Position numbers and translations under genes: made by a program. Shown here piece after piece: positions 1-64,000 of a stretch of 64,000 nucleotides of DNA (the first letter of the stretch is position 1; each line of letters starts with the position of its first letter). The notes below the pieces were generated by a model. That model was given only the letters and a program-made list of their open reading frames with translations. It was not told the DNA's origin and did not search any database. The DNA is from Okamejei kenojei. Its lineage: Eukaryota. The stretch spans positions 1,860,001 to 1,924,000 of the forward strand of contig CM069149.1 in the NCBI GenBank assembly GCA_035221665.1, written 5' to 3'.

Positions 1-245
1 ATTGTACTCCTATTCCTTATGACCTTATTGATGTCCTTCATATTTGTACATGTACTTCAATAATGTTATCCCTATGCTCTTGGGGCAAAACACCCCCGTT
101 TATACAGGTTCCACTTGTAACTCAAGCCTACCAGTCCAGGTAATATCTTTATGAATCTTGCAGCACTCTTTCCAGGTTAATAACATCCTTTCATTGGTTA
201 GGTCACCAGAATTGCACGCAATTCTCATCAATGTCCAGTACATTT
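1..245 (-). mobile_element. Decayed CR1 LINE ORF2 3' fragment
   Basis: Similar to the other CR1 copies in the window (reverse complement of the 'CVQFWSP...LERVQRRFTR' region). Confidence 0.6.
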
Positions 246-562
246 GTAACATACAACCCCATAATGTACTTGGTGTTCCATTTTTTATTTATTATACCGA
301 TCCACTCATGATATTGAATTTCACCATAATTTTCACCAATGTAAAATGGATAAAGAAAGAATATAGTTTTTTCCCCCCCGAGTAATTTTTAAATTAAAAT
401 TAGTGTTTTTAAAAATCATTACAATAAAGTCAGCATCCTGGTAGTATGGATTTGTCCCTGATTTGTGTGATATTTTTGTGCATAGTGATTAGTTTATTAG
501 TAGATGTCCCAGTTTATAGGGAATAATAAATACCACGCAAATCCTTGGAAATCCTCGCTTTC

Positions 563-665
563 TGAAGATAGACACAAAATGCTGGGGTAACTCAGCGGGA
601 CAGGCAGCATCTCTGGATCGAAGGAATGGGTGACGTTTCGGGTCGAGACCATTCTTCAGACTGAT
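563..665 (-). mobile_element. Penelope-derived short repeat with a hammerhead-like core
   Basis: The reverse complement of 632-659 is CTGAAGAATGGTCTCGACCCGAAACGTC; homologous to 13135-13265 and to the PLE tail at 46261-46395. Confidence 0.8.
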
Positions 666-1497
666 TCAGTTAGCTGACTTCTGCATATTAAATGGACAGC
701 GGAAAATTGCAAACTGTGTGTGCAGAAGCAGAAGAGAAACAGCCAGCTTTGTTAAATTGGCTGCCCTATTTGAGTCTAATAGATAAATAAAATCTCCCAA
801 TGAACTGTCAGAGGGCAGAATTGTGAAGCCAGCACCCTGGCACTTAGCTTCATTTTGCGGCTTTCCAGGAGAAGTAACAGTGGGCATTAAGTACGCGAGC
901 CCACGTGAAGCTGAGTGTACTCGGTGTCGATGTTAATCATAGCACCATGTCAGAGAGATTTCTCATCATTTCTGCTATAACATTGTTGGATGAATGCAAG
1001 AAATGCCACCAGGTTATTTTATTATGCAGTGCATAGTGAGGGAATCAAGAGGGGAATAATTTTAAGTGGTTCCCTGAAGGAGTGCGGTTGATTACGGAAC
1101 AATTGATTGCACTGTCTTTATGCATGATTTAATGTTCGTTGAAAAATTAGGGTTTACCTTTCAGCCACTTAAGGACAGCATATCCAAGTCTCACCAGAAA
1201 GAGGATGTTCTGTCACTTACTGACGAGTCCTCACTGCGGGGATAATGAGATTATAAAACTGGACTAGTGGGTCCAGGAGCACAAGGTATATAAGTATATT
1301 AGTACTGTATATAAGTATATTATAGGTAGGATCAGGTGTGATTTAAATGTTTTTCAGATTGTTAGCTTGTTGGATTTAACTTTTTGTGGGGCTTTGGGGC
1401 CACACATATAAAATCTTATCTTGTATGAATAAAAACTGTAATTTGGAGTACAGTTTCCAAAGCAAATTAACAAAACAAACATCATTCAGTCACAGCT

Positions 1498-3400
1498 CAT
1501 AGAGTAATTGTCATAGTGTCATAGAGCATGGAAACAGGCCCTTAGGCCCAGCATGTCTATGCCAACCAAGGTGTCCAATCTATACTAGTCCCACCTGTCA
1601 GCATTTGGCCCATATTCCTCTGAACCTTTCCCATGCATGTACCTGTCCAAATGTCTTTAAAATATTGTTATTGTTTCTGCCTCAACTATATCCTCTGGCA
1701 GCTCATTCCATAAACCTGTGTGACGAAATTGTCATTGGAGCAGAATTAGGTCATTCAGACCATCTACTCTGCCATTTAATTATGGCCGACCTATCTTTCC
1801 CTCTCAATCCCATTTTCCTGCCTTCTCCCCATAACCTTTGACACCCTTACTCATCAACAATCTGTCAATTTCCGCTTTAAACATTTCCAATGACTTGGCC
1901 TCCACAGCTGTCTGTGGCAATGAATTCCACAGATTCACCACAATCTGACCAAATAAATTCTTCCTCTACTCCTTTCTAAAGGTGTGTCCTTTTATTCTGA
2001 GGCCATGCCCTCTGGTCCTAGATTTATCCTCTCCACATCCAGTCTATCCAGGTATATCATTATTTGGTAAGTTTCAATTAGCTTCCCCCTCTTTTCCTCT
2101 GATTCTTGATTCCCCTACTCTGGGTAAAATACACTGTGCATCTACTCTATCTATTCCTCTTATGATCTTGTACATCTCTATAAGATCACCTCTCATTCTC
2201 CTACGTTCCAAGGAGTACAGTCCTAGCCTGGCAACCTCTCCCTATAGCTCAGGACCTTGGGTCCTGGCAACATCCTCGCAAATCTTCTCCACAAACTTTC
2301 CAGCTTAAGACCATCATTCCTATGGCAGGGTGACCAAAACTGACTGATGAAGGTCAATGTGCCAAAAACCTTCTTGACCACCTTATCTACTTGTAATGCC
2401 ACTTTCAAGGCATTATGTTCCTGCTCTCCTAGACCACCCTGCTCTACAACTCTACCCCAGAGCCCTGCCATTCCTGCCATGGTTGCACTTCCCAAAATGC
2501 AATACCTTGCACTTATCTGCATTAAACTCCATTAACTCAGCCCACTTGCCCAAATGATCAAGATCTTGCTGCAAGATAACCATCTTCACTATCTACAATA
2601 CCACTCACTTTAGTGCCATCTGCAAATTTATTAATGATGCCATGCACATTTTCATCTAAATCGTTGATCTAAACCACAAACAGCAATGGACCCAGCATTG
2701 ATCATGGAGGCACACCACTAGACACACGAAAGTCTGAAAGACAACCTTCCGCAATTACTCTCTGCATCCTTCCATGATGCCAATTTTCTATTCAGTTGCA
2801 GGCTCACCCAGAGCAGCCTACCAGAACCTTGTCAAATGCCTTGCTGAAATCCGTATAAATAACATCCACAGCTCTGCCTTCATCAACGTTTTTTGGTTAC
2901 ATCTTCAAAAAACTCAATCAGATTCTTGAGACACGATCTCCCACACACAAAACTGTGCCAACTATCCTTAATCAGCCCTTGTCTATCTATGTTAACCCTC
3001 AAAGTTTTGTAACTTTCTAACCACAGACGTTAGGCTCATTGGCCCGTAGTTCCAGGGTTTTGCATGAAGCCCTTCTTCAATAGAGGCATGAAATGTGCCT
3101 CCCTCCAGTCTTCCAGTTCCTCAAACATCTTTAATGATGAGTCATATCACAGACACGGCACCTATAATTCCTTCTCTAGATTCCCACTTTGGCCTTGAAC
3201 ATATCTGATCTGTCCCGGAAGATTTATCTACCTTCATATGGGGTAGGACGTTTATCATCTCCTTGACCTTAATTCTGATTGCCCTCAAGGCATTTCCATT
3301 GACTGCCCCACGTCCTTGGTCTTCATGTCTTCCTCCATGGTAAAACAGCATGGTTGAGTTGGTCTAAAGGGACTGTTTCTGTGCTGTATGACTCTGTGAC
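1498..3400 (-). mobile_element. Cluster of decayed CR1 fragments (family A, with a family B tail nested at about 1735-2050)
   Basis: Minus-strand ORF remnants such as 'FWSPCHRNDGLKLESLWRRFARMLPG' and 'MKVDKSSGTDQI', plus CR1 3' tails ending in (ctatga)-like repeats. Confidence 0.8.
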
Positions 3401-3699
3401 ACTATTTGGGAATGAAGCGGGAAAGGTCATGGATGTTGTTGTTAAATGCACTAAAATATAAATTGTAAAAGTTACTTGCTCCCCAGGTTCAGACCATCTT
3501 CAACCGTAAGCATTCAATTGCAGTTTGCAGCCGCATGGCACATTAACAGATTTTTGTGTCAGTAATCAAATGAAAACCTGGCATAGGATTTAATGGGTAG
3601 GCATATGAAGATGGGAAAATTAATAATGTTGTTTTACAGAAGCAAATAAGGATTTTTGAGGCACAATAACTGGATTCCATTGTGCCAATGACAACTGCC

Positions 3700-3820
3700 T
3701 TTGAATAGGAAAGATTTGGAGGGATATGGGCTGTGCGCAGGCTAGTGGGACTAGTCAATTGGTCAGCATGGATGAGTTGGCCCCAAGGGCCTGTTTATGA
3801 ACTGTATAGCTCTATAACTC
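3700..3820 (+). mobile_element. CR1 3' tail fragment
   Basis: gaataggaaagatttggagggatatgg...gggcctgttt...tatagctctata, matching other CR1 tails. Confidence 0.65.
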
Positions 3821-3902
3821 CAAAATAACATCAGGTAACAGTACCAATGAGAAAATAGCCTTTGCTATCATTAACCTTATACCTAGATGATACCTAAACC
3901 GG

Positions 3903-4222
3903 CCCAGTGGCACAGCAGTAGAATTGCAGCCTTACAGCGCTTGCAGTGCCAGAAACCTGGGTTCGATCCCGACTACAGGTGCTGTCTGTACGGAGTTTGT
4001 ACGTTCTCCCCATGACCGCTTGGATTTTCTCTGAAAATCTTCGGTTTCTTCCCACACTCCAAAGACATACAGGTTTGTAGGTTAATTGGCTTGGTATAAG
4101 TGTAAAATTGTCCCCAGTGTGTGTAGGATAGTGATAATGTGCAAGGATCGCTGGTCGGTGCGGACACGGTGGGCTGAAGGGCCTGTCTCCGCGCTGTATC
4201 TCTAAAGTAAACTTAACTAAAA
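3903..4222 (+). mobile_element. tRNA-derived SINE (HE1-like chondrichthyan SINE)
   Basis: A-box-like tggcacagcag, B-box ggttcgatcc, shared core ggtgctgtctgtacggagtttgtacg, CR1-like 3' end and (ctaaa)n tail. Confidence 0.85.
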
Positions 4223-5717
4223 TAGAAAAAAACTATTTATCGATGTTTTGATTTGGATGAAGGTCAAAGTGAGCCTTGGGAAATGCCAAAAAATGATGAT
4301 GGGGTGCTGCACATTTCTGAATGTTATCATTGGTTGAAGTTTCATTTGGAGTTTAGAATAGGAAGCACAGAAGATCAGAACAAAGGATCACAACATGCAC
4401 TTTGCAAACTAACCATTGCAGACAGGAAGCAGCATTTTAAGGAGTTCAATTTCTTTAAAGAGTTCTGAAATTGCATTTTTTAGACAAATTTGCAATCAGG
4501 AAACTGCCATTCATCTTGCTTATTTACATTTGCCAGACCATCTCATATTTTCTGTTAAGTTTGCTTTCAGTTAGCAGATGTTTGCTCTTTTGCACTATGA
4601 AATAAGATGATTGCAAGATAAATGATTAAACATTAAGCTCTGCTGTCTACATGTTTGATATGATTTTCTGGTATGTTTTCCCCTTATGTACCGTAAAACC
4701 TTCCACATCGGTAGGCTCACTGGGTTTCATTTTAGTTAAATGGCATTGACGACTGAACACTTCAAGGTCTGGCTGGTTTCAGAGAGCACAGAAAGTATGC
4801 GATGTCTTTCTCCAACAAACTATGATGTACATCCTATGCTGTCACTACCGTATGCTCACTGCTGCTAGATGCAGCCATCTCTGTCACTTGTCTGGAACTA
4901 AAGAAAGTCCTTAACCTGTCATAAATGTGCGTTCCCTCAGCTGCAGCAGTGTTACTTCATCCATGCTGCCACTTCATCATGTCTACTGCTCTGTTCGGGC
5001 AGAAATTTGGTAGTAGTGGAACTCTTCTCAACTGGCTACCTATAATACATTTCTAAACAAGTTGAAACATCTTCAAATGTGAGATCCAAGTCTTTGCAGC
5101 GTAAGTGGAGGTGCACTTCAGAGACACTTCTACTGACCCAGTGTAAGGAAAGATTCTCAGAAGGATCCCTGTTGTGTTGCATCAGCAATTTTGCCTCAAC
5201 TCAACTAGCATGTTCAATGTACTCAGTATAATGGCCCAGATTTCCTTGATTGGAGCCACCAACAGTATTCTGGATGAAGCAGCATCGTGTGGAGAGAAAT
5301 GGACAGATATCCTTTCAGTTCATGATGTTTCTTCAAACTTCTTCAGTCTGACCAGAATCATCGTCTGACCATTCCTATCCCACCGAGTTCCGCCATCACT
5401 TATTTTCACAAGATTCCACCATCTGCAGTTTCTTTTGTCGCTTTTCTTGATTGGAGTTTGCTGTCCACATTTTTCATTCCGCAGAGTATACGAGATTGCA
5501 TTTTGCTGGTCAAGCTCTGAAGGCGGATGGTGATTCCACGGACAGCAAAGATGTGACTGAGTGAAGCAAGTGGACCAGAACAACCCTCACACCCAGGTCT
5601 GCCGTACAGCAAAGCTGACAACATTTACCACTGCGTCTGAATCTATCTGACTTCTTGTGAACTCCAGCAGAACACTGCTGGGAAATAGTGAATAAAGCTA
5701 AGCCATTAATATCTGGA

Positions 5718-6194
5718 TACCATATAAACCATATTACAATTACAGCACGGAGACAGGCCCTCTCGGCCCTTCCAGTCCGTGCCGACCATTTGTTTTCCCC
5801 TAGTCCCATCTACCTGCACTCAGACCATACCCCTCCATTCCCTTCACGTCCATATACCTATCCACTTTACTTTTAAATGTTAAAATCGATCCTGCCTCCA
5901 CCACCTCTGCTGGAAGCTCATTCCACACAGCCACCACCCTCTGAGTAAAGAAGTTCCCCCTCACGTTACCCCTAAACTTCTGTCCCTTAATTCTCATGTC
6001 ATGCCCTCTTGTTTGAATCTTCCCTACCCTCAATGGGAAAAGCTTATCCACGTCAACTCTGTCTATCCCTTTCATCATTTTAAAGACCTCAATCAAGTCA
6101 CCCCTTAACCTTCTGCGCTCCAAAGAATAAAGACCTAACTTGTTCAACCTTTCTCTGTAACATAGTTGCTGGAACCCTGGCAACATTCTAGTAA
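5718..6194 (-). mobile_element. Young 5'-truncated CR1 LINE (ORF2 C-terminus intact)
   Basis: The ORF at 5800-6186 gives the same peptide as the C-terminal 128 aa of ORF 20925-21506. Confidence 0.92.
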
Positions 6195-6699
6195 TATGTT
6201 GGCCAAATATGACATCTCATGTATTTGGCCAACATTTCCAGTATAAAACACAACAAAGTACAGGCCAATAACTTTCCCTTATCTTCAATTTGTAATTCCA
6301 TAAAATCACCCCTTTTTATTCTAAAGTGTTTGTGGGGGATGTTGAACCTCTTGTAAAAGGAGTGTCAGGTGTGGTGCTAATTGTAAAAATCTAGAATACG
6401 ACCCAGCCCATTACAAACACACCTACTTCTGAACTACAACATGTTTTCCTGTCGTGAACTTCAAGTGTAGCTGGGTTCTTACCATAGATCATGGCTGCAG
6501 ACAAGGTTCCCAGAACTCAGTGAAGTTAGCAGGTAAAAACAGGTGGGATCGGCCAGACCAAGCAAGTAAATAACGCTGTTGCATTCTCCACAAGCCTACT
6601 GGGGCAATAATAATATGCATTTATCCTGGTGTGTACTGTACCATCATTTGTTTGTGTAAAACTATTTTTTATGATTTAATTAAAAAGATGTTCCAACCA

Positions 6700-6855
6700 A
6701 CATCAAACACTTTGTCAGGTACATGGATAGGAAAGGTTTGGAGGGATCTATGCCAAATGTGAGCAAGTGGAATTAGCTTGGATGGGGAATCTTGGTCAGC
6801 ATGAACTAGTTGGACCAATGGACCTGTTTCCATGCTAGATGACTCTATGACTGAC
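6700..6855 (+). mobile_element. CR1 3' tail fragment
   Basis: caggtacatggataggaaaggtttggaggga...gactctatgact. Confidence 0.7.
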
Positions 6856-7234
6856 AAGTAAACTATGCTGAGTCCATGGTTAGTTACTAAGTCTAGTCAC
6901 TCTGCAGAGGTGGTGATCACTGTAGATTATGTGAGGAATCCTGAGATATTGGCCCAGCCACTGAAGATACTACAGTCATAATACCTTGCTTGGTTTACAT
7001 ATTTATAACATGGCCACGTGAGGAGTTATGGACTCTGATTCTGTCTGCGGAGACCACACTTTTGCACATTTTCAAATGTTAACTTTGAAATGTTCAGCAA
7101 AAGCATGATGATAGGATGTTAGGTGAATAGGGCCTTTAGTCTCTTTGGTTGCATTTTTCAAATGCTCCACTGTTTTTCTTTTCAGATTACAACAACGGTA
7201 ACCTGAGATTTAGTGAGTTATCCAGGATGAATCT

Positions 7235-8330
7235 CTTAGAGTCATAGAGTCTACAATCTTCTGTCCAACTTGGCCATGCTGCCCAAAAGTCCCATCCAAA
7301 TTAATCTAATTTGCCTGCCACTGGCCCATATCTTTCTAAACCTTTCCATGTAACTGTTGACATGTCTTTTACACATTGTTATTTTACCTGCCTCAACTAG
7401 TTCACCACTCCTTTCATATACCCACCCCCATCTGTGTGAAAAAGTTGCCACTCAGTTTCCCATTAACTCTTTCCCATCTCAACTTAAACCTGTGCCCTCG
7501 AGTTTTTGACTCTTAAATACACTTTTCTCTCGGTCTATTCCCTCAATACTTTATACCCCTCAACCTGCTCGGCTCCAAGGAATAATGCCATAGCCTGCCC
7601 AATCCTTCCCCATAGCACAGGTCGTCGAGTCCCAGCAACATTATCGTAAATCTTCTATGCACACTTTCCAGCTTAACCTATCCTGCAGCAGGGTGACCAA
7701 AATTGAATGAACACTTAGAGTGTGACCTCACGAACATCACGTACAATTGTAAAATAACATTGAAATTTCCATACTCATTTCCCTGGATGATGAAGGTCAG
7801 TATGCCAAAGCCTTCCTGACTTTTGTATCTACGAGCAATGCACTTTCAGGGGACTGTGTCCTTGTACGTTTTGAACCCTTGGCTCTAAACACTCCACAGG
7901 CCTCTACACGGCAAAGGTGCTGCCTTAGTTTCATCACAAAGTGCAACGCGTCACACTTGAATCAAACTCCATTTGCCATCCCTGGCCTATTGCTCAGCTG
8001 ATCAACAACACACTAATTTTTGATAACTATCTTTATTGTCTACAACAGCACCTGTTTTTGTGTCATGTGAAAACTTAATAACCATGCCTTGTACATTCTC
8101 ATCCAAGTAATTGATATCGATGACAAAGAGCAATTGCATAGACCCTGAGGCGCATTATTAGTCACAGACCACTAGGCTGATAAACATCCTACCATTACTG
8201 TCCTCTGTTGCCGCCCAACAATTTGGTATCCAGTTAGTTAGCCCTTCCTTGATCCTATGCAATTTAACCTTCCAGAGCAGCCTACCACACAGAACCTTAT
8301 CAAAGGCCTTACTGGTGTCCATATAGTCCA
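7235..8330 (-). mobile_element. Old CR1 LINE fragment (RT to 3' end)
   Basis: RT remnant 'YMDTSKAFDKVLCGRLLWKV'; the 3' tail lies at about 7235. Confidence 0.8.
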
Positions 8331-8450
8331 TGTGCCCGGAGAAAACCCACGTGGTCACAGGGAACTGTGTACAGACAGCACCCGTAGTCAGGATCAAACC
8401 CGGGTCTCTGGCGCTGTAAGGCAGTGTCTACTACTGCACCACCGTGCCCC
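8331..8450 (-). mobile_element. SINE 5' half
   Basis: Reverse complement of the SINE head (gggcacggtggtgcagtagtag...gggtttgatcctgactacgggtgctgtctgt). Confidence 0.75.
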
Positions 8451-9129
8451 ATACAGTGCAGAGTCTGGCCCTGATTTTCTTAGTATCCCTACACTATTGA
8501 CTATTATATTTGTGCAGTTGGCAGCGAAAAACAGCATTCTGACATTTATACAAGTTAATTGGCTCATTATCTGCTTCAGAAACATTATAGGATCATTATT
8601 GCATAGGTGTTTTGATTGGCTGCTGGTGTTTGTTGCTACAACGGTAATTTCATTCTCTGTGATTGTATATTTTAAATGCCATGCACCTCTCAGTGACTAT
8701 ATGCTTCACAATTATGACATTTTATAGTCTGCGAGTTACCCTCCAGAGTTCCTTTCTCTGCTTGAGCACATTCCTTATAATTTCTGGATGTAAACCTTCA
8801 TATTGTGATCCACAGTACATATTTACCTTTTAAAAAAAATTACATCTCAATAACTATCTCATTAGCTTAATTTAGCACTCAGCTACTCAGGCGTCATCTC
8901 CTAAAATTGGAGGTGGTTTTCAAAAATCATAACTGAGGGGAGTTATTCTGGATGCTGACAACAGTCTCCGCCAGGGTGAAAGTATGCTGACGTGAATCTG
9001 GGCCCCTGCCCTCACTGAAATAGTTCCTGTGATTCACTACGACTGAAAGAGACGTCATCTAGTGGAATTAATGTGCGCTCGTAGAAAGCCCAAAAAAAAT
9101 CATATTAATTTGGATCCAGCCACTTGAGT

Positions 9130-9200
9130 CGAAATATCACCTATTCATTTTCTCTGGAGATGCTGCCTGACCCAATGAGCCACTCCAGCCTTTTGTGCCT
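9130..9200 (+). mobile_element. Penelope-derived short repeat fragment
   Basis: ttctctggagatgctgcctgaccc...actccagc...ttgtg, homologous to 13170-13230. Confidence 0.65.
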
Positions 9201-9265
9201 ACACTCCGTTCAAAGCCCAGGTCAGCCTGTGGCTGAGACAAGGATATGTGGGATTAATGGTCAGA

Positions 9266-9573
9266 AGGCCATAGAGGGGGTTCAGTGAAGGTTCACCAGA
9301 CTGATTCCTGGGATGTCGGGACTTTCATATGAAGAAAGACTGGATAGACTCGGCTTGTACTCACTGGAATTTAGAAGTTTGAGGGGTGATCTTATAGAAA
9401 CTTACACATTTCTTAAAGGGTTGGACAAGCTAGATGCAGCAAGATTGTTCCCGATGTTGGGGGAGTCCAGAACAAGGGCTCACAGTCTAAGGATAAGGGG
9501 GAATCCCTTTAGGATCGAGATGATGAAAACATTCTTTATACAGAGAGTGGTGAGTCTTTGGAATTCTCTGCCT
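9266..9573 (+). mobile_element. CR1 family B ORF2 C-terminal fragment
   Basis: ORF 9313: 'GLSYEERLDRLGLYSLEFRSLRGDLIETY...SLWNSLP'. Confidence 0.88.
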
Positions 9574-10025
9574 AACCCTGCTTTAAACTTCTCCACAACT
9601 TTATGCCTGGCCTGTCTGGTGTGTTCCTTGAGCTTCATGATGCTGTTTGTTCACTAATGTTCTCTAACAAACCTCTGAGGCCTTCACAGAACAGCTGTAT
9701 TTATACTGAGATTAGATTACACACAAGTGGACTCTATTTACTAATTACTAATTAGATGACTTCTGAAGGCAATTGGTTGCACTGGATTTTATTTAGGGGT
9801 ATCAGAGTAAAGGGGGCTGAATACTTTTGCACGCCACACTTTTCAGTTTATTATTTGTAAAAAAATTTGAAAACCATGTATCATTTTCCTTCCACTTCAC
9901 AATTATGCGCCACTTTGTGTTGGTCTATCACATAAAATCCCAATAAAATACATTTACATTTGTGGTTGTAACGTGACAAAATGTGGAATAGTTCAAGGGG
10001 TATGAAAACTTTTGCAAGCCACTTG
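9571..10025 (-). mobile_element. Tc1-family (Passport-like, IR/DR type) DNA transposon left end with transposase start
   Basis: Terminus ...gcaagccacttg|TA at 10025; inner and outer direct repeats at 9810-9839 and 9995-10023. The minus-strand ATG at 9638 gives MKLKEHTRQARHKVVEKFKAGLG, like the recalled Passport N-terminus MKTKELTKQVRDKVVEKYEAGLG. Confidence 0.85.
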
Positions 10026-10227
10026 TAAATGCGTGAGTTATCAGAGTAACAGTCGGTGAGCCTTTGGAAGCTTCAGACTCTTTTGTTGCAAAATGGCTGA
10101 TCCTGAAGTTCTGGTTTCTGCTGCGGAGGGAAAGGATGTGGGACATCTATTTGAATCTATTTTATGCCTGCTTTGGAATGGACATTAAGGCATCAAGGCA
10201 GTAGTCTCAGTGTAATGCTGCAGAAAG

Positions 10228-10395
10228 GAATGGCATGGCCTGCCAGCAGAGGTAGTTGAGGCAGAAATAATCCCAATGTTTAAGAAACACTTAGACAGGT
10301 ACATGGATAGAACAGGTTGGAGGGATATGGACCAAACACTGGCAGGTCGTACTAGTGTAGCTGTTGGGCCTGTTTCCACGCTGTATGTCTCTATG
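10228..10395 (+). mobile_element. CR1 family A 3' tail
   Basis: 'MFKKHLDRYMDRTG' remnant followed by the tail. Confidence 0.75.
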
Positions 10396-10576
10396 AAATT
10401 GTTGCATGCGTCAATAAGTGCACTTTATGGTAATTCTGCTGCAAGCCTGGGACCACTTTGAATTTTTCCAAATGTAGGGTATGTGACTTGCTAACTTTCC
10501 TTTTCAAGAATAACATCCATTTGAGACCAGGGAATAAAGTGTGAGTCATACGTGTGAGAAAAAACAGAGAATTATT

Positions 10577-11420
10577 GAAACATAGACACATAGGAAAAAA
10601 AACTTCGAGCCAGCACCGCCATTCATTGTGACCATGGCTGTTATAGTCCAGTTAGTCTGACATTGGTGGTGGGGAATATGCTGGAGTCAATTATAAAAGG
10701 TGAAATAGCGGCACATTTGGATAGCAGTAACAGGACGGGTCCGAGTCAGCATGGATTTACGAAGGGGAAATCTTGCTCGATTAATCTGGAATTTCTTGAG
10801 GATATAACTAGGAAAATAGACAAGTGAGAGCCAGTGGACTTTCAGAAAGTATTTGATAATGTTCCACATAGGAGACTAGTGGGCAAAATTTGAGCACATG
10901 GTTACTGACATGGATAGAAAATTTGGTTGGCAGACAGAAAACAAAGAGTAGGGATTAATGGGTCCCTTGATAGCTTGGAGGATAGCTTGGAGCGGCTGGG
11001 CTTGTATACTCTGGAATTTAGAAGGATGAGAGGGAATCTTATTGAAACATATAAGATTATCAAGGGATTGGACACGCTAGAGGCAGGAAACATGTTCTTG
11101 ATGTTGGGGGAATCCAGAACCAGGGGCCATAGTTTAAGAATTATGGGTGGGCCATTTAGAACGGAGACGAGGAAAAACTTTTTCACCCGGAGAGTTGTGA
11201 ATCTGTGGAATTCTCTGCCTCAAGGCAGTGGAGGCCAATTCTCTGGATGCTTTCAAGAGAGAGTTAGAGAGAGTTATTAAAGACAGCGGAGTCAGGGGAT
11301 ATAGGGAGAAGGCAGGAATGGGGTACTGATTGTAGGTGATCAGCCATGATCACATTGAATGGCGATGCTGGTTCGAAGGGCTGAATGGCCTATTCCTGCA
11401 CCTATTGTCTATTGTCTATA
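10577..11420 (+). mobile_element. CR1 family B with internal deletions (short inverted tail piece at 10577-10640)
   Basis: RT remnants 'SQHGFTKGKSC', 'ADRKQRVGING' and 'LERLGLYTLEFRRMRG'; tail cctattcctgcacctattgtctattgtcta. Confidence 0.85.
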
Positions 11421-11621
11421 GTCTAACTCAGGAAGGAAAAGGTGTTGGCTAGCATTTTTTTTTATTTATCTGCTCTTTCTCTGCAACATTATATTCTGGG
11501 CTCTGTTTCCTTTTATCTTTTTGGACTACCTGTTGTGCTTATGTAGTTTGAATATAATCGTATATGGTATGACTTGCCCAGATAATGGTGATTGGTGTTC
11601 ACCAACACTGGTATCCACCAA

Positions 11622-11921
11622 GGGCGACACAAAGACACAGTGGTAAAGTTGTTGCCTTATAGCGCCAGAGATCCGGGTTCCATCCTGACTACAGGTACGG
11701 TCTGTACGCAGTTGGTACGTTCTCCCCGTGACCTGCGTGAGTTTTCCCCGGGTCCTCCCAGACTCCAAAGACGGAGAGGTTTATAGATGAATTAGCTTCA
11801 ATAATGATTGGAAATTGTCCGTAGTGTGTAGGATAATGCTAGTGTACGGGGATCGCTGGGCGGCGTGGACTGGGTGGGCCGAAGGGCCTGTTTCTGCGTT
11901 GTTTCTCTGAACTAAACTAAA
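11622..11921 (+). mobile_element. tRNA-derived SINE
   Basis: Homologous along its length to 3903-4222; (ctaaa) tail. Confidence 0.85.
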
Positions 11922-12175
11922 TATCTTCAAAACTGCCTGTTATTTTCCAAAACAGAAACTGGCATCAAATTTGGTATATTTGCAAAAATCTTGGCCGCAA
12001 CAAAAAGTTCAAAAGGAATTGAGAGCTTTGAGTAGTGGAGGTAAGTATTAGTTTATTATTTTCAGGTATAACGAGATATAGTGAAAAAATCTTTGTAATC
12101 CATATCGTAAATGACTACAGTTAAACAATACTTGAGCCCAAAGGATGCAGACTCCCCAAGCGGAAGAATCAGGGA

Positions 12176-12300
12176 GTCTCTCGTTTCCCTGATCCCTGAC
12201 CAGTCTGAAGAAGGGTCTTGACCCGAAACGTCGCCTATCTCCTTCGCTCCTTAGATGCTGCTGCACCTGCTGAGTTTCTCCAGCTTTTTGTGTAACCCTT
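12176..12300 (+). mobile_element. Penelope-derived repeat (subfamily 2) with an intact hammerhead-like core at 12205-12232
   Basis: CTGAAGA-AGGGTCTTGACCC-GAAAC-GTC; near-identical in reverse complement to 23272-23365. Confidence 0.82.
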
Positions 12301-13061
12301 GAGCACAACAGGTCATGCAAAAAGAGAAATTAAACAGAGTGCAGAATATAGTGTTGCAGCTGCTGATAATGTGTAAAGAAAAGGGTTGCAAAGAGGCAGA
12401 AGAGCTGTGTCTGGGGCTATTGGTCAGGGCCTAGGTCAGCCTGTAGCTGAGACAAGGATACTTGGACATAAGGGCCAGAAGGCATGGATGTGCGACCTGG
12501 ATTCAGTGATCAAGCCACCATTGCTTGGATTGTTGGTAGCGGGTGCTGGAACAACCTAGGAGCCAGGAGATTCTACTGGCATGAGGATAGAATTTAAACA
12601 TTACCATTGTGTTTCTTTAACAACCTTAACATGTGGTCCATGAATAAAAAGCTTGGAGTATTATGATGAGATTAAAAATGGCAGCTCTTTGTTCATGTGC
12701 ATGTCACAATAGTAAAGATACCTTTTCAAAATCGTAATGAAATGCAAAGGATTTTTGCCATTAAACTATCCCTGAACCTAAAGTGAATACATGTTCTAAA
12801 TCAATTATTACGTTAGTTTATCTGAGTTACAAGAAGCCACAGCCCAATGGAGCAGGATATTAATATGTATTTTGATATGGTATTTATTTTAAAACTGGGT
12901 TCAGCGTACAATGATCGGGTTGACTAGGAAGTTGTAAGAAGACAATGTAGTTCTTCCAAAGAAGGGAAGCACTGTCAGTACTCACATTGCCTGTTCTTCG
13001 CCAACATCACTTCAACATTGGATTTTCATTTGGATATTGAGAAAGCCATCATTATTTCAGT

Positions 13062-13265
13062 GAGACAGACAGCATCTCTAGAGAGAAGAAATGGGTGACA
13101 TTTCAGGTCGAGACTATTCATCAGGCTGATCAGTCTGAAGAAGGGTCTCGACCCGAAACGTCACCCATTCCTTCTCTCCAAAGATGCTTCCTGTCCCGCT
13201 GAGACATTCCAACATTTTGTGTCTATCTTCGGTTTAAACCAGCTTCTGCAGTTCTTTCCTACACA
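13062..13265. mobile_element. Palindromic Penelope-derived element with a hammerhead-like core at 13135-13162
   Basis: Left arm 13062-13125 is a degenerate reverse complement of the right arm; central ctgatcag palindrome at 13126-13133. Confidence 0.85.
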
Positions 13266-13394
13266 CTAGCCATCATTATTTAATTGAAACCACAAAATGT
13301 CCTGTGACTGTACAGTTTACTGGCCTGGAATCTGGTGATTGGTGTTCACCATCATCACATAGTGAGACTGACATCAGATTTGGGATAAACAGGA

Positions 13395-13470
13395 AATGCT
13401 GGAGTAACTCAGAAAGCATCTTGGAGAGAAGGAATCGGTGATGTGTTGGGTCGAGACCCTTCTTAGATTT
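13395..13470 (-). mobile_element. Penelope-derived repeat fragment
   Basis: aatgctggagtaactcag...gggtcgagacccttctt. Confidence 0.7.
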
Positions 13471-16400
13471 GGGATATTTGCACGCAGAGCTTAATGCAGT
13501 TCGGCCCACCTCTAAATGCTGGGCTGTTGGCTACCAACTCTACTGCAAACATGGAGGATCGCTATTACTGATGTGAAATTGTAACTGTTTACTACTGCGC
13601 TCAGAAAATATCTGAAGTAATAGGCATTCTAGCACGAGCTGTAAGTGAGCTTTCAGTGGTATACAAGGCTGTAATTACTGTTTTGGGAGCAACCTGATCC
13701 TAAAAAAACTAATTACATACCTATGTATTTCTATTCAACAACATGAAAATTCCAAAAAATATTTGTTTTTTGATTGATTCTTTGTTTAATTCACTGTAAC
13801 ATATTGATATTTTTGGTTCAGAAATCTTCTAGGTTTGTTAAACTAATTAATGATAATGTGCTTTTTTCTTCATGAGAATTTGTTCATGTGATTAACTGTT
13901 GTCCTATCTTGATGACATAACATAAGAAATCCCATTGAACTGATGTTTAACAGCAATAGATTTCAGTTTAACGGAAGTCCTCAAAGCAGAAGTGAGCAGA
14001 TCATTGTGAACTTTCTTGGAAGTCGTTGCAACTTCTGGTTCTTACATTTATCCTTCAGATATTTTGATATTATATCCAGTTAATGTATACATTAGTAAAC
14101 CTGAGCCCAATATTACATACTGTGGCGAAATGGGAAGAAAGCTTGGCAATTACATAAAGCAGTACAGCACACAGCCTGCATTTGCAATTTAGACAATAAT
14201 TCCTTTGGCCAATTTGACAAAAGACAGTTTCCTTGGGCAGTGCCCAATTACATGCCTTCAACAGTTTTGTGCTTCTAATCTGTCCAGTAGGAAGGAAGAT
14301 GCAGCACTCAGCAGGGTGAGGATTGGGAGCAGCAGGACAGGTATAGGCAGAAGTGACACAAAAGCCATACCACATGTGGAACTCTGAGAAACACTCTATG
14401 AGTCACCAAAATAAATGTGTATGCAACTTCTTGACGTCTTTAGCTCTTCGTCTCTTGGTTCAGCTGAGAAGTACATTCATGGAATCTACTTTCTTAAGTT
14501 GGCCATTGAAATTGAATTATGGTCCTTTGGAAATTCAGACCGCTTTAACTCTGATTCTCCCTATTATTCATGCGGTAGACCACATTAAAATTGTCACTAC
14601 CAATATAAAATAAGACTAGGAAATGAGGCTCGGTTTGAAGGAGCTTCACACATTATAATTCCAGGTGGCTAAGGGTAATTTCTGCAAATCTGTGACATTT
14701 TCCTTACAGTGAGAATCACGCACAGTTAAAGAATTGTTCAAAAGTGTAAGAAAACAACCTATGGAGCTCAGTAAAGATTTGTCTGTGTCATTTCTTATCC
14801 CAAGTGTGCTTGGTTTTAGAATCAAATAGTTCTGTGATTTCAATGGAGCAAATTTCACCTTAGTTGAGGATGCGCACTGCTTAATATTTAAAATGCAGCG
14901 TTGTTTACTGCAGGGCCATTCAAATCGAATGGAAGGAATCAGTCTGCCTATTCACCACCACATTTACTGAGAACTTCCAGCGGACTGGATGCAAATTGAT
15001 GGCGTGTGATGTATGATACTGCAGTCCACAATGTTGCAGATGCATGCTACCATATTGGCTGTTGTCACTGCAAAAGCTGACATACCTCCCCATCCCTTTG
15101 TGGGTTTGCTTTGACAAATGTTGGAAGAAATTGATGGGTAAGAAGGATTTATTTAGTTGCTTCTCCCATGGTACGGCATGCATACAAGATCTCTCGAGGT
15201 TTAGCGGATTGTATACATATGATCTCCCTTGGGGTCCTGGGGCTCTGCATATGATATATTAAATTTCTGGGATGATCTAAGGGCTGTGCATTCAACTCAT
15301 CCATTTCTGTAGCAGTCTGGAGAGGCTGCCCCTCGTTCAACCTGTCCTCGTACTATTCCCTTTAGAGTCTGCATATTTCCTTTTGTGTTATAATGGTGCT
15401 CGCTAATTCCCCTTGGTGAATGATTTCTCTCACCGCATCAGCCAATGTGCATTCTAAACATTATTTTAAATGAACATATGTTTTCTGCCTCGGGGATATC
15501 AAATGGTGAAGATGCAAATTTAATGACAGGAATGCTGATGTGAAACGTTCTTTATCACACCATCAGAAATTTCCAATATTTCAGATGATGTATATTTTGA
15601 TCTGTTTGAGTCTTGGTGGAAGTCATCATCCATAAAGTGTGAAACACAGGAGTTTTATTCAAGAAGTATCATGAGATTTCCAAGCACCTGCATATAAATT
15701 AACATTGCTGTCGAAATAGTCAGTAAGTTATATGGCTCTAACCAATGAATCACTCAATACTAATTGGCAAGAAAAATACATAGAAAGAAAGGGTGGTTGG
15801 CTGGAGACTTGGTTGGCTGGAGACTTCAACTGATTGACTCATTGTTGGCCACCAGCATTTCAAGCATTCATATGAACTGTAGTATTCGTTCATCGATTTC
15901 CAGATGAAGGTGCAGGCTTCAGCAAGCCATTGCGTGATCCAAAGATAACGCATGTAGACTAACAAGTGCTCAAAGCAATGGCTGCCTGCTGTGGGATGAG
16001 AGCCATGTTTGAAATCTATTTATGTGGCTTTCTTGCCCAAGGTATTGATACAACTATCTGTGTCACTAAAATCAACATTTTTGATCAAACCTCAAACTAG
16101 TGCCTTCAGGCTCTCAGTTCCACCACCCACCACCACTTCAAAAGTGAGTGTGTTGCATTTGTAGCAACTTGATTTGTTCCACAAGTTTTATATCATTTAT
16201 TTTCCCACAGATCAGTAGATGTGGTTATTGACGGTCCAGTGGTGGAGCATGTGGTTTGCTGGGCATTGCTCATCCTGCCTTCCCAAATTGGAGCATTTCT
16301 GCTCAGCCATCTGCTCAACCATTCAATCAGGATTGCCAGTCATTAACAGTCTCTTTCTAGTCAGTTGCTATTAATTGCTGCTAGAATAAAAAAATCCTTT

Positions 16401-16849
16401 ACACTATTTCTAACCTTTTTCCCTCTTTTACTCCCTTATCTGCCCTAATTACTTACTAATTGAAAGTAAATTGCATTCTTACAAAGTCCACAAGGATATT
16501 AGGAATTAGTGGTCCTGCATTGTATTTTCCATTTATTTGTTGTGTTCTTATTGGTAAGTCTGGTTGCTGATGGGCAAGAGGTTTTCCTCTCAAAGGACAG
16601 CAAACAGACATTGGCATCCGCTCCTGGGCCAACATCCCTGGTGTTCAAGACTCAGACGGAAACATAGGGCAAGCTGTATCACTCACATATCTGATACCAG
16701 ATTCCCAAATTGGACATTCTATTCTGAGTTAGAAAGAGATTATGAGGTGTTCAGAAATAATGATTCAAAGATATGTTCAATGCCTCTTTGAAGAAATAGA
16801 ACATCCCCACTGACTTCCAGAAATCTCACGCCCATGGGGTATAGAGGTT

Positions 16850-16990
16850 AAGTGGCTTATGTAAAATGTCCCTAATGTGCAAAGAATTAAAGTGAAAGTG
16901 GGATAACATGGAACTAGTGTGAAGAAGTGATCAATGGTTGGCATAGCCTGTTTCCACACTATCTCTAAATTATAACTAAATTAACTAAAT
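16850..16990 (+). mobile_element. SINE 3' fragment
   Basis: gtaaaatgtccctaatgtgc...cctgtttccacactatctctaaa, with a ctaaa tail. Confidence 0.55.
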
Positions 16991-18154
16991 AACCAGTAAA
17001 AAATGGAGAAAGAGCGTTTTGGGACAGCAGTAAGCAACACAAGGCCATTCATGGGAAGCACAAAGAACTCCGGCATAAATGGAAAGAAAATCAAATAACA
17101 CAAATCAACTAACTCACCCACCTGTCCCATAAGTCACCACTTGCCCACCTGTGGATGAGACTGAGCTTCCGACACCATAAGCCAGCTCGGAACCCACGAA
17201 GCTCGAGGGGAGACAAAGGAACACTGAAGTTAGTCACAAAACGGGGATATAGAATTCATTTATTTTACATTTCTAATAATCTTTTTCTCTGAATTTTGAA
17301 CAAATCACACAACTAAATAATATCAGTCTTCAGCTTCTCATGGGGGGTGGGGGAATAGTTTCTCCATTAAGATGTTAACGATTTCAGGCAATCATATCCA
17401 GACTTGTGTAGCTGGGACATATCGGTCGGTGAGGGCAAGTTGGGCCGAAGGGCTTGTTTCCACGCAGTATGACTCTGTGGTTCTGTGGCTCTATATTGAG
17501 TTTGTATGCTGGCAAATGTTAACGTTGTACCCCTTGACTATAATTATTCTATTTTATATTATATTAGGATTTTACCTCCAATGTTTTCTCAATAAAAGTA
17601 CAGCTAATTGGGAATGGTGGAATGTGCATTCAATGAATGCGGAAGAACTTCACATTACATTTGTAACCCCATCACTTGCTTATCATCAAGTATTTCTCGT
17701 CTGGTGAATAAGCTCTGTGTGAAGAATACTGAAGCCAAGCAGAGGGCTACAAACCTGGTTGTAAGTCTGGGAAAATGGAAGCACTCTGAAGTGATCTAGT
17801 ATTTATTTCAATCGACCGTGACTACATTCAAAGCAGTCACGAAGACTCCAGCCTTTCACAATGAGACTATTAGAAGTTTTTTTCCAAAAATAAACTTTTT
17901 GAGTTGCTTAAGACTATTTAAAATTGGTAAACTGGAGATTTAAAAAAAATTGTTAGCTAACTTGATCTGAAATTGAATATGTGGATGTCTTTCAAACTTA
18001 ATGTGAAATCAGTCGTAATACACAATGAGTTCTACTGACAAATGAATGGAAATGAAAGGCTGACAAGGTTTCTTTTCAAACCTCAGCTTATAGCGATGCG
18101 TCTTACTGCACTTTTGGTACTTGGGAACCGTATTTTCCTTTTTCTTTTTTTTTT

Positions 18155-18430
18155 GTAGTTTTGAGAGATACTGCGTGGAAACAGGCCCTTCGGTCCACAG
18201 AGTCCGCGCCTATCAGCAATCACATCCTACACACACTAGGGACAATTTTACAATTTTACCGAAGCCAATTAACCGTTAAACTCTTTGGAGTGTGGGTGGA
18301 AACCAGAGCACCCAAAGAAAACACACGTGGTCAGGGAGAATATACAAACTCCATACAGATCTGTAATCAGGAACCAACTATAGTTTCTGGCACCAGAAGG
18401 CAGCAACTCTACCACAGTGCTGTTGTGCCA
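18155..18430 (-). mobile_element. tRNA-derived SINE
   Basis: Reverse complement of the SINE at 3903-4222. Confidence 0.8.
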
Positions 18431-18944
18431 CTCTGTTACAGGAAATATGACCTTCAAATTCTGCAGTACAAGATGTCATAAACAGTGGTGGGAAAATGGT
18501 TGCATGATCAGTTTTAATGATATTGATTTGAAGAAATATTGCGCAAGTACTGTAGTATACATTTTACCTAAACCTCTTAGCAAATTCTTAGCCTCTGATG
18601 CTAAGAATGTCACAGTAAGTATAACATTTAACAATTAACTTGTTTCTTGTTGTGGGTATTGCTGGTAATTTAACATGTGACATCTAAACACCAAAACCAT
18701 TGGAAAAGTTCAAAATAAAAGAGAAGAAATCTTGCATTCCTTATTGGAATGCAACAAAGTTCTGAACAACTAACAAAATACTCTTGAAGTAGGTCTGTAT
18801 TGTCCTGTTGGAAATTTTGCTGCCAATTTACATACATCCAGCTCCCATAACAGCAATGGTTGATAATGGCTGGGATTACCTGACTTGTAGATATATTGAG
18901 TGAGGGACAGTTACTGATCAGCACCAGCTTGTCTCTTTGAAATA

Positions 18945-19090
18945 TACATGTTCATAAGTGATAGGAGCAGAATTAGGCCATTCGGCCCATCACGTCTACT
19001 CCGCCATTCAATCATGACTGATATATCTCCCCCTCTTAACCCCATTCTCCTGCCTTCTCCCCATAACCCCTTGACACCCGTACTATTCAC
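18945..19090 (-). mobile_element. CR1 family B 3' tail
   Basis: ataggagcagaattaggccattcggccc...cctgccttctccccataacccc. Confidence 0.75.
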
Positions 19091-19334
19091 TAATCAGTAT
19101 TCCCACGAGGTAATTATATATTTACTTGCAAGGTCAAGTTGAATATTGGTTTAATATCTTATCTTAATGCTAAAAGTGGCAGTTGCATTATAGATATCCA
19201 ATATTTTTGATAACCTTGGTAAAGAAGCTGTAGTCATGTCCATTGACTTGATTGGTTACAATGACCTTGTACTTTAATAGTATTTGCAATTATATAGTAG
19301 TTTTAATATGGGGGAAGATAGATGGTCAAAGACA

Positions 19335-20215
19335 GCAGTGATGACATTAACGACATGTGGACAGGTAAACAGATAGGAAAGGGTTAGACGGATATGGACC
19401 AAACGCTAGCAAATGCGACTAGGTTAGATGGGGCATTTTGGTTGGCATGAACAAACTAGACTGAAGGGCTTGATTCTATACTGTATAACTCTGTCATTAA
19501 GAATGGTAAGTATCAGTTTGGTTCCAGAGGTGGGTTGGCTTGTGGAAGGGCAGTCGGAGTATTGAGTAGAGAAGTTGGAAGGAAACGTTGCAGTTGTGTC
19601 AGACGTTGGAGAGGCCACATTTAGTGTATTATGTTCAGTAACAGACACCATGTTATAGGAAAGATGTTGTCAAGCTGGAAAGGATACAGAGAAGATTTAC
19701 GAGAATGTTGCCAGGCTAGAGAGTCTGGGCTATAGGGAGAGGTTGAGTAGGCTGGGACTGTATTCCTTGGAGCGCAGGAGGATGAGGGATGATCTTATAG
19801 TGTATAACATCATGAGAGGAATAGATTGGGTAGCTGCACAGAGTCTCTTGCCCAGAGTAGGGGAATCGAGGACCAGAGGACATGGGTTTAAATTGAAAGG
19901 GAAAATATATAATAGGAAAATGAGGGGTAACTTTTTCACAAAGCGGGTGGTGGGTGTATGGAACAAGATAGTTTAGGTGTATGGAACAAGATAGGTGGTG
20001 GGTGTATGGAACAAGATGCCAGAGATAGTTGATGCTGGGAATATCCCAATGTTTAAGAAACAGTTAGACAGGTACATGGATAGGACAGGTTTGGAGGGAA
20101 ATGGACCAAGCGCACGCAGGTGGGACTACTGTAGCTGAGACATGTTGACTAGTGAGGGCAAGTTGGGCTGATGGGCCTGCCTCCGCACTGTATCACTCTA
20201 TGACTCTATGACTTT
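19335..20215 (+). mobile_element. CR1 family A fragments (tail at 19335-19495; ORF2 end plus tail at 19585-20215)
   Basis: ORF 19743 'RLGLYSLERRRMRDDLI...GNFFTKRVVGVWNK'; internal triplication of gtgtatggaacaagat at 19954-20017. Confidence 0.88.
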
Positions 20216-20840
20216 ATAACAGACAGGCAATATGATTCGAGGGAATTGGGGGTTAGAACATTTGAAGACACAGCTGTTAATAATGAGATGAAGAGAGGAT
20301 GGAGATGAAAGGGAATGGTGACTATGTGGTGGTTGCAAGGGTGGAAGAAATACACAGAGTAAAGAAGAGGAGGGGATGGCAGTATAAAGAAGAAGCAAAG
20401 TCTAATGCTTGAGAATGGCTCATGCGAAGATCAGAATTTTATATTGAAGATATTGGAGATCATGGAGCCAATAAAGTTAGCTGGGTCAGGCTGATGGATA
20501 GCTGAAATTGCTCCATGATAGGAAATATGGCTTGAAAGAGCTGAAGTATACAGGAAGTAAATGATAGAAAAATGCCACGGAGCCTTGGAATTGAGAATGA
20601 TAAGGAGTTTAGTAGCGGAGAGACTGAGGAGTGGGTTCACATGAGCAAAGTTACGAAGAAGAAAGAGGGTAATCATTGCGATTGGAACTTTAACATGAGA
20701 CTGAGATGCATGAGCCATAAGGGTGTATGGTGGATTATGGACAAAGATTTGGGATTTGCTCATTTTGATCGAAGTAAATTAAAGTTGATCTATGACTATA
20801 TATTGGACAGTTATGGAGGGGTCCAGGAAGTCAAGGAAAG

Positions 20841-21750
20841 GGGTGGCACGGTGGCGCAGCGGTAGAGCTACTTGCTTGCAGCACCAGAGGCCCGGGTTCG
20901 ATCCTCACTACGGGTGCTGTCTGTATGGAGTTTGTACGTTCTCCCCGTGACCTTATGTGGTTATTCTTCAAGAGCATTGAATATAGGAGTAGGGAAGTAA
21001 TGTTAAAATTGTACAAGGCATTGGTAAGACCAACTCTGGAGTATGGTGTACAATTTTGGTCGCCTAGTTATAGGAAGGATGTCAACAAAATAGAGAGAGT
21101 ACAGAGGAGATTTACTAGAATGTTGCCAGGGTTCCAGCAACTATGTTACAGAGAAAGGTTGAACAAGTTAGGTCTTTATTCTTTGGAGCGCAGAAGGTTA
21201 AGGGGTGACTTGATTGAGGTCTTTAAAATGATGAAAGGGATAGACAGAGTTGACGTGGATAAGCTTTTCCCATTGAGGGTAGGGAAGATTCAAACAAGAG
21301 GGCATGACATGAGAATTAAGGGACAGAAGTTTAGGGGTAACGTGAGGGGGAACTTCTTTACTCAGAGGGTGGTGGCTGTGTGGAATGAGCTTCCAGCAGA
21401 GGTGGTGGAGGCAGGATCGATTTTAACATTTAAAAGTAAAGTGGATAGGTATATGGACGTGAAGGGAATGGAGGGGTATGGTCTGAGTGCAGGTAGATGG
21501 GACTAGGGGAAAACAAATGGTCGGCACGGACTGGAAGGGCCGAGAGGGCCTGTCTCCGTGCTGTAATTGTTATATGGTTATCATCGGTTTCCTACCACAC
21601 TTCAAAGATATACAGGTTTGTAGGTTAATTGGCCTTGTATAAATGTGAAATTGTCCCCAGTGTGTGTGGGGTAGTGTTAAAGTGCTTGGATCGCTGGTCA
21701 GTGTGGAATTGGTGGGCTGAAAGGCCTGTTTCCACGCTCTGTCTCTAAGC
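20841..21750 (+). mobile_element. SINE (20841-20972 and 21581-21750) interrupted by a young CR1 (about 20971-21580)
   Basis: A-box at 20852-20862 and B-box at 20895-20904. The SINE halves rejoin colinearly. CR1 ORF2 C-terminus 'YKALVRPTLEYGVQFWSP...GRWD' is uninterrupted. Confidence 0.92.
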
Positions 21751-22744
21751 TTAGAAAGGTAAATAGTACACAAATAATCTTTAAACCTGTGGAGGAATTT
21801 GTCAAAGGACAAGGTGTGGATGGTGAAGAGAAGGGACCTTATTAATATTAGCTCTGTCCACATAAATATCTCCATTACAAATATAAATAATAATTTAACC
21901 TTCCTTCTTTTTGTTAACTTTTGACCATGCTGTTTGTCCTCATAGTTCTACAAATAATATCCTCTTGCAATCTTTGCACTATTTTCCATTAGTTTAGATT
22001 GATTAAATGTACACACCTTTGCAGTGTCTATTTGCTGAAGATGCACATTTTATATCTAGAAAATTATCGTCATTTGGTGTTTTCCGTTTATTTGAAAACA
22101 ACATCCATGTTCATTGTAAAACGACATTATAATTTGACTTGTGCGTGTTAGGACTAAGAGCAAAAGAGCAATATATGGGGGCAGATTCATACACACGCCT
22201 ATTTTATACTGTCTGTGACCTTTGAGTTGTACAGTATTAATTTATTTTTGGGCTCACTACATTGTGCATAATATGGTGAACATATTCAGGTTCATTAAAT
22301 GTCCTGAAATTTATTTCACCCATTAATGAGAGGTGACTTACAGTGCATTCCCCATCCTTTGATTGGATTCACTGTGTCACCTAGTCGCTCAAGTTGCGCC
22401 AACCCGCGTTTCAACAAATCTGTTTAATAATGAAGTGTATTTTACAATAATGCAGATGATAAAATGTAGTTTATACATTAATTTATCCCTACAAATCACA
22501 AAGTGTAAATTCAAAATGCGTGTGAAGGGTAAGTTTGTATCTGGCTTCCTGTTATATCTATCCTTGTGCATTATGTCAGCTATCTGGGATGTGCATCACA
22601 TGCATTATATTGAAGATAACTTCAACAAAAACTTGAAAGATATGAGGACCACTACCCTTAAATGCAATGTTCCACATTGTCTCAAGGCACAAAACGGTTT
22701 ACAAACAATTTGTTTTTTGTAGTATTGTTAAGGGAGTATATATA

Positions 22745-23270
22745 TATTTTTAATAATATATATATATTACTAAAACTATCATCTTGTCTGTTTGTATGTG
22801 TGTGATCCTGAAATTATGCCAAAACGATACACACTAGCGCTACAATTTTTGGCCCATCTTATTCACTATTGTCCTGTGCTGTGCTGCAGCAAGTTCCGTT
22901 CAGGTTGATGTTTTACAAGTTATTCACATTTTAAACTTTACAAAAACCACTTTGACAAAATTCTCTTCCACTTCCACTGTACGTTAGCAGTGTATGACGT
23001 CACAGTGGGATCCCGAATCTAATTTACATTAAAAATTGCGATTAAAAAAAAAAAAATCTGTTTCATTCAAACTCTTCCGTTTTCATTCACAATGGGATCC
23101 CGATACTAAGTTACATTAAAACATTAAAAAAACCCTAAATTTTAATCAAATTCTTGGGGGGAGGTTTCATTTACAAAAATACACTGTGATTTTCATTGGG
23201 GGGGGGGGGGTGGGGGTGTGGGGGTGGGGTAGAGGAGAGGTTTAATTTACAAAAAAAACATTGCAATGGC
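22745..23270 (+). mobile_element. 5' portion of a non-autonomous Helitron related to 43345-43991
   Basis: Colinear similarity over about 200 bp to 43352-43550 (tatata..aaa..tcat.ttgt, caaaac..tac.c.ctagc, caagtt..., gttatt); no 3' CTAG hairpin seen. Confidence 0.55.
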
Positions 23271-23271
23271 C

Positions 23272-23365
23272 TAGGGTTACACAAAAAGCTGGAGAAACTC
23301 AGCGGGTGCAGCATCATCTAAGGAGCGAAGGAGATAGGCGACGTTTCGGGTCGAGACCCTTCTTC
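23272..23365 (-). mobile_element. Penelope-derived repeat (subfamily 2), core truncated
   Basis: Reverse-complement match to 12207-12299. Confidence 0.8.
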
Positions 23366-24519
23366 CTATGGCCTAATTCTGCTCCTAACACATGACCTTA
23401 TGATCTTTTAACGGCCAAGATATCGTACTCATCAGCAATAAGGTTGCGCTCACCTCTAACCCTGACAAACGCTGTCCACGAAGGCCTGGCCATGTCAGTG
23501 GCATTAAATTGCCCATTTACAATGTTGGCTGCTGTCAAGTGTTAATTCAAAAGGATTCCTTGGTCACAGCAGAAGCTATGCCATGAAGCTGGCTGGTCAG
23601 CCAGTTATATTGAGGAATTCGCAAAGATAAAGACAATGTTTTAGCTCACAATTCATAAATTTCTGATTTTGGAAATATAATTAAGAGTATACAGGTATTA
23701 AAACGGGAACTGAATTATTAAAACATTTTTGTGAATATATTTTCTCAATATTTTGAGACTACAATATTTGGAAATATTTGGGGGAAATATGATTCATAAG
23801 CATAAGATCATTTATTTAAAAACCTGCAGCAAAATCCTGGCACCAACGTCTTTTAGTGATGTACGTTTGCTTTTGACTGATAAATTGGATTGGTTACGAT
23901 CATCAGTGTTATTGAATAGAACAGTAGGTGTTTTTCTGAGTGTAAGAGCTAAAAGTTCTGTTCTGCCATCAGAGATTGTGGCAGACTGATCAAAAACAAC
24001 TGATATTCATTTTTTGCAGGATCAGGGTAGTGACTGTATGGAACAAAATAAAAATCAGCCTAAGGTTCCCTGAGTTTGTATGAAGTTTTAACATAACATT
24101 TACTGCTCTTTTGTGAAACCATATAATGAAATTCAGCATAAACAAAGCCATTTTTCAAGTCAGTTTATATGTGAAACGGATGGAGACTGGAATTTTGTAT
24201 TTTCTAAATGTACTAAAATTATGTTCAGCTAATGGTTGAATTTCAGCTTCATGGCATTTTCATTCACAAGTACCCAAGGAAGCAGCAGGAGGAGACTGGG
24301 GCAAGGAAGGGTTAAATTATCATCCTGTGACCTGGAGAAGAAATCTCACCTCTTCTGGTCTGCCAGGTGAATAAAGAAATGTTGCCCTTGAATGGTTTCT
24401 TGTACTGAGTCTCCTTCCCACTCACATAACATGGTGGGGGATAGTACAATGGCCTCTGCTGACTGGTGGAGGCGAGATTCCAGTATGGTGTGAAGATGAC
24501 TTTGAGGCAAGATGATAAT

Positions 24520-24650
24520 GTAAGAGATATGGGAAGAAGGCAGGAATGGGGTACTGATTCTGGAGATCAGCCATGATCATATTGAATGGCAGTGCTGGCT
24601 CGAAGAGCCGAATGGCCTACTCCTGCACCTATTTTCTATGTATCTATGGA
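24520..24650 (+). mobile_element. CR1 family B 3' tail
   Basis: ggcaggaatggggtactgatt...gaatggcctactcctgcacctatt. Confidence 0.78.
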
Positions 24651-27600
24651 TTTAAAATAAATACTCCACATGCTTTAGGTTAGAGTCGTAAGGAGCTGGC
24701 TAAGATTGAAGATTGTGGGGTCCAAGTTGGTGTTGCTGGACATGTCACTTGCCCTGTTTGTCTGCTCCTCCACATATTTTCACTCCCACCCATTTGTTTC
24801 CTGCCAGGCAGTTGAAGACGAAAGGGCCGCATTAATTAGTTACCATTCCCAGTTAAAGCTTATTTGTAATGTTTCTCCGCTGAAGGTATACCTCTGGTTC
24901 AAACAAAGTTTTTGATCAGTTTTCGACAACAGCCTCATTTGTTTGTTGGGATTAGGTTTGAACATTACAATGACAGATTTTGTTTTGAATTCATCATGCT
25001 ATGATCCATTCCCAATGGGCTGTATTGTCAACAGCAGTTTCATATCTTCCTATTTTAATGGAAGGCGTATGCACCAAGAAATCTTAAATGCCACTGAATG
25101 CTGTCTTGGATATCACAAACAGTGCTGCAGTAAGTGGTTTGCTTTGACAAGTACTTGCTGTAAGCAAGTAAATGTCATTTAATATGTCAGTTACATTGCA
25201 CAAGTCTGAATCTGATGATTTTCTTTGGAAACCCCTATAATCAGTCGCTGGTTTACGGAAAAACTGTTTCTTGTAAATAGAAGACATGGTGTTCAAATTG
25301 TGTGAGATTCTTTTCCCACAGACATCTAATAGCACATATCTGGCGTCAAGTGGAAGTAAATCTCAGGAAAACAAACCATTTTCCAGATAGCTTTACCTAT
25401 ACGTAATGTGAATTGTTGAAACAGAGTTTTCATTTGAGTTGTCCAATGTAAGCTCAATTGTAACATACAGTAAATTGACTATGTTAGATGCAGGAGTAAC
25501 TAACAAATGTACCTGTATAAATATACGGGAGCAATAACTGAATTATACTAGTTCTACATGTAGAATCTGATTACTGTGACCAGAGTGTTAATTGGATTCT
25601 AACTGCCAGATCTGATATATCTAGCTTTGTAGTGGAAAACCTTTTGAAAGTGATGAACTGTAATTCACTGAGCTGCTTGAAGCACTTGTAATTTACTGCG
25701 TGTCACTATGAAGAGGAGGACCTAATGGACTTCACATTACCTGTAGTATCACAAACCTCTGAGTGAAACTAGCTGCTGGAAAGTGATAGTGAAAGACAGT
25801 GAGATATGTGGGAACCTGCCATATTGAGCTGAATTGCATTTCCCATTTTTTCACTAATAAATGATGGTGTAAGTGAGTCTGCTTGAACTCATTATCTGCC
25901 TTCAGGGAAACTTCATAAGAAGAGGTCAAAACTCATGAAAATAGCTGTTGTGTACTGCAAACTGCAATCACCGATCACAAAAAATATAAACAAAACAAAT
26001 TTGATTCACGTAGTGTTGTGAACAGATGAAATTAGATCCTTTTTGTATGGTTTGTTTTATTATTCATTGGCTGAATTACTATTTCAAATTGTGAACTTTT
26101 TAAGAGATTTAATGTTTAATGTAATGACCAATGTTTGTTTGCAGTACGTGTACTAAAATACCATAAATAATTTGTTCAGTAAAGAAGCACCCAGATATTT
26201 TATAGGAAGTCGATGATGTTTGTCAAGTTTTGTATTAGTTATGAGATATCTATTATTCATGCCCTCAAACAAAAAAAATGTTTGGTTGAAGCTTCAGTTT
26301 TGTAAACTAACTGATGGATATAACAGTGTATGGTTCCGTTTAGGAACGAGCTAATGCATGCCCTGTGTCCGCAAATTTACCAATTCTGACTCAAGTTAAT
26401 TGACTCTTAGATGTTTAGCAAATGTTTAGAAGAGTCAAACTTGAAAATGAGCTATAGTTGACTAACAACCCTGCCTTTCATGTAGATGGAAGATGACTGG
26501 TTATTGGTGGTCTTCATTTGGAAAGTCACGCAATTCATTGAACGCCTTGGCATTATAACACGCTGAAACACTGGAAAGATCACTTTATGTACGGATAGTA
26601 CAGAGTAGTTGAATTATCAAATTCCGTCATTCCTTTATTCATTGTTTTTGTTGAAATTGTAAGGTTTATACTTGGGTTTAGAGGGCTCTCTGTCAAATAC
26701 AGGTAAATGGGACGAAGTGGTTTGCCAACCAAAGTGGGCTGAAAAGGCCTGTTTTTGTGCTGCATAGCTCTGTTGTGACTGGCTGGGTTGTGGTGTTTCT
26801 GACTGTGAAGCATTGTCTTTCTGATGTTTTTCCAAACAGAACTGCATGTGAAAAAAACAGAACTGCACGTGGAAAAAAAACCATGCAAGCAAGCAGACTA
26901 GAGGGCTTCTGAGATAGCAATCCAATCTTTGATCCGTGGTTATTAGCCGTCGGTATTCAGACAGAGTAATTGCCGAGCCTCTTGGTACAAGGTTCACAGT
27001 AAATCTACCTCTGTTTTCCCTTTTCTTCCTGTCTGCCTCCATTGAAGTTGACCTCTGTCAGTTAGAGTGCCTCATCAGTGACTCCAACTGCAGCAAGAGC
27101 ATCTTAATGATCTGAAATTCTTCTGAGAAGTTGGTGATGTTTTCTCATCAGGATCCAATTTGGAGCGCTTTGTTCCATTCTTGAACTTGTCTTTGGAACC
27201 ACAGAATATCTACAGTAAGTCAGTTTGTAGTCTTTTGTTGGGAAGCTAAATACACTCTGGCAGGAAACATTGAGCAGAAAATTATTTACTGCGACTGCTG
27301 TTTTTAAAATGGTACATTGCTAAATATTCTAATGCACATTAACAAAGGCAACTCCACAAATAAGACACATTTAGAACAATATATATTTTCACTTTCCAGT
27401 AGATATTAATTTCCTAAAATCTGACGGAAAGTTTAGCATCAATTACCAGATTATTTCAATACAGTATATCAGCAATGTACAGAAATAAAGGCGAGACACC
27501 AAAAATGTGATCGTTGATGCAGTGCTTTCCTTTTTATGTGTGAATGTTTTCAGTATGATTGTTTCCAAAATGCTTATTACTGTTAGCCCTTTATAGCATC

Positions 27601-28602
27601 ATATTTAGAAGTAACATTTTACTGCAATTCAACCTCTATTCCCCTCTATTCACTACACTTGTCAGTCAGCTCAACGCTGCATCTGCAGGAATGGAGGTGT
27701 TATATTCTAGCAATTATCATGTCATATACTTGAAAATGTAAATGAATGTGTGTGTAAAATTAAATTTATGGGTTGTCAGTGAAGAATAAGAACCAGGAGA
27801 GCAATTACTTATCTGCTTTCATCTCCCTAGCTCTGATACATCAGGCAGAAAACCATGCAGATAAATGCTGGAATTAGCATTATGCGGGTCTTAAAATGAA
27901 TGGGCTGGTGTCTTGTGTTGCCTTCTGTAGCTTTTGTTTTGAAGAGCAAGTGAAATTAAGATGATTATCATCCATCAATCTACTGAAAGACAGTGAAAGA
28001 ACAAAAGAAGCTTAAATTCGATATTGACAGTACTTGGCTTTCACAGGGTGTCAGCTTTATTGCGACAGTTTTACATTTTGTTAAAATGGGATTATTTAGT
28101 ACAATTTGTGTGTTCTTTTGCAAGCGATTGAGAAATGCATTTTCCAGAGAAACTCAAATGAGTGATGCCAAGCATTTAGAAAATGGTGCAATGATAGCAA
28201 TGTGAACTAGAATATTAATATTTGCAGCTAGCTGTATCAATAATGTTCAATAATTAAAGTAGATTAAAACAAATTCACAGATAGGATCTGGGCACCGCAT
28301 TTTGTCTTGAGTTTACTTGTCTAAAGCAACTCTCATCACTGAAACTGTATCCACAATGTTTGTGTTTGAATCCCAAATGTACTAATTAATTTATTCATTT
28401 ATTTTAAGCACTTTTGATGCCACAATGCAAATGCTAAACCATGAGCATTTGCCAGTTCAGTAAATGTGTTGGAAATTTTACATTTTACATTTCACACAAG
28501 GGCTAAGGTTTAAATGCTCAGATCAAAAAATTGCTGCCTTTAATTCACCAAGTTTTAGGACTCCATGAACAATGGTGTAGATTTGTTTGAATACGAATGT
28601 GC

Positions 28603-28806
28603 NNNNNNNNNNNNNNNNNNNNNNNNNNNNNNNNNNNNNNNNNNNNNNNNNNNNNNNNNNNNNNNNNNNNNNNNNNNNNNNNNNNNNNNNNNNNNNNNNN
28701 NNNNNNNNNNNNNNNNNNNNNNNNNNNNNNNNNNNNNNNNNNNNNNNNNNNNNNNNNNNNNNNNNNNNNNNNNNNNNNNNNNNNNNNNNNNNNNNNNNNN
28801 NNNNNN
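28603..28806. other. N run (204 nt)
   Basis: Undetermined or masked bases. Confidence 0.99.
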
Positions 28807-30807
28807 TGTAAAATAATCTGGGCAGCTTTATTAGCAAGAAAGGGTTTCGAAGTTCTGGTGTGGCCTCTTAATGTTTTGCATAGCATTTTATATTGCATAA
28901 ACTGCGTTGAAAGTAAGATTGGATGAATAGCTTATTTATTTCAGGTGGAAATGGCTTTAAGATGATCTAATACACAAATTGTTCGAAGCCACTAAAGAGA
29001 CCTGTCATTTCTTGGTTATTTCATGGAATTAGGAAAAAGTATTTGTTATAATAACATAACATGTGGGGTTTGATTTTTAATCCAAGCCACCTGGTGGAAA
29101 CCTGACAAGTGAGCTGTTAAAAATGAGCAGGTTCCTTTTCAACTGATCTTAACAATTTCTGAATCAAAACTGTGAGGGTTGCACGTCTGTGTAGTGCCCA
29201 TAACAAGAGAACAAGATCCTCACAGATTCATTCAAATCAGCGTCATATTGTATCAACAGGATCGCTGTGCAATTTGTCTGGAGCCTGAGAAGGGAATTCA
29301 CTATGTCTTTACCTGTAGGCAGAAGTAGCTATTTGGGAAGAGGAGGCCATTTAGTTAAATTGCAACAGTTTGTTTTGTGGGACAGGGGGAAACAGTCCTT
29401 TGGGTCCCACAAGGATAGTTGCAGCTTCGAACACAGTGCTCCTCTCCTACTATTTAATCTCTCCCCGCACTATCACACCTACCTCTTCCCCATCATTTAC
29501 CTGTGAGTCAGTGAATAGTCACGCAGGTTTGCTGATTCCCTGCTCCAGTTCAGGGCCGTGACACTTACACTAGACCTCCCTGGACCTTTCCCGTCTCCTT
29601 GCTGCGGCTTCTTGAAAAAATCTGTTCAAATTCGGAGCTCATTCAGATAATAACATTCTACCTTTGAATTATGATGCAAAACTTCACCGTTCTCCATGTG
29701 CATACACTACAAGCTTTTGGTTTAATTGGCTGCAAGGATTCTCTACCCTTTCCAAAGAACAGTACAGAAAATAATGTGGTTTGCAAAATTATGGAGTTTT
29801 GATTCATAAAGCCGAGAACAAACCTCAGGTGAAATATAACCGTTATCTGAACCTTAAAGCTAAATTGCCATCTTAATTACCTGCCATGTACTTGTTAACT
29901 TTTGGAATTTATTTTAAATGATGTCCATAGCGTCACCAGTGATAAAGTAAAAACAGGGGCATAACACTGCTGCCACTATTTCTTGTGAAGTGTCAGATCA
30001 TCTCTTTTATATACAAGCAAATGTTTCCTATATTATATTCTTTCTTTTGGGGGTTGCAGTAGATAGAAATGAATAATTTAAACCATAATACAAATCCTTT
30101 TTGATTTTTCATTCCTGCTATTGCCCATTTTAGTTTATTAAATCTTGTTTTTGTGGCTATGTTTATTCAGCTCAAAAGAAGAGCAATTACACTAGGAGTC
30201 TTACATCGACTGGTGTTCCTAACTCACCTACCGTAATGCATGAATATATTCTCTGACCGAGAGAATTTAAAAATGTGGTCAGTGCACGTATGTAACTGTT
30301 TTTCCCCACTAGCTTATAACGTGACGTTTAGAAATAATGCAGCATTTTAAAGCAAATGAATATTCCTTTTCTGTAGGGGAATTGCATGAGAATTGTAAAA
30401 TATCACTTGCGCCTGTGCACTTTGTTCTTTTCTTTATGTTTTTGGTTCTTCATTGATGATCTTCTAGCGTTTGTCTCCTAAAGACATTGCTTCCATATGG
30501 AGCATGAAGCTATGGATACCTTCTGTTCTGCTCTCACCAAGCACCAGACACCAATCCCCCAAATGAACGTGTTCCTTCTTGCCTTAGCGAAGACTATTTG
30601 CGAACCCAAGATCAGATGGAAAAGGCCTAACATATTTTCTTCCCAAACCTGGGTGTATAGCGGCCAATTGAAAGTTCCGTGTCTAAGCTTCAGTAAGAAA
30701 GAAACTTAAAAATTAATAAGGGCAATTTAGTTAACTAATTGATTTCAGCAGTGAATATTTAGAATTCTGTTTTTATTATCTAAGCAGAATCTATTATTCT
30801 TGTTTTA

Positions 30808-30930
30808 AGTCTCGACCCGAAACGTCACCCATTCCTTCTCTCCAGACATGTTGTCTGTCCCGCTGAATTACTCCAGTATTTTGTGTCTATCTTCAGTTTA
30901 AACCAGCATCTGCAGTTCCTTCCTGCACAT
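30808..30930 (+). mobile_element. Penelope-derived repeat, 5'-truncated within the hammerhead core
   Basis: gtctcgacccgaaacgtcacccattcc...catctgcagttccttcc. Confidence 0.82.
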
Positions 30931-32376
30931 TCCTATTTTAAAATAGGATCACCTTAATTATCATTCTATTTATTTTAATACAATGAAAACCAGATGAGAT
31001 AAAAGGTGTATGAGCTGTTCCACAGGTCACCACCCAGAGAGTGTAAATGCACATCCGCCCTATTTTTTTGCCAAAAGCATGTTTTGGCACTGTGTTAAAT
31101 GCACCCCCCCAGTATATTCCGGGAACGTTGCGTTCAGATATTTAAAATTTATTCTCAAATGGCTGCCGGTTGCGAGAAAAGGTTCCCGTTTTAAAACTTC
31201 GACCTTCACATTGTCATAAATGAATGTGTTACACCCTTATTTTGTTGCAATGGTTTTAGTAACTGCAATGCATATTAAATAGATACATTCATATCGATGT
31301 TCAGATGTCTGATAAGGGTAATAATAACAATATTGACTGTCCTCTTTCGGGAGATACATCCATAACTCGGGCAATATGAATCTACTTCAGGCAATATATG
31401 TCGTCAAGGCCAGTAATATTTGTCTTGAATTATTAGCTAATAATTCACAAAAAACACACAATGACTCGACTAAACATTAGCAACGATGCAATCAATACTG
31501 TTTAAAAGTGCTTTAATTTTCTAACCATACAATTCTTACATGTCACAGAGCAACTAATTATTGTATGCGGTGATTTATTTTGATGTTACATTTTCTTCAG
31601 TTGGTTGCATTCTAATTGTTTAGAGAAAAGGTTTTAATTCATTTAAAGCATAGTTGCATATAACACATATCCTTTGTTGTAACTTGTCAGCTTCACACAC
31701 CCTGTATTGTTCCTGGGCAAAACCAACCATAATAATTGCATTGCTAATAATCTTGAGAAAATGCTGATAGATCCTGTGCTGAATATTAGGTTCTGTTTGC
31801 AAAAGTTGGTTTATTTTCATGGTACTTAAAATTATCTCCATTGACAAATTATCATGGAATGTTAATCTTTAAATTGAATAAGTTATTAATTTGTATCTGA
31901 TTAAATCACGTGTAATTGAGTAAGCAATTTATGAAATTTGTTGTGCCGTTTTCTTAATAGGCTTGAAGAAAATATTAAAATTAAAATGTTTACATTGTTT
32001 TTTTTAATTTATATTAGAAGGTATTTGCCTCTGTTGAGGAAAAAAGTAATTGCTTTTTTTCAAAGGTTGAATAACTTGGCAGCATGACAAGCTTTTCAGA
32101 TTATGAGCTGGTTAGTACAAGCAATGCCTTCAAAACTCAAAAAGCTGCTCATTGCGTTACTGTATGTCTTGGTGCAAGGTGTTGGTCCTGGAGTGCGACA
32201 GCACCCGAGGAAACAATGTAATTGCCACAGGGAACCTAGTAGGAGCATGTCGTGCACAGGTCAGAAGTAAACCTTGATTCTGGGCATCAGACCGTTCTGA
32301 AAATGTTACCCTTTCATCAAGTGCTGCAAGAAGAGGAGAAACAAACACCATGTTGCAGAATGGTGGCCTGGCTTGA

Positions 32377-32544
<168 letters not shown>

Positions 32545-33214
32545 TGAGAACACACACAGCACACCTGCTATGGCAAGCCACACATACAATGGAGAATGCA
32601 TCATCAGTCCCAGTTTTACATTCAGTGCATTGCTATATTATCACAACACATTTTAATGATCGTGAACAGATACTTTACTAAACTTATTCACAATTTTAAA
32701 AACTTTTATTTAACCATTGTGTAACTTTGAAGTAAAATGTGCATGGTAATTAACAAGTAGACAATCAAATACATTAAAACACCAATGAAAATGTAAGAAA
32801 CACAAATTCTTATGAATTTCTATTTTGTAATACGATTTACCAAATTTATTGTGTTTCTGATGTAGAACTGTGACAGGTAATTTCGTATCATGTTGTCACC
32901 ATTACATTACCTGAGACTTTGCTTTATAATTTATAATTTGTGTTTATTCTATTAAGTAACGCTGAAGATATTAGCTACGGATAGCACTACAAAAGTGAGA
33001 GCAAGAAAACCTGTTCCTTGTATTAAAATCAAGCATAGCCATATTCAGGATCTGCATCACTTGAAAATGCCCACCTGTGTCATTCAGCTGAATGGACTGA
33101 CAGATTAATTAACTTTCTACAATGAGGTTAACTGTAGGATGTGTCTGAAAAAGGCACTGAAATTTGCTTTGTTTCTTTTACGAACAGAAATGTTGGCACA
33201 ATTTGTACACCAGT

Positions 33215-33534
33215 ACTCTTGCCCCGAGTAGGGGAATCGAGGACCAGAGGACACAGGTTCAAGGAGAAGGGGAAAAGATTTAATAGGGATCTGAAGGGTA
33301 ACTTTTTCACTCAAAGGATGGTGGGTGTATGGAGCAAGCTGCCAGGGGAGGTAGTTGAGGCTGGGACTATCCCAACGTTTATGAAACAGTTAGACAGGTA
33401 CATGGATAGGACAGGTTTGGAGGGATATGGACCAAGCGCAGGCAGGTGGGACTAGTGTAGCTGGGACATGTTGGCCGGTGTGGGCGAGTTGGGCCGAAGG
33501 GTCTGTTTCCAAACTGTATCACTCTATGACTATG
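33215..33534 (+). mobile_element. CR1 family A 3' end, ending about 15 nt before the exon 5 acceptor
   Basis: 'LLPRVGESRTRGHRFK...GYGPSAGRWD'; tail actctatgactatg; homologous to 19845-20210. Confidence 0.9.
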
Positions 33535-33549
33535 TTTATAATTTTTCAG

Positions 33550-33732
33550 CAACAGCTTCAAGAATTCTACAAGAAGCAGCAGGAACAGTTGNNNNNNNNN
33601 NNNNNNNNNNNNNNNNNNNNNNNNNNNNNNNNNNNNNNNNNNNNNNNNNNNNNNNNNNNNNNNNNNNNNNNNNNNNNNNNNNNNNNNNNNNNNNNNNNNN
33701 NNNNNNNNNNNNNNNNNNNNNNNNNAAAAGAG
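33550..33732 (+). CDS. FOXP2: FOXP2 exon 5 equivalent (long polyQ exon): QQLQEFYKKQQEQL[134 N]..KE
   Basis: ttttcag|CAA acceptor and GAG|gtaagc donor; 183 nt including Ns at 33592-33725, with the frame preserved across the Ns. Confidence 0.93.
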
Positions 33733-36263
33733 GTAAGCACTGAGTAACTAGGATGCCTACATAATAGTTCAGGGTGAGAGGAGGTGCGAGAGAGGCAAGA
33801 ACAGCATCACAATTTTCTGTAACAAGGTTCTGCTTGTCAAAAGTACATTATCATGATTTTGCTGAGTCTAGTAACAATGACAGTCGTTCTCTCCTGCTCC
33901 TTTCTTTGTAGTGTGGAACTCGAGAGTTATAATCCAAAGCTGCCGTCTTTTTAATGTGCGTTAATGAATCTCAGTGTACAAAGAGCAAGCTGTGTGATGG
34001 ACAAAGTACTGATTATCTTGTAGTCACAGAGATTCCGAGTTGGTGAGGGAGCCTCAGTTTTTCCTCAGAGGTACAACTCAGAGAGCATGCAAATTTAGCC
34101 TACTGTTAAAAACCCAGGTTGAGTATAGACTTCAAAGTCACAGGTCCCTGATTAATGAACTGCTACTGTAGGTTTGGACTGGTGAGCAGAAAGTTACAGT
34201 TTGATGTGCTCATAAATCAACGTGACAGGCCAGTTTCCTTGGCCTACCTAGCTCTTGTCAGCAAACTGTATCAAATATAAACATAATGCAAACAAAACAT
34301 GTTGAAGTAGTTAAATTGATCAGCAGGTATCGTGGACATTATCTTCAAGAAACACATTATGCAGGCGTACAGGAAGCAGCATTGACCTCCCGAGGCATTG
34401 TTTCTGTTTGGATTTCTGAACAGAATTTCATGCAGCCATCAAATATGGAATAGAAATTGCTCCCTTATTTCTCCCGAGGCTTTGGGCCATCCACATGACT
34501 TGCTCCATTATGCAGTCTGTTTTCCAGTGAGTGCATCAGAAGTTTTGCTTTTCCCCAAACTGAAGCAAAAGGTCTTCCACAGCAGCTTGTCTTCCTGTGA
34601 AGTGTGACTGCCTTTTCATATCCTCCTGAGTCTCAAGTACTCCAGTTTGTCTTGTAATGCCTCAAAAAATTGGAAGTTAGGCTCTTTCCTGTAATGGGGC
34701 ACTTCTCTGCCTTGAATGTATTCCCAGTTTTAATGTATTCCGACAAGAGAAGAAAAGAAAGCTAACAGGGCAATGCTACGAAGGCTACATCCCAGTTTAC
34801 TAATAGATCACTGGAGACTACATTCATGGGCCACTGAGGACCAAACTTATTCAGCTGCAAAAGCAGCATTGCCTCGAAAGATCTACTGCTGTGAAAATTT
34901 TATACAATAGGCATGGATAAATTTAATGTTATAGGTGACCTTAGCATGTGAATGAGTTTTTGCTAACTGAAATTAACTGTCCTAATTTTGACAAAATGAG
35001 AATATTTGGACTAAATATAAAGGCTCATATATTTGTGATCAGGATACAGCTGTCTAGCCTTAACATATTAGTGCTTGACATGTAATTTGAACATATTCAT
35101 GAACATCATGTGGCAAAGGTTTTGTTTTTAGCTGATTAATACATGCATGTTAATACATGTATTAATAGCAGAAATGCTGAAACAATGTCTATGACATCTG
35201 TGTACAATATAGGCACAACAACAATAGCATCAAACTCTTCTGCATCTTCAAAAGAAGAAAAATTGGCAACTCTTTAATAAAAGCAATGCCACTTTAAATT
35301 ATGAGAAATCCTAAATACCTGATTTTCCTTTTAGTAGATCAGCCACATGAATAGGACAGCAAGTCAAGCTCAATTGAACAAGATTTGTGTCTTTGCACTT
35401 AATTGCTCCTCTCAGTTTATACTGTGCTCCAAGAAATTAGTATTATAATGAACAGACTGCACTGTTGTATTCTGTAATATACTGCATCTTAAAATGTTTC
35501 AATGATGAACAATGTGTAATTGGGTTGCAGTAAGGATGCAGAGAAAGTCTCTCCCTTTTTTCTTTACAGTTATTCTTTTCCCAACAATTCACTGCACTCC
35601 AGTGACACATTGAAAGCAAATTTTAAGTCATCTGGCAAATCAGCTTGTGTTGAACCATATCAAAGTTGCTTGGTGTGTAAAGCATATGGGGAAAAATGTG
35701 TCTTTGGTTGCTGTGGTATCTGTCGCCAGTTTACACTCACTACTGCAAATTTAGTTTCATTGAAGCCAATGAAATTGAATGGGTGAGAGGTGAGGTCAAG
35801 CGGCGGTCAGTTCTCTTGGGTGTGATTAGCGGTGGCAAGGCAATCAGTTCCCCCTCCCTCCCCAACCCCCGCCCGCCAATACTCTGTTCATCATTAAAAC
35901 ATTCTTGCTTAGAAATGTGTTCTTTGTTGGTAGTGCTCATAATGTAAAACAGGCTGTGTGTTTCACTCTGAAAGTTAGATCCATTGAAATTCTTAGCAAT
36001 GAATTTAGAAAGTGGAATACGACATGCAACTGTTGTTAAATGGTGTGTTCATTCTGAGTGACTCAGGGTGCATTTCTCTGCCGTTGGCCATTAAATTCTC
36101 ATGCATCCTAGATTAGAGCTGCTGTAGGGCACCTGGGTCACAAGTGGACAAGTGTTGCACATCTTCATTTGTGCCACCTGGAATTCAGATTGAAGGCTGG
36201 GCTTGGTCAGGGAATGGAGGTGAGAGTTGACGACCAGAAAGTTCAGACAGAACCTGTTCGGTG

Positions 36264-37335
36264 ATAGAAACATAGAAACATAGAAAATAGGTGCAGGAGG
36301 AGGCCATTCGGCCCTTCGAGCCAGCACCGCCATTCATTGCGATCATGGTTGATCGTCCTCAATTAATAACCCGTGCCTGCCTACTCCCCATATCCCTTGA
36401 TTCCACTAGCCCATAGAGCTCTATCTAACTCTCTCTTAAATCCACCCAGTGATTTGGCCTCCACTGTGGCAGGGAATTCCACAAATTCACAACTCTCTGG
36501 GTGAAAAAGTTTTTTCTCACCTCAGTCTTAAATGGCTTCCCCTTTATTCTAAGACTGTGGCCCCTGGTTCTTGCCCAACATTGGGAACATTTTTCCTGCA
36601 TCTAGCTTGTCCTGTCCTTTTATAATTTTATATGTTTCAATAAGATCCCCCTCATCCTTCTAAACTCCAGTGAATACAAGCCTAGTCTTTTCAATCTTTC
36701 CTCATATGACAGTCTCGCCATCCCAGGCATCAATCTCGAGGATGTCCTTCCTCAAATTAGGAGACCAAAACTGTACGCAATACTCCAGATGTGGTCGTAC
36801 CAGAGCCCTATACAACTGCAGAGGATCCTCTCTACTCCTATCTTGAAAACCTCTTGTTATGAAGGCCACCATTCCATTAGCTTTCTTCACTGCCTGCTGT
36901 ACCTGCATGCCAACTTTCAGTGACCGGTGTAAAGGACACCCAGGTCTCGCTGTACCTCCCCCTTACCTAACCTAACCTAACCCCATTGAGATAATAATCT
37001 GTTCCCTTGTTTTTGCCACCAAAGTGGATAACCTCACATTTATCTATATTATACTGCATCTGCCAAGCATCTGCCCACTCACTCAACCTGTCTATGTCAC
37101 CCTGCAAACTCCTAACATTCCCTTCACAGTTCACATTGCCACCCAGCTTTGTGTCATCTGCAAACTTGTAGGTGTTGCTCCTAATTCTCTCTTCCAAATC
37201 AATAATATATATGGTAAACATTTGCGGCCCCAACACCAAGCCTTGCGGCACTCCACTCGCCACAGCCAGCCATTCTGAAAAGGACCCGTTCACTCCTACT
37301 CTTTGCTTCCTGTCTGCCAACCAATTTTCTATCCA
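36264..37335 (-). mobile_element. CR1 family B fragment with RT core
   Basis: ORF 36967-37320 has 'SGVPQGLVLGP...FADDTKLGG'; ORF 36702-36908 has 'LVRPHLEYCVQFWSP'; tail (catagaaa)n. Confidence 0.93.
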
Positions 37336-38028
37336 TGATGTGGGGGTGGGGGAGGTGGGGGAACTGGCTGGGCTGGGGATTTGAAGAGCATGCCATTGCC
37401 ATGAGGAGGGGTTGGCTGAAATTTGTGATGAAAAAAGCAGGTGGGAGGGGGTTTGGAAAAGGGGAGAGCCTCCCCGAAGACGCTGACCAGCAAGACCATT
37501 GGGTTGAAGGGATAGAGGGTTGAGTGTCTAGGCCACATGGAGGCAGTCAGGAACCTGATGAGGAGGAGGTGGTATGAGTATGGTTGCATTGCAGCAGATG
37601 GGCAAAATAATGAAAGATTAATCTGGGGTCTTATAAATTGTCTAACTAAAATGTATCTGCTAGTTTCCGATACTCAAAAGGATTGTGCACGAGGAATGGT
37701 ATCATCTGCGGGTGGTTGAGACCAAAATTGAGACCAAGAGTGAACCGGAATAGTTGTTCCCATGTTCGCTGCATGCAAATGAAAAACAATTTTCAGTTGT
37801 ATAATGCAAAAAATAACAGCATGGTATGATTGAGTTAAGAAGGATTTATATTTTAGTAAAGGCATGTTAATAGAGATAAATAAAACTTAATTTTGCCTGT
37901 AAGCTGTGAACGTCAGGAATTATGAAAAGAGGCTTTTGCTGAAGTGAATAGATATACCAGGTACAATTAGTTGTCTGTGGGTGTAGTCTGTACTTTGTAT
38001 CTTATGATTGGATGTATATCTTGTACAG

Positions 38029-38182
38029 CAGCAGTTGGCAGCCCAGCAGATAGTCTTCCAACAGCAGCTACTCCAAATGCAACAAATCCAGCAGCAACAG
38101 CATTTGATGAACCTACAACGTCAGGGACTCATTACCATCCAGCCTGGACAGCCGACCCTTTCAGTCCAATCTCTGCCACAAG
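38029..38182 (+). CDS. FOXP2: FOXP2 exon 6 equivalent: [51 protein letters not shown]
   Basis: tgtacag|CAGCAG acceptor (tandem CAGs make the start ambiguous by 3-6 nt) and CAAG|gtacaa donor; phase 0-1. Confidence 0.92.
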
Positions 38183-38364
38183 GTACAAACAAAAGCATAA
38201 GAAGTCAAACAGCATAACATTTATTACAAGACTATTATTCATTGAATGTATACAAAAGCATAGCAGTTAATTTTTAATTATTGAAACTGTAGCATGCAAT
38301 GAATTTGCAGCAAATTCGGCGCAATATTTAATATTTAGATGCTATCAAAAAGTTAAAAAACAGG

Positions 38365-38666
38365 GAAGCGTGGTGGAGTTGCTGCCTTGCAACACATTCA
38401 CAGCGCCAGAGACCCGGCAACGGGTGCTGTCTGTACGGAGTTTGTAGGGTCTCCCTGTGACCTGCCTGGGTTTTCGTTGAGCTCTTTGGTTTCTTCCCAC
38501 ACTCCAAAGAAGTACAGGTTTGTAGATTAATATGATTAGTATAAATTACAATTGTCCCTAGTGTGTGTAGGGTAGTGCTAATGTGCGGGGATCACTGGTC
38601 GGTGTGGACTTGGTTGGCTGAAGGGCCTGTTTCTGTGCTGTTTCCCTCAACTAAAGTAAACTAAAA
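38365..38666 (+). mobile_element. tRNA-derived SINE (B-box region deleted)
   Basis: Core ggtgctgtctgtacggagtttg and tail ctaaagtaaactaaa. Confidence 0.82.
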
Positions 38667-39501
38667 CAAATATTTATAATGATATTTTATTCCTTTCCAT
38701 TGTGACAGTTTGTGACAATTTCTACAAGGAAACATTTCAATTTATCACAGAACTCCGATTAATATAGTCCCAGTCACTATTCTTCCATTCATTAAACATG
38801 TTACTTCCAACTTTCAGGAGTCAGGAAATTATTTGATTAGCAAGAAAACTGACACCTGTACAAATGAATGCTCATTCAGCCAATGATTTGCCGACAATAT
38901 AAAATAGCATATTAAAAGCGTACAGTGATCCATCAGAAAGAAATTGGTTCATTTTCTGATTTTATGTCCTGGCTAAAAAAAATTTTGAAAGAGAAAGCAA
39001 AATCAATAAATAGAATTGGATGTGCAATAGTACTGCAAGCAATTCAGTTACCAAACCAATTCCTTATGTTTGCCGAAGTGTAACATCCCACAGTCCCAGC
39101 AGCTCTGTAGAAGTTGTGACCATCCCTGCTCTTACACTGTTATTCCTCATAATCTTACATTTTTGAAATATGTAAAATTTGGCAGAAAGCGATCAAAGCG
39201 ATTTGCATCGCCATTGTAGGGACATGCAAGGGACAATGTTCCGTTTCATAATTTGTTTTACTTGGGACTTTGTCCATTTGATGCAGAATGTGTCAGATTT
39301 TTAAACATGAAGTTTGGATTGAATTGTCAACTAATCACACGGCCTTATTGAATAGCATTTACAATGTATAGTCAAGTGAATATTTATTTATGGTTTGTAA
39401 AAATATAAACTGGTAGAGGTTTGACGAGTCAAAATTCATTTCATCACCGTGGTCCTTATTCTTTCAGTTCTGAGCTATTTATCTGTGCCATAATTTTCCA
39501 G

Positions 39502-39712
39502 GCTTAAGCCCTGCGGAGATTCAGCAACTATGGAAAGAAGTGACCGGGGTGCACAATATGGAAGACGGCATTTTGAAGCATGGCGGGCTGGATCTCTCTG
39601 CCAATAATTTGTCCTCTACTACCTCCACTACCATTTCCAAAGCATCGCCGCCAATAACTCACCATTCATTAATGAACGGACAGACGTCAGTCCTCACCAC
39701 AAGAAGAGACAG
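39502..39712 (+). CDS. FOXP2: FOXP2 exon 7 equivalent: (G)[69 protein letters not shown](S)
   Basis: ttttccag|GC acceptor and AG|gtaaca donor; 211 nt, phase 1-2; clear FOXP2 peptide. Confidence 0.95.
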
Positions 39713-39959
39713 GTAACATCATACCAGGCCCAGCTTGTAAACACATTGACAGCCATTTGCTTGACTTGTTCATGACCTGGTGTTCTTGAATGCTTGTATG
39801 TGTAACTGCTTTCCCGGCCCATAATAACCTTTGACAAATCTTGCTTTTGCACTTATCCTATAAATTCCTTCTTGGTTTAAAAAAAAATCTGCCTGGATTA
39901 CAATGTTCCTTCCTTGCCTATTTGTCCTAATGAAATTAAGAAACATTTCAATAATATTC

Positions 39960-40415
39960 TCAGAGCTTGTGGGAAGCCAGGGAGGAAACTATACAGACAT
40001 TTGCAGAGACAGTTTCATCATCTTCAGCCACAGATGAAGTTCCTGAAGACTGGAGGGTGACTAATGTTGTACTGGTACTTACATAAGAAGGGTAGCTAGG
40101 ACAAGCCAGGGGACAGTAGGTCAGTGAGCCTGGTGTCAGTGGTGGGAAAGGGTAGAGGATTCTAAAGCTTGTGAGAGTGAGAGGAGAGAGATGTTTAAAG
40201 GAACCTCAAGGGCAAATGTTTCTCTTTATTTGGAATGTGCTGAAGAGGAAGCTAAAGAAGCAGATATAATAAAGACGTAAAATAAATTTGGACAGATATT
40301 TGCAAAGGTAGAGTTTCGAGGGCTATGGGTCAAACGCAGGCAAATTTGCCTAGCCCAGTCTGCCAATTTGATGGATAAAGTGGGCTGAAGGGCCTGGGTT
40401 CATTCTCTATGACTT
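39960..40415 (+). mobile_element. Decayed CR1 fragments
   Basis: 'VPEDWRVTNVV...RSVSLVSVVGK' remnant joined to a 3' tail. Confidence 0.7.
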
Positions 40416-40799
40416 GTTTCCTTTATGGAATTAAATGGATTAACTGTTAAATTAAACAATTCCAAGAACAAGCACCAAGATTTTTTTAATACATTATGTC
40501 ATCACAGAACATTTGAAACATTTTATGAATTTGTTTGCATTTGTTTGATCAATTACATCAATTGCATGGAAGCACATTTGCCACTTTTTTATCAGGTGAC
40601 CTGAATGAGCCCTACCATAGGTCCATGGATCTGCTGTTTGCCGATAGTTTATTGCTTGGATATTTTAAGAATGTTGACAAGTGAAGAGAACTGACAAGCA
40701 TCTCATGAATGTAATGAGGAATATCAAAATATTTGAGGTTATATCGAAACACTGGGACATAGAAAATAGTCCCAGTACAACACAAAGGTACAACATAAT

Positions 40800-41280
40800 T
40801 CTTCTTCCCATTTCCACACTGACCTTTCTGTCCTGGAGCCTCCTCCATTGTCAGAGTGAGACCAAACGCAAATTGGAAGAACAGCACCTCCCATTCCGCT
40901 TGGGCAGCTTACACCCCAGCGGTATGAACATTGATCTCTCTGAATTCAAGTAACCCTTGCATTCCCTCTCTCTCCACCCATCCTCCACCCAAGTATTTGG
41001 ACCAGTTTCAATGTCATCTTATTGAGTATTATTGTCTATACATTGTGCCCACAGCTAGCAATGTCTTGTTTCCTTTATCATCGTCACTTTTTGGCATAGC
41101 TTACATTCAATTGTTCTATATCTCTGTATATCACCGTCTATATCTCTCATTTCCCTATCCTCCAACACTCAGCCTGAAGAAGCATCTCGACCCAAATGTT
41201 ACATCTTCATTTTCTCCAGAAATACTGTCTTACTCGGTCTCACCCACTGAGTTACTCCAGCTTTTTGTGTCTATCTTCTA
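40800..41280 (+). mobile_element. Penelope-like element 3' fragment (GIY-YIG C-terminus plus terminal repeat)
   Basis: 'LLHCQSETKRKLEEQHLPFRLGSLHPSGMNID', homologous to 46055-46160; degenerate core cctgaagaagcatctcgaccc. Confidence 0.8.
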
Positions 41281-41620
41281 TAGGAACGTACAACATAGGA
41301 ACTGGCCTTTTGGCTCACAAGGTCTCTGTGCTGAGCATGAAGCCAAAACCAACATTTTAGCTACCTGCGCATAATTCATATCCCTCCATTCCCTGCATAT
41401 CCATGAGCTTATCTAAAAGTTTCTTAAATCCCACTATCATATCTGCTTCCACCACCACACCTGCAGTGTGTTTCACACATCTCCCTTAAACTTGCCCCCC
41501 TCTCACCTCAAAGGTCTGCCCTCTAATATTGATACTACCAGCCAAGAACATAGATTCTTACTGTCTATGTCTCTCATCATTTTGTATACTTCTATCAGGT
41601 CTTCCCTCAACCTCCAGCTA
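41280..41620 (-). mobile_element. CR1 3' fragment
   Basis: Similar to 43135-44290. Confidence 0.7.
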
Positions 41621-42149
41621 GTTAAATTATTTTCATTTTATTTTACATTCTTTAACTCAGTATGTAAGTTTGTAAGGTAAAGTTTCATTGGAGAACTATA
41701 GATTCTTCAGATATTTTCCAGTGCCTAATATGCATTGTTGTATTATGGGCTGTGACCCCTGAAAGGAACACACACCTTGAAATCCAATGACAACTCGGTG
41801 CCGCTTTCAGCCTTTCTACTGTGTTATTGACAGACATAATGACGCCTTGATGCATATCATGCCTTGCATCTATCAGCATGCAAACATTTTCACACACAAC
41901 AAATCAGAAAGGAAATAAACACTATTTTGAAGCTGGCATATTAAATATTTATAGAACACCAAACTGAAATGGAAATTGTGGTCATAAAATTAAAGTAGGA
42001 GGTGAAATGCAAATAGAGTGTTTTTAGAAAAATATAGTTAATTTTAAAATAAATAACATTTTGGACTACTTATCTGATGGAATTATAGATCATATGAGTT
42101 TGCTAACTAACAGTTATGGACCAGTATACCTTAAAATGCCATATAGATG

Positions 42150-42350
42150 TCACAGAAGGTTGTGGAGGCCATGTCAATAGATATTTTTAAGGCAGAGATA
42201 GATATATTATTCATTAGTAGGGGTGTCAGGGATTATGGGGAGAAGGCAGGTGAATGGGGTGAAGAGGGAAAGATAAATCAGCCATGATTGAATGGCGAAG
42301 TAGACTTGATAGGCCAAATGGCCTAATTCTGCTCCTATCACTTATAGACA
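42150..42350 (+). mobile_element. CR1 family B 3' tail
   Basis: ggtgtcagggattatggggagaaggcagg...ggcctaattctgctcct. Confidence 0.78.
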
Positions 42351-43134
42351 TGAACTTGCCATAAAACTAAAGATTTTTAGGGAATCTTCCAATAAAATTA
42401 GTTGCTAAATAGATTAGCTTCACACCAATTCTCTGATTTATTTTGATTCTAAAGTAGATCCTCCTCTGTGAAACACTGATTACAAAGGCCATGTCTACAA
42501 TACACATAAATCTTCAAGTCACCGTCAGTTCATGTTGCAGAGATGGCAAATGCTAATAGTTGTGCAGCCACTGCAACAATTAATTCAGTTCGATTATTTT
42601 TTTTAAATCTTTTTTGTACACTAATCATCGTTATCACTATTATACAACAAAAGGAGGATGGATGTCCATTGATTCAAGCTCCAGAATAAGTTTAAGTAGT
42701 ATTTTAATATGTGGTATTTGTTTCTTATTGAACCAACACAATTTAAATCAACAATTTAATGTTCTTGCCATTATATTAGACTTCTTCAAATTGGTAACTG
42801 CTGTATTAATATTAATATTTTTAGTCCATTCTGCCACCATGCCACCAGTTACAGCTCATTCTCGCTACTTTGACTACCTTTGTTCAATCCTGCATATAAC
42901 ATTTGTTCATATCCTTTCAGTTTTCTGTCCAAGCTCAACTAATAAGCACGGGTCTGATAACCTACATACTGAAATATGGAGGATACCCATGTTAATTGTT
43001 TAACTAATCCAATTTGGTTGAATTATACAATAATTGTATCAATATTACCATATAATAGACTCTGTGATTATATGTTTAACCTTTGGGAAAGATGGTGATG
43101 TCAAATGGCATGTAGGTATGGAGAGGTGGATTAA

Positions 43135-44290
43135 CACAGTACAGTGCAAGAACAGGTCCTTCGGCCCACACTGTCTGCATTAAACAGAATGCAACACCAC
43201 CTACTTGCAGATAACCCATATTCCTCCATCCGCTGCATAATCATATGCCAATGAATGCCACTAATGTTTCTGTTTCAACCACCAACCCTGGCAGTGGGTT
43301 TTCGGGCATTCACCACATACTGTGTAAAAAACTTGCCTCACACATCTATCCATCTATATATGTATAAAAGTCTCATTTTGTATGTGTGTCTGCCTGCATG
43401 TTTTGTATCTTCCTCAAAACACTACGCGCTAGCACTTACATTTTTACACATTCTGACATATTTGACCTCCATGCCATAATCAAGTTCATTTAAGATTTGA
43501 TGCTATATTTCACGTTATTGATGATTGAAGCTTTAAAAAAGCCACATTTAACATGATTTTTACTGTTAAAATCGTTCCTGCCAGCATCCAACACACTTCA
43601 ATACAAAGTTGCAAAACAGGAACACTCTGAACTTTTCACCTCAATGGGATATCGCAGCAAGTGCTTCAACAGGAGGGGGAGGGCAAATTGGTATTGCCAT
43701 TGGAACTACTGCGGCAGGCAAGGGAAGTGCAATTGGATTTTTTTTTAAAGTCCACTGCTGAGAGAGGCAGGGGAGTCCAGTGCTGGGGGAGGCAGGGGAG
43801 TGCTGGAATCTTATGTTCGGCAACGGGTTGAGTTGGGGGACCACGCTTCCTGTGGGTGCTATGGGTTAGTGGTGCAATATTGCGTTGGGGAAGGAAGCGT
43901 AGGGAGACCAGTGGTGCAATATTGCGTTGGGTTGCGTAGGGAGACCAGTTCTCCCATGTGACAGGGACCCAACGGGTCCCAGTTGGTCTAGTTTCCTTTA
44001 AAATGTACCCCTTTCACCTTAAAGCAATGTTCTCCAGTATTTGTTTTTTTCCATCCTGGGAAAACTATTATGACTGTCTCCCCTATGTACGCCTCTCATA
44101 ATTTTACATGGTTTTATTTGGTCTCCATGCAACATTTGGTGTTCCAGAGAAAACAATCCACTTCTGCCCAACCTTTCCCTGTAGCTAACACCCCAGAATC
44201 GAGGCATCACACTTGTAAACCTCTGCTGCACCCATACCTAAGTCTCCACATCCTTCCTGTAATCAGGCAACCAGGACTGCACGTAAGTTG
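43135..44290 (-). mobile_element. CR1 fragment split by a Helitron
   Basis: ORF 44019-44231 'QQRFTSVMPRFWGVSYRERLGRSGLFSLE'; the halves rejoin across 43345-43991. Confidence 0.8.
43345..43991 (+). mobile_element. Complete non-autonomous Helitron
   Basis: A|TC 5' end; GGGACCC-AAC-GGGTCCC hairpin at 43964-43980; CTAG|T 3' end; no TSD. Confidence 0.9.
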
Positions 44291-44307
44291 GGAATTTGGG
44301 ATGATTC

Positions 44308-44475
44308 CATAGAAACATTGAAACTAGGTGCAGGAATAGGCCATTTGGCCCTTCGAGCCAGCACCGCCATCCAATATGATCATGGCTGATCGTTCATTAT
44401 CAGTTCCAGCTTTTTCCCCATATCCCTTGATTCCCTTAGCCCTAAGATCTAACTCAAACTCTCTCTTGAATATTC
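44308..44475 (-). mobile_element. CR1 family B 3' tail
   Basis: catagaaacattgaaactaggtgcagg...ccttcgagccagcaccgcc. Confidence 0.78.
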
Positions 44476-44479
44476 CATC

Positions 44480-45300
44480 AATGATATCATCGAGTGTGTT
44501 TAATTATCATTTGTACTGGGAAGGGATGAATGAAATTCTTTCTTGCTGCAACTTTATGGGCACATTAATGCAATAACATAACAAATAATACAATAACTTA
44601 CCGGGATGCAAAGAATGGTAAGAATGCCTAAGAATGCAAAGCCAAAATACATAGCGCAAGCAAACTAAAGTTCACAGTAGATCATTGCTGAGGTAATGTT
44701 GTTAGGGTTGTGCAGTGTGGTTCAATCTTGTTCTTGAATCTATGGGTCATGGTTCTCAGAGCGTGGCCAAGGGTGGAGAGGGTCTTTGATGATATTCATT
44801 GTCTTTTGGAGGCTGTGCGTTCTGTAGGTCTTTTCAATGGTGAGGACATCAATACTAGTGCTAGACAGGGCAATGCTTATCACTTTCTGAAACCTCCTTT
44901 GTTCCTGGGTATTCAGATTATAGAATCAGGCCATGATGTATCCAGTCAATTTGCTCTCTATCATACACCTCTAAGGATGTAGTGGCTTTAATCAGCTTTA
45001 TTTGCCATTGCATAAATATGCCAAGCCCAGGACGTAAAGCTGTAGTCATCTTCTCATCAATGGAGACAGATTAATTGCTTCCTCAGTGTTCCCTTCCTAT
45101 AGTAACAATCAGCTGCTTGCCAACATAGAGAGTCAGCTTGTAGTTTCTGGCACCAGTTAATCATGTTCTCAATCTCCCTCCTGTACCCCAACTCAACATA
45201 CAACATTCTTAATGGCACGAGCACTCAACAACAACAGTGTTTCGTCTGCAAATTTAAAGATGCATGGTGGTTAATGTGGGAGGTTGCTTCCCAGCTCAGG
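44480..45300 (-). mobile_element. Old non-LTR retrotransposon fragment (possibly Rex1/L2-like)
   Basis: Degenerate; includes gtctgcaaattt (reverse complement encodes KFAD) near 45244; family uncertain. Confidence 0.35.
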
Positions 45301-45376
45301 AAATGTCTTCATTTATTGCAGCTTTTTCCACAGCAATACATTATCTTCCCAACTAATACGATCATCACCGCACCAT

Positions 45377-46395
45377 CTACTACAAACCTACTGACTCCCA
45401 TAGCTATCTTGACTACATTTCTTCCCACCCTGCTTCCTGTAAAGACTCTATCCCCTACTCATTCTTTAGGGAACAGAGGTTCCCCATTTCCATTATTATA
45501 GATGAGGCTCTCACTCGGGTCTCCTCAATATCCTGCAACTCTGCTCTTGCTTCCCCTCCCCCCGTTTGTAACATGGACAGAGTCCCCCTTGTCCTCACCT
45601 TCCACCCCACCAGCCGTCACAAACGGCATATAATCCTCCAACATTTTCGCCTCCTCCAACGGGAATCCCACTACTGGCCACATCTTCCCATCTCCACCCC
45701 TTTCTGCTTTCCGCAGAGACCGTTCCCTCAGAAACGCCCTGGTCAACTCGTTCATTTCCTACCCAAACTACTTCCCAGGCACTTTCCCCTGCAACCACAG
45801 GAGATGCAACACCTGTCCCTTTACCTCACCACTCGACCCCATCCAGAGGCCAAAACAGTTTATCCAGGTGATGCAGAGGTTCACTTGCACCGCCTCTAAC
45901 CTAATCTACTGTATCCACTGTTCCAGGTGTCAACTTCTGTACATCGGCGAGACCAAGCGCAGGCTCGACAATCGTTTTCCTGAACACCTCCGCTCAGTTC
46001 ATCTTAACCTACCTGATCTTCTGGTGGCTCAGCCTCCCATTCCCAATCTGACCTGGGTCTCCTCCATTGTCAGAGTGAGACCCAGTGCAAATTGGAGGAA
46101 CAGCACCTCATATTTCGCTTGGGTAGTTTTCACCCCAATGAACATTGACTTCTCTAACTTTCGACAGCCGTTGCTTTCTCTCTCCATCCCCTCCCCCTTC
46201 CCAGTTCTCCCAGCAGTCTTACTGTTTCCGCCTACATTCGACCTTTGTCCCTCCCCTGACATCAGTCTGAAGAAGGGTCTCGACCTGAAACATCGACAAT
46301 TCCTTCTGTCCATAGATGCTGCCTCACCTGCTGAGTAACACCAGCATTTTGTGTTTACCTTCAATTTTACCACCATCTGCAGTTCTTTTTTAAAC
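45377..46395 (+). mobile_element. Penelope-like retroelement 3' part: RT C-terminus, GIY-YIG endonuclease and terminal repeat
   Basis: 'YKPTDSHSYLDYISSHPASCKDSIPY', then 'FTCTASNLIYCIHCSRCQLLYIGETKRRLDNRFPEHLRSV' (GIY-YIG); hammerhead-like core at 46266-46293. Confidence 0.9.
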
Positions 46396-46528
46396 ATGCA
46401 CAAAATCTGCCTGCCATGCAGTACCTTTACTGGGAACAATTATCTTTGGATGCAGTGATGTACCACAGTACTTGAAGGTTCTTTCATTGACATTCACCAG
46501 TCCATTTGGGGAAGGGAGTAGGGTGATT

Positions 46529-46620
46529 GAAAGTAGTCCTGACCAGAAACATCACCATTCCATATTCTCCAGGGATACTGCCTGACTCACGGAGTTACTC
46601 CAACACTTTGTGTCTTTTCA
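46529..46620 (+). mobile_element. Penelope-derived repeat fragment
   Basis: gaaacatcacc...ttctccagggatactgcctgac...gagttactccaacactttgtgtc. Confidence 0.65.
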
Positions 46621-47049
46621 AGAGTAAGAGAAATCTAGTTCCAGTGTCCATTGTCAGAGTACGATGTAACAGCATTTATTACACCAATATAAATCCTTTG
46701 CTGCTTCTCGAGCCTTTGAAGAGGAGGTATTTGGTCCAAGGCGCATCAAAAGTTTTTTAATTACACATGGGTGAAACAAAAATCTAAGTCTTTGCAATCT
46801 GTCTTGGCTCAAAGTGTAAGCCTGATTCTGGTAACCTACATACAGATATATGGAGGATATTGACATTAATTGTTTCACAAATCCAAGTTGCTTACAGTTT
46901 TAAATAATTTGAAACATTTCTGGTGTTTTTATGTATAAATGAGGTGTAATCTATGGCTTAGTGTTAGTATTCTTGCCATGAAGGATGTTGTATGTTCAAG
47001 CTGTAACTGGCAAATCTTAGGGTGCAGAACCGAGCGTGACTCTTCTGTA

Positions 47050-47340
47050 ATACTGAGGGAATATTGCTCTTTTGGAAATAATGTCTATCCAAAGCACCAC
47101 TGCCCTCTGAAGTGGATGTTAAAGATCCCAGTGTATCCACCACAGGAGACAAAAGAGCCCCTTCAGTGTCCTGACCAGAATCAATTGATGGCCATTATGT
47201 AGCATTATAGTAATTGGAGTAAATTTAATTACTACATGTTGGTTAGAGTAATTCATACATTACACGATCGTTGCATTCATACACAATTGTTTATAAAGCA
47301 CTGGAAAGATCTTTGATTGTGAAAAGTAAAATATAAATCT
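47050..47340 (+). mobile_element. Degenerate DeuSINE (SacSINE1/AmnSINE1-like Deu domain)
   Basis: actgagggaatattgc, ctgccctctgaagtggatgttaaagatccca, gtgtcctgacca, tacattaca and taaagc...gtgaaaag..tataaat occur in the order of the recalled Deu-domain consensus. Confidence 0.65.
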
Positions 47341-47651
47341 TCTGGCCTTTTTTTGCTACAGTGTACCTGAAATTACAGTCCAAGAAATAGATTCCTTTTA
47401 CAGTTGGCATGGATTTCTTGGATTGAAACAGTATCTATGATCCTTCAGTAAAGGATTTCACACAAAATACATAAACAAATCATTCATCAGCTTCTTTTCA
47501 GCTCAAATAATCTGCATATATGCAGTAAACTTGAAGGAACAAGACTCTCAAGCTAACTCTCAACCAGAACGTTCTTTTGACAAATAACATTTATATTAAT
47601 ATAGGAACCAATCACTATTGAATGACAACCCCCATCAATGACAACAGATTT

Positions 47652-48348
47652 ATTTATTTTTTTAAATATATATTTTTATTAGAGTATGTAGACAGTGACT
47701 TAGCAAACACATGTTATGATAGCAATATTTCATGTACAACGGGCATACATTATTAATATTGTCAAGTGAATCATTTTGATTCTAATAATTTTTTTTTTAA
47801 AGAGAGAAAGAAAAATAAAATAAAAATCAACATCAAAAAAGAAAATCATAAAGAATGGAATAATTTACTATTAATACATCATATGAGATAAGATCAAGGA
47901 ATATAAAATAACTTTTCATCTAATCCTGAGTCCAAGTTTCAGTTAGGGTTCCCTGCCGAACCATTCTACCCTTTTAAGTAATCAATGAAAGAAGACCATA
48001 TTCTAACGAAAACTTCTTGTTTGTCCATTAGGGCAAATCTGATTCTTTCCAGGTGTAGGGTCTCCGACATTTCCCTAATCCACATTTTAATTTTGGGGGA
48101 TATAGGACCTTTCCAAACTTTTAATATTAATTTCTTCCCAATTATTATACTGTAATCTAGGAAATTTCTTTGACTTGTTGTAAGAGTTAAACTTTGTTCT
48201 GATGGTCCAAGTATTATTAATTTTGGGTCCGGATCCAGTTTAGTATTAATAACTTCAGAAGTTATTTTAAAATCTCAATCCAGAAATTTTTAATCTTTAT
48301 ACAATTTGCAAAAGTATGTGTTAAATTAGCCTCGGGATGTTGACATTT
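47652..48348 (-). mobile_element. 5'-truncated L1-clade LINE with a 14-bp TSD
   Basis: TSD ATGACAACAGATTT at 47638-47651 and 48349-48362; A-rich tail; minus strand encodes 'KCQHPEANLTHTFANCIKIKNFW...LILKVWK...IWSSFIDYL' with one frameshift. Confidence 0.88.
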
Positions 48349-48471
48349 ATGACAACAGATTTCTGATGGAATCAGAAGTCATCACATTCTTCTCCTGCAC
48401 ACTAAACAGCAGATATCAATTATCTCTCCTTCCCAATTCAGGTCACTTCCACTGAACAAATCGCAAACATC

Positions 48472-48683
48472 AGATAGACACAAAATGTTGGAGTAACTCA
48501 GCGGGACAGGCAGCATCTCTGAAGAGAAGGAACGAGTGCCGTTTCGGATCAAGACCCATCTTCAGTCTGATATCTGATCAGTCTGATTAGAGTCTTCTCT
48601 CCAGAGATGCTGCCTGACCCGCTGAGTTACTCCAGCATTTTGAGTCTATCTTCAGTTTAAACCAGCATCTGCAGTTCCTTCCT
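48472..48683. mobile_element. Palindromic Penelope-derived element
   Basis: Inverted arms at 48472-48530 and 48594-48650 around a degenerate core and ctgatcag. Confidence 0.85.
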
Positions 48684-48739
48684 AAATTTCAAACATCATT
48701 GGGAGTTCATAATTACCACTGAAGCCACCACCCCTCTTT

Positions 48740-48982
48740 CTCATGGCCAATCATCGGTTCATGAGTTGGACGGAGCGCTGGACTTTGCAAGCGACATTGC
48801 GTACCCCCGGGCCAAATCTCCTCAGCTGGCCCGCCGGCTGGGCTTTGTGTGCATTCCAGCGCCCGGGCCAACTCATCATTCACCCAGCAACGGCCAAGTC
48901 GGTCAATGCATTGCTGTTGGGAATTTGTCCCTTATTTTGACCTTTTGTCCCTTATTTGGGAGTGAGAAAGTTGGCAACCCTA
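48740..48982. mobile_element. One end of a hAT (Blackjack-like) non-autonomous DNA transposon
   Basis: Ends GTTGGCAACCCTA (TIR TAGGGTTGCCAAC); subterminal ttgtcccttattt x2; CpG-rich; the other TIR was not found. Confidence 0.6.
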
Positions 48983-50337
48983 GTCATAGTCTAGTACCAA
49001 GTAACGGAGTACAATGGATATTTGATAATCATGTCTTGTGCCCACCCAGTCACACCCAAAGAACACAACTTGTCAATAAGTGTAGAAAGAGTTAATGAAA
49101 ATCATTCATTTTTACAGGTCTTTTGTCAGCCATTCAACAAACTACTCAGTCTGCTATGTGCTCTCTACTAAACTGATTTACACCTCAACATTGATGTGGA
49201 ACAATGGAAATTATGATATTGAAACAATGGAAAGTCTTTTTTATGATTTCTCAGGTGTGAGAAGTCTGAATGCTTTAAAAAGTAAATTGGGATTTCAACA
49301 AAAACTGCTGTTTTGCAAATCTTAAAAATGTTGGGAAAAGTTGATCATCCATTGCTGCCATTATATTCTGTATAGATATCATTAACCATCATTTAAAATA
49401 CAGTCAATATGCCATATACGCTTCATAATTATAGCACATTCATTTTCTTATACTTCATAACCAGGAAAAAAAAAATCACTTGTATAAATGGAACGAGTGT
49501 GTACAGCTGATGTGAATACATGATAGAGCAAAAGCACAGGCATATTCCGTTGAGGAAAATAGGTTATAAATGGAATATTTTAATAACGGTCTGTGTTGAT
49601 CAGGGAGAATTTAAGGCAAATGTAAGGTTTTTATTTATAAATGTTTAGATTGTGACATCCCTAATTAACCACTGAAGTGTCCTCTCTGCACACAAAACAA
49701 CAGAATGCCCAGTCGCAAAAATATGTTTCATTGCTCTTCAGTAGCCGTTTATATTCACACAATAAAGGAAATAGCTTAACACAATGTCTGCTACTTAAAC
49801 ACTTGTGAAAATAATTTCTTTGCTGCATTTGCCAACACATATATTTCAGCTATGAGGTTGTATGAAGAAATAAAATATAATTTTAAGTTCTGCTCAGTTA
49901 CTGTTTTTTGCATTATTAACACATACAATTTAACATATCATGGCTTCCAAAAATAGCCTGTATCAAGTGAATATACTACTTATCGTATTCCCAGAGTTGA
50001 ATTTATGTAGAGTGAAGGTTAAAATTATTGTGTTTCTGCTGTGATGACTGTATTCAGCATTTTGATGTGAAAAATCTTACATCAGTGTCACCTGGCTAAA
50101 TAATCAGGCAGTGTTATGCAGTCATCCCATTTTCTTTCACTCTTTATTAACAGCCATCTTTGGCTCTCTTTCTGTCCTAATTGGAACATCATACAGCCTT
50201 GGCAGTTGTACTATTCAATAGAATGATTAATTTTTCCTGACTGTTCTGAGCTCAATTGACCTGTTTTGACCTATTTGTCACTGATCGCAACCTGACAGGC
50301 GCTAGCAGCCTCCAACGATTATGGCTTTTGAGATTAA

Positions 50338-50469
<132 letters not shown>

Positions 50470-53400
50470 TAAGTTTACCACAGTCATTCCGATCATTTCT
50501 GCATTTGAAGTTCACATTAGTTGTCCCACGTGCAAAGAAAATCTTAACATTGCTAATGTTCCAGTGGTATTCCAGTAAACAATATTCAAAATGTTCCGTG
50601 TATCATCTCGTCAGTTTTAAACATTCAACTTGTCCAGAATTGGATTTCTGAAAAAAATCTTTCTCTGAAATTTAATAATTTATCCACCTGATTTGCAGAT
50701 TCATAAATAAAATCCATCCATCCAGCAAACTTTAATAATGGAAATGCTTAAGCGAAGGTGCAAATTTAAATGTGCCCACTGTTCTGAACATGGACAGTGT
50801 AATTAAAATCAATGCACAACTTCAACAGCTTGGTGACAGAGACTTCTGGATTGTTTATTCTGCTTCTCTTTCTCTCTGGTGTGGTTTTTAGGCAGTTTGT
50901 ATAGACGAGTAACTTCACAATTTGAGAATCCCTTGTTGTCATGGTGCAACTAACAGGGTGAATGAACTGTTCATGCTCCATCAACAATTTAGTTAATTAG
51001 CTCATTTGTAATTGCATTACTTTGTTGCCAGAATGTTAGCAGGGACATCAAAGAAGATGTGTTTACAGTACTGTAGATTACAGGGTATTGCAAAGCAGAT
51101 TGGCATTCAGAAACACCAGAAGATGCATTGATCTCAAACTAAGATTCAAATAGAATAGGCAAGAAAAAAATAAGACGTGTTAGATTCATACTTTTTGTGA
51201 ATTATATTAGATTATGTTTGTGATATAGAATACAGATTACAATGTTAGCCAACATTTTAGAAAAATTGGCACATTGTTGAGTAAATTGTTGCCAAAAACC
51301 TTATATATCAGCAAAGGGTTAAGACTTGGGCTATACTGTGGTATATGATTACTATCTGTGAAAATGTTAATCACCATAAAACCACAAAGTGCAGGGGATT
51401 ACAAATGTAATCCAGCTATCTTGGTTTAAAATTCTAAAATTTGACTAGATTTACTTTTGAGAAGGATAGAAATAATAAAAATAGAAAATAATAATACAAT
51501 TAAATCAATATTTAATATTATCACTAGAAGGTTAAAACATCAGCAGATGTTATCAACAAAACTTAAACATCAATAATCAGTCGCTAAAATAGTGTGTCCA
51601 CATTGAAAATTTCTGATCCATCTGTACTGTACAGCTACGTATATTTACAGAAGTGTAGTATCCTTGGAGCACTGTTTTATAATTGTAAATAGACTCCAGC
51701 ACATACAATTCAGAAATATGGTTGTACTAAAAATGGATGCTTTGATCTTCAGGTGGTGACCTATTTCTCACAGACATAACACTAACTCAAATGCACAATA
51801 TAGGTTATTGACAATTACTTTTTTTTCTTTAAAATCGATTTAGATTTCTATTAAATACTTCTTAGTTAAGAGATACACTGTTTTCCAATCCATTAACTTT
51901 ATAGTGAAAAACAGAATTAAAGCCTGCAGCCTCCCAAGCATGTCATATGTAACTCCAAATAGCAGTTAAGTCATTAAGGTGGTTGGGCCTTAGAGCATTC
52001 CTAATCTAAACGCATATCCTCATAAAAGGAAGGAAAGAGCTCACTACTGGTTTACAATAGAGTTAATGCAAGTATACAGTACTACGATGAAAAATTAATA
52101 AAGCATGCTTACTATTGGAATAAAAAACCGATCCAGGCCAATGTTGTGGATTCACATAGTTGACTGATGGAAATTTCTAAGGGAATCTTGTCTGGGTGCT
52201 GAAGTGGAACTTCTCTTAAGTAAGAAGCAGTTTACAGTTTTTCTCTTAAAAGACTGTTACACAAAACCACTTGGAAAGGGGATTACAGTAGAAAACACAT
52301 TCCTGCTGCCTTGCTTTTCTGATAATCGAATGGATTTTGGGTGAAGTGAAGAATAACATCTGAGGAATTGAATGCATTTTTATCTATACATTGCTGAGGT
52401 AGTATTTGTGGTGGCTAGCAATGAAGTATGATATAAACTGACTCAATCAGAAACCTAAGGAATTTAGCTTCATCCTGTTTTCAGTTTAATAATGTCATAG
52501 AGTAATTTGACAATAATGTCTGATGTGTGTAAATGTTCAACACATTTTTAAATATACAACATTATTAAATAGACTCTACTTTTATGTAACATTTTAGATA
52601 TAATATACTTCATGCTGGCTGGAGGTTTGGGACTGGAGCAGTTCACTGCCTGCCCCCTTGTATGACAAGATAATTTCATGGCTACAAAAATACATCATTG
52701 TTAAAGGTGACAGCAAGCCCTCACGTGGAAGGCTCAGATTAATTTATTTTACTCTATTTATAAAAGAGTCACAAGAAGAAATTTATATAAACATTTAAAT
52801 AATAAACATTTGGGCCACTGAAACATTGCCGAAGACTTGTTGGTGCATGTTTTGCATTCTTTGCCTTAAGTGATGATGACAGGTATTAACCATTTTGCCA
52901 TTGACAAATTTAACAGTAGATTTTCAGAACTGGCTAATGAGATGAGATGATCAGTTCAATGGCAGAACTTGAAAAGTTTGGAAGATTGGTATATTTAGAC
53001 TGTAACCTATTCCAATGGTTGAAGAGTAAATTGTATGTACATGTTTTAAATACTGGATCAGACAGATTTTCAAGAAAGGCATGCTGCAAAGAAACCAGTT
53101 AAGATTTTTCTACATTCTGACCCATATGCAGCAGGCTGCCACCATACAAAGAATGATAGTCTTTTACTATTATAACATTGTTCACATTAGAAGAAGCCTT
53201 TTGTGTCAAAGGAGATGTACCAGTGCGAACATCATTGGATAAATATAAATAACTTTCCTTTGAAGATGTTCGTGCATACCATGACATCTTCATCAGCCAA
53301 GACTGACCATAATTCATGATGTTATAAACCTAGCAATATTAATTAGAATTGGAATAGAGTCAATTTATATTCTTTGTGTTTGATTTAAATATGTTGTATA

Positions 53401-56400
53401 AACATTTGTTACACTAGTATTGCAGCACCTGGAAAATTCAATAATTTGGACATATTTCAAAATAATAGTTTGCATGATCCAAAGGAAAATAGATAGTTAT
53501 ATTCAGAGATGTGCTCAAAATATTTAGCAAATATGCTCAAATATTTATCACCAGGTTTAACAGTGCTTGGTGGAAAGTCAAATACCTAATATCTCCAGTG
53601 ATGTCAAATCTGATGCAGAAAGTGACTACACTGCAATTCTGTATAAACTTTGTAGAAATAAATTTTCATGAGAAATGTTGTAACTGAAAATATTTACTTT
53701 GTAAGAATGTGCGCAATGGATCTACTAATAAAATTGTTTTGTTTGTTAACTTCTGTGCATTTGTCAGACTCTAAGCTAGTGTGTTGAAATGCTAGGTGTC
53801 CACCTGCTTTGAATTCGAATGCATGCTATTACTGAATGTTCTGTTAGTTTTGTGAGGTTCTCGTTTGCCATTAGAATGCTTTAAATCAGGCTGAAGCAAA
53901 CTGATTGGTGTTGAAGAAACTAAAAAGCATTCCCCATCTTCTTTTGACCAAATGTACTTCAGAATTACTGAGTCAGATAATAATTCGATTTTATTCAGTA
54001 TTTTCAATGAAGATACCTTCCAAGGGAATTAGAAGCAGTTTGACCTATAGATAAAAATAAAGTTAATTCTCTCATGTGAATAGGGAATATACAGAATGAA
54101 AAGTGTGAAAAAATAGAAAATATGATAAAACTCCAAAGCCGTTCACAGTTTCTTGCATTAAATGGTAAAATTCATTTTCTGAGATATTCCAGTTGCAGTA
54201 TTAATCGGTCACAACTTTTTATGGATTCTGTTTATCGAGACCTATAATAGTTTTAAAAGACAGTCATAAAAAATCAGATTGGGTTTTTTTTCGCTTTATC
54301 GCGCTGCTTAAAAAATGTTTTAATTAATAATGTGAATAAGTTGGTGTGCTAATGATATTCAAGTTTCAGACTTAAGCATAAGGTCTGGCTGAATCGGCCA
54401 TCTACCAAAAGGCTTTCATACTCCTTTACTGAATGGTAGACAACCACATCATTTATTCCATTTTGAAAACAAAAATCAATATATCTATAAAGTGACTCAT
54501 AAATTAGAGCTAGCTCATGGAATGTTTGTACAGTGCTGGCTTTTTGAAGGCACCCTTTGCATTTTTCTTTCACCTCTATATTTGAACTAGAGTCACTGTA
54601 AGAGCCTCATTAGGGGACATTAGGGACTTCAGCCAAGCAGAATTCCAGAGACTGCTTTCCTCTTATTAATGCATAGCAAAGTAGGATGCACTTAAATATT
54701 TCATAGGTATTCAGTAATTTGTGTGTAATCGGCTTGTTAGCAGACCAGTAGAAGTAGAACGGGTCTGTGAAATGGTGTTAGAGATTGCATGGGTAATTTA
54801 TAGACCTTTGACATTGGAAATAGCTGTTATTGGAGACTGGAATGAAGCTGTGAAATAGAACTGGCAATAAGTAGAAAACTTAATAAAGGTTTTGTAACAA
54901 GCATCTATGGGGATAACAACCCACTTGGTCGTTTTCAAGCAGCTATAATTTATGACATATGCAATATATCAAGTGCATACGATAGCATTATGGAGTATTG
55001 AAATGAAAAGGGTATTTGCAACATTAGGTCCAACTTCCTGCTAGGGATGTGATTAAATGATTAATGAAATGTCCCTTTGCATATGCATTTTGAAACAGCA
55101 ATTAAGCACAGGCTGAAAAAGAATCCACCAATCCTATCATTTTTCAGCTTATCTCATTCTTGTTATATAAATCATAGAGAATTTGTGAGGAGCAATATGT
55201 CTGACCTGAAGTGGTTACTAAAGCATGAAAGAGAGTCATCATTTCTGTATAAAATAATCATAAATAAATAGGTTAATAATTTAAACCTATGAACGATCTC
55301 TTGATTTATTATTGCGGAGGTTTATTCCTACCTTTTCTTTGGTAGTGTCCAATTTCGCAGGAATGATTGGCATAATTAAATACGAGAATGAATAGACATT
55401 ATTATGTTGCTCATTGCTGGTAAACAATAGCAAGGAAAAGAGACAGCAGATGTAGCAAAAAAAAATGCATGAAAATGCATGTTCATTGATCTGACAGAGT
55501 TTATACTTTAAATAATAAGAGGCCTGCAAGCTAGCCTATAATTACAGAAAGGAAAGTGGCAGCTTTGGCATTTCCAAATTCTATGTCATTTTAAGGGTGC
55601 TTTGTGAATTTGTCATCAATAATAATTTCGACAGAGAGGCATTGCCTCACATAACTTTGCAAAGACCTTCCTTTTTTGCTTTCATTTAACGCAACGTAGG
55701 CTTGTATTGGAATTTAAATCTTTTGATTTCCATTGAAAATTGAACCAAATTGAATCTGTGGTATAGCATTGCCACTATTTTCAGCTTTGTTCTTTGTAGT
55801 GATGTTAACAAACGTGAGCAGATGTCAATGTTATATAGTCTAAGTTTGACGGGCAATGCCGATAACTATTTTCATGCTTTCAGTTGTTGCAGAGCAGTAA
55901 TGGCTTAGCTAACTGCAGTTTTCTACAACTGCTGCAGTGTAGTTGAAGGGCATTCTTGTTTTATTATATTTTAATTATTCATTAAGATTCACATATATAG
56001 AAAATGTGAAGACTGCATATTATCTAAAGATTTGCCTAATTTAACAAACTAGGGCTGTTTATATTCATTCTCCTTATTTTTTTTGCTGGACTTAAATATA
56101 CATGACAATTATTAATGTGTGCATCTTACGACTGGGTGTTGGTATATTGGAATTTGGAAGTCCAATCTTTTCCTCATTAGGCGTAGACAAATACTCATCT
56201 TCAGAAATAGGTATTGTATTGGAAGAGGAAATCCTGACTGATTTTATGCTCCATAGCTTAGGTTCAATGTTAATCTTGGCCAGAAATCAGGTCATATGCT
56301 ACAGATAAAGGATTGACCTGGAAACTTTCTAGTCTGTATGGCTCGGGTACTTACTAGTTACATACACTGAACCACTGGGGACCATTGTCATTTAAGTATA

Positions 56401-56831
56401 AATACACCTTGAAATGTGCTACAACATATGAAGTTTAATATGAGTGCTTGAAAGCACTGTGTATAAAAGCAAGAGATGAAGTGTCTGAATCTCTGCAGGG
56501 AGGAATGAGGAAATTCCAATAACACTCTCTTTAAAGATTGCATTTTAGTTTTATTTAAAACAAAATTCTACCATGTGCATTTTCTTCCTAGATTTTGAGA
56601 TGGACATCTTCTCAAATTCCTTGCTCTTTCATTCCAACATGTTTGACCTGCTTGTTCTTGCTGTTTTTGTTACAAAAGTTATATTTTTCTATCTGAAGTC
56701 TTTTTAAACATTTTTGGCCTTTTTTTAAATGTTCTTATACGATAGAATGAAACCCTTTCTCTACTAAGCTAACATTATACACAAGGGATTGGGTAATTTG
56801 AGGGCTTTATTTGAAAACAACTCTTTTTGTC

Positions 56832-56911
56832 TTGCATCTGATGCATGGGTTTTTAGTTGCATCTGGGGCATGGGTTTTTAGTTGCATCTGGGGCATGGGT
56901 TTTTAGTTGCA
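56832..56911. repeat. 25-bp tandem repeat, about 3 copies (ttgcatctggggcatgggtttttag)
   Basis: Directly visible. Confidence 0.9.
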
Positions 56912-57655
56912 TTTAGCTGGATGTTCAGCATGCTAAGTGCTCACCATGCAGGAATAGAACATAGACCATAGATGAGTACACCACAGGAAGTGGCCCATAG
57001 ACACACAATGTCTGTGCCAAACATGATGGCAAGACCAAACACTTATTGACCTGCTCATAATCCACATCTCTCCATTTGAAGATAAAATATTCTCAATGCC
57101 AAGAGTTGTTTTTTCTTTTACAGAATCCAAGTTTCTCAAACCCATCCGTAGTACCACTTACAAATTAATTGTTAACACATCTTCTTGATTTATCTCCAAT
57201 CAGTGGCATTGTCCACTAAGGGTTTAAGCCCATGTTGTTGTACACACTGTATTAACACAGATTAAGGCATTCAAAATGCTGATGCAGTTAATGAGTCTTT
57301 AGCTTTAGTGTAGCTTAATTAAAAAAATGAAAAATATTTAAGTAAACTCCGTAATCACCTTATTTTCATTTGCATTACCACATGTATTTTTAGTATATGT
57401 CTTCTAATCACTTTTCATCCAAAATAATTCAAAATCTTTCCAGAGAAGCATAAGATAAGCATTGATTACTTTTCAATTCTAGCATGAGCATGGGGTAGGC
57501 ATTCATTTTTAAATAATCTCCTCAGAAAATGACATAAGGAAAGTAAAAATTGAAATGTAGACTTGAAATATAATTTTGCAGTTCACACTGATGTTATTTT
57601 TTTACTAACTAATTATAAGGCCATTATATTACTAAAAAGGATTGTGTATTAGTTT

Positions 57656-57840
57656 TGTGTAGGAAGGAACTGCAGATGCTGGTTTTAACTGAGCATCTTA
57701 ACATGAGCAAAACTAGTTCTCAAAAGATAGACACAAAAAGCTGGAGTAACTCAGCTGGTCAGGCAGCATCTCTGGAGAAAAGGAGTTGACATTTTGGGTC
57801 GAGACACTTCTGAACAAGGCCTATTCCTTTTCTCCAGAGT
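57656..57840 (-). mobile_element. Penelope-derived repeat with an insertion and a partial inverted arm
   Basis: aggaaggaactgcagatgctgg...agatagacacaaaaagctggagtaactcagc...gggtcgagac...ttttctccagag. Confidence 0.78.
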
Positions 57841-58539
57841 TTGCATTTCAAGTGGAGGAGAAAGAACAACATGGACTCATTGGGCAAAATGACTGTTTCT
57901 GGTGATTTGTATAAAGTTCACTGGGACTTCATGTTTCAATATTTTAAATGAAACTTGAGATCCAGTGAATATCGCATAGTAATTTGCAGCTCGAGTTGTC
58001 ACTTGTGTCTTAATTAAATGCTCTGTACATGGTGCTCAATGCAAATCAATAATCTAAGGGAAAGTTTAAAACTGTTACTGAGACTTAGAGGGAATTATAT
58101 CCATGATGATCATTATTGTCTAAATTAGTTCTACCATGGCAATAACAACTGCTAGGAATAGACAAATGGAAGCAGTATGTTAATAGCTAAGTTTGCCAAA
58201 GGTAAAATAATGGTCCTAAAAGCATTACTGCAACTTTGCTGTTAAAACTGTATATTCAGACATGAAAAAAAATCCTCACAGTCTTTTGATTGTCATCAAA
58301 ATAAGCCCAAAATATTAATCATATTATTTCATTAAAAACAAGAATCTGAACATGGAAACTCAAAGGAAAAGTAAAGTCATGTTGTTAATTGTAGATAAAA
58401 TACAAATAAGAGAATAGAAATGAATTTACTTTGGCTGAAATAGAGTAGCATAATTCTGTTTCTTTAGTCTTTTCAAAAAAGTTCTGCTTGAGCTAGAGCT
58501 TGAGCTTCTGCTGGCCACGTCATAAAATGTTTAGCAAAA

Positions 58540-58795
58540 AGGAGATTGCAGAATGAACTCAGCAGGTTGAGAAGTCACTGTGAGGGAATGGAATTGTCAA
58601 TGTGTCTGGTCCAGAGTCTGCATCAGGACAGTCCCAGCCTAAAACGTTGGTAATCCCTTTCCCCCATAAATGCTTCTCGACCAGTTGAGTTTCGCCAGCG
58701 CTTTGTCTATTGCCCAAGATTCAAGATTCTTTGTGTCTCCTCCAGCAGTCTATTTTTTTCCTGCTCCAGATTTGTGCATCTGCAGTCTCCTGTGC
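58540..58795. mobile_element. Old degenerate palindromic Penelope-derived element
   Basis: aactcagcaggttgagaag pairs with cttctcgaccagttgagtt; ends catctgcagtctcctgtg. Confidence 0.5.
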
Positions 58796-59435
58796 CCTCA
58801 TAAAGTGTTTACTCTGAAATTTAGGTTGATTTGCTGCTGTCATTATATTGGGAAGCCCATTGTATGAAATTACAGAGCATATGCCTGTGATGTTCTGCCC
58901 ATTAGCATTATTGGATAAGGTAGTACAGCTGTGCTCCTGCGATTTCCCGCAATATCCTCTGTATCCCATCCCTCACTGCATGTATGAATCACTAATGCTT
59001 ACATACCTTAAAAGTAGTGCAAATGTACATCAGCCTTCGTTATAATTCTTGCCAGGCTCAAAGGTAACAAATTGCAGTGCTAGAGGTAAAGTGAAGAGTG
59101 ATGGCGATTGATTACCTAGCTGTTTTGAAAAGCTTCGTTCTGTGTCATGATATCTTATGTTTGCTGCTGTTAGGCTAAAATTTGACAAAATCATTTTAGA
59201 TTTTTATTACTCCTCCCTTTTTTGGTTGCAGCCAATATCATCCTATTCCTTTTGAAGTCTAGTTAATGAACCGAAAAGTCACAAAGATGCCCATTCAATG
59301 TTAAAGCTGATCGCATGAAAGCTGATTCACAATTTTGTGTAATGTCATATGCTGTATCATTTGACCATAACAATGCGTATTATGATGTCTAACAGTGATA
59401 CATAAATAACAATTGTGGTGTACCAAACAGCCTGA

Positions 59436-59648
<213 letters not shown>

Positions 59649-60071
59649 TAATTCCCGTGCTACATAAATGATAATATTTTTCATGAAAATGTAGGGAAAT
59701 TAATTGCTGGGATTTCAGATACAATTGTGGTTTAATAGCTTGGTTAAACCATAAATCGTAATGTAATAAAATATTATTAAAGTAACTCTATATTCCCCCT
59801 TCCCACACCTACTACCACCACCGAGTCACTTAAATAAAATCCTAACCTATTCAAATCTTCTGAAGAATGGATTATTTAATTGCCAAGAAAGTGTCCACAA
59901 AACCTTTTTTCCCAGACTCCACCTAACAGTGTGAATATATCAGAAACCAACATTGGGTAATCACTTTCCATTTCCACTTTCTATACCATGTACAAGCTCT
60001 CTTTTATTCTATATACAGGTACCTCTTCCAGCTAGTATCTTAGTACACCTACGTATAATGTTTGCCAGGAA

Positions 60072-60165
60072 TGGGACTAGGGGAAAACAAATGGTCGGCA
60101 CGGACTGGAAGGGCCGAGAGGGCCTGTTTCCGTGCTGTAATTGTTATATGGTTATATGTTATATG
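60072..60165 (+). mobile_element. Very short 3' tail of the young CR1 subfamily
   Basis: Near-identical to 21499-21580. Confidence 0.88.
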
Positions 60166-60930
60166 AATGAAAGGGCTTTCTATTTTCAGTAAAACTGACC
60201 TTTGTTTTACATATTGGTTATCCCTCTCCTTAAATTTCATGGTTTGATTTGTGTTTTGAAGAAATAAGATCTTAGCTATAATTTTAGCTGACCAAGCAAT
60301 ATATGATTTTAAAACACAAGGAAACGATCTTCTCTCAATGATCCTGCATTCTAGGTGGCCAATTAATAAGTTTCCTTCTCGCCGAGTATAGAAACAATTG
60401 CTTGGTATAAAGTCTGTTGTTTGTAATGAGACCCAGTGCAATGTGGTCCCAGACTCTGTAACGGAGATAAGTGCAAGATTCTGCCAGGTCTCTGTCACTC
60501 TATTGAATTAGATTGATGATGGCAGATTGTAGGGGGCAGTAACTGGACCTCAGAGGGAAAGGATGAAGCATGCAGATGATTCTGGCAGGCACAGTGTTTT
60601 GAGAACCCTTCCCTTTTTCCAGCTGCTGGCTTTGTTCCATTCCTCACAGTGTGCACGGGAGTTTAACAGAACACCAAGGGCCTACTTATTTGTGTTTTTG
60701 GTAACTTGTTACTGTCACTACATATATGACCTAAATTCTTCTATTGACAAAAAGATGAAGTGTTATTTGTTTTTCTGTGACCTTTTAACACAAGGGAGGC
60801 TTAAACGATGAGTGCTTCATATGAAGTTGTCTATTTCTTTAGAACAAACTTAGAGAAATAAGATTCATGCCATCACAAACATTTCAAAAGTATTTTGTAA
60901 GTGATTTAGTTTCTGTTTGTTCAATAACAG

Positions 60931-61014
60931 CTTTCTAAAGAGCGTGAACGTCTTCAGGCAATGATGACCCACCTCCATATGAGACCTTCTGATCCTAAGC
61001 CATGTCCGAAACCT
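60931..61014 (+). CDS. FOXP2: FOXP2 exon 10 equivalent, leucine zipper: [28 protein letters not shown]
   Basis: taacag|CTT acceptor and CCT|gtaagt donor; 84 nt. LSKERERL...HMRPS is diagnostic of FOXP2 versus FOXP1/4. Confidence 0.96.
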
Positions 61015-61355
61015 GTAAGTTTAATATTCAACAATTCATTGAAAAGAGATCACAGCTTATAATAAATATTACATACCATAAAAATAAAGAATTGTCTCAA
61101 CAGTTTCCATATAGAATGGTTATACCAAAACTTAAGCATTACGTGTGGTTATGAACAATGTTAGTAGATAGCTTTTTGTTGAAATAAAATAGACATGCTA
61201 CATTCTACTTTGACAAAGTAATATACTTCACTTGTGACAAATAACTGACTTGAGATGACTGCTGAATTGTTCGAACATTTTATTTTGATGGATTTACAAA
61301 TACACTTTGCCAGCGAAGAGAATTTTATTGGGCATCAATTGCACTGCTATATAGC

Positions 61356-61423
61356 TATGTCATTACTGGCAAAGCATTGAATGGAGTTCTTATGTCATTA
61401 CTGGAAAGACATTGAATGGAGTT
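61356..61423. repeat. 35-bp tandem duplication (tatgtcattactgg...cattgaatggagtt)
   Basis: Units start at 61356 and 61391. Confidence 0.85.
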
Positions 61424-61888
61424 ACTTAAAGGTGAAGTACTGGAATTTACTGCCTGCCGAAATAGTATCTAAAGCATTTTATTTTAAAGCAATCCCGGTA
61501 TGAACTGTCCAAATGAAAGTTCTTGGTGTGAATACCTTGCTTGATAAATGAAATAAAATTAAAATCATCCTGATGAATTGTGTGCCTTTAGTATGTTAGT
61601 TTAGTATGTTAGATTGGATGCAAAACATGATTCTTTGATCTTTAAACTTTGAAAATGCTTTGTTACTTTCAGAGATGTTCAAGTGTCAATTTAAACTCCT
61701 CCACCACTCCCAACCCTGCCTAAAGAAGTTCAGCATCAGTTAAACACTATATGGTAAAATTGGCTTGGTGAGAAGGGTCTTTCATTCCACTGCAAGTCTG
61801 TGTTTGACAATTAGGGGAGAAACACACATAATATTGTTTCAATACCTGTAATCAAAACTGCATTTGTTCTGCCAAACTGAACTGTTTT

Positions 61889-61922
61889 ACACACGCTCAC
61901 ACACACAGCCCCCCCCCCCCCC

Positions 61923-61966
<44 letters not shown>
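61889..61966. repeat. (CA)n microsatellite with an internal poly-C run
   Basis: Directly visible. Confidence 0.95.
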
Positions 61967-61967
<1 letters not shown>

Positions 61968-63001
61968 GTCCATGAGCATGTGAGGATAGGGATAGTCGAG
62001 AGCAAGAGCTTTCTCATGACGACGATAAGTAGTGCTTTGTTATTGACTAACAGGAGATGCAACTAGGCAGTGCTGACCCCCTTCTGACTGAGATCACATA
62101 CATTGCTCTCTGCACTACAGCATTATTTAGCTCAACTGAAAACTGATAACACCTCGACTAAGGAAACTGTATTCAGGTGACGAACACCTTAGGAACTCCA
62201 TCTTGTGACCTTCTGGTTGTGAGTTCGAATCCCCAGACAGACAAATTACTTGGGAAATTAATAGCCCCAATTTCTAATTTGTATTAAGAATTTTGTTGCA
62301 GCTTAATTAAAATGGGGATGGAGCAATCTTGTTGAAAGACAACTTGGTTTAATACACTGCTTTATTAATTTATTTTAAATGAATAATACTCCGATCACTT
62401 CTTATTCCATATTGCATTCACCAGTACATAAAGTTTAAAGATAAAATACTTATCGAGTAAATCCATCAGGAATCTGCAGCTCATTCTTTATAAATAAATT
62501 ATTCAATTAGTAAATTTGTAAAAGTCCAACAGTGTGGTAAGATCTGCACAAATAAAGGATCTTCAGCTTATATTCTAAAACTGAACTTGAATAATGTAAC
62601 TCAAGTATTACATTACATAAACCACACATGAAAGAATGTCTAATTGCATTTGATGATGGGTAATTAATAGGGAATCCTTAGATGAGCAAGTCAAATTGAT
62701 ACCACAGTCTTTTCCTCTTCCCACTGGACACTTGTGCTCTCTACAATGTATTACATGGCACTGTTAGCCTTTGAATGGTTGAAAAGGGGAACAGTATACA
62801 AAAAGAACTCTAAAATTTATATACTGCACAAAAAGAGCTCCATAATTGATATGATAGTACTGATTTATGTCCTCATATGCAGTGGCTCAGTTGAGACAGC
62901 CCACACATTTGATAAATATTAATAGTATGAATTTATTACCAAGGCAAAATGAGCTCTGTTGGTTCATCACTGCACCCTTAACAGCTATCAGCACATGAAC
63001 A

Positions 63002-63165
63002 NNNNNNNNNNNNNNNNNNNNNNNNNNNNNNNNNNNNNNNNNNNNNNNNNNNNNNNNNNNNNNNNNNNNNNNNNNNNNNNNNNNNNNNNNNNNNNNNNNN
63101 NNNNNNNNNNNNNNNNNNNNNNNNNNNNNNNNNNNNNNNNNNNNNNNNNNNNNNNNNNNNNNNNN
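63002..63165. other. N run (164 nt)
   Basis: Undetermined or masked bases. Confidence 0.99.
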
Positions 63166-64000
63166 GTTGAGGTAGCTAAGTGCTCATCCCAGCTTTTACA
63201 TGCTTTTCCTTATTTAGCTTTAATAAATTCTATTTTATCAGAACATGAGTGCCATCCAGAAACATGTTCTGCTTGTTATTACTCTAAGATAAAATAAATT
63301 ATCATAACCCTGTAAACATAATCAGCTACAGTAGATAAGTCACAGAATTTTTTTTAAATGATGGTGACTTTATGAACTTTTATAATTGAAAATTATCTTG
63401 GTGTACAGAATTGTGAATATTATTTTGAACAGTATTTATGTAATTTTCACAAGCTAGTTCATTTGAGATTTAAATAAAACAAATAAATCCTAATCAAATT
63501 GCTCTGATTTATCCAGAAACCCATTAAGCAAATAGACTTACAATCAAATTTCAAATAAGAAAATTATTAGATTTTTTTAATTACAGGAATACGTTGAAGT
63601 TTTGTAAAATGTTTCCTTGAATGCAATGTGTAAATCAATTGTAAAGCTGGTATGATTTTTCTAATTTTTTTAACACGGTCTTGTTTATTTATTAGGATAG
63701 TTACAGTATTTGAGTCACCATGAAATTTATATATAAACATAAGTGGATTTCACACGTCAGGCTGCAAGCTGTGGGTAGCAGTAGAATAAAACAGTTTGTG
63801 GTTTATCGGGAACAGATGCACTAGGGATTGCCTTCAGGGTGCCAGGCGCTGTTATTAGACTGCCAGTGAGCTTCTCCTGGCTCCTACCCAAGAATGCAGA
63901 ACAATTAGCTGGCATATGTTAATTTTTGTTTCTTTAACAAATTTTTCTACTCTCTAAACATGTAAAACAAATCCTCAAAGTAAGATCAATCAATGTTAAA

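Follow-up and report, generated by a model that had tools for sequence, protein, structure and literature searches.

The introns of FOXP2 in Okamejei kenojei contain about a dozen short repeats with hammerhead-like ribozyme cores, which raises the question of whether these repeats act upon the gene or were left there by a mobile element. The original prediction proposed a non-autonomous family centred on the ribozyme, with two neighbouring cores able to pair and cleave the intron. Our analysis of the window (the whole 64-kb stretch of DNA) and of the wider genome makes it very probable that the repeats are 5′-truncated terminal repeats (pLTRs) derived from an autonomous Penelope-like element (PLE), which carry all or part of a minimal hammerhead and, in FOXP2, are likely inert, neutrally decaying passengers.

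Repeat copies in FOXP2 and their parent element

The repeats were found in FOXP2 introns as claimed, with plus-strand exons flanking them. Positions 1–32400 of the window are the intron upstream of the exon at ~32401, and a further plus-strand FOXP2 exon was located 43 kb upstream (C19:1,816,785). The host gene contains a FOXP-CC domain, and a forkhead exon 3.5 kb past the window scored 64.7 bits for FOXP2, compared to 59.4 for FOXP4 and 58.4 for FOXP1. As all exons are on the plus strand, the two intact cores (12205–12232 and 13135–13162) are intronic and sense; they lie 930 nt apart, as had been stated. BLAST of positions 13120–13270 against the window returned 15 matches, query included, at or beside the 13 places originally proposed, and a search of the window anchored solely on sequence 3′ of the cleavage site found 15 arms (nine plus, six minus) that covered all 13. 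Two inverted pairs were present (13062/13135 and 48472/48594). The features are as follows.

32401–61000, plus: FOXP2 coding exons at ~32401, 33559, 39501, 50419, 59460 and 60946
564–669, minus: pLTR stub; core present, first stem II pair broken
9130–9214, plus: old pLTR stub lacking the ribozyme; begins at ~+19 of the core
12177–12299, plus: young pLTR stub with intact minimal hammerhead core (12205–12232), ending at the first 3′ end site
13044–13057, plus: left copy of a 14-bp target-site duplication, read from the sequence; right copy at 13268–13281
13058–13267, both orientations: single hairpin insertion; inverted arm (~13058–13130) and sense pLTR with tail
13386–13464, minus: pLTR stub starting at +3, without C3–G5
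23273–23365, minus: young pLTR stub starting at +2, without C3 and U4
30809–30929, plus: pLTR stub with tail, starting at +10
40827–41281, plus: older, longer 5′-truncated copy; end of endonuclease frame and decayed pLTR
45377–46396, plus: 5′-truncated PLE; broken RT-thumb/linker (CX4CxxC)/GIY-YIG frames and pLTR with tail
46541–46615, plus: old pLTR stub without core
48472–48690, both orientations: hairpin insertion made up of two pLTR arms in opposite orientation; NUH missing from the minus-strand core
57656–57811, minus: pLTR stub with split tail, starting at +4
58540–58795, plus: old decayed pLTR stub starting at ~+21, 79 % identical to the nearest reference

BLAST within the window agreed with the earlier view that the GIY-YIG fragment at 45377–46396 has the repeat as its 3′ end. 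The GIY-YIG match of this fragment (Pfam, E=0.0029) is below the curated cut-off, its endonuclease is 72 % identical to that of the parent over 124 aa, and its own core (46267–46294) has decayed, with ACAT in helix III.

The claimed Penelope origin was substantiated by an intact autonomous parent with an RT and GIY-YIG frame. This element (L131) has the structure pLTR-ORF-pLTR, with a unit of 3,954 nt and cores 3,954 nt apart, and its open frame of 1,197 codons encodes a 1,185-aa product with RT, CX4CxxC and GIY-YIG that begins past the tail, 162 nt after C3. A sister copy (L081) matched RVT_1 at E=7.8e-6 and GIY-YIG at E=0.0018, both under the curated cut-offs. The hallmarks of EN+ PLEs were present, namely a single ORF with RT and C-terminal GIY-YIG, a pLTR on both sides of it, 5′ truncation and an inverted 5′ copy. 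A CX4CxxC linker precedes GIY-YIG in both the parent and window frames; CX2-5CxxC at this position is described as marking Neptune/Nematis and as absent in Penelope/Poseidon (PMC8557442). Judged by its sequence, the family is an autonomous EN+ PLE of Neptune/Nematis type, as the linker fits this group and not Penelope/Poseidon. Copies form a continuum of sizes between ~70 nt and 4 kb, and 70 young copies comprised 15 inverted, 38 with native upstream sequence and 17 direct.

Hammerhead core and insertion ends

Both the minimal type I layout and the palindromic ACGU helix III claimed for the intact cores are present. Within the window, only 12205–12232 and 13135–13162 retain all catalytic bases, a 4-bp stem II and ACGT. 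The bases that define a minimal hammerhead (C3–A9, G12–A14, A15.1–U16.1 and H17), along with the extra base after A9, G10.1–C11.1 and the palindromic 15.2–16.2, were found in the parent, these two copies and 20 of 325 copies in an unselected sample drawn from arbitrary genome stretches. Helix I is ~2 bp as anticipated (computed +2.4 kcal/mol), rather than the 4–5 bp expected of a minimal hammerhead. The suggested hammerhead scan succeeded in part: a general minimal-hammerhead descriptor gave four matches in the window, compared to a mean of 0.03 (maximum 1) in 100 shuffles, but no Rfam hammerhead family was detected there at E≤10, where four unrelated chance matches were returned. Every descriptor match in 1.76 Mb belonged to this one family. 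Stem II changes across 155 copies were mostly G-C to G-U/A-C decay; A-U occurred in one or two copies per pair and a U-A to U-G variant in eight.

Folding predictions have the first nine bases of the core paired with the tail (P=0.97). Even for the parent they do not give the ribozyme fold as the ground state, so that cutting, if any, would depend on the protein of the element, as in the anole PLE. The stubs carry the usual hammerhead motif of a PLE, with putative self-cleavage after H17.

The 5′ ends of the sampled copies were concentrated just before the core, with 120/325 at −7 to 0 (15 per position). There was no excess at the cleavage site among these 325 copies, as nine ends fell at +27 to +30 (2.25 per position) compared to 2.65 per position at +1 to +26. 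Junctions resolved by target duplications fell at −1 to −4 in 11 of 20 cases, although those placed by local alignment are uncertain by 2–3 nt. In contigs of uncertain kind from four public runs, which do not bear upon starts, ends, strand or expression, copies broke off at −2 to −4 into mixed flanking sequence. A cap-type extra G was clear in only 1/20 resolved junctions and is not established. The 3′ ends of the 70 young copies clustered at +92 to +95 and +121 to +133, the second mainly at about +126 to +130 (a bin at +100 is a reference limit), and these two sites match the optional 30–40-nt tail of EN+ PLEs.

A 5′ pile-up without an excess at the cleavage site indicates that the templates were probably uncut RNA, copied to its start. 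The pile-up likely marks the start of the element RNA, as judged from DNA junctions. As has been measured for the anole PLE, the element's RT would likely initiate internally on the element RNA, at the two tail sites, and copy the uncut RNA; starting in the 5′ pLTR, it would reach the RNA 5′ end ~3 nt before the core and leave stubs of 95–135 nt. It is conceivable, at somewhat less than an even chance, that the hundreds of thousands of stubs are run-off ('strong-stop'-like) cDNAs to a start 3 nt before the core, and that a 10-bp helix with the tail masks the core until protein binds the tail. Masked in this way, the ribozyme would fire only with the element's protein on the tail. If true, the genome would be a natural read-out, for an element of Neptune/Nematis type, of the start site, of the sites where RT initiates and of the silence of the ribozyme. 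Short stubs might also re-transpose in trans.

The pile-up could instead reflect a splice acceptor (pyrimidine tract and CAG|T), or RT stalling at a folded structure, rather than a transcription start, which we regard as rather unlikely. A pyrimidine-rich run ending in CAGT does precede the core in nearly all parent-linked references, and the predicted pairing of core and tail would suit a stall. The letters at −2 and −3 (G 72 %, A 58 %, n=74), set against the exon-end consensus, also resemble exon ends. In Drosophila virilis, the 5′ end of helix I coincides with the 3′ end of an intron (PMC4209133), and transcription starts 46 bp ahead of a 75-bp intron (PMC2377424). However, the resolved junctions adjoin the target duplication without a common exon, and captured host exons upstream of the core were rejected. 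In several junctions, sequence on the 5′ side of the supposed acceptor is still present (−2 to −6), the upstream 60-mers are unshared in 81/86 (score <36), and no spliced joint at the pile-up site was seen among the matches listed for contigs of the four public runs.

Abundance, decay and the host gene

That the stubs are a self-propagating non-autonomous family (SINE- or retrozyme-like), with the ribozyme defining the unit, is improbable. Very high copy number, fixed ends and target duplications would fit such a family, and animal retrozymes are reported to derive from PLE pLTRs (10.64898/2026.07.22.740005). However, the pieces are terminal repeats of the autonomous element: they match the parent pLTRs (98 % identity for 12177–12299) and grade into long copies, few are intact at the core (20/325, as above), and the 5′ end pile at the cleavage site that a ribozyme-defined monomer requires is missing. 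The window holds solo or inverted copies and no tandem arrays, and the hairpin copy at 13058–13267 is a single insertion with its own 14-bp target duplication.

The exact core occurred 48,215 times in the genome (reversed controls, 0), alongside 87,509 endonuclease candidates, and the copy number of the family extrapolates to ~0.8 million. Arbitrary stretches totalling 800 kb contained 239 arms, and the window's 15 compare with 19.1 expected (p=0.21). FOXP2 introns contained 47 sense and 48 antisense copies; density in FOXP2 is ordinary and there is no strand bias. The same-strand clustering typical of arrays was not seen, with one pair within 1 kb among the first 100 exact cores listed. Intronic hammerhead motifs in these genomes are background, at about one exact core per 57 kb.

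Conservation was compared by non-CpG mismatches, base-matched between catalytic and downstream positions and leaving out columns that differ between subfamilies. The rates were similar for A (35/769 versus 51/766, p=0.08), G (27/309 versus 78/921, p=0.91) and T (11/152 versus 122/1994, p=0.60). Core bases hence decay like their flanks, an outcome the original prediction had named as counting against it. Catalytic G12 was lost in 42/153 copies and G16.2 in 58/152, which is CpG-type decay. In unmatched tests the catalytic bases seemed more conserved (65/1239 versus 664/6006; A 29/765 versus 134/1379), a difference confounded by subfamily differences and base composition, and there may be weak extra conservation of core adenosines. 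The core is identical across subfamily consensuses while the flanks differ, which points to selection on active parents. The signs of a domesticated intronic hammerhead were absent, with no core-specific conservation in the sampled copies and no enrichment or strand bias in FOXP2 introns.

We give almost no credence to the proposal that a dimeric hammerhead made of the sense cores at 12205 and 13135 cleaves the FOXP2 intron co-transcriptionally. Both are intact, sense and 930 nt apart, ACGU can make a 4-bp intermolecular helix III (−1.7 kcal/mol) and dimeric minimal constructs are reported to cleave at a low level in vitro (PMC4209133). However, the core at 13135 is predicted to be sequestered by its own inverted arm, which is transcribed before it, in a hairpin of −86.7 kcal/mol (z=−12), predicted stem II probability is 0.000 at 13135 and 0.15–0.23 at 12205, predicted inter-core helix III probability is below 1e-29, and helix I offers 2 bp at an unfavourable energy. 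The two copies are also of different subfamilies and ages, and ~390 same-strand pairs this close are expected by chance among the 48,215 cores. Taken together with the ordinary density and orientation and the decay of the core, FOXP2 is probably unaffected by the repeats.

Comparison with known systems

Minimal hammerheads in PLE pLTRs have already been published (Cervera and De la Peña 2014, PMC4209133), and our cores resemble those of metazoan PLEs in having all core bases, an extra nucleotide between A9 and G10.1, G10.1–C11.1 and a palindromic 15.2–16.2 without loop 3, in both pLTRs, and in occurring mostly as solo dispersed copies and opposite-strand pairs. They differ in helix II (4–5 bp here versus 7–8 bp) and helix I (2 bp versus 4–5 bp), although a D. 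virilis variant also has a 2-bp helix I. The 48,215 identical cores, with little sequence variety, contrast with ~4,000–9,000 motifs reported for coelacanth and Xenopus; the first half of the main text of that paper names no cartilaginous fish.

As in the Neptune/Nematis EN+ PLEs described by Craig et al. 2021 (PMC8557442), the family has a C-terminal GIY-YIG, CX4CxxC linker, DKG motif, 5′ truncation, partial tandems, an inverted 5′ copy and a 30–40-nt tail. Unlike them, it has a long Pro/Ser-rich stretch before the RT, and its 5′ ends are strongly concentrated immediately ahead of the hammerhead. We found no description of the family or its pile-up in the literature searched (mostly non-subscription papers, without Repbase).

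Animal non-LTR retrozymes share the type I hammerhead, PLE pLTR origin and solo monomers genome-wide, but form tandem arrays with a ribozyme per unit, whereas here each copy stands alone or inverted, and the cleavage site is not where the copies begin (10.64898/2026.07.22.740005).

The role of PLE hammerheads is described as an open question (PMC8557442). With its very large number of copies, its intact parent and its sharp insertion ends, the present family makes that role testable; its copies appear to be made from uncut RNA, stopping just before the core, which is relevant to retroelement biology. The anole Poseidon PAc (Frangieh et al. 2024, PMC11167929) belongs to another PLE clade, and its ORF starts inside stem II rather than 162 nt after C3. 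As here, its hammerhead lies ~100–130 nt before two 3′ end sites, its RNA template is uncut and no ends fall at the cleavage site, and protein-assisted cleavage has been measured for it.

Repeats, host gene and the two intact cores

On sequence grounds the repeats lie in FOXP2, a forward-strand host gene here, with a FOXP-CC domain and a forkhead exon for which FOXP2 was the best match; its exons were found with short motifs. The repeat of the original prediction was present, as BLAST with 13120-13270 as the query gave 15 matches in the window, the query itself counted, and a window search anchored solely downstream (3') of the cleavage site recovered 15 pLTR pieces (arms) over all 13 noted places. 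Its description as the terminal part of a GIY-YIG element was also upheld. The relevant features were:

12205-12232 (+): intact hammerhead core
13135-13162 (+): intact hammerhead core
13058-13267: single hairpin insertion holding core 13135, with a 14-bp target duplication
45377-46396: endonuclease fragment, of which the repeat forms the 3' end
5727-6194 and 21112-21579: two 468-nt arms, 100% complementary and 14.9 kb apart, each the 3' end of a LINE-like frame
36967-37527 (-): LINE reverse-transcriptase fragment (RVT_1, E=1e-13)

The 468-nt arms may stem from very recent insertion or from gene conversion, or may be an artefact of assembly, and several further dispersed LINE/SINE-like repeat families lie elsewhere in the window. 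The core runs C3-U4-G5-A6-A7-G8-A9, an extra A, a 4-bp stem II, G12-A13-A14, A-C-G-U and C17. A general hammerhead descriptor gave 4 matches in the window versus 0.03 in shuffles, and an Rfam scan of the window returned no matching model for the core. The copies at 12205 and 13135 were the only two fully intact ones in the window, and both were confirmed as sense and intronic in FOXP2.

Arbitrary stretches sampled at 16 places, 800 kb in all, held 239 arms (extrapolated to ~0.8 million per genome); on that basis 19.1 arms were expected in the window and 15 observed (p=0.21). The ~297 kb of FOXP2 held 47 sense and 48 antisense arms. FOXP2 is not special as a site of these arms. The proposal that cores 12205 and 13135 pair to cut the intron was not borne out by equilibrium folding predictions. 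Core 13135 lies within a hairpin whose sense strand is predicted to fold at -86.7 kcal/mol (z=-12), and the predicted probabilities are therefore 0.000 for stem II and <1e-29 for an inter-core helix III; helix I and helix III have predicted energies of +2.4 and -1.7 kcal/mol. Some 390 same-strand exact-core pairs ≤930 nt apart are expected by chance. Three exact cores within 110 bp (G000:C1:2018411-2018521, G000 being the genome), a tandem pair spaced 44 bp apart plus an inverted third, form a better natural-dimer candidate than the FOXP2 pair.

The parent element

The exact 28-nt core occurred 48,215 times across the 2.76-Gb genome, split evenly between the strands (reversed controls, 0), and an endonuclease query gave 87,509 candidates. 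Tracing copies with long frames led to full-length elements, including L131 (G000:C6:42872000-42881900, minus strand), which has an uninterrupted 1,185-aa frame and a hammerhead in its pLTR, 162 nt upstream of the Met. Its sister copies are 96-99% identical, indicating a young subfamily. The frame carries a long Pro/Ser-rich stretch ahead of the RT. By its linker sequence, the criterion for which PMC8557442 is cited, the element is of Neptune/Nematis rather than Penelope/Poseidon type.

Among 70 young copies picked by exact core, 38 kept native upstream sequence, 15 had an inverted 5' arm and 17 were direct stubs, and their 3' ends fell into two clusters, near +92 to +95 and near +121 to +133. 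Truncation, inversion and the tail that gives two 3' ends are all traits recorded for Penelope-like elements (PLEs). Minimal hammerheads in PLE pLTRs, their solo-copy dispersal, opposite-strand pairs and low activity are reported in PMC4209133, and PLE-derived retrozymes, one cartilaginous fish included, in a 2026 preprint (10.64898/2026.07.22.740005). None of the papers listed in our literature search was devoted to this family, which figures or supplements of the cited hammerhead and retrozyme papers may already list.

Positions of 5' ends and decay of the core

Of 326 copies found by downstream sequence alone, one at an edge was left out, and 5' ends were scored in 325.

Distribution of 5' ends relative to the core start
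≥31 nt upstream: 42 copies
-30 to -8: 22
-7 to 0: 120 (15 per position)
+1 to +26: 69 (2.65 per position)
+27 to +30, cleavage site: 9 (2.25 per position)
+31 to +63: 63

A missing subfamily was ruled out as the source of the pile-up at -7 to 0, since flanks were mutually unrelated in 81 of 86 such copies. Among 304 copies whose core head is intact, 20 had target duplications of at least 9 nt; in 11 of these 20 the junction fell between -1 and -4, and one of the 20 had a clear extra G. Contigs from four public runs had loose ends at -2 to -4, their flanks being mixed. A smaller peak at +40 (12/325 copies; at ≥88% identity, 5 of 7 belong to inverted insertions) could reflect either the alignment itself or a point at which inversion is favoured.

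The intact core was kept in 20 of the 325 copies. Among 156 copies spanning it, catalytic G12 was altered in 42/153 and G16.2 in 58/152, a CpG pattern. Unmatched tests found catalytic bases changed less than downstream ones (5.3% vs 11.1%; A alone, 3.8% vs 9.7%). Most of this apparent core-specific conservation, on which the original prediction was to be checked, vanished when non-CpG columns alike in four large subfamily consensuses were compared (A, 4.6% vs 6.7%, p=0.08; G, 8.7% vs 8.5%; T, 7.2% vs 6.1%), and inserted copies thus decay about neutrally. Compensatory change in stem II was almost absent among copies. The core was unchanged across subfamilies, which suggests selection on active parents.

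A reading of the pile-up and known systems

The family is ordinary in FOXP2, and it gives one testable clue to PLE mechanism. As the simplest reading of the pile-up, we infer that reverse transcription would begin at the tail sites inside the 5' pLTR and would copy uncut RNA as far as the RNA's start. The letters around -3 resemble the initiator consensus. For D. virilis Penelope, an internal promoter within the pLTR is reported in PMC2377424. Instead of such an RNA start, the pile-up may mark a splice acceptor or a point where the RT stalls.

Folding predictions for the parent RNA gave no active fold, whatever the context tried (stem II, 0.003-0.006). When the tail was included, it was predicted to be paired with the first 9 bases of the core (P=0.97, against 0.52 for a longer RNA); in L131 the pairing would join core +1 to +10 and tail +118 to +127. 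In the anole element, as described in PMC11167929, two RT start sites were measured, to which the two 3' ends of the skate family correspond; its ribozyme needs the element's protein in order to cut, and the main template is uncut RNA, with which the predicted inactive fold and tail pairing would agree.
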